32,000 nucleotides of DNA from Nostoc punctiforme PCC 73102 (GCF_000020025.1 NC_010628.1:90001-122000); one strand, 5' to 3'; numbered from the stretch's first letter, positions 1 to 32,000 are shown. Notes: generated by a model from the sequence alone, not told the origin. A program made the numbers and translations.

Positions 1-82
1 TGCATCTTCAACCAAACCTAAACAAAAATCACTCATCAGCCAATCAATGCTAACTTGAACAACGGAATTTGGGTTAACTGCT

Positions 83-901
83 GTGGGATTTAATCTGCAA
101 AACTTGGAATCAGCCTTGAAAGCAGGGCGTAAGTATACATATTTACCCTTTTCCCCCCACTTTTTTGAAAGTGTCTCCTCAACAAACCAAACCCTCTGGA
201 ACTTACTACACCAAGGGGCTATTTCAGGAACAGTAGTCATCGCCACTCAGCAATCTGCTGGGCGGGGACAATGGGGACGCGAGTGGATTTCTCCAATTGG
301 GGGATTATATGTTTCCGTGGCGATTTCTTTCGATCGCAAAATAGAAGCTACTGACAGCTACCAGCTAACTTTCGCAACTGCTTGGGGAATTGCGTCTCAA
401 TTGCGCCAATGTGGTATAGATGTTGGGATAAAATGGCCCAATGATTTAGTTTTAAATAGTCGCAAACTAGGCGGCATTTTGACAGAAACCAAAGTAAACA
501 AAGGACAAATCACCCAAGCAGTAATTGGTGTTGGTATTAACTGGACAAATCCAGTACCAGACACTGGAATCAATCTGGAATCGTGGCAAGCTTCCCAAGA
601 TTTCAGACCAATTTCTAGTCTGGAAATACTCACCTCTAAAGTCTTACTGGGAATAGAATCCGGTATGGAGTGCCTTCAACAAGAAGGAGTAAGCATACTC
701 TTGTCTCGCTATCTAGACTTGCTTACAAACATGGGCGATCGGGTGTATGTCAATAATCTTTTAGGTACTGTAGTTGGGGTGACACCTCAAGGAAATTTAC
801 GAGTTGATTTAGAAACACATGATACAAAGGAACTAATTACACCGGAAATTTATATTCAACCCGGTACAATCAGTTTGGGGTACCATAAATCTTCCGTTTA
901 A
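83..901 (+). CDS. birA: biotin--[acetyl-CoA-carboxylase] ligase (group I, no N-terminal HTH)
   Basis: 272-aa ORF with GTG start. Contains the biotin-protein-ligase loop GRGQWGREWISPIGGLY (GRGRxGRxW..SP.G type) and KWPNDLVLNSRKLGGILTE. The length fits a catalytic-only ligase. Confidence 0.85.
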   Translation: MGFNLQNLESALKAGRKYTYLPFSPHFFESVSSTNQTLWNLLHQGAISGTVVIATQQSAGRGQWGREWISPIGGLYVSVAISFDRKIEATDSYQLTFATAWGIASQLRQCGIDVGIKWPNDLVLNSRKLGGILTETKVNKGQITQAVIGVGINWTNPVPDTGINLESWQASQDFRPISSLEILTSKVLLGIESGMECLQQEGVSILLSRYLDLLTNMGDRVYVNNLLGTVVGVTPQGNLRVDLETHDTKELITPEIYIQPGTISLGYHKSSV

Positions 902-991
902 ATTTGAGGTTTGTTCAAAATTTCGCTCTTTGGGCAAGACAAACCACTAGCATCATCTCTTTAGGCTAATTACACACAACTGAGAGAACAA

Positions 992-2569
992 ATGACGCAG
1001 CGCAATAATTCTGCCCATCATCGTTTGCATTTATGGCAGCAAGGTCTAACAAAAAAACGTTTTGCCTCAACACTACCAGCTCAGAGCCTCTGTTGGCTGA
1101 GTAGCGTCAGCCTCCTTAGCGGCGGCTTTGTGTTTGCCCAAACGGAAACACAAGTAGATAACATCGTTCCCACTGTTGAAACTTCCCAGCCAACAGTAGT
1201 TCCAAATCCAGTTAACACTGAGCGAAGTCAAAGTGTTAAAAAACAGGCTGTTGCACCTGAAGCCGTTCAAGCGCAACCGGAATTTTCCCAACGGCGAGCC
1301 AGACTCAAACAGAGACTACGCAAGCCAGAGGTAGCTCAATCAAAAGAACCGATTAGGCAGTCTACGCCCAAAATCGAAGCTGCTGAACCTGTTGTTATTA
1401 TCAGACAGTCAAAACCCAAAGTAGAAACCTCTCAGGTTACTCCTGCAAGGGTGAGACAGGAAAAACCCAATACCCCTGTCCGCTATGCACCTGAAAAACT
1501 CCCAGAAGTTGCTCAACCATCGAATAACTCCAACAGTTCTGTTAGTGCAACGCCAGGTAAAACCAAGGATTATAATAACGCCTATATTGATCCTAATAGT
1601 TATGACAGTGGTGCTACAGGTACTTATCAAGCACCGAATTCTGTAATTCTCACAGAACGCTCTAGTGGTTGCCGAGCCATTTTACCTTCAGGACAAAGCG
1701 TATTAGGCGGCGTTTGCGCCAAAGTACCCCAAAGGAATGTAGCTGATTCTAATGGTAAAGTAGCACCTAATTGGCTAAGAAGAAGTCAAAACGCTCAACT
1801 GCCAGTAGTTCCAACTGCGCGGCAAGTTGCAACGACTGGCAACACTAGCAGATGGCGTGCTACTCAAAATGGTTATAGTGGTGACACCAAGACCGCATAT
1901 CGCCCAAATCGGTTTATCCCGAGTCCCAGCGAGTTCAGTCCCACAAGAGTTAGTGCCACTCCTATTGCACCCAGTGGCGGGACTTTACCGCCACCAATGG
2001 CAGATGGCAACATTGCACCCCGTCCCAGTAACGTAGCTTACGACTTCTCACTAGCATCGGTATTGCCACAAATCCCTTACACAGGGGCAGTTGCCTATAA
2101 TGGGACGGGGATGATGTATCCCTTGTCTATACCCGCTCCCATTACCTCGTTGTTTGGTTGGCGAGTTCATCCAATTACAGGTAATCAACGCTTCCATGCT
2201 GGTACAGACTTAGGTGCGCCTACGGGAACACCTGTTTTAGCAGCAGCAGCTGGTCAAGTCGAAACTGCTAACTGGATGGGTGGTTATGGTTTAACCGTTA
2301 TCCTGAATCACAAATCGGCTGAACAAACTCTCTACGGTCACATGTCAGAAATCCTTGTTCAACCCGGTCAATGGGTACAACCTGGAACTCTCATCGGCCG
2401 AGTTGGCAGCACCGGGGCATCCACAGGCCCTCACCTGCACTTTGAAGTCCGCCACCTAACACCTAACGGTTGGGTTGCTACTGACCCAGGTGTGGAATTA
2501 CAAAGCGCCCTCAGTCAGTTAGTACGAGGTTTGCAGACCGCCCAGGTTAGTCAAGAACCAGGCAGCTAG
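992..2569 (+). CDS. M23/LytM-family metallopeptidase with N-terminal anchor and long Pro/Gln/Lys-rich linker
   Basis: The C-terminal domain carries the M23 zinc motifs HAGTDLGAPTGTPV (HxxxD) and GPHLHFEV (HxH). Hydrophobic segment SLCWLSSVSLLSGGFVFAQ lies near the N-terminus. The linker has three [IV]RQ[SE][TK]P[KN] repeats. Confidence 0.85.
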   Translation: MTQRNNSAHHRLHLWQQGLTKKRFASTLPAQSLCWLSSVSLLSGGFVFAQTETQVDNIVPTVETSQPTVVPNPVNTERSQSVKKQAVAPEAVQAQPEFSQRRARLKQRLRKPEVAQSKEPIRQSTPKIEAAEPVVIIRQSKPKVETSQVTPARVRQEKPNTPVRYAPEKLPEVAQPSNNSNSSVSATPGKTKDYNNAYIDPNSYDSGATGTYQAPNSVILTERSSGCRAILPSGQSVLGGVCAKVPQRNVADSNGKVAPNWLRRSQNAQLPVVPTARQVATTGNTSRWRATQNGYSGDTKTAYRPNRFIPSPSEFSPTRVSATPIAPSGGTLPPPMADGNIAPRPSNVAYDFSLASVLPQIPYTGAVAYNGTGMMYPLSIPAPITSLFGWRVHPITGNQRFHAGTDLGAPTGTPVLAAAAGQVETANWMGGYGLTVILNHKSAEQTLYGHMSEILVQPGQWVQPGTLIGRVGSTGASTGPHLHFEVRHLTPNGWVATDPGVELQSALSQLVRGLQTAQVSQEPGS

Positions 2570-2577
2570 AAGAAGCT

Positions 2578-2670
2578 GAGGGGCAGGGGGGCAGGGGAAG
2601 CATGGGAAGCATGGCAAGAATAACTAATGCCCCATTCCCAATTCCCAATTCTCCATGCCCCATTCCCAAT
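2578..2670. repeat. STRR-like repeat block between convergent genes
   Basis: A G-rich arm (gaggggcaggggggcaggggaagcatgggaagcatgg, ~2578-2615) faces six tandem C-rich heptamers: gccccat/tcccaat/tcccaat/tctccat/gccccat/tcccaat (2629-2670). The last heptamer abuts the ribE stop codon (2670-2672). The arms are partly complementary, so a bidirectional terminator-like structure is possible. Confidence 0.7.
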
Positions 2671-3350
2671 TACAAATACCCGTGTTCTGCTAAGAATGCG
2701 GGTGTAATGCCATCTAAACTTGTTTCATCATGAACTGTGGTGTTTGGGTTGCCAGAGTAAAGGAATTTTTCGACGTATTTGCCGAGAATATCCCCTTCTA
2801 GATTCACCAAACTCCCAGCAACCAAATAGCGAAGATTTGTCTCGCTGTATGTGAGGGGGATTACCGCCACCTTGAACTGAGAGAGTTCTGAGTCATAAGC
2901 GGCTACTGTGAGACTGATGCCGTTGACAGCTATGCTACCTTTGGGGACAATGTATCGTGCGATCGCATCAGATGCAATAAAGGTCATTTCCCAAGAACTA
3001 GCCGTTTGTTCTGCCACTAGCAATCGACCGATGCCATCTACATGCCCCATCACAAAATGACCGCCAACTTTGCTCCCCACCTTTAGCGACGCTTCTAAAT
3101 TGACATATCTCTGTTGAGTTTGCTCACCTCCCAACGTCGTGCGGCGTAGCGTTTCCGGTGAAGCTGTGGCGATAAACCCGTCTTTTAAAACTTTTTCCAC
3201 TGTCAAGCAAACGCCATCTACTGCAACACTGTCACCATAAGCCAAATCTTGCATAATTACTTCACCAGAATGGCTTACACAAGTAATTTGCCAAGAATCG
3301 CCCCCCAAGGGTTCTATCGTTCCTAATGCTTGGATTAATCCTGTAAACAC
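2670..3350 (-). CDS. ribE: riboflavin synthase (alpha chain)
   Basis: 226-aa ORF with the canonical MFTGLIQALGTI N-terminus. Two internally duplicated lumazine-binding repeats are present (GDSVAVDGVCLTV and GSIAVNGISLTV). Confidence 0.9.
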   Translation of the reverse strand: MFTGLIQALGTIEPLGGDSWQITCVSHSGEVIMQDLAYGDSVAVDGVCLTVEKVLKDGFIATASPETLRRTTLGGEQTQQRYVNLEASLKVGSKVGGHFVMGHVDGIGRLLVAEQTASSWEMTFIASDAIARYIVPKGSIAVNGISLTVAAYDSELSQFKVAVIPLTYSETNLRYLVAGSLVNLEGDILGKYVEKFLYSGNPNTTVHDETSLDGITPAFLAEHGYL

Positions 3351-3690
3351 GGCTTTTTTGTCAAACTAACTCTATTTATTGCCTAAATTTGCCTGAAATG
3401 AATTGGTAATTGTCACAGAAATGTCGAACATCCAAGTATATTTTCTGACTTTTTTTCGTATAGGAATATTAACACATTAGCATCCTTCACAAGGCATACT
3501 TGGGTAAGAAGGTTATTGTCTAAGAAGACCAATTTGACTTACTCTGGTTTTCACCACAAGTTCGGAGTTTAATAGAAGCAATTATAGAGAACGAATGCTT
3601 ATGTTTATTACTGTCACCAAACCGCCTAAAAAGGGGTACTATTTGTTACAAAGCATCCAAGGCTCTCAAAGCATTGTAGAGGCTTAGGCA

Positions 3691-4188
3691 ATGATTGAAA
3701 TGAAAGTCGCTGGCATAGCATTAGATGCCATAACCCGCAGCCCGATCGTCCTTTTGAAAGATTCTTCAGATCGGCGGGCTTTGCCAATTTACATTGGTCA
3801 GGAACAGGCTAGGGCAATTATGGGCGCACTGGAGAATCAAAAGCCTCCCAGACCCTTAACCCATGACCTGATTGTGAATCTTCTAGAGACTTGGAATATG
3901 ACTCTAGAAAAGGTGATCATTCATTCCCTACAAAAGGATACATTTTATGCCGCTTTGATTGTCCAGCAAGGCGAGGTCAAAAAAGAAATTGATGCACGTC
4001 CTAGCGATGCAATCGCCATTGCTCTCCGTACAAATACCCCTATCTGGGTAATGGAAGAAGTCATTGCCGATGCTTCTATCCCTGTTGACCGCGATGCAGA
4101 TGAAGCCGAACAGCAAGCCTTCCGTGAATTTATTTCTAATCTCCGTCCTGAAGATTTGATCAAGCGCTTTGGTAATGGCGACAGCTAG
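3691..4188 (+). CDS. bifunctional nuclease (BFN/DUF151) domain protein
   Basis: 165-aa ORF. The pattern SPIVLLKD..RALPIYIGQEQARAI...RPSDAIAIALR matches my memory of the DUF151/BFN family. Confidence 0.65.
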   Translation: MIEMKVAGIALDAITRSPIVLLKDSSDRRALPIYIGQEQARAIMGALENQKPPRPLTHDLIVNLLETWNMTLEKVIIHSLQKDTFYAALIVQQGEVKKEIDARPSDAIAIALRTNTPIWVMEEVIADASIPVDRDADEAEQQAFREFISNLRPEDLIKRFGNGDS

Positions 4189-4192
4189 AAAA

Positions 4193-4220
4193 GTGCTGAG
4201 TGCTGAGTGCTGAGTGCTGA
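4193..4220 (+). repeat. perfect 4x heptamer tandem repeat (GTGCTGA)
   Basis: gtgctga occurs at 4193-4199, 4200-4206, 4207-4213 and 4214-4220, starting 5 nt after the stop codon of the BFN gene. Confidence 0.95.
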
Positions 4221-4309
4221 GAAAGAATAGAGAATCTTAAAAATAAATTCTTTATTCTTTCTTTTTCACTTTTTCATTCTTGTACAGACAATATTAATCG
4301 TCTTTCTAC

Positions 4310-4330
4310 TCAGCACTCACTACTCAGGAC
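4310..4330 (+). repeat. inverted, degenerate copy of the heptamer array (TCAGCAC/TCACTAC/TCAGGAC)
   Basis: tcagcac (4310-4316) is the exact reverse complement of gtgctga and is followed by two degenerate heptamers. The arrays flank an AT-rich spacer containing a second inverted repeat (gaaagaatagagaat / attctttattctttc). The block ends 8 nt before the ATG at 4338. Confidence 0.8.
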
Positions 4331-4337
4331 TCAATTT

Positions 4338-5468
4338 ATGCAATACCGACGCTTTGGGAAAACGAATCTGCACCTCTCGGTTTTCTCTCTGGGAACAATG
4401 CGCTACCTGGCTTCTTTTGAAAATGCTCACCAGATCATTGAACAAGCCTTAGCGCTAGGAATTAATCATCTAGAAACCGCCAGAGGTTACGGCAAAAGCG
4501 AGGAGTATCTTGGTAGGGCATTAAAAGCTGGGTTGTCAATACCCCGAACGAAGCTTTACATCACTACCAAAATCTCAGCCACAGCAGATGCTGACACCAT
4601 GCGTCGGTACATCGACGAATCTCTAGAGCGATTACAGCTAGATTATTTAGATTGCTTAGGGGTTCATGGCTTGAACACTTGGCAACATTTGGAGTGGGTG
4701 CAAGCCAAAAATGGCTGTATGAAAGCCGTAGAGGAAGCTGTTGCTGATGGTCGAGTGCGACACGTTGGTTTTTCCAGCCACGGGTCATTAGAGCTAATTC
4801 AGGCAGCTATCAAAACAAATTTTTTTGAGTTTGTCAATCTGCATTATTACTATTTTTTTCAACGGCACGCACCAGCAATTCAACTAGCTGCCGAAAAGGA
4901 CATGGGCATTTTCATTATTTCCCCTGCTGACAAAGGGGGAAAGCTGTATACGCCACCCCAAACCCTAAAAGATTTGTGTCACCCGTATTCCCCCTTAGAA
5001 CTAAGCTATCGTTTTTTACTTGGTGACAACCGTATTAATACTTTAAGTATAGGGCCAGCCAACCCAGATGAATTAATAGAACCTTTGCAAGTTGCTGACC
5101 ATGATGGAGAGCTAAAATCAGCAGAAATTTCTGCTTTCCAGAGGTTAGAAAATCACCAAAAACTTGCTTTGGGAACTGATAAATGTAGCCAATGTTATGC
5201 TTGTTTGCCCTGTCCAGAAAATATCAATATTCCAGAGGTATTGCGGTTACGTAATCTCGTAGTGGCATACGACATGAAAGACTATGGACAATATCGTTAC
5301 GGAATGCTTGAAAATGCTGGTCACTGGTTCCCTGGAATGAAAAGCGATCGCTGTACAGAATGCGGAGACTGTTTACCTCGGTGTCCAGAAAAGTTAGATA
5401 TTCCAGAATTATTGGAAGATACTCACCAAAAATTAAATGGGAAAGCAGGTCGGAGGTTGTGGGGATAA
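4338..5468 (+). CDS. aldo/keto reductase with C-terminal Fe-S (ferredoxin-like) Cys clusters
   Basis: 376-aa ORF. The N-terminal AKR-like region contains GINHLETARGYGKSEEYLG. The C-terminal region has two Cys clusters, CSQCYACLPCP and CTECGDCLPRCP. Confidence 0.8.
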   Translation: MQYRRFGKTNLHLSVFSLGTMRYLASFENAHQIIEQALALGINHLETARGYGKSEEYLGRALKAGLSIPRTKLYITTKISATADADTMRRYIDESLERLQLDYLDCLGVHGLNTWQHLEWVQAKNGCMKAVEEAVADGRVRHVGFSSHGSLELIQAAIKTNFFEFVNLHYYYFFQRHAPAIQLAAEKDMGIFIISPADKGGKLYTPPQTLKDLCHPYSPLELSYRFLLGDNRINTLSIGPANPDELIEPLQVADHDGELKSAEISAFQRLENHQKLALGTDKCSQCYACLPCPENINIPEVLRLRNLVVAYDMKDYGQYRYGMLENAGHWFPGMKSDRCTECGDCLPRCPEKLDIPELLEDTHQKLNGKAGRRLWG

Positions 5469-5678
5469 AAATGTAAGCATGAGAGCCACCACTTAGTCGC
5501 ACACCCGTGATTCTGGCTCCTGAGTTCTAACTTCTTTTTTGGTAAAATTAATAAAGATTAAATAAAGTCAGGAAGATCCGCCCAAGCTGGAGTATCTTGT
5601 CCAAAAAAAGATGAAAATTAAAAAAAAAGAAATATCCTACGCCAATCCCTGACGGTTTTCCGCTACAGTGGACGGGCT

Positions 5679-7442
5679 GTGAACTTGGTATGGACTACCA
5701 GCCGAACGCTTACCATTCTTCTGGCGAGTTTAACTTTAGTGGCTGGTCTTTTACCGGCGGCGATATCCTACATCAGTAAATTAATCGTTGATGCAGTGGT
5801 ATTTGCCTCTCAAGTTAATTCACACAACAATGGTTTTGTCAATATTTATCCTTCCCTATTTTATGTAGGATTAGAAGCGATCGCTGTAATTCTACTAGCA
5901 GGTAGTCAACGGGGAATCCTCATTTGTCAGTCTTTATTGCGGGCGCTAATGGGTCAGCGAGTGAATGTACTCATCTTAGAAAAGGCGCTGACACTGGATC
6001 TTAGGCAGTTTGAAGACTCAGAATTTTATGACAAATTGACCAATGCCCGACGAGAAGCATCAGTTCGTCCACTTTCGTTAGTAAACCGCACCTTTGGGTT
6101 GGTGCAAAATGCTCTTTCCCTGATTACCTACGGTATTTTACTAGTAAATTTCTCAGTTTGGGCGGTGGTGGTGCTGATTTTGGCAGCGATGCCTGTATTT
6201 ATTGCCGAAACAAAGTTTGCTGGAGAAGGCTTTCGCCTATTTAGTTGGCGGGCGGCAGAAACTCGTCAACAGCATTACTTAGAAAATCTGCTAGCAAGAG
6301 AAGATTTTGTCACAGAAGTCAAACTCTACCAGTTGGGAGAGATGCTACTAGGACGTTACCGCAACCTGTTTCATCAACTCTATGGCGAAGACCGCGATTT
6401 GACCCTACGGCGAGGATTTTGGGGCTATCTCCTGGGTTTAGTCAGTACTAGTGCTTTTTACCTAGCTTATGCTTGGATTGTACTAGAAACAGTGCGAGGT
6501 AAGATTTCCTTGGGAGATATGACAATGTATCTCACCGTTTTTCGCCAAGGACAATCAACTTTCTCTAATGCCCTCACATCTATTGGAGGGATGTATGAAG
6601 ACAACCTATATTTATCAAATCTCTACGATTTTCTAGAAGAAGAAGTACCAAAGTCTTGGGGTAAGGCAACCATTGGTTTAAATCCCCAAGATGGTATCCG
6701 TTTTGAGAACGTATCATTTACTTATCCAGGAAGTTCTAAGCCAGCGTTGACAAACATTTCGCTACACTTGAAACCCAGAGAGAAACTGGCAATTGTCGGT
6801 GAAAACGGTTCCGGTAAGACTACCTTAATTAAACTACTTACCCGACTCTACACCCCCGACTCTGGGCGAATTTTCTTAGATGGCTTGGACTTGCAGGAAT
6901 GGGATGTCGATGTGTTGCGTCGTCGTATTGGTGTGATTTTCCAGAACTTTGTCCGCTACCAGTTTAGTGTGGGCGAGAATATTGGCGTAGGTGATGTAGA
7001 ACATCTCGAAAATAAAAACCGTTGGGAAACTGCTGCTGAAAAAGGCATGGCCCAATCTTTTATTGACCAATTACCCCAAAGCTTCCAGACTCAACTTGGT
7101 CGTTGGTTTAAGGGAGGACAGGAACTTTCTGGGGGACAGTGGCAGAAAATTGCCTTGTCTCGTGCTTTTATGCGATCGCAAGCAGATATCTTAGTATTGG
7201 ATGAACCAACATCAGCAATAGATGCCCAAGCTGAGTTTGAGATTTTCAATCATTTTCGCGCTATTACTCAAAATCAGATGGTACTTTTGATTTCCCATCG
7301 CTTCTCTACAGTCCGAATGGCTGACAAAATCGTAGTTATAGAAAACGGCGAAGTTATAGAACAGGGAACTCATGAAGAATTGTTACAGCTAAAAGGGCGT
7401 TATGCCAAGTTGTTTCTATTACAAGCAGCCGGTTATCAGTAA
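5679..7442 (+). CDS. ABC exporter, fused permease/ATPase (MsbA-like type I exporter). N-terminus probably truncated by a frame problem at an A9 tract
   Basis: Walker A GENGSGKTT, signature LSGGQWQK, Walker B ILVLDEPTS and H-loop ISHR, with an N-terminal multi-TM region. The GTG at 5679 is the first canonical start. The same frame stays open upstream to 5622 and an ATG at 5611 sits one frame away (see findings). Confidence 0.9.
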   Translation: MNLVWTTSRTLTILLASLTLVAGLLPAAISYISKLIVDAVVFASQVNSHNNGFVNIYPSLFYVGLEAIAVILLAGSQRGILICQSLLRALMGQRVNVLILEKALTLDLRQFEDSEFYDKLTNARREASVRPLSLVNRTFGLVQNALSLITYGILLVNFSVWAVVVLILAAMPVFIAETKFAGEGFRLFSWRAAETRQQHYLENLLAREDFVTEVKLYQLGEMLLGRYRNLFHQLYGEDRDLTLRRGFWGYLLGLVSTSAFYLAYAWIVLETVRGKISLGDMTMYLTVFRQGQSTFSNALTSIGGMYEDNLYLSNLYDFLEEEVPKSWGKATIGLNPQDGIRFENVSFTYPGSSKPALTNISLHLKPREKLAIVGENGSGKTTLIKLLTRLYTPDSGRIFLDGLDLQEWDVDVLRRRIGVIFQNFVRYQFSVGENIGVGDVEHLENKNRWETAAEKGMAQSFIDQLPQSFQTQLGRWFKGGQELSGGQWQKIALSRAFMRSQADILVLDEPTSAIDAQAEFEIFNHFRAITQNQMVLLISHRFSTVRMADKIVVIENGEVIEQGTHEELLQLKGRYAKLFLLQAAGYQ

Positions 7443-7495
7443 ATAGCTAAAACCAATGTTTAGGAGGGATTACAGGCTTAGGGATAATTCTAATA

Positions 7496-7530
7496 GCGAT
7501 CGCACCACCAAAGCTATAGGTTGCGATCGC
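7496..7530. repeat. pair of HIP1 octamers (GCGATCGC) forming an imperfect stem-loop
   Basis: GCGATCGC occurs at 7496-7503 and 7523-7530, with extended complementarity (agcgatcgcacc / ggttgcgatcgct). By manual scan, perfect HIP1 copies start at 2959, 5344, 5877, 7172, 7496, 7523, 9570, 10451, 10896, 14838, 15253, 18411, 19250, 20264, 27490, 28260, 29101, 30908 and 31588. Confidence 0.85.
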
Positions 7531-7590
7531 TTCTTCTGAGATGAGGTCTATTAAGCACTCTTCCCTAAGTAGTAAAAAAATTGTAGTTTA

Positions 7591-8013
7591 CTACTCTAAA
7601 TGCTTAACAGGAATTGATACCAAGTTTCCCAAACAATCAGCAACTTCTTTTCGATGACAGCGATTCGGGTTCATTTCAGCACACAACAATAAAATATTAC
7701 CTGTTTGAGCAATTTGTGCAATTTCATGTAGAGCTTTCTTTGCTTCTTCCTGATTTATAGGAATCCAATTTTCTTTACCAGATGTGTTACCTAAAGCAGT
7801 TTTAGAAATATACTCAATATTATTTAATTCACAGAATATTTTAATTTTGTCGCCGTACCATTTCCGGCTCCAAGCACGAGTAACCATCCTCACATCTACA
7901 ACACATCCCACATCAAACTTTTGTAGGTATTCCAAGAAGGCATCGTAGTCTTTGCGATTGCCATATCCGAAGGTAAGTATACATCTTGTTTTAGCAATAT
8001 CTTTAATCTTCAT
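7591..8013 (-). CDS. DUF488-family protein
   Basis: 140-aa ORF. The N-terminal pattern ILTFGYGNR..DAFLEYLQKFDVGCVVDVR and the later YISKTALGN / LLCAE..P.RCHR resemble the DUF488 (YeaO-like) family as I remember it. The gene is strongly AT-rich compared with its neighbours. Confidence 0.6.
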   Translation of the reverse strand: MKIKDIAKTRCILTFGYGNRKDYDAFLEYLQKFDVGCVVDVRMVTRAWSRKWYGDKIKIFCELNNIEYISKTALGNTSGKENWIPINQEEAKKALHEIAQIAQTGNILLLCAEMNPNRCHRKEVADCLGNLVSIPVKHLE

Positions 8014-8044
8014 TTTAAATTCCTGGAATAATCAACTTTTAATA

Positions 8045-8828
8045 TTACATTTTTATTAATGGTGGGTAAAATATCCCAATAATCATAAAGCTATTTTTGT
8101 GATTTTTTAGGTTTCCCATGATAAAGTATAAATCTTTTTTGTTTAAAAACTCGTCTTCTAATTTTTGGCGTACTTTTTCTAAAGCCTCCTTTTCTTTATT
8201 CTCCATACTTGTTTCCTTTGATCTATCTCTACAGCCTCTATAAAGTTGTTGAATTTCCCAATCATTTATTGTACAACGATGTCTCTTCCCATCTTTAGAA
8301 AAAAAATTCGTAACCAAACTTGTAAGGAATTTTATCTAACTGTACTGAAGGCTCAAACAAGTCCATCTGATCTAATATTGCTTGCTGTTTTGGCTTCCAC
8401 TCCCGTTCTATTTCCTTCTTCCAGAAGTATTTTTTTATAGTTTGTGGTTTAATAATACCAAGAGATTTACCTTGTTCTTTAATATCCAGAATAGATTTGA
8501 ATTCTAGTGGCAAAACCAAGGCTTTTCGCTCTTCCCAGTTTTTACTAGTATCAATTTTTCGTATTACTTCTATTGAAGAATCATCTATACGAAAGCTTTC
8601 TTCTCTATAATCTTTTTCATTTCTTTCTATTTTAGCACTTATAATTGACCATCTTGGATAACGCTTATCAAAATCTAATTGACGAAAACGAATCGGATAA
8701 ATCCGAATCCACTGAACTGGTTTCTCGTCATCATCTAACAAAACTCCTGCTGTACAGACTGTTTCTTGATATTTGGTGCTAATTGAAGGGTATGTTTTAG
8801 TTGCAATCAAAATTTTCCTTCTTTCCAT
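8045..8828 (-). pseudogene. uncharacterised ~260-aa gene split into 177-aa and 90-aa ORFs at a T8 (plus-strand A8) tract
   Basis: ORF 8295-8828 ends ...IPYKFGYEFFF*. ORF 8045-8317 begins (TTG)VTNFFSKDGKRHRC. They overlap across the A8 run at 8299-8306. Removing one T gives a continuous ...YKFGYEFFSKDGKRHRCTINDWEI... reading frame. It lies 31 nt upstream of the DUF488 gene on the same strand. Confidence 0.7.
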
Positions 8829-9007
8829 AGCACAACCTCTATATTAACTAGCTCACTATACAGTGATATTATAGACACATAAGTAATTCCAGTACGGCAT
8901 CAAAATTTTTCATTACATACTGCCGAAACTTCCAAAATTTTGGAAAATAATAAAGTAAGTCGAGTATCACAAGACTCACTTGAGGTCCTCATTTCTTCTA
9001 GGAAAAT

Positions 9008-12000
9008 ATGACTCATTCTTTCCTTGAACGCCTGCGTAGTCCAGATAGCCCAGTCCTCGTCTTCGACGGGGCGATGGGAACCAATTTACAAACCCAAAAC
9101 CTCACTGCTGAAGACTTCGGCGGCCCACAGTATGAAGGTTGTAACGAATACTTAGTCCATACTAAACCCGAAGCCGAAGCTGTCGCTAAGGTTCACCGAG
9201 ACTTTCTTGCTGCTGGTGCTGATGTCATTGAAACGGATACCTTTGGTAGTACGTCCCTTGTGCTGGCAGAATATGACTTGGCAGACCAAGCGTATTACCT
9301 CAGCAAGACAGCCGCAGAATTGGCGAAACGTGTGGCTGCGGAATTTTCCACACCAGAAAAACCCAGGTTTGTGGCAGGTTCTATCGGCCCCACAACTAAA
9401 CTCCCTACCTTGGGACATATTGACTTTGACACCATGAAAGCTACTTTTGCCGAACAAGCAGAGGCGCTGTGGGATGGTGGTGTTGATTTATTTCTGGTGG
9501 AAACTTGCCAAGACGTGCTGCAAATTAAAGCGGCGCTGAATGGAATTGAAGAAGTGTTTGCCAAAAAAGGCGATCGCCGTCCGTTGATGGTGTCTGTGAC
9601 AATGGAAAGCATGGGCACAATGTTGGTTGGTTCAGAAATCAGTGCTGTGCTGGCAATTTTGGAACCTTATCCAATTGATATTCTCGGTTTAAACTGCGCG
9701 ACTGGTCCAGACTTGATGAAACCACACATCAAGTATCTGTCAGAACATTCACCTTTCATCGTTTCCTGTATTCCCAACGCGGGTTTACCTGAAAACGTTG
9801 GCGGTCAAGCGCACTACCGCCTGACACCGTTGGAATTACGGATGTCGCTGATGCATTTTGTTGAAGATTTGGGTGTCCAAGTGATCGGGGGTTGCTGTGG
9901 GACGCGTCCAGAACACATTCAACAATTGGCAGAAGTAGCTAAAGACCTGAAGCCAAAAGTTAGACAACCAAGCTTAGAACCAGCAGCAGCATCAATTTAC
10001 ACCACTCAGCCCTACGATCAAGATAACTCCTTCTTGATAGTTGGCGAACGTCTCAACGCCAGTGGTTCCAAGAAGTGCCGCGATTTGCTAAATGCCGAAG
10101 ATTGGGATGGACTCGTTTCAATGGCGAGGGCGCAAGTCAAAGAAGGCGCACACATCCTTGATATCAACGTCGATTATGTGGGACGCGACGGCGTGCGAGA
10201 TATGCACGAATTAGTTTCGCGCATTGTTAATAATGTGACATTGCCCTTAATGCTTGACTCCACCGAATGGGAAAAGATGGAGGCGGGTTTAAAGGTTGCT
10301 GGTGGTAAGTGTTTGCTGAACTCCACCAACTATGAAGACGGGGAACCGCGCTTTTTGAAGGTGTTGGAGTTAGCGAAGAAATACGGTGCTGGTGTAATCA
10401 TTGGTACTATCGATGAAGATGGGATGGCACGGACAGCAGACAAAAAGTTTGCGATCGCGGGGCGTGCATACCGTCAAGCTGTAGAATACGGCATACCACC
10501 CACAGAAATATTCTTTGATACCCTAGCGTTACCCATTTCCACCGGGATTGAAGAAGACCGAGAAAACGGTAAAGCCACAATTGAATCCATCCGGCGCATT
10601 CGTCAAGAATTGCCTGGAAGTCATGTAATTTTGGGTGTTTCCAATATTTCCTTTGGTTTAACACCAGCCTCGCGGATGGTGTTGAACTCAGTGTTTTTAC
10701 ACGAAGCGACGACGGCGGGAATGGATGCAGCCATTGTCAGCGCTAACAAGATTTTACCGCTATCGAAGATTGACGCACGCCATCAAGAAATTTGTCGGCA
10801 GCTGATTTATGATGAGCGGAAGTTTGAGGGTGATGTTTGCGTTTACGATCCCTTGGGAGAGCTTACCACAGTGTTTGCCGGGGTAACGACAAAACGCGAT
10901 CGCTCCTTAGATGAAAGTCTCCCTATCCCAGAACGCCTGAAACGCCATATCATCGACGGCGAACGCATTGGCTTAGAAGAACATCTGAAAAAAGCCTTAG
11001 AAGAACATCCCCCCTTAGAAATTATCAACACCTTTTTGCTAGATGGCATGAAAGTTGTCGGGGAATTATTCGGTTCTGGACAAATGCAGTTACCCTTCGT
11101 TTTGCAATCTGCGGAAACCATGAAAGCGGCGGTGGCGTTTCTAGAACCGTTCATGGAAAAATCAGAATCAGGCAACAATGCTAAGGGAACCTTTATCATT
11201 GCCACTGTGAAAGGCGATGTCCACGACATTGGTAAAAACTTGGTGGATATCATCTTGTCCAACAATGGCTACAAGGTGATTAACCTGGGAATTAAGCAGC
11301 CGGTGGAAAACATCATCAAGGCTTACGAACAGCATAAAGCTGATTGTATAGCCATGAGTGGTTTGCTGGTAAAATCCACCGCCTTCATGAAAGAGAATTT
11401 GGAGGTATTCAACGAAAAGGGAATTAGTGTCCCCGTAATTTTAGGTGGTGCTGCATTGACTCCCAAGTTTGTCTATGAAGATTGCCAAAATACCTATAAA
11501 GGTAAAGTTGTTTATGGCAAAGATGCCTTTTCTGACTTGCACTTCATGGATAAATTAATGCCAGCAAAGGCTACAGGTAACTGGGAAGATTTGCAGGGAT
11601 TTTTGAATGAAGTGGAAACTGCTGAAGTTTCGACTAATGGTCACAAAGAACCAAAAACTAAGACTGCTGAAGAAACATCTGCTGAACCAAAAGTAGTAGA
11701 TACGAGACGTTCCGAAGCTGTAGCTGTGGATATTGAACGTCCAACACCGCCTTTCTGGGGAACGAAATTATTGCAGCCTAGTGATATTCCCATCGAGGAA
11801 ATATTCTGGCACTTAGATTTACAAGCTTTGGTTGCTGGACAGTGGCAATTCCGCAAACCAAAGGAACAATCCAAGGAAGAGTATCAAGCTTTCTTAGCGG
11901 AGAAAGTTTACCCAATTTTAGAAACTTGGAAACAGCGAATTATTGAAGAAAATCTGTTGCATCCCCAGGTAATTTATGGGTATTTCCCTTGTCAATCTGA

Positions 12001-12541
12001 GGGGAATTCTCTACATATATATGACTCAGAGAACCAATCACAGCAGATTACAACTTTTGAGTTTCCTAGACAAAAGTCATTAAGACGGTTGTGCATAGCA
12101 GATTTCTTTGCACCAAAGGAATCGGGAATTATTGATGTCTTCCCGATGCAGGCGGTGACTGTAGGAGAGATTGCAACAGAGTTTGCTCAAAAGCTATTTG
12201 CTGATAACCAATACACTGATTATCTGTATTTTCACGGTATGGCGGTACAGGTTGCAGAGGCTGTAGCTGAGTGGACACACGCCAGAATTCGCCGAGAGTT
12301 AGGTTTTACTGCTGAAGAACCCGACAATATCCGGGACATCTTAGCACAACGCTATCGTGGCTCACGGTATAGTTTTGGTTATCCAGCTTGCCCGAATATC
12401 CAAGACCAATACAAGCAACTGGAATTATTGCAGACTGACAGAATTAAATTGTATATGGATGAAAGTGAACAACTTTATCCAGAACAATCGACCACTGCAA
12501 TTATTACTTACCACCCAGTAGCAAAATACTTTAGCGCTTAA
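9008..12541 (+). CDS. metH: cobalamin-dependent methionine synthase
   Basis: 1177-aa ORF with the full MetH architecture. It has an N-terminal Hcy-binding region (GGCCGT), a pterin-binding region, the B12-binding motif GDVHDIGKN (DxHxxG) and a C-terminal AdoMet activation domain. Confidence 0.95.
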
Positions 12542-12552
12542 TCTATATCCCC

Positions 12553-12744
12553 TCTCCTTTATAAGGCTGCGGTGTACACACAAGTGTTTTAAAGTTGTCC
12601 CACAAGCTTTTTATCGTCCCAGCCCCCCAATTTATTGGGGGAAAAAACCTCTCAAAGTCCTCCTTAAAAAGGAGGATTTAGGAGGATATACAACATTTTG
12701 GTTTTCTAAGAGAGATGTGTGTACACCGTAGCCTTTATAAAGAG
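12553..12744. mobile_element. MITE-like non-autonomous element (~190 bp) with ~28-bp terminal inverted repeats
   Basis: The left end is ctcctttataaggctgcggtgtacacaca (12553-12582). The right end is tgtgtgtacaccgtagcctttataaagag (12716-12744), a near-perfect reverse complement. The interior has two hairpins (ccccccaatttattggggg; tcctccttaaaaaggagga) and no ORF. A solo partial end (tacggtgtacaca) lies at 12903-12915. Confidence 0.65.
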
Positions 12745-13414
12745 ACTGGACTGAAATTGGAAATCAATAAATTTGTAATATTTTCAATATATTGAAGCAA
12801 AAATAACTCAATTTTATAACAAAAATAGTCAAATATAAAAAAGCGACTATTACGCAAAAATACAAGAAAAGCTAAGAAACTTATTTCTACCTATTAAGAA
12901 GTTACGGTGTACACATAAATATCTCTTGGCGTAATTTACAGTTTACCGAATATATCAAGAAAATCTTACCCTGGTTATACCACGCAAAATCTGTCCCTCT
13001 CATTATTAAAGAGTGGATTAAAGCCAGGGTAGGATGAGGTTTCGACAGTATTGCACCGAAGAGATAATCGCTATATGTAATTATTTTACACCCAAGTGAT
13101 ATCTTTCGTTTAACAGTTGGGTATTATAAGTTTACTCTGTTAACACCATCTTCATAAATTTGCCTTTAAATAAAATATATTTCCGCAAATTTACTGTGAA
13201 GTTATGCTCTTACTGTTTCTCAGACTTGGACTAAATAATTTTCAAAAAATCAGTATTTACCGGATAAAATGAACAATTCATAAATGATATAACTTTAACA
13301 AATTGTCTTTTGTTGTACCTACTTTATTTGAAAGTTAGTAAAACAAGATGCAGTAGTTAAATAAATATAGCTTCAACTGATGCCTATAAAAATACATTAC
13401 AGGCATAGTTCGAG

Positions 13415-13523
13415 ATGTTTTAGGACTTACGCAAACAATAGCCGAAACCCTATATTCAGGTAAGGGCAATTCATGAATTGCCCCTACAGCGTATAGTTTT
13501 GTGTAAGTCCTATGTCTAAAACA
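13415..13523. repeat. nested palindromic repeat element in the hpsA leader
   Basis: A perfect 20-bp palindrome gggcaattcatgaattgccc (13464-13483) is flanked by imperfect inverted arms: ttttaggacttacgcaaac (13418-13436) and gttttgtgtaagtccta (13496-13512). Its antisense translation gives the AIHELPLP string typical of repeat-derived pseudo-ORFs in cyanobacterial genomes. Confidence 0.7.
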
Positions 13524-13559
13524 ATAAAAAAATAACAACCACTTGACAGGGAAGCAGCT

Positions 13560-16500
13560 ATGCCTCGAAAACGTCAGCTAGTCAAGGCAATTCAAAAAAC
13601 CTTCAAACAAATTAGCAAGCAGTTTTTATCTGCAATTAACAAGCAAATTATTTGGCTATTAAGGGCTTTTTTCGGCAATCGTAGAAGACACAGTTCGGCG
13701 AATGCTGGCTTTGTGTTACCAACAGTGGCGATGGTAATTTTGGTAGTCGTACTGTTAACAACTGCAATTTTATTTCGGTCTTTTGAACGCTCTAAAAACG
13801 CCAGCAATGTCCGGGTGAATGAAGCTGTACTCAACGCTGCTAACCCCGCGATTGACCGTGCTAGAGCAAAAATAGATGCACTACTACAAGACCCAACACT
13901 ACCACGAGGAACTCCTTCTGATAGCGCTTTATATGATGTTCTGAAAAAAGATAAGTATAGGCTTGGTGATGAGACTCGCCTGAAGCTAGCTTTTGATATT
14001 GACGGTAATAACAGCATTGATACTAGTAGCGCTTTAGAGAATGATGAAACATTAAAAAGTGCTTGGAAATTTGCCGTTGATACAGATAATAATGGCAAAA
14101 AGGACACTTTTACTCTCTATGGAATCTACTTTCGTACACCACCTAGAAACAGTTCAGGGGAGTTTAGTCGTGAAAGAAAAACTCTAGAAGCTAGAACCCC
14201 ACCAATGGATGGTAGCTCAAATCAGAACTGCGGTAGTGCAAGTGGTTTTTCTAGCTTAGTGGGTAACTCAAGTTGGTATAAGTTAAACAGTGGCAATTTG
14301 GGTAAAAGCTTCTTTGTCTATAGTGTTAATGTACCAATCACTCAAATAGGCGGCTTAGATGCTACACAATACGAAACCTATAAAGGAAATAAAAGCGTTG
14401 TAGCACTAGAATTTCAGCAAGACCGCACTCGTATTCCCCTTTCAAATAATGCTGTTTGGTTTGAAAACGATCTGGAAGTGATAGTAGGTAGTACAACCTT
14501 ATTGCTGAATGGAAGAATTCATACAAATGCCAACTTACTAGTAGGGGTGATTAACAGTGGCGGTAATATAACTTTACGGCAAGTTAGCAGCAAAACATCT
14601 TGTTTCTACAATGAAGAAAATGGACAGATTAGTGTTGGAGGAAATGTCGGAAATGGTAGTCTTGCTCAAAATAATACTGGTACAAGTGTAAACGTTGACC
14701 TTTTTCAAGGTTTTGGTAATAACACTAACACAGATTATATTAACAACACCAATAAATCTACAAGCAGTACTGGTGGTGCAGAAATTGGATTTAATGATGC
14801 TGCATTCAATAAGCGTATTGCTGCGATGAAGACTACTGCGATCGCTTTATGCACAACGTGTAATGCCGCAGCTACAACTACTGGTAGTGCTCTCAAAGCT
14901 GCTGTTAACGCTAGTGGTTATCCAAGTGATGTGAAAACTAACGTCACAGCCAAAGTACTAGATACTGATGATATCACCACAGCAAAAAATATCCTTTATG
15001 ACGAAATAGAAGTTTATCTGCGAAATCGTACCCGTCGAGTACCCTTTGCAGAAGTAGCAGATGCTACAGGAGGGGATCAAACAGTTGGATATACCGCTAT
15101 TACTGCCAGCTTAGATCCTCAACAAACCTGGAGAGAGCCAGTAAATGCTAGTAATCAGCTTACTGGTGCAACAAGTATCACTTTAACTACTTCTCAGCTA
15201 GAGGAGACATATCCAGATTTACAAAAGAAAGAAGGCGTTCAGACTAAATTAGGCGATCGCGTTCTTGTAGGTAACAACTTACCTGCTTTATGGCAACAAG
15301 GCACTCAATATGTTGGCACAGAAGCTAACCAGTTAATTAGTAGTGGTGGTACTGTTGTTAATTGGACTAGACCAACTGGTTCAGATGCTCAACAAAGATG
15401 GCGTAATACTCAAATACAAGCTGTTACAGACCTGGGTTTATCAGACCGAAATGGTTTTTGGGAAGAAAATGCCACAGTAAATCCTGTAAACGATTTAGAT
15501 AGTGTGGGCGGTGTGCGGATTGTTACTGGTGCAGGTATTTATGTAGATGGTTCTGGTAGTGTTCCAAATACAATAACTGGCCCGTTTTACCCACGAGGTT
15601 CTAGTGCCCTTGGTTCATTCTTAACAGCTCCTTCAACTGATACTACAATTGTCTGGCCTGACACAATGCCGATGTCAACACCAGGAAATGGTCGCTCAGG
15701 CGATCTCAAAATGCGAGCGACGGCTGTTTATCACTACAAAGTAGACTATGGCACTGACCAAGAACCGATCGCTTGTGTGAGCAGCTACTACGATCCCTCG
15801 ACCGCAGATACAGCTAAAAACAAAGTTAATCAAGATGGTGGATATGGTGTAGATACTACCAACGGTCGCTCAAACAATGGCGTTGTTTACAACTTTCCTG
15901 GAAGAACCTCTTTTACAATTAACAAAACTCGTCTACAACTACAAGCCAACTTAAAATTCCCTAATGGGCGTTGGGTTAATCAACCTTTAAAAGATGCTCT
16001 CACAAAAATTGGAACTGCTACCACAGTACCTAGTACTGGTTTGCAGCTAGCTGATTATTCAGCAATTGATACAGCACTTTGTGCTATTTCCATTTTTAGT
16101 AGTCCAACTAGTTTTGTTACTCCTACTAACCAACCTGCTCATGGTGCAATCAGAGAAGCATCTTTTCTAGATGCCAGAGAAGCCAAGCAGATTAGTCCCT
16201 CAAACACATCAAGCACATACGACTTAGATTTAGAACAGCGCCAACCCCTAGAGGTTCGGGTAACTGACATTGATTTAGGTTCACTAGCGACCACAGCAAT
16301 AACGGCAAATGAGTATTTATTGCCTTATAGCGGCATTATTTACGCCTCTAGAGATGATGCCTTGCGCGATGCGAGTGAGCCATACACTGAAGGTAATGTA
16401 AGTAGCACATCTAACTCAGAGTTACTCAGCCCGACTGATTTTAAACTTGACCCCACACGCCGGCCAAACGGCATTCGCCTGATTAATGGGGGAACTTTAG

Positions 16501-18260
16501 CAAGAACTAGTACCAATGCTTACAATGCCAAAGAGAAAGGTTTGATTTTAGTAACAAATTTACCCGTATATATCAAGGGTAACTTCAATTTGCACCGCAC
16601 AAGTACAAGTAGCACTACGGAAATTGAGGAATTTACAGTTTCAGCAAGTACCGACTTCTATGGTCGCAGTACTCGCGAAGATAGATTTGCGTGTCGTCAA
16701 GGAAGAACAGGTTGTCCTACTACTGGAGGTGACTTTTGGAGACCAGCAACAATCATTGCCGATTCCATGACCTTACTATCTGGGTCATTTATAGATGGTG
16801 TGCGTAGCCAAGGCGATTACGATCTGAACAATAACACTGGTATTGCAGTTGAAGGTAACTTAAACACTACTAACTTTCCCTCCATACCTACTTTAGATGC
16901 AAGAAGACGAGACCGCCTGAAAAATGGCTTTTGGGAAAATGACTTTCTTACCAGTACCAATTGGCAATCCACCGCTAGCGGTCAGATAAATTATCCCAAC
17001 CTGAGTTTAGGCTCTTATGCACTAAATGGGGTAACACCGATTCAAAGAAGAATTAATAACTCCACGGCTACAAACAACCCTGGAGAGTACTTAATGGAAG
17101 TATGTACCAAGCTCTCGGTTTCTGATTGTGGCCCAGATGACTGGTATGTCGATCCATCAACCAGCCTGAAAGCATCTGCGGCAGTAGGTCAAACCTTCAG
17201 TATCACTACACACAAGGCTGGTACAACTGCTGTATTTGCCACTTCAGAATATGCACGCTATCCTCGTCGGGTCGCCTTTAAACGTAATGCTTCTAACCAA
17301 TTGGAGGAGCAAGGAAGTAGTAATAAATATGTACCCTTGGGTATAGATGATTCTGGAATAATCCAAGAGTTTGCTTATAGTTCAGGAGGTTTACCAAGAG
17401 CAAAGCAAAATGCTCTCTGGTTTAGAACATCAACAGATGCATCTATAGCAAATTTAGGAAAAGTAAGTTACGACTTTAACAACAGACTGTACTATTACCT
17501 TCCTATTGATGCTGACGGCGATGGTAGTGCCGATTCAACTGGTCAGCCGCTCTTAGTCCCAGTTTTGCAGATTCATGACGCAAGCAGTACCACTGGCATC
17601 AGGGGTGACGGAACAGCACAAAATGAGTTTAGAGATAACTGGATACAACAACCTAGTGATAACATCACTGTATATAATGCAACCTTTGTATTAGGAAATA
17701 GCCCCAGTAGAGCGGCTGAAACCTCAGCAGGTTTCCAAAACTTTGTACGATTTTTGGAAAACTGGAATCTTAAAACAGCCAAAATTAGTGGCAGTTTTAT
17801 TCAATTGAAGCGAAGTAGCTTCTCTACAGGCCCAATTTCACCTATTTTCGCTGCCAAATCAACAACTGGTGCAACTAATACCGCCAATGACACTACCGCT
17901 AATCTGAGCCTTTTTGACTATGCACTAGACACTTATCCAACTCCGAACGGCTCAGGTCTGTTACCTTTCTACAACGCACCAACAAACAGAAGTTGGGGGT
18001 TTGATGTTGGTCTGTTGTCAGAGCAACCAGATTTGTTTGCCCAAAGATTTACCTTAACTCCATCAGGTCGCCCGAATGAGTACTTTAGAGAAGTTGGTCG
18101 AGATGATACCTGGGTGAAAACATTACTCTGTGCTGGTGAAGCTAGTAACCAAACAGGTATACCAGCATCAGGAGTGACAGTAACTTACGCAAATGCAGTT
18201 CCCAATGAATATCGCCCAACAAGTAGTTGTCCTTCATCCATACCAGATGACTCGGTTTAA
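13560..18260 (+). CDS. hpsA: giant secreted/anchored protein of the hormogonium polysaccharide secretion locus (HpsA-like)
   Basis: 1566-aa ORF with GGGAAG about 8 nt upstream of the ATG. It has a basic N-terminus, then the anchor G-FVLPTVAMVILVVVLLTTAILF (pilin-like but lacking Glu5). The remainder is N/T/S/G-rich and I cannot name a domain in it. It sits directly upstream (21-nt gap) of three pseudopilin genes. The symbol is assigned by remembered synteny with N. punctiforme hpsA-K. Confidence 0.75.
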   Translation: MPRKRQLVKAIQKTFKQISKQFLSAINKQIIWLLRAFFGNRRRHSSANAGFVLPTVAMVILVVVLLTTAILFRSFERSKNASNVRVNEAVLNAANPAIDRARAKIDALLQDPTLPRGTPSDSALYDVLKKDKYRLGDETRLKLAFDIDGNNSIDTSSALENDETLKSAWKFAVDTDNNGKKDTFTLYGIYFRTPPRNSSGEFSRERKTLEARTPPMDGSSNQNCGSASGFSSLVGNSSWYKLNSGNLGKSFFVYSVNVPITQIGGLDATQYETYKGNKSVVALEFQQDRTRIPLSNNAVWFENDLEVIVGSTTLLLNGRIHTNANLLVGVINSGGNITLRQVSSKTSCFYNEENGQISVGGNVGNGSLAQNNTGTSVNVDLFQGFGNNTNTDYINNTNKSTSSTGGAEIGFNDAAFNKRIAAMKTTAIALCTTCNAAATTTGSALKAAVNASGYPSDVKTNVTAKVLDTDDITTAKNILYDEIEVYLRNRTRRVPFAEVADATGGDQTVGYTAITASLDPQQTWREPVNASNQLTGATSITLTTSQLEETYPDLQKKEGVQTKLGDRVLVGNNLPALWQQGTQYVGTEANQLISSGGTVVNWTRPTGSDAQQRWRNTQIQAVTDLGLSDRNGFWEENATVNPVNDLDSVGGVRIVTGAGIYVDGSGSVPNTITGPFYPRGSSALGSFLTAPSTDTTIVWPDTMPMSTPGNGRSGDLKMRATAVYHYKVDYGTDQEPIACVSSYYDPSTADTAKNKVNQDGGYGVDTTNGRSNNGVVYNFPGRTSFTINKTRLQLQANLKFPNGRWVNQPLKDALTKIGTATTVPSTGLQLADYSAIDTALCAISIFSSPTSFVTPTNQPAHGAIREASFLDAREAKQISPSNTSSTYDLDLEQRQPLEVRVTDIDLGSLATTAITANEYLLPYSGIIYASRDDALRDASEPYTEGNVSSTSNSELLSPTDFKLDPTRRPNGIRLINGGTLARTSTNAYNAKEKGLILVTNLPVYIKGNFNLHRTSTSSTTEIEEFTVSASTDFYGRSTREDRFACRQGRTGCPTTGGDFWRPATIIADSMTLLSGSFIDGVRSQGDYDLNNNTGIAVEGNLNTTNFPSIPTLDARRRDRLKNGFWENDFLTSTNWQSTASGQINYPNLSLGSYALNGVTPIQRRINNSTATNNPGEYLMEVCTKLSVSDCGPDDWYVDPSTSLKASAAVGQTFSITTHKAGTTAVFATSEYARYPRRVAFKRNASNQLEEQGSSNKYVPLGIDDSGIIQEFAYSSGGLPRAKQNALWFRTSTDASIANLGKVSYDFNNRLYYYLPIDADGDGSADSTGQPLLVPVLQIHDASSTTGIRGDGTAQNEFRDNWIQQPSDNITVYNATFVLGNSPSRAAETSAGFQNFVRFLENWNLKTAKISGSFIQLKRSSFSTGPISPIFAAKSTTGATNTANDTTANLSLFDYALDTYPTPNGSGLLPFYNAPTNRSWGFDVGLLSEQPDLFAQRFTLTPSGRPNEYFREVGRDDTWVKTLLCAGEASNQTGIPASGVTVTYANAVPNEYRPTSSCPSSIPDDSV

Positions 18261-18281
18261 TTAAATATTAGGTAAATTGCC

Positions 18282-18962
18282 ATGATGATAGGGAAACAAG
18301 CTAAAAACAAAAGGTTACAGACAGCTAGATCCTACCTACGAGCCAGCGAAGGGGGTTTCACAATTATTGAATCTTTGGTAGCGATACTTGTAGTTAGCAT
18401 TTTGCTAGTTGCGATCGCACCAGTTCTTTCCCTGTCAGTGGCAACTCGCGTACAATCCCGACGGATAGAATTAGCCACACAAGCTGCCAAATCATATATT
18501 GATGCGGTCAAAACTAAGAAAATCGCGGCCCCAACCTCTACGGGTACTGATACCCTAACTGCATACGCCGCTCCCACAGCTACGGGAACTTTAACTTGTG
18601 CAGCAAACTCTTACTGCACCGTTCCAACGGGGACATCTTTGTACTGCGTTGATTTTGATAGTAGTGGTGCCTGTGAAAACACCAGTGTTACAGACATGAT
18701 TGTAGAGGGTTTTCGCTACAACTTAGCTAGTACCAGCGCTATTAGTGGATATGCTTTAGGTGTGCGGGTTTACAGAGCAGATGCTTTCAAAGATAGTACT
18801 ACTCTACTCAAGAACACTTCTACAACTAAGACAACACAAGCTACTTTCACCGGAGGTATAGGTCAGCGAACAACACCTTTAGTGGAAATGACAACAGATA
18901 TCAACGACACTGTGCCTAAATATAGCGACCTTTGTGCCCGCTACACAGGTGGTTGCAATTAA
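18282..18962 (+). CDS. hpsB: pseudopilin (prepilin-type N-terminal cleavage/methylation domain), HpsB-like
   Basis: The N-terminus is ...RASEGG|FTIIESLVAILVVSILLVAIAPV with Glu at +5. A C-terminal Cys pair (CARYTGGC) resembles a pilin D-region. T/S-rich tracts are present. Confidence 0.8.
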   Translation: MMIGKQAKNKRLQTARSYLRASEGGFTIIESLVAILVVSILLVAIAPVLSLSVATRVQSRRIELATQAAKSYIDAVKTKKIAAPTSTGTDTLTAYAAPTATGTLTCAANSYCTVPTGTSLYCVDFDSSGACENTSVTDMIVEGFRYNLASTSAISGYALGVRVYRADAFKDSTTLLKNTSTTKTTQATFTGGIGQRTTPLVEMTTDINDTVPKYSDLCARYTGGCN

Positions 18963-18970
18963 ATGTTGGT

Positions 18971-19058
18971 TAGACTTCTTGCAAAATTCTGAATCTTACA
19001 CTCTTTTTATCCGTCTTTGTGTGAGGCAAATAAATATTTATGCAAGAAGTCTATTTTT
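18971..19058 (+). terminator. long stem-loop followed by T5 between hpsB and hpsC
   Basis: tagacttcttgca (18971-18983) is perfectly complementary to tgcaagaagtcta (19041-19053), and the latter is followed by ttttt (19054-19058). The 57-nt interior is AT-rich, and the stem can extend a few more pairs with a bulge. Confidence 0.45.
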
Positions 19059-19089
19059 AAATATCTCTCAATAAAAGGGAAACCGCAGC

Positions 19090-20058
19090 ATGATAAATTC
19101 ACTGAAATTTATCCTGAGTACTCAATTAAAACGCTCTGGAATAAATAAGACAATTAGCGGCTTTACCCTGATTGAGCTGCTAGTAGCTATGGTTATGGCA
19201 ATACTAATCATAACGCCTTTAATGGCTTTTATGATTAACATTTTAGATGGCGATCGCAAAGAACAAGCTAAGGCAACTTCTGAGCAAGAAATCCAAGCAG
19301 CACTGGATTATATCAATCGTGACTTACAACAAGCAGTTTACATCTACGATGCTGATGGTGTTACTAGAAATGCAGATACTACTATTACTAATTCAGGAAT
19401 TAAAAACCAAATACCACCACTGAAATCTGCTACTAGCTGTAGTGATAGCACTATTTGTAAACCAATACTTGTTTTTTGGAAACGTCAGCTTATAGCTGAT
19501 AGTGTTGGTATTAATGCCAGCACTGAGACTAGTGCTGCAAATACAGATGATGGCTTTGCTTATTCATTAGTAGCGTATTACTTAATCACCAATACAGATG
19601 GTGCAAACTCTACCTGGTCTAAAGAGGCACGCATTGGTAGATTTGAACTTCGAGGACCGGTGAATGCAACTAATGCTAATACAACAGGAAGTGCAACTGA
19701 TAGTGGATTTAATCCACCATCACTAAATAAAAACGGTACTTTACTCAAAGACAAGATGGATCAATGGCAGGCTGCATCAGCAAATTATAGTAATCAAGTC
19801 GTAACTTTGGTTGATTACATTAGCACCACTGCCCCTAGTAGCACCGCACCTTGCTCTAGTCCAAACCTTGTAGGCAGTCAAACAAGTGGATTTTTTGCTT
19901 GTGTCGATGCCAACGACGTGTTAGCCCAGGTGTACATCAGAGGTAATGCACTTGCTCGTGTGCAAAATAATAACCTAGCTTATGCTAATAACACAAAAAC
20001 TTATTTTCCCAGTTCAAGCATTCGAGTCCAAGGACGCGGATTTTTATTTAGTAAATAA
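19090..20058 (+). CDS. hpsC: pseudopilin (prepilin-type N-terminal domain), HpsC-like
   Basis: The N-terminus is ...NKTISG|FTLIELLVAMVMAILIITPL with Glu at +5. At 322 aa it is the largest of the four pseudopilins. It has a Cys pair near the C-terminus (APCSSP...FFACVD) and N/T/S-rich tracts. Confidence 0.8.
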   Translation: MINSLKFILSTQLKRSGINKTISGFTLIELLVAMVMAILIITPLMAFMINILDGDRKEQAKATSEQEIQAALDYINRDLQQAVYIYDADGVTRNADTTITNSGIKNQIPPLKSATSCSDSTICKPILVFWKRQLIADSVGINASTETSAANTDDGFAYSLVAYYLITNTDGANSTWSKEARIGRFELRGPVNATNANTTGSATDSGFNPPSLNKNGTLLKDKMDQWQAASANYSNQVVTLVDYISTTAPSSTAPCSSPNLVGSQTSGFFACVDANDVLAQVYIRGNALARVQNNNLAYANNTKTYFPSSSIRVQGRGFLFSK

Positions 20059-20086
20059 CCTCTAGCTAATCAATGAAAGGTATTGT

Positions 20087-20785
20087 ATGCAAGGCGCAGC
20101 TTTATTGAGGTTAAACAAAATTCCTAAACAATTTGTAGTGGAAACACCCAAGCAGGCATCTCTGGCGAACAGACTTCGCTATGTATCTGCATACTTCCAA
20201 AAGGATGCTGGCTTTAGCCTGATAGAATTAATAGTAGTAATGCTCTTAGTTGGAATTTTATCAGCGATCGCAGCTCCTGGTTGGCTTGCCTTTGTAAATC
20301 GCCAGCAAGTGAACAAAGTTAATGACGCTGTTTTAGCTGCACTACAACAAGCACAGCGCGAAGCTAAAAACAAAAAACTTAACTACAGTGTCAGTTTTCA
20401 GAAAAATAGCACAACCCAAAATGTAGAGGTTGCCATTTATCGTAGCGATGGAAGTCCCACATGGAAACCTTTAGGGGCGGATATAGGAGTTAGCTCTAAT
20501 AAATTTCTGATAGGTACGAATCTCAGCAGTGAAAATACTGCTGGTTCTTCTGTATCTGACACTTTAAGTGCATCAACAAAAATTACCTTTGACTATATGG
20601 GGACTTTACCAAATGCAAACTTTGGAACAATTACAGCCCCTGCGACAGAAGCACCTGGGTTAAAAATTGTGGTAGCTGTACCAAACTCTGCAAATTCTAC
20701 ATCGGCTAGTAGCACCAAGCGATGCGTCATTGTGAAAACTCTCTTAGGTTCAATGCTTACAGCAAAAGATGATAAATGCAGTTAA
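20087..20785 (+). CDS. hpsD: pseudopilin (GspH/FimU-like by N-terminal pattern), HpsD-like
   Basis: The N-terminus is ...FQKDAG|FSLIELIVVMLLVGILSAIAAPGWLAFVNRQ. The C-terminal motif KRCVIVKTLLGSMLTAKDDKC is shared with the ORF at 23996. An alternative in-frame GTG start lies at 20138. Confidence 0.8.
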   Translation: MQGAALLRLNKIPKQFVVETPKQASLANRLRYVSAYFQKDAGFSLIELIVVMLLVGILSAIAAPGWLAFVNRQQVNKVNDAVLAALQQAQREAKNKKLNYSVSFQKNSTTQNVEVAIYRSDGSPTWKPLGADIGVSSNKFLIGTNLSSENTAGSSVSDTLSASTKITFDYMGTLPNANFGTITAPATEAPGLKIVVAVPNSANSTSASSTKRCVIVKTLLGSMLTAKDDKCS

Positions 20786-20835
20786 GTAGCTTATGCAGCA
20801 ATCTTAATTCAAAGATACGCAATAATACTGTACAT

Positions 20836-20882
20836 AAAACTGCACATTGATAGCAAAATTAAAATATAAGGTGCAGTTTTAA
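20836..20882 (+). terminator. stem-loop downstream of hpsD
   Basis: aaaactgcac (20836-20845) pairs with gtgcagtttt (20871-20880) around a 25-nt loop. The U-run is part of the 3' arm. A ~100-nt very AT-rich spacer follows before hpsE. Confidence 0.35.
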
Positions 20883-20984
20883 TGTTCGATAGATTTATTT
20901 AAGAGCCATTAATAAACTAGCTATTGGCTCAATGTATAAAATAAAAAGCGTTTTAATCAAGATATCAAATGTAAATTTTATCAA

Positions 20985-21950
20985 ATGACTGAAAACCTTG
21001 ATATTACTATAGCGATCCCAACTTATAACGGTGAAAGTCGTTTGCCAGAACTATTAGAACGACTACAAAACCAAATTCACACCGACAATTTATCTTGGGA
21101 AATTATAGTTGTAGACAATAACAGCACTGATAACACAGCTAAAGTTGTTGAAACCTATCAACAAAATTGGCAATGTCCTTACCCTTTGAAGTATTGCTTT
21201 GAAGCACAACAGGGGGCAGCCTATGCCCGAAAAAGGGCAGTTGCAGAAGCTAAAGGTAGATTGATAGGTTTTCTAGATGATGACAACTATCCAGTATCAA
21301 ATTGGGTGTATGCAGCTTATACTTTTGGTGAAAAATATCCCAAAGTGGGAGCTTATGGTAGCCAAATTCACCCTGACTGGGAAATAGAACCACCAGAGAA
21401 CTTTCAGCGAATTGCCCCATTCTTGGCAATTACAGAGCGAGGTAATTTACCGCTATTATATGAACCAGCTAAAAAATTACTACCTCCCTCTGCTGGACTT
21501 GTTGTGCGTAAACAAGCGTGGTTAGAAAGTGTACCGGATAAGCCTATTTTAACTGGGAGAGTTCAAGGCAATATGCTTACCAGTGAAGACTTAGAAATGC
21601 TGTCTTACATTCAAAAATCAGGCTGGGAAATTTGGTATAACCCAGAGATGGAAATATTTCACAAAATACCAACTTCTCGTTTACAAAAAGATTATTTAAT
21701 TCCGTTTTTTAGAGGTATTGGACTTAGCCGTTGTGTAACTAGAATGGTGAATATAAAAGAAATGTATAGGCCATTTTTCATTTTAGCTTATATGATAAAT
21801 GACCTACGCAAAATTGCTTTACACTTACTTAAATACAATACTCTGTTGAAAAGTGATTTAGTTGCTGCTTGTGAAATGCAACTGTTTTTAAGCAGCTTAT
21901 TTAGTCCTTTTTACCTTTTGAAGAATGGCTATTTAACTAAAAAACAATGA
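20985..21950 (+). CDS. hpsE: family 2 glycosyltransferase, HpsE-like
   Basis: The GT2 N-terminal signature is ITIAIPTYNGESRLPELL...WEIIVVDNNSTDNT...FLDDDN (DxD). It is collinear with the next ORF over its whole length. Confidence 0.8.
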   Translation: MTENLDITIAIPTYNGESRLPELLERLQNQIHTDNLSWEIIVVDNNSTDNTAKVVETYQQNWQCPYPLKYCFEAQQGAAYARKRAVAEAKGRLIGFLDDDNYPVSNWVYAAYTFGEKYPKVGAYGSQIHPDWEIEPPENFQRIAPFLAITERGNLPLLYEPAKKLLPPSAGLVVRKQAWLESVPDKPILTGRVQGNMLTSEDLEMLSYIQKSGWEIWYNPEMEIFHKIPTSRLQKDYLIPFFRGIGLSRCVTRMVNIKEMYRPFFILAYMINDLRKIALHLLKYNTLLKSDLVAACEMQLFLSSLFSPFYLLKNGYLTKKQ

Positions 21951-21962
21951 AATAATGTTTTT

Positions 21963-22952
21963 ATGGATAAACATACACTTGGCAGCTTAGATTTTACTGT
22001 ATCTATTCCTACATACAATGGAGCCAAACGTTTACCGAAAGTTTTAGATTTGCTACTCAATCAGACAGGAGTAGAAAATCTTAATTGGGAAATTATTATT
22101 ATTGATAATAATAGTAAAGATGATACAAATAAAATAAGTGAGTATTATCAAAATTTTTCTAATAAAAATTTTTCAGTGAGGTACTTTTTAGAGAAAGAAC
22201 AGGGAATAGCTTTCGCAAGAATGCGGGCTATAAATGAAGCAAGAGGCGAGTTTATTGCATTCATAGATGATGATAATCTTCCAGCAAATGATTGGGTTTT
22301 ACAATCTTATCTTTTCGGCAAAGAACATCCTCAAGCTGGTGCCTGGAGTGGTCAAATTCATGGAGATTTTGAAGTAAACCCCCCAAAAGATTTTGCAAGG
22401 ATTCAAGCCTTTCTAGCCATTAGAGAACACGGACTAAAACCATATTTATTTGATGCAGATAATTTAAGACTTCCTCCAGGGGCTGCGCTAGTCGTCCGTA
22501 AACAAGCTTGGTGTGAAAGTGTTCCTGAACAATTGGTTTTTAAAGGTAGACTAACTAAATTGATGGTTGCTGGAGATGATACAGAAGCTCTCTTATACTT
22601 GCACAAAGAAGGTTGGGAAATCTGGTACAATCCGGCGATGCATATCGATCATCAAATTCCACATTGGCGGCTAGAAAAAGATTACTTACTAGTACTAGCG
22701 CGTGGTTGTGGCCTGTGTATTTTCCAGCTCCGCTTGATCAATGCTAAAAATTGGCAAAAACCAATACTTTTCGTTAAAACTATTTTGGGAAATTTACACC
22801 GATTATTACACCATCTTATTAAGTATAGAGGTCAATTAGAAAGTAATTTAATAGCAGTTTTTGAGATTAACTTTTACTTAGCTAGTATGATGAGCCCCTT
22901 TTATTCCTTAAGATGGAAGTTAGACAAAATTTTTAAAACAAGAAGTATATAA
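21963..22952 (+). CDS. hpsF: family 2 glycosyltransferase, tandem paralogue of the previous gene (HpsF-like)
   Basis: FTVSIPTYNGAKRLPKVL...WEIIIIDNNSKDDT...FIDDDN. Shared blocks with hpsE include LVVRKQAW.ESVP, GWEIWYNP and SPFY. The gap to hpsE is 12 nt. Confidence 0.8.
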   Translation: MDKHTLGSLDFTVSIPTYNGAKRLPKVLDLLLNQTGVENLNWEIIIIDNNSKDDTNKISEYYQNFSNKNFSVRYFLEKEQGIAFARMRAINEARGEFIAFIDDDNLPANDWVLQSYLFGKEHPQAGAWSGQIHGDFEVNPPKDFARIQAFLAIREHGLKPYLFDADNLRLPPGAALVVRKQAWCESVPEQLVFKGRLTKLMVAGDDTEALLYLHKEGWEIWYNPAMHIDHQIPHWRLEKDYLLVLARGCGLCIFQLRLINAKNWQKPILFVKTILGNLHRLLHHLIKYRGQLESNLIAVFEINFYLASMMSPFYSLRWKLDKIFKTRSI

Positions 22953-22953
22953 A

Positions 22954-24030
22954 ATGATTAAGTCAACTTTAAACAAAACATTAATTAGTGTGATTATCCC
23001 AGCTTACAATAGTGAAAAAACTATTAAAAAAACTATTGAATCTGTTTTAAATCAAACTTTTCATAATTTTGAATTAATTGTAATAAATGATGGTTCTCAA
23101 GATTCAACATTAGAAGTTATTAGAAAAATTCCAGACTCGCGAATACAAGTATTTTCCTATCCTAATGCTGGCGGAAATGTTAGTCGTAATCGAGGGTTAA
23201 ACCATGCTGTTGGAAAATTTGTTAGTTTCTTAGATGCAGATGATGTTTGGACACCTGATAAACTTCAGCATCAATTAAAGGCTTTGCAAAAAAACGTTAC
23301 TGCAAAAGTTGCTTATAGTTGGACTGATTATATTGATGAAAAGGGTGAATTTATACTTTCAGGGAAGCGAGTTACCGCTAATGGAAATGTTTATGAAAGT
23401 TTGTTACTAAATAATTTTTTAGAGAATGGCTCCAATCCTTTAATTTGTAGAAAAGCTTTAATTACATTAGGTGGCTTTGATGAATCTCTAGGTGCGGCTC
23501 AGGATTGGGATATGTGGCTGCGATTAGCTTATAAGTTTAATTTTATATGCGTCCCATCTGTACAAATCTTATATCGCATAACTCCTAATTCAGTTTCTTG
23601 CAATCTTGTTAGACAGGAAAAATCCTGTTTACAAGTGCTTGAGAGGGCCTATAAGGAAAGACCTTCTCTAAGAGACGCTAATGGAACGACACTAAAGGAT
23701 AGTTGGAATCTTTGTCTGGCAAATTTATATAAATACCTGGTCTGCAAAGCTCTACAAAAGCCATTAAACAGAAAAAAAGGTATAGCAGCTGCTATATTTT
23801 TATGTAAGTATTTTATTTATGACCCTTCAAGACTTCAGAATATAAATTTCACCCTAAAACTGTCACTGAAAATTGTCATAATCCTTATTCTGCCGACCTT
23901 GCTAGACATTATTACTAACCAGCGTCAAGTTAGAAGGCAAGAAACTGAAACATTGCTCAACGACTGGGTAGTTGAAAAGCGCTCAGAAAACAAAAATGGA
24001 TATCCAGGTGCATTTACCGTCTCTAGTTAA
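22954..24030 (+). CDS. hpsG: family 2 glycosyltransferase (different subfamily), HpsG-like
   Basis: ISVIIPAYNSEKTIKKTIESVLNQTF.NFELIVINDGSQDST...FLDADD. It starts 1 nt after the hpsF stop codon and has a hydrophobic C-terminal segment. Confidence 0.8.
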   Translation: MIKSTLNKTLISVIIPAYNSEKTIKKTIESVLNQTFHNFELIVINDGSQDSTLEVIRKIPDSRIQVFSYPNAGGNVSRNRGLNHAVGKFVSFLDADDVWTPDKLQHQLKALQKNVTAKVAYSWTDYIDEKGEFILSGKRVTANGNVYESLLLNNFLENGSNPLICRKALITLGGFDESLGAAQDWDMWLRLAYKFNFICVPSVQILYRITPNSVSCNLVRQEKSCLQVLERAYKERPSLRDANGTTLKDSWNLCLANLYKYLVCKALQKPLNRKKGIAAAIFLCKYFIYDPSRLQNINFTLKLSLKIVIILILPTLLDIITNQRQVRRQETETLLNDWVVEKRSENKNGYPGAFTVSS

Positions 24031-24565
24031 TGCAAAGAAGCTTTTGAATAAGCACTCCTGTAGTGGTTTTACCCTGCTAGAGATGTTAGTAGTTGTTGTA
24101 TTAATTGGTATATTAGCTACGCTGGGAATAGCTAATTGGCTAGCTTTTGTAGAGACTCGCCGTCTCAACACTGCTCAAAACGAAGTTCAGCTTGCTATTC
24201 ATCAAGCCCGAAGGCAAGCCACTAAGGAAAAGTTGACTTGGCAAGCCAGTTTTCGCGAGCAAGACGGCATTATTCAATGGGCTGTTCATCCTGCTACAAT
24301 AAACCCATCTACGGCTAACTGGAATAACATAGATTCCAATGTACGCTTAGACTCTGAGACAACCTTGCAACTGTCAAATAATATACGCAAAGTTCAATTT
24401 GACTACAGAGGGAATGCTAAAAGCCCTAACGATCTAGGACGAATCACACTATCGAGTAAGTCTGGTGGTAAAGTCAAGCGTTGTGTTATTGTTTCAACGA
24501 TTTTAGGGGCAATGCGAACGGCAAAGGAGCATACTACAACCGATGACGACAAGTATTGCTATTAG
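23996..24565 (+). CDS. hpsH: pseudopilin, paralogue of HpsD (HpsH-like)
   Basis: ...KHSCSG|FTLLEMLVVVVLIGILATLGIANWLAFVETRR, with C-terminal KRCVIVSTILGAMRTAK...C. Three possible in-frame starts exist: TTG 23972 (ORF track), ATG 23996, and TTG 24044. TTG 24044 is the only one downstream of the hpsG stop and gives an 8-aa leader. The TAG stop at 24563-24565 sits on the IS junction. Confidence 0.75.
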   Translation: MDIQVHLPSLVNAKKLLNKHSCSGFTLLEMLVVVVLIGILATLGIANWLAFVETRRLNTAQNEVQLAIHQARRQATKEKLTWQASFREQDGIIQWAVHPATINPSTANWNNIDSNVRLDSETTLQLSNNIRKVQFDYRGNAKSPNDLGRITLSSKSGGKVKRCVIVSTILGAMRTAKEHTTTDDDKYCY

Positions 24566-25566
24566 AGTTGTCGGGAAATAAAAGATAAGTGAGGCAATGC
24601 TGGTCTTGTAATTGGGATTCTCTTAAGCAGCCATCAAGTAGAAGTTCCATAATCCTGCTGCGGTCAGCATCAAATGGTCATCAAAGTTTTCAATCCGATT
24701 ACGATAAATGACACTGGCGGCGTTGTAGCGCTTCACACCAGCAAAGGCATTTTCGCAAACTACACGGGATTGACTCAATTGACGATTCTCCGTTTTTTGA
24801 AGGTCACTTAACTTGCCCCCTTTGGGCTTTTTGTGAGGAAGATGGAGATTGTCATACTGCTTCTGTAATCCCTGAAAGCCCGAGTCTACTTCAATCGGAA
24901 TTTCATCAGGCACACTACCTGCAATGTCATCTTCGTCATGAAAACGTTTGTCATGCAGTTTGCCTTCTCGTGCTTTGCTTAAGATCAAGACCCGTTTGGT
25001 TTCATCAACTGCCGCCAAGTGTTTACGCGTATGACGTTTCTTTTTACCGGAGTAATTCTGTTGTTGTTGTTCTCTTTCTTGAGGTCGCGCAATTGGGCGT
25101 TCTGTCCCATCAATCATCACTCGTTGCACTCCTGGAAAGCGTGACAAAAATGCTTCAATGCTTTCGAGATGGCGTTCCGGCAGCGCCATCTTCTGTCCCA
25201 AAGCCGCTTCTAATATTGGCTGCAATCGATGCATCCACTCATGTGCCTGGGAGCGATGCATATCAAAGAGCAGTCCCGCCACATCGAAGGTCGGATAACA
25301 TTTGAAATAGAAAAGGATGAAAAACAATTTGTCTTGGGCTGTAAGTAAGCGGGCTTTGCGTCCTCCACCCAGGCCACGTTGACGAGGCTTGGCCTGTTGA
25401 GTATCTAGGTACATCGTGGTAAACGTGGGCAAAAGGGCATCAAATGCTTTCCGGTTCAACCCAGTTAATGCCCTCAACAGTCGGTCTTGCTTCAGCGCAC
25501 CTTCAATATTCAGCATCATTCTTCCCTACCACTGCTGTCTATTCTCTCTTATTTCCCGACAAGTCT
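24564..25566 (-). mobile_element. IS element (~1.0 kb), IS5-superfamily / Harbinger-like (DDE_Tnp_4-type transposase)
   Basis: Terminal inverted repeats are agagttgtcgggaaataaaagataa (from 24564) and its partner ending ...ttctctcttatttcccgacaagtct (to 25566), matching 24 of 29 positions when aligned from 24561/25569. The hexamer CTATTA occurs directly repeated at both junctions (24559-24564 and 25565-25570). Exact ends are therefore ambiguous within a few bp. Confidence 0.8.
24623..25519 (-). CDS. DDE transposase (Harbinger/IS5-like, DDE_Tnp_4-type)
   Basis: 298-aa ORF. The N-terminus is HTH-like. Candidate catalytic residues lie in MIDGTERPI, VDSGFQG and CENAFAGVK, a spacing typical of DDE_Tnp_4 proteins. 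Confidence 0.8.
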   Translation of the reverse strand: MMLNIEGALKQDRLLRALTGLNRKAFDALLPTFTTMYLDTQQAKPRQRGLGGGRKARLLTAQDKLFFILFYFKCYPTFDVAGLLFDMHRSQAHEWMHRLQPILEAALGQKMALPERHLESIEAFLSRFPGVQRVMIDGTERPIARPQEREQQQQNYSGKKKRHTRKHLAAVDETKRVLILSKAREGKLHDKRFHDEDDIAGSVPDEIPIEVDSGFQGLQKQYDNLHLPHKKPKGGKLSDLQKTENRQLSQSRVVCENAFAGVKRYNAASVIYRNRIENFDDHLMLTAAGLWNFYLMAA

Positions 25567-25603
25567 ATTAAAATATCTCTTAGTTTCTTAAAAAAGGTAT
25601 TGT

Positions 25604-26251
25604 GTGCTGAATTTACCAGCAAACCCAAAACAGCACTTAATTATTTTTACTCGCTATCCAGAACCAGGTAAGACAAAAACCCGATTGATACCTGCTTTAG
25701 GAAATCTTGGTGCTGCCAATCTTCAACGGGAAATGACTGAATATACAATATTTCAGGTTCAAGAATTACAAAAAGCCATTGCCATATCTGTGGAAGTGCG
25801 ATTTGCAGGTGGCGATTTGCAACTCATGCAAGACTGGCTGGGGTTAGATTTGGTTTACCAATCTCAAGGTGAAGGGGATCTAGGTTCGCGGATGGCACAA
25901 TCGCTTTTCGATGCTTTTCAATCTGGTGCAGAAAAAGTAATTATCATCGGTACAGATTGTCCTGGAGTAAATAGCCAGATTTTAGCAACAGCTTTTGAAA
26001 AGTTACACACCTTTGACCTCGTACTTGGACCTGCGATCGACGGTGGATATTACTTAATTGGTTTGCGCCAAGCTATCCCGGAGTTATTCGTTAACATTGA
26101 GTGGGGAACTGCTCAAGTATTCCAGAAAACCGTAGACATTGCCCAGAAACTTTATTTATCACACGTGAATTTGTCGCCTTTAGCTGATGTTGACCGACCC
26201 GAGGATCTGCCAATTTGGGAGCAAGCCCTTGTGGGTGAGGTGAAAGGATGA
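25604..26251 (+). CDS. hpsI: DUF2064 / TIGR04282-like nucleotidyl- or glycosyl-transferase-fold protein (HpsI position)
   Basis: 215-aa ORF with GTG start. The pattern HLIIFTRYPEPGKTKTRL...GTDCP...DGGYYLIG is what I associate with DUF2064. The symbol is only by remembered position in the N. punctiforme hps locus. The gene lies ~37 nt after one IS and 38 nt before the next. Confidence 0.6.
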   Translation: MLNLPANPKQHLIIFTRYPEPGKTKTRLIPALGNLGAANLQREMTEYTIFQVQELQKAIAISVEVRFAGGDLQLMQDWLGLDLVYQSQGEGDLGSRMAQSLFDAFQSGAEKVIIIGTDCPGVNSQILATAFEKLHTFDLVLGPAIDGGYYLIGLRQAIPELFVNIEWGTAQVFQKTVDIAQKLYLSHVNLSPLADVDRPEDLPIWEQALVGEVKG

Positions 26252-26289
26252 GGGAGATATAGTGATTTTTATATGGATGCACAACCCAC

Positions 26290-27736
26290 TAGGGGCGCAC
26301 ATCTGTCATTGGTGTCAACTTAAGCAAAAAGTAAGCAAAAGATGTAATCTAAGAACATTACTAATGATGTTCTTAGAGATACATCATGGCAAGAAAACGC
26401 CCAGCGCGAACAGGAAACCCAGACCTGCGGCAACAAAAACAAGTACCGATGCCGCCAATAGAGGAAATTGAACAAAAAATCTACTCATTACTATCTCCGC
26501 TCAACTTTAAACCCTTGAAATTGTACGAAACGGAAGAAAAGAAACCATTCCGAGACAGAATACTGACCTTATCGGTAATGATGGCGCTCGTTGTGAGTTT
26601 AGTATATCGTCAGATTCCTGGATTAAGAGAAGTACAAAGAGTCCTATGCGAAGAAGGATTATTGTGGGCAGGTCGGATTGAAGTGAGTGCCCAAGCAGTT
26701 TCAAAACGATTGAGAACACTACCAATAGAATTATTTGCACAAATTTTCGAGCAAGTAATGGAAAGAATGAATGTGCAGCCACAAAATCAGGCAGTACCAG
26801 AGAATTGGCAGCCAGTATGCGCCAAATTTACAGCCATCTGGATTGCTGACGGTTCAACCCTAGAAGCACTAAGACGCAAACTCAAAGTACTACAAGAACA
26901 AGAAAAAACACTTGCTGGCAAAATTATGATGGTGGTAGAAGCATTTAGCCATCACCCAGTCACAACCTGGTATACGCAAAACAGCAAAGCCAATGATAAA
27001 ACTTGGTGCGAACAATTACTTGAACGCCTACCAATTGGTGGATTGCTGATTTTTGATTTAGGATTTTTTAAGTTTCCTTGGTTTGATGCGTTCACAGAAG
27101 CTGATAAGTTTTTTTTGACAAGACTGCGAGAAAAAACTTCTTACAAGGTGATACGTTGTTTGACCAATGCCTCATTCTACCGTAATGAAATTATATCTAT
27201 GGGGGAATATCGCTCTAATCCTTGCCAGCACCAAGTACGTTTAGTTTCTGTTTTGTGGGGTTCAACTTGGTACTATTACCTGACAAATGTACTCGACCCA
27301 CAAATGTTATCTGCTCATCTTGTCTGTGAATTAGGGAGCAGGCGCTGGCGCGTTGAAGATGCTTTTCTGCTCACAAAAAGACTTTTAGGTTTAGCTTATA
27401 TTTGGGTTGGGGACAACAATGGCGTACAAATCCAGATTTTTGCCACTTGGATTTTTTATGCTGTTCTTAACCAATTATGTATCGATATAGCGATCGCCCT
27501 CAACCAACCTTTAGACCGAATTTCTACAGAAATGGTATTTCGTGCTTTATACCATTTTTCACAAGCTGTTCTCCGTGGTGATGCACATGAGGCTGTTCCT
27601 TATCTTGTGGAACGTCAAAAGCTGTTTGGATTAGTTAAAGCAAGGCGTAAGCGTCATCGAGAGATTGACGCTTACACCCAACAAATTTGGGCAAAATCTT
27701 CTTAAGTTGACACCAATGCACATCTGTGTGCCCCTA
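26290..27736 (+). mobile_element. IS4-family insertion sequence (~1.45 kb) with ~35-bp terminal inverted repeats
   Basis: The left IR is taggggcgcacatctgtcattggtgtcaacttaag (26290-26324). The right IR is cttaagttgacaccaatgcacatctgtgtgccccta (27701-27736). The inner 18 bp are a perfect match and the outer part is imperfect with one indel. The transposase stop codon lies inside the right IR. No flanking direct repeat was found. Confidence 0.85.
26386..27705 (+). CDS. IS4-family DDE transposase
   Basis: 439-aa ORF. It contains WIADGSTLE (D), LLIFDLGFF (D) and RRWRVEDAFLLTKR, which fits the R(3)E(6)K part of the IS4 YREK signature. The Tyr position is Gly here. Confidence 0.8.
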   Translation: MARKRPARTGNPDLRQQKQVPMPPIEEIEQKIYSLLSPLNFKPLKLYETEEKKPFRDRILTLSVMMALVVSLVYRQIPGLREVQRVLCEEGLLWAGRIEVSAQAVSKRLRTLPIELFAQIFEQVMERMNVQPQNQAVPENWQPVCAKFTAIWIADGSTLEALRRKLKVLQEQEKTLAGKIMMVVEAFSHHPVTTWYTQNSKANDKTWCEQLLERLPIGGLLIFDLGFFKFPWFDAFTEADKFFLTRLREKTSYKVIRCLTNASFYRNEIISMGEYRSNPCQHQVRLVSVLWGSTWYYYLTNVLDPQMLSAHLVCELGSRRWRVEDAFLLTKRLLGLAYIWVGDNNGVQIQIFATWIFYAVLNQLCIDIAIALNQPLDRISTEMVFRALYHFSQAVLRGDAHEAVPYLVERQKLFGLVKARRKRHREIDAYTQQIWAKSS

Positions 27737-28027
27737 CAAAATGCCTATGTTGCAAGCGATTGAGAACTGAAAACAAGGGAAATCGGGTAATTAATGAGTC
27801 TTTTCTAACGTTACGGATTATACTTAGATTTTAAAATACTAGGAATTTCCTGAAGACACTGTACATAACAAATGTTACTGTGGCCTAGTTGAAAACCAAG
27901 AGGCAGATAGCCTTTACCAATATTGAATCTGCTTTGTATTTCTACACAACAGTCACGGTCATAGGCACAATATTCAAGTAACTTGAAATATGAAAATCAC
28001 TCGTATTCACCGCCAGTTTGAAAAACT

Positions 28028-28870
28028 ATGGTTAACCGTTTTACTTCCGTGAGTACTGCCCTCACCGTTAAGGTAGTTGGAATAATCTGCATTTTGTCGT
28101 TTTTTGTGGACTTTTTGATTCTATTGTTACCCTTTCAACCGACTGATCGGGTATGGCAAATCAACTTGGCAACAGCGCTAGTCGATCGGGGGATTGTTCC
28201 TCTAGTAGGACTGGGACTGCTGTTTGCTGCCTATTGGATTGAAAACGCTGATGCAGGAAGCGATCGCCCCCAAGGGATCGATTTAAGATTTCCCGCTGTG
28301 ATTCTCTCAAGTATTTTAGGGTTGATGTTCTTGCTGATTTTTCCCCTGCACCTCAATAACGTCAATCAAGCTAAGACTCAAACACTCAATCGAATCACCC
28401 AAGAAGCAGATCAGGCAGAAGCTCAACTCAACACTCGCTTATCGCAATTGCAAGCACAACTGAATACTGAGCAAGGAAAAGCTCAATTAGATCAACTGCG
28501 AACCCAAACCAAAGCTCAGTTTAGTGAAATCCTCAAAGACGATCAAAAATACAAGCAAGCGCTTGAAAGCTCTCAAATTCCCCCAAATATCAAAGAGTTA
28601 CTGAAGAAGGCTAAAACAGATCCCCAAGCGCTTGACAAAGCTATCGAACAACAAACAGATATTCAGACACTGCGAACTCAACAACTGAGCCAAGTTCGCC
28701 AACGCAGAGAAGAAGCAGAACAACAAGCTAAAGACACTGCTTGGAAGTCTGGACTGCGGATTGGAATTAGCAGTTTGTTATTATCCATTGGTTACATTAT
28801 CATCGGCTGGACAGGCTTAAAAGGTATGGGTGCTGTACAAGGTGGTAAACCTAAAGCTACCGCCCGTTAA
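28028..28870 (+). CDS. hpsJ: membrane protein with central Gln-rich coiled coil (HpsJ-like)
   Basis: 280-aa ORF. It has three N-terminal hydrophobic segments, a ~120-aa Q/A/L-rich heptad-like region (AEAQLNTRLSQLQAQLNTEQGKAQLDQLRTQTKAQ...) and one C-terminal hydrophobic segment. The symbol is assigned by position and memory of the HpsJ family description. Confidence 0.6.
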   Translation: MVNRFTSVSTALTVKVVGIICILSFFVDFLILLLPFQPTDRVWQINLATALVDRGIVPLVGLGLLFAAYWIENADAGSDRPQGIDLRFPAVILSSILGLMFLLIFPLHLNNVNQAKTQTLNRITQEADQAEAQLNTRLSQLQAQLNTEQGKAQLDQLRTQTKAQFSEILKDDQKYKQALESSQIPPNIKELLKKAKTDPQALDKAIEQQTDIQTLRTQQLSQVRQRREEAEQQAKDTAWKSGLRIGISSLLLSIGYIIIGWTGLKGMGAVQGGKPKATAR

Positions 28871-28994
28871 TCCACTATTGGCATGGCAGTAAGACTTATA
28901 CAAAAATTATTCGGTTTATACTGCCATGCGCCTAATAGCTAATAAAAATAAAAAGGCAATTATCACTGAGTAAAATCGCTATAGAACTTGAGTA

Positions 28995-29903
28995 ATGTTC
29001 TCAATTTACATACTGACATATAACGAAGAACTAGATATTGCTGCTTGTATCGAATCAGCGATGCTATCGGATGACATTATTGTTGTGGATTCATGCAGTA
29101 GCGATCGCACTGTGGAAATTGCCAGTAGCTATCCCATCCGCGTTGTCCAACACGCTTTTGAAAGCCACGGCCGCCAACGCACCTGGATGTTAGAGTCTAT
29201 CCCCCCGAAGCACGAATGGGTTTATATTCTCGAAGCTGATGAGCGGATGACACCAGAACTGTTCGCGGAATGCGAAAAGGTAAGTCAGAATCTTGATTAC
29301 ATTGGTTACTACGTGGCTGAACGTGTCATGTTCATGAATCGTTGGATTCGCTACAGCACACAGTATCCCCGTTACCAAATGCGTCTCTTCCGCCACGGGA
29401 AGGTGTGGTTTACAGACTATGGTCATACTGAGCGGGAAGTTTGTGACGGTGCAACCAGCTTTTTAAAAGAAACATACCCCCACTACACTTGTAGCAAAGG
29501 TTTGAGCCGTTGGATTGATAAGCATAACCGTTATTCTACAGATGAAGCTCAAGAAACGCTGTATCAGCTAGAACAGGGAAAGGTCAACTGGCAAGATTTA
29601 TTCTTTGGTAAATCGGAAGTCGAAAAACGCCGCGCCTTGAAAGATTTGTCTTTGCGTTTACCCGCCAGACCGTTGCTACGCTTTGTATATATGTATTTTA
29701 TGTTAGGCGGATGTTTAGATGGACACGCTGGACTTGCCTGGTGTACATTGCAGGCATTCTACGAATACTTAATTTTGCTCAAAGTTTGGGAAATGAAGTA
29801 TCTACCAAAACCTAATTTAGACGTAACAGCAATTCTGGCACAAGAGAGTCCACAACAGATACAGTGTGCAGATTCGGAAACTACACAGGCTGATGTGGTG
29901 TAA
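28995..29903 (+). CDS. hpsK: family 2 glycosyltransferase (HpsK position)
   Basis: MFSIYILTYNEELDIAACIESA...IIVVDSCSSDRTVEIA...ILEADE (DxD-like). The GT2 N-terminal fold pattern is present. Confidence 0.7.
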   Translation: MFSIYILTYNEELDIAACIESAMLSDDIIVVDSCSSDRTVEIASSYPIRVVQHAFESHGRQRTWMLESIPPKHEWVYILEADERMTPELFAECEKVSQNLDYIGYYVAERVMFMNRWIRYSTQYPRYQMRLFRHGKVWFTDYGHTEREVCDGATSFLKETYPHYTCSKGLSRWIDKHNRYSTDEAQETLYQLEQGKVNWQDLFFGKSEVEKRRALKDLSLRLPARPLLRFVYMYFMLGGCLDGHAGLAWCTLQAFYEYLILLKVWEMKYLPKPNLDVTAILAQESPQQIQCADSETTQADVV

Positions 29904-29993
29904 AGGGGACTGGAGATTAGAAGGATTCCCGATAAAATCAACAAGCAGCGATCACCTACCCGCCCGATCGCAAAATCAGAATTTTGATGAATA

Positions 29994-30030
29994 GGGTAGC
30001 ACAGCTAGCTGTGCTACCCTACCGTGTTTT
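29994..30030. terminator. perfect 26-bp palindrome followed by a T-run
   Basis: gggtagcacagctagctgtgctaccc (29994-30019) is a perfect palindrome. It is followed by taccgtgtttt, 90 nt downstream of the last hps-cluster gene. Confidence 0.5.
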
Positions 30031-30433
30031 ACATTTAAACAAAACCGCCATAATCAATTAATGTTTTTAACAGACCATTTTCATAAAAAGCGCTCCCGAT
30101 CAAAAGTGGCTGACCCTATAAAATAACTCCTCGGTTTACCATGTGGTACTTTCACAATCATGAGCAGCTTTTGATTGAGCGCGATAGATTAGTAATACCT
30201 CATGACTTGCAACAATCATTTACAAGTCTTACAAGGAAAAGTAACATCCTCTGAGAATAACCAGCCGCCATCGGATTGGTTTATATCTATGTCTATGCTT
30301 GTAGGAAAATAGCTGATTTACAGCAACAAGTACGTATTCTTGCTGTAGTAGCCAAGCTGCTAGCATTTTGGATAGTTACTTGCGGCAGAAGTTGCTTCAA
30401 GTAAAGCCTTTGCTATTTGACGAATTTGCTGGT

Positions 30434-31198
30434 ATGGATACCAATAACAAAAGTTCCTCTAGCTTAAAACAGGAGAATCGGGGCTTGGTAATCGATCGCC
30501 TAAAACAGGACTTAAAAAACGACCTGATTGCTGGTTTGTTGGTAGTAATTCCCCTCGCAACCACTATCTGGCTGACAATTACCATTGCTAATTGGGTAAT
30601 CAATTTCCTCACGCAAATTCCCAAACAACTGAATCCTTTTGATGGGTTAAATCCAATTGTAGTAAATTTACTGAATTTATTAGTAGGATTAGCTGTGCCA
30701 CTACTATGTATCTTATTGATGGGCCTGATGGCTCGCAATATTGCAGGGCGGTGGTTATTAGATTTTGGTGAGCGATTATTACAAGCAATTCCCTTAGCTG
30801 GGCAGGTATACAAAACCCTCAAACAGCTTTTAGAAACAATACTAAAAGATTCTAATGGCAAATTTCGCCGGGTAATTTTGGTAGAGTATCCCCGCCGAGG
30901 AATTTGGGCGATCGCCTTTGTCACTGGTGCAATCAGCAGTGATATCCAAGCCCAGATGTCCCGCCCCGTCCTAAGTGTTTTTATCCCCACCACCCCAAAT
31001 CCAACTACCGGATGGTACGCAGTAGTTCCTGAAGACGAGGTGGTGAACCTCTCCATGTCCATTGAAGACGCTTTTAAGATAGTTGTATCAGGTGGCATTG
31101 TCGCCCCTAACACGCCCTTGGTTTTCCCCAAAGAGTCTAATCTGGAAGTAAAACACGACGAAGCCAATCGGCAGGTTATTTCCGTTGAAGAAACTTAA
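30434..31198 (+). CDS. DUF502-family membrane protein
   Basis: Hydrophobic segments are followed by the conserved-looking blocks IPLAGQVYKTLKQL, RRVILVEYPRRGIWAIAFVTG and IPTTPNPTTGWYAVVPEDEV. The ORF track starts at TTG 30368, but the in-frame ATG at 30434 is the more likely start. Confidence 0.75.
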   Translation: MDTNNKSSSSLKQENRGLVIDRLKQDLKNDLIAGLLVVIPLATTIWLTITIANWVINFLTQIPKQLNPFDGLNPIVVNLLNLLVGLAVPLLCILLMGLMARNIAGRWLLDFGERLLQAIPLAGQVYKTLKQLLETILKDSNGKFRRVILVEYPRRGIWAIAFVTGAISSDIQAQMSRPVLSVFIPTTPNPTTGWYAVVPEDEVVNLSMSIEDAFKIVVSGGIVAPNTPLVFPKESNLEVKHDEANRQVISVEET

Positions 31199-31320
31199 AA
31201 TCAATCCGGCAAAGTCACAAGCAAATGCGTAATGTTGTTGTTTGACTGTGCCAAAATTGATAGACTTGTAAGTTTGTCCCGCCTAGTTAATCAGTTCTCG
31301 CACAATCACCCCTGACTTTT

Positions 31321-31962
31321 ATGCAACCTCGTAAACCCCAGCAAATTGCTCGTGAATTGGCGCTTTTAAGCCTTAGCCAATTGCCAGTCAACCCAAAAAA
31401 ATTAGATACACTACTAGACGATCAGCTAGTATCCAAATTGGTGCTAGGAGCAGTACGCACCCTGACCTCAGAAGTGCAAGATACCCTCAATAATGCCGCA
31501 GGTGAACTGCAACGCAGTAACGATCGCCTTTTAAGTAGCCAAACTCGTGCTTCCGACCTCAATTCTGCCAGAACAATGCTTCAAGAAGCGATCGCCTGCA
31601 CCCAGACAGCAATCAATCAATTGGGTACGGCAGTTGATTTCCCCGAATTGATTCAACTAGCTAATCAGGACAAGGGAGTCCGTAATTACGCTAAAGAGCT
31701 TGTGATTACCGTCAACGAAAATCGACACATTATAGATGAACTCCTTTCTACTGCCTTAGTGGATTGGCAAGTAACTCGTCTGGCCCAACTTGACCGCGAT
31801 ATCCTGCAAATCGCTGTGGCAGAAATGAAATTCTTAGGAGTTCCAGATAGTATCGCCATCAACGAAGCTGTGGAGCTAGCCAAGCGCTACAGTGGAGACG
31901 ACGGTCATCGATTTATTAATGGTGTTTTGCGCCGAGTCACTGAGCAGAAAAAAACAGCATAG
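31321..31962 (+). CDS. nusB: transcription antitermination factor NusB (long cyanobacterial form)
   Basis: 213-aa ORF. It contains [12 protein letters not shown] at the N-terminus and the C-terminal NusB block [49 protein letters not shown]. Confidence 0.85.
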
Positions 31963-32000
31963 TAACAGTGCCTAATTCATATACTGCTATGGAGAAAAGT

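Follow-up and report, generated by a model that had tools for sequence, protein, structure and literature searches.

The hpsA-K locus of Nostoc punctiforme: proposed pilus-tip minor-pilin genes, glycosyltransferase genes and two intergenic insertion sequences

The DNA described here, a 32-kb stretch that we call the window, carries the type hpsA-K locus (Npun_F0066-F0078) of the Nostoc punctiforme ATCC 29133/PCC 73102 chromosome and not a look-alike. The sequences of HpsA, HpsI, HpsJ and the ISNpu8 transposase are exactly those of the ATCC 29133 records ACC78867.1, ACC78876.1, ACC78878.1 and ACC78877.1, respectively. The locus, ascribed to Risser and Meeks 2013, has published tags (hpsA-H, Npun_F0066-F0073; hpsI, F0075; hpsJ, F0077; hpsK, F0078) (PMC10581220, Table 4), and both these tags and the gene order A-B-C-D-E-F-G-H-I-J-K on one strand match what is found here, with two insertion sequence (IS) elements between the genes. 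The tag numbers skipped in the series (0074 and 0076) coincide with the positions of the two transposase genes. Set against the reference locus, the DNA is the same, without difference; the IS elements at 0074 and 0076 belong to it, although descriptions of it do not usually mention them. A preliminary description had assigned the cluster to the hps type and proposed profile searches as a check, and the NCBIfam equivalog models for HpsA, B, C, E/F and J all match far above their cut-offs. The order metH-hpsABCDEFGHIJK-DUF502 is kept in relatives (synteny comparison). The features, with positions counted from the first letter of the window, are:

5679-7442: MsbA/HepA-like ABC exporter gene, 6 kb upstream of the hps locus, not adjacent to it and not a known hps gene
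13119-13127, plus strand: J-box-like extended -10 element GGGTATTAT (consensus GGGaAtacT), candidate SigJ promoter of hpsA-D
13560-18260, plus strand: hpsA (Npun_F0066), 1566 aa, giant PilX-like protein (NF038301; 100% identical to ACC78867.1)
18282-18962, plus strand: hpsB (Npun_F0067), PilV-like minor pilin or pseudopilin, G|FTIIE (NF038303)
19090-20058, plus strand: hpsC (Npun_F0068), PilW/GspJ-like minor pilin, G|FTLIE (NF038304)
20087-20785, plus strand: hpsD (Npun_F0069), FimT/GspH-like minor pilin, G|FSLIE
20985-21950, plus strand: hpsE (Npun_F0070), GT2 glycosyltransferase (NF038302, 522.5 bits, cut-off 300; PF00535, 3.8e-26)
21963-22952, plus strand: hpsF (Npun_F0071), GT2, paralog of hpsE at ~48% identity (NF038302, 469.0 bits, cut-off 300)
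22954-24030, plus strand: hpsG (Npun_F0072), GT2 (Glyco_tranf_2_2; PF10111, 2.1e-53)
23996-24565, plus strand: hpsH (Npun_F0073), GspH/FimT-like minor pilin, G|FTLLE
24565-25565, minus strand: IS5-family element, ~1.0 kb (DDE_Tnp_4 and HTH_Tnp_4), with an intact 298-aa transposase ORF (24623-25519) at tag position 0074
25604-26251, plus strand: hpsI (Npun_F0075), DUF2064/TIGR04282, GT-A-like nucleotide-diphospho-sugar transferase (PF09837, 6.6e-35)
26307-27718, plus strand: ISNpu8 (IS4 family), 1412 bp, with transposase ORF 26386-27705 (NF033592, 208 bits; named ISNpu8, ACC78877.1)
28028-28870, plus strand: hpsJ (Npun_F0077), membrane protein (NF050014, 371.2 bits, cut-off 260; identical to ACC78878.1)
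28995-29903, plus strand: hpsK (Npun_F0078), soluble GT2 (PF00535, 3.4e-13)
29992-30021, plus strand: terminator-like hairpin, 13-bp stem and T-rich tail, candidate 3' end of the locus

All ORFs of the preliminary description are present on the plus strand where it had placed them, but its inventory of the cluster left out the two transposase ORFs inside the interval (24623-25519, on the minus strand, and 26386-27705). Two intact insertion sequences thus lie within the hps locus, both absent from 74/74 related loci, and the loose spacing between the 'sub-blocks' recognized earlier arises because these elements sit there. The IS5-family transposase matches PF13359 (2.3e-25) as well as HTH_Tnp_4, and its placement stops at the family, without a subgroup, because the NCBIfam IS5 models match it only below their cut-offs. 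The element has terminal inverted repeats of ~17 nt, GA(G/C)TTGTCGGGAAATAA, and is flanked by the direct repeat (C)TATTA; its first base serves as the third base of the hpsH stop codon TAG, which reads TAA at the empty site seen in a related locus (L002). Short-read assemblies end 24 nt inside this element, and the same transposase is found on 20 contigs. ISNpu8 encodes a DDE transposase, is bounded by terminal inverted repeats of 18 nt that match perfectly (CATTGGTGTCAACTTAAG) and has duplicated 9-10 bp of its target, (G)CACATCTGT, as expected of the IS4 family, for which the duplication is 9-12 bp; its target is a GC-rich palindrome (hairpin) downstream of hpsI, and the empty-site hairpin is seen in another related locus (L001). 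Both elements were inserted between genes, and no reading frame is broken.

At the 5' end, the J-box-like element would leave a leader of about 430 nt to hpsA. Within 1 kb ahead of hpsA, GGGNANNNT is matched only twice, and the other gaps between hps genes hold no match; the one at 13119 keeps the GGGNANNNT pattern in all 54 of the 54 related loci that align there. Transcription of hpsA-D has been reported to be sigJ-dependent (PMC6495340), and a SigJ-type promoter ~435 nt ahead of hpsA probably drives the hpsA-D and hpsH module. At the opposite end, the hairpin following hpsK marks a candidate 3' end by a positional argument only, because terminator-like sites as a class were not enriched over shuffles.

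HpsA covers model positions 1-1503 of 1503 in NF038301 at 1901.9 bits (cut-off 400). The preliminary description had seen in this ORF no nameable domain; neither PilX_N nor any other pilin-domain or further Pfam model matches it, even at E<=10, but a prepilin-like N-terminus, G50|FVLPT, had been missed. This N-terminus, the fifth of its kind in the locus, does not have Glu5, and one hydrophobic helix spans aa 45-77 (hydropathy). What HpsA lacks is therefore a Pfam domain, not every recognizable feature. The protein, its full length being too long for AF2, was modelled in parts. In the model that covers residues 1-1200, the stretch expected to hold the pilin fold (1-296) is of low confidence, and the model confirms neither this fold nor a beta-solenoid; searches of the PDB returned no relative by sequence and none by fold. 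The models suggest a large folded body followed by a folded C-terminal module at ~aa 1100-1450, whose hypervariability was located by a variability profile. A role for HpsA had been called unassigned, which is out of date: a preprint places the protein in PilX_EPS, an expanded PilX-type minor pilin class that co-occurs with PilV_EPS-PilW-FimT (bioRxiv 10.64898/2026.02.12.705559), and IMG labels HpsA homologs 'PilX' or 'PulG'. PilX-class status rests on this preprint and the IMG names, and the motif G50|FVLPT with one hydrophobic helix is what is seen here.

The four other prepilin-type N-termini, at 18282, 19090, 20087 and 23996, are as first described, each motif being followed by a single hydrophobic helix. 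With at least three subunits as the criterion, the class III signal G|F-x-x-x-E and a hydrophobic alpha1-N helix were found in HpsB, C, D and H. The N_methyl model scores HpsB at 20.9 bits, just below the gathering cut-off of 21.2, and HpsC (21.6 bits), HpsD (30.3 bits) and HpsH (30.5 bits) above it. HpsB matches NF038303 at 275.5 bits (cut-off 150) and HpsC matches NF038304 at 411.1 bits (cut-off 200). For each protein, the secondary profile matches point to a class of its own among the core minor pilins, with only that of HpsH above cut-off: PilV for HpsB (TIGR02523, next-best match, 27.2 bits, cut-off 52.2), GspJ/ComGF for HpsC (weak matches to GspJ, 21.9 bits against 64.85, to ComGF and to PRK10557), PpdA/GspH for HpsD (sub-threshold matches to PRK10506 and to GspH, 31.4 bits against 80) and GspH for HpsH (Pfam PF12019, 24.1 bits, cut-off 21). 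HpsD and HpsH are 27-33% identical (tblastn). Among alleles, the N-terminal helix regions are conserved and the globular parts have diverged, which is a pilin-like pattern.

The four GT2 ORFs of the preliminary description (20985, 21963, 22954 and 28995) all match PF00535, at E-values between 3e-13 and 4e-35. The paralogs hpsE and hpsF cross-match each other; HpsG has a C-terminal hydrophobic segment (hydropathy), and the 3' end of hpsG overlaps the start of hpsH by 35 nt. The DUF2064-like ORF is likewise borne out (25604-26251), but its product can no longer be called unassigned: the literature treats it as a glycosyltransferase, it matches TIGR04282 at 217.5 bits (cut-off 134), and it matches the solved 'putative nucleotide-diphospho-sugar transferase' PDB 3cgx at 9.4e-32. 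HpsJ, which had been read as a TM/coiled-coil/TM protein, starts with three hydrophobic segments and ends with a fourth, the part between them being a Gln-rich linker of ~130 aa; the paralog families of its model are named 'cyanoexosortase A-/C-associated' (NCBIfam). Close Nostoc relatives share HpsK at 92-99% identity.

As had been claimed, PilB/GspE, PilC/GspF, a secretin, a prepilin peptidase and Wzx/Wzy/Wza are all missing from the 32-kb window's ORFs, and none of these ORFs is a GspE ATPase, GspF platform or GspD secretin dedicated to the cluster; the accompanying claim that the window holds no ABC exporter is not strictly correct, the MsbA/HepA-like gene being present. In the cluster, there is no flippase, polymerase, PCP/OPX or initiating phosphoglycosyltransferase, and the polysaccharide enzymes are GT-A-type transferases only. 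The pil genes are located elsewhere, with pilBT1C at Npun_R0116-0118, pilD at R2800 and pilMNOQ at F5005-5008 (PMC10581220), in agreement with the earlier proposal that the cluster borrows its motor. Wzx/Wzy genes and a Wza-type gene, Npun_F0459, have been reported at the crtB locus, outside hps. Genetically, the hps genes have been reported to be required for accumulation of hormogonium polysaccharide (HPS) and for hormogonium motility.

We consider it rather probable that the locus combines a minor-pilin tip module, which uses the unlinked PilBCMNOQ machine, with glycosyltransferases whose products pass to a Wzx/Wzy/Wza system at other loci. The first module, hpsA-D and hpsH, would be a type IV pilus core minor-pilin set, with HpsA as a giant PilX-like protein without Glu5, HpsB as PilV-like, HpsC as PilW/GspJ-like, and HpsD and HpsH as FimT/GspH-like members. 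Single N-terminal helices would insert these proteins into the inner membrane, and unlinked PilD would process them. From them PilBCMNOQ would build the complex that primes the PilA filament of hormogonia and forms its tip. There the large body of HpsA would serve as a cap and would probably bind the secreted polysaccharide track, in a putative plug or adhesin role. In the second module, HpsE, F, G, I and K (GT-A-type transferases) and the membrane protein HpsJ would build or modify the fucose/galactose-containing HPS, with flipping, polymerization and outer-membrane export presumably left to a Wzx/Wzy/Wza-type system at other loci. The two modules depend on each other, in that pili need HPS as something to pull against and HPS output requires active pili; the loss of HPS in pilB and pilQ mutants and the rescue of a delta-hpsE-G mutant by conditioned medium speak for this coupling. 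Their separability is supported by Leptolyngbya, where the orthologs of hpsA, B, C and H lie side by side (LBDG_47480-47510), apart from the transferase genes (PMC10581220).

A close known counterpart is the cyanobacterial EPS-type core minor-pilin set PilX_EPS-PilV_EPS-PilW-FimT, e.g. Thermosynechococcus tlr0680-82, which, like the proposed hps set, has a large Glu5-less PilX-like protein with PilV/PilW/FimT-like members bearing G|FxxxE, has no motor genes of its own, and is required for motility, deletion of this homologous set having abolished it (bioRxiv 10.64898/2026.02.12.705559). By comparison, hps has a 1566-aa PilX-like member and two FimT/GspH-like genes (hpsD and hpsH), and its pilin genes are joined in a single cluster to hpsJ and five genes for transferases. 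The minor-pilin operon fimU-pilVWXY1E of Pseudomonas aeruginosa resembles the proposed hps module in having four classes of minor pilin, which prime and cap a type IV pilus whose motor is unlinked, but in hps the gene order is reversed (X-V-W-T), PilE is missing and transferase genes are embedded. Nor does hps have a homolog of PilY1, and the enlarged HpsA body has been proposed as its replacement (bioRxiv 10.64898/2026.02.12.705559). The S-motility system of Myxococcus xanthus likewise couples the two processes, pilus movement needing secreted polysaccharide and polysaccharide output needing a working pilus machine. In Myxococcus the genes for EPS make up a Wzx/Wzy cluster in which minor-pilin genes are not known to be interspersed, and in this hps differs.

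The original Hps model, which also framed the preliminary description, has HpsB-D and HpsH forming a short pseudopilus of type II secretion system (T2SS) kind that, driven by PilB/PilC, pushes the polysaccharide of HpsE-G/I/K through PilQ, with HpsA as an accessory membrane protein; we judge this unlikely. The T2SS pseudopilus (GspG-K with GspD/E/F) is similarly made of prepilin-type subunits, among them a GspH-like one and a large Glu5-less subunit, GspK, to which HpsA would be analogous; however, the hps window has no GspG-type major pseudopilin, GspE, GspF, GspD, GspC, GspL or GspM, and the T2SS cargo is a folded protein, whereas the proposed hps cargo is polysaccharide. Specifically, 0/4 of the proteins reach the cut-off for the major pseudopilin GspG (best scores 17-33 bits against 88.85, NCBIfam), and they resemble four different minor classes. 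Linkage of pseudopilin and transferase genes, here and across Nostocales, speaks for a piston, but the pilin set is unlinked in Leptolyngbya, and a unicellular species needs the homologous minor-pilin set for motility. That the locus has no exporter fits the same model, but Wzx/Wzy/Wzc/Wza homologs co-occur with the hps genes at other loci. HPS is lost in pilB and pilQ mutants, a dependence that can instead be regulatory, through DnaK1/DnaJ3 at active motors (PMC9239167). Also on the side of a piston, it is said of some filamentous species that glide permanently that they keep hps genes but have no visible pili, and a 2025 paper identifies secretins as the slime nozzles, argues for PilQ in that role and proposes hps as part of a synthase-dependent system using PilQ (PMC12475490). 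This paper counts against the tip-module reading, as does the framing of the HPS export route as a question of PilQ versus Wza (PMC12288463).

Quite improbable is the proposal that part of the transferase set (HpsK above all, possibly also HpsI) glycosylates the neighbouring minor pilins, HpsA or PilA in place of building a free polysaccharide. The nearest solved sequences to the soluble (hydropathy) HpsK do modify proteins, namely the flagellin glycosyltransferase GmaR (1e-7) and the peptide S-glycosyltransferase SunS (5e-5), the NCBIfam SunS model matches HpsK at 9e-7, and Ser, Thr and Asn stretches are abundant in HpsA, B and C. This likeness is nevertheless limited to the generic GT2 catalytic domain and lies far below family cut-offs. 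In addition, soluble HPS that reacts with lectin is missing from a delta-hpsE-G mutant, and conditioned medium free of cells rescues this mutant, which argues for a secreted glycan product.

Least probable of all, and very improbable in itself, is that this is a decaying copy, with hpsI and hpsJ-K cut off by the two insertions from the transcription that starts further upstream: the absence of both elements from all 74 related loci, the antisense orientation of the IS5-family element and the widened gaps (hpsH-hpsI from ~36 nt to 1039 nt; hpsI-hpsJ from ~250 nt to 1777 nt) would fit, but all hps ORFs are full length and match their profiles end to end, the insertions are precisely intergenic with target duplications, and wild-type hormogonia of the same strain glide and secrete HPS.

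One point is possibly new. Among closely related Nostoc, hpsA-C occurs as two deeply divergent cassettes; the minor-pilin sets of P. aeruginosa, as the pilin-island literature describes, are divergent allelic sets exchanged between strains. HpsA has, in addition, the predicted folded hypervariable C-terminal module. For the rest, hpsA-K is an already named and genetically studied locus for putative pilus-tip minor-pilin proteins and for the sugar-adding enzymes that serve the slime of gliding filaments, and the copy described here is its published reference example, the biology of which is known.

The gene cluster at 13560-29903, which the preliminary description had taken for an hps-type (hormogonium polysaccharide, HPS) cluster, is almost certainly the hpsA-K type locus itself rather than a homolog, because exact protein matches and published locus tags agree. 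HpsA is 100% identical to a Nostoc punctiforme protein in the homology search, and exact-sequence matches from strain ATCC 29133 / PCC 73102 were obtained for HpsA (ACC78867.1), HpsI (ACC78876.1), HpsJ (ACC78878.1), and an ‘IS4-like element ISNpu8 family transposase’ (ACC78877.1). The published tags are Npun_F0066-F0073 for hpsA-H, F0075 for hpsI, F0077 for hpsJ, and F0078 for hpsK (PMC10581220 Table 4); the two skipped numbers coincide with the positions of two transposase genes. Every ORF listed earlier is present in the ORF map, with coordinates and strand unchanged, and the NCBIfam equivalog models bear out the assignment, all of them far above their cut-offs:

HpsA, 1901.9 bits (cut-off 400)
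HpsB, 275.5 bits (cut-off 150)
HpsC, 411.1 bits (cut-off 200)
HpsE model, first paralog, 522.5 bits (cut-off 300)
HpsE model, second paralog, 469.0 bits (cut-off 300)
HpsJ, 371.2 bits (cut-off 260)

The locus described here is, in other words, the named and already known one in its reference strain. The features to which the text refers are:

5679-7442, + strand, MsbA/HepA-like ABC exporter gene (587 aa, permease and ATPase in one protein; NCBIfam scores all under their cut-offs)
13560-18260, + strand, hpsA (1566 aa)
~24565-25565, IS5-family element between hpsH and hpsI, with imperfect terminal inverted repeats GA(G/C)TTGTCGGGAAATAA and (C)TATTA on either flank
24623-25519, - strand, IS5-family transposase gene within that element
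25604-26251, + strand, hpsI (DUF2064-like)
26307-27718, ISNpu8 (1412 bp) between hpsI and hpsJ, whose 18-nt inverted repeats are perfect and whose target duplication, (G)CACATCTGT, is 9-10 bp long
26386-27705, + strand, IS4-family transposase gene within ISNpu8
28028-28870, + strand, hpsJ
28995-29903, + strand, hpsK
29992-30021, hairpin with a 13-bp stem and a T-rich tail, 3' of hpsK

The remaining window genes are housekeeping genes (lipoate ligase, M23 peptidase, riboflavin synthase, MetH, DUF502, and NusB), and scanning the window for Rfam families and tRNAs yielded nothing. Two neighbouring ORFs of 90 and 177 aa (8045-8828, - strand) belong to no Pfam or NCBIfam family; they lie in the window's lowest-GC kilobase (0.31), and the 177-aa product shows 96% conservation in Nostoc sp. 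NMS2. The window holds no PilB/GspE, PilC/GspF, secretin, or prepilin peptidase genes, in keeping with the earlier reading that the cluster borrows its pilus motor. The claim that the window also lacks an exporter stands for Wzx/Wzy/Wza, none of which is found among its ORFs, and does not strictly hold for ABC exporters, given the gene at 5679-7442. In relatives, that gene keeps its synteny with the metH-hps region; we rejected it as the missing HPS exporter because opposite-strand genes and metH intervene before hpsA, because it scores under every family cut-off, and because it is not a published hps gene.

The four prepilin-type N-termini noted previously in HpsB, HpsC, HpsD, and HpsH are genuine (G↓FTIIE, G↓FTLIE, G↓FSLIE, and G↓FTLLE), each being followed by one hydrophobic helix, with supportive Pfam N_methyl matches. 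Beyond their own Hps models, these proteins have weaker Pfam or NCBIfam matches to a different core minor-pilin class in each case: HpsB to PilV; HpsC to GspJ, ComGF, and a prepilin-peptidase-dependent protein; HpsD to PpdA-type proteins and GspH; and HpsH to Pfam GspH, over its cut-off. A fifth, degenerate prepilin-like N-terminus, G50↓FVLPT, had been overlooked in HpsA, which has a single hydrophobic helix (residues 45-77) and lacks Glu5. PilX and GspK likewise lack Glu5, and several HpsA homologs have been named ‘PilX’ or ‘PulG’ by IMG annotators.

The statement that HpsA has no nameable domain holds, as no Pfam domain is found in it even at E<=10, and neither a pilin nor a PilX_N match was obtained at that threshold with the full-length protein or its N-terminal 265 aa. 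A PDB sequence search returned nothing at E<=1, and a homology search with residues 40-330 returned HpsA fragments only, a few of them named ‘PulG’ or ‘type II secretion system protein’, with no Pfam domains in these homologs. AF2 models gave a mean pLDDT of 65.5 for residues 1-1200 (confident for 300-1080, poor for 1-296) and 71.2 for residues 701-1566; neither had a Foldseek match in the PDB with E<1. As modelled, then, the HpsA body is confidently folded and has no solved relative. The models confirmed neither a pilin fold nor a beta-solenoid, although residues 297-394 form short regular strands that are suggestive.

The earlier view that the role of HpsA is unassigned has been overtaken by a 2026 preprint in which predicted structures of cyanobacterial pilins were clustered (10.64898/2026.02.12.705559). 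In that work, HpsA-like proteins fall in a ‘PilX_EPS’ subfamily, whose pilin fold is interrupted by an expanded beta-solenoid proposed to substitute for the PilY1 tip plug; PilX_EPS strictly co-occurs with PilV_EPS, PilW, and FimT, and deletion of the homologous set abolishes motility in Thermosynechococcus. The pilin nature of HpsA rests on its N-terminal motif, its gene context, and this preprint.

Taken together, the ‘pseudopilins’ resemble less the piston of a type II secretion system than a full minor-pilin tip set with HpsA at its head. We consider it probable that the locus combines such a tip set with the HPS transferases. In this mechanism, hpsA-D and hpsH would supply a complete minor-pilin priming and tip set that relies on PilD and the PilBCMNOQ machine, both encoded away from the locus (tags in PMC10581220), and in which HpsA would cap the tip and probably act as an adhesin for HPS; the products of hpsE-G, hpsI, and hpsK, together with HpsJ, would build or modify HPS, which would be exported by a Wzx/Wzy/Wza system encoded elsewhere; and the two modules would be linked because pili and HPS are known to depend on each other. 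The orthologs of hpsA, B, C, and H are contiguous in Leptolyngbya and the transferase genes are scattered (PMC10581220), an arrangement that speaks for two separable modules, one of pilins and one of sugar enzymes. The main rival is the original piston model, in which the pseudopilins push HPS through PilQ; we regard it as unlikely, no pseudopilin of the locus scoring above the cut-off for the major pseudopilin GspG, although a 2025 paper on the secretin keeps it alive (PMC12475490) and a 2025 review calls the HPS export route unresolved (PMC12288463).

Among the enzymes that would make HPS alongside the minor-pilin tip set, the four GT2 ORFs and the DUF2064-like ORF, HpsI, are all recovered by Pfam. 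The role of HpsI can no longer be called unassigned, as the literature counts it as the fifth glycosyltransferase; it passes TIGR04282 (217.5 bits, cut-off 134) and matches a solved ‘putative nucleotide-diphospho-sugar transferase’ (3cgx, 9e-32). By sequence, the nearest solved relatives of HpsK are two protein-modifying GT2s, both at weak E-values: GmaR, which glycosylates Listeria flagellin (1e-7), and SunS, a peptide S-glycosyltransferase. They hint weakly that HpsK might act on a protein acceptor, and pilin glycosylation by HpsK, or by the nucleotide-sugar transferase-like HpsI, is a minor rival to a role in HPS synthesis. In HpsJ, a Gln-rich linker of ~130 aa separates three hydrophobic segments from a final one, and the paralog models of the HpsJ family are annotated as cyanoexosortase A- or C-associated (NCBIfam). 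The only exosortase of N. punctiforme, CrtB, is encoded at the distant Wzx/Wzy/Wza locus and is required for HPS adhesion; these observations hint that HpsJ could be an exosortase-system partner functionally linked to CrtB.

The two transposase genes inside the hps interval had been overlooked, and the IS elements that carry them account for the ‘sub-block’ spacing of the preliminary description. By DNA comparison, metH through DUF502 is collinear with Nostoc sp. NMS2, N. flagelliforme FACHB-838, and others, the only breaks being the two insertions in the window, and 74 related loci contain no match to either transposase. The empty site of the IS5-family element in NMS2 reads ...TGCTATTAAAAT..., which places the insertion in the hpsH stop codon; TAA has become TAG, the G coming from the element, and HpsH is unaltered. 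Independent short-read (Logan) assemblies of this strain (L075-L078) never run through the hps locus: each breaks off inside it or ahead of it, the longest at 24 nt into this element. The element's transposase sequence is seen on 20 contigs, and both observations fit a multicopy element. ISNpu8 lies in a GC-rich palindrome 3' of hpsI that is intact in FACHB-838. Both insertions are tolerated, because all hps ORFs are still full length against their profiles and wild-type hormogonia of the reference strain glide and secrete HPS. IS-induced decay of the locus, a minor alternative, was rejected because the ORFs are intact and the strain is the motile reference. Deletion or expression designs in this strain must allow for both elements.

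A MITE-like element (12548-12750) lies 3' of metH; the imperfect inverted repeats at its two ends are 44 nt long and contain GGTGTACAC. A third copy of its repeat is found at 12903-12924, and a 175-bp segment of it is inverted relative to the window in the alignment with Nostoc sp. LEGE 12450.

Upstream of hpsA, an exact or one-mismatch search for the J-box (a SigJ-type extended -10 promoter element, consensus GGGaAtacT) found none; only the relaxed core GGGNANNNT matched, twice in the 1 kb upstream of hpsA and nowhere in the other hps intergenic gaps. One match, GGGTATTAT at 13119-13127, stands at the start of a block (~13080-13418) that is alignable across species, and its pattern is kept in all 54 related loci aligning there. 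Expression of hpsA-D is reported to depend on sigJ, and that of hpsE-G much less so (PMC6495340). The conserved position of this candidate J-box and the sigJ dependence together imply a putative hpsA leader of ~430 nt; the conserved leader has no Rfam match, so it matches no known riboswitch. A separate GC-rich palindrome, GGGCAATTCATGAATTGCCC (13460-13487), just 5' of the hpsA start codon, resembles the ISNpu8 target palindrome. Scans for sigma-70 promoters and terminators did not exceed shuffled expectation.

The locus occurs in two deeply divergent hpsA-C allelic types. In 74 species-representative loci, recovered with peptide patterns from this strain's HpsA, best-HSP identities to that protein are bimodal, with 28 loci at 53-89% and 46 at 38-43%. 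The split is discordant with relatedness and with the flanking genes (MetH 91-98%, HpsJ/K up to 100%): species representatives whose flanking proteins are 91-100% identical carry an hpsA-C allele only 38-50% identical, and the more distant genera Fischerella, Chlorogloeopsis, and Pelatocladus have this strain's HpsA type (60-72%). In LEGE 12450, MetH is 97%, HpsJ 100%, and HpsK 99% identical, and HpsA is 39%, HpsB 39%, and HpsC 47%; DNA similarity is lost at 13908 and returns at 19940, with only short islands between, where hpsB and hpsC encode their N-terminal helices. Identities of HpsD, E, F, and H are likewise bimodal across the 74 loci, which suggests from sequence comparison that hps may be a mosaic locus. 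Within this strain's type, one part of HpsA is separately hypervariable: even against the closest relative, NMS2, residues ~1100-1450 (window ~16860-17910) are 32-62% identical and the rest mostly 84-100%. This part, which folds with confidence in the 701-1566 AF2 model, is a candidate for an exposed or ligand-binding domain.

Such a pattern, in which assembly helices are conserved and variable heads are swapped, is expected of exposed pilus-tip proteins. We tentatively raise the possibility, which we hold to be rather doubtful, that hpsA-hpsC form an exchangeable specificity cassette in which the exposed HpsA/B/C head is under recombination and diversifying selection; we found no description of hpsA-C polymorphism in the accessible literature. 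If true, the head could determine what the hormogonium pili grip (a given polysaccharide track, surface, or symbiotic host), or its variation could let the cell escape pilus-specific phage, with no change in the N-terminal helices or the transferase genes.

For the pilus-slime coupling of gliding filamentous cyanobacteria, which underlies Nostoc dispersal, biofilm formation, and plant-symbiosis infection, this locus serves as the reference system. Our re-examination leaves the identity of hpsA-K unchanged and adds a cleaner reference-strain parts list, together with a testable lead, the apparent swapping of tip modules between closely related Nostoc, that could bear on surface or host specificity.
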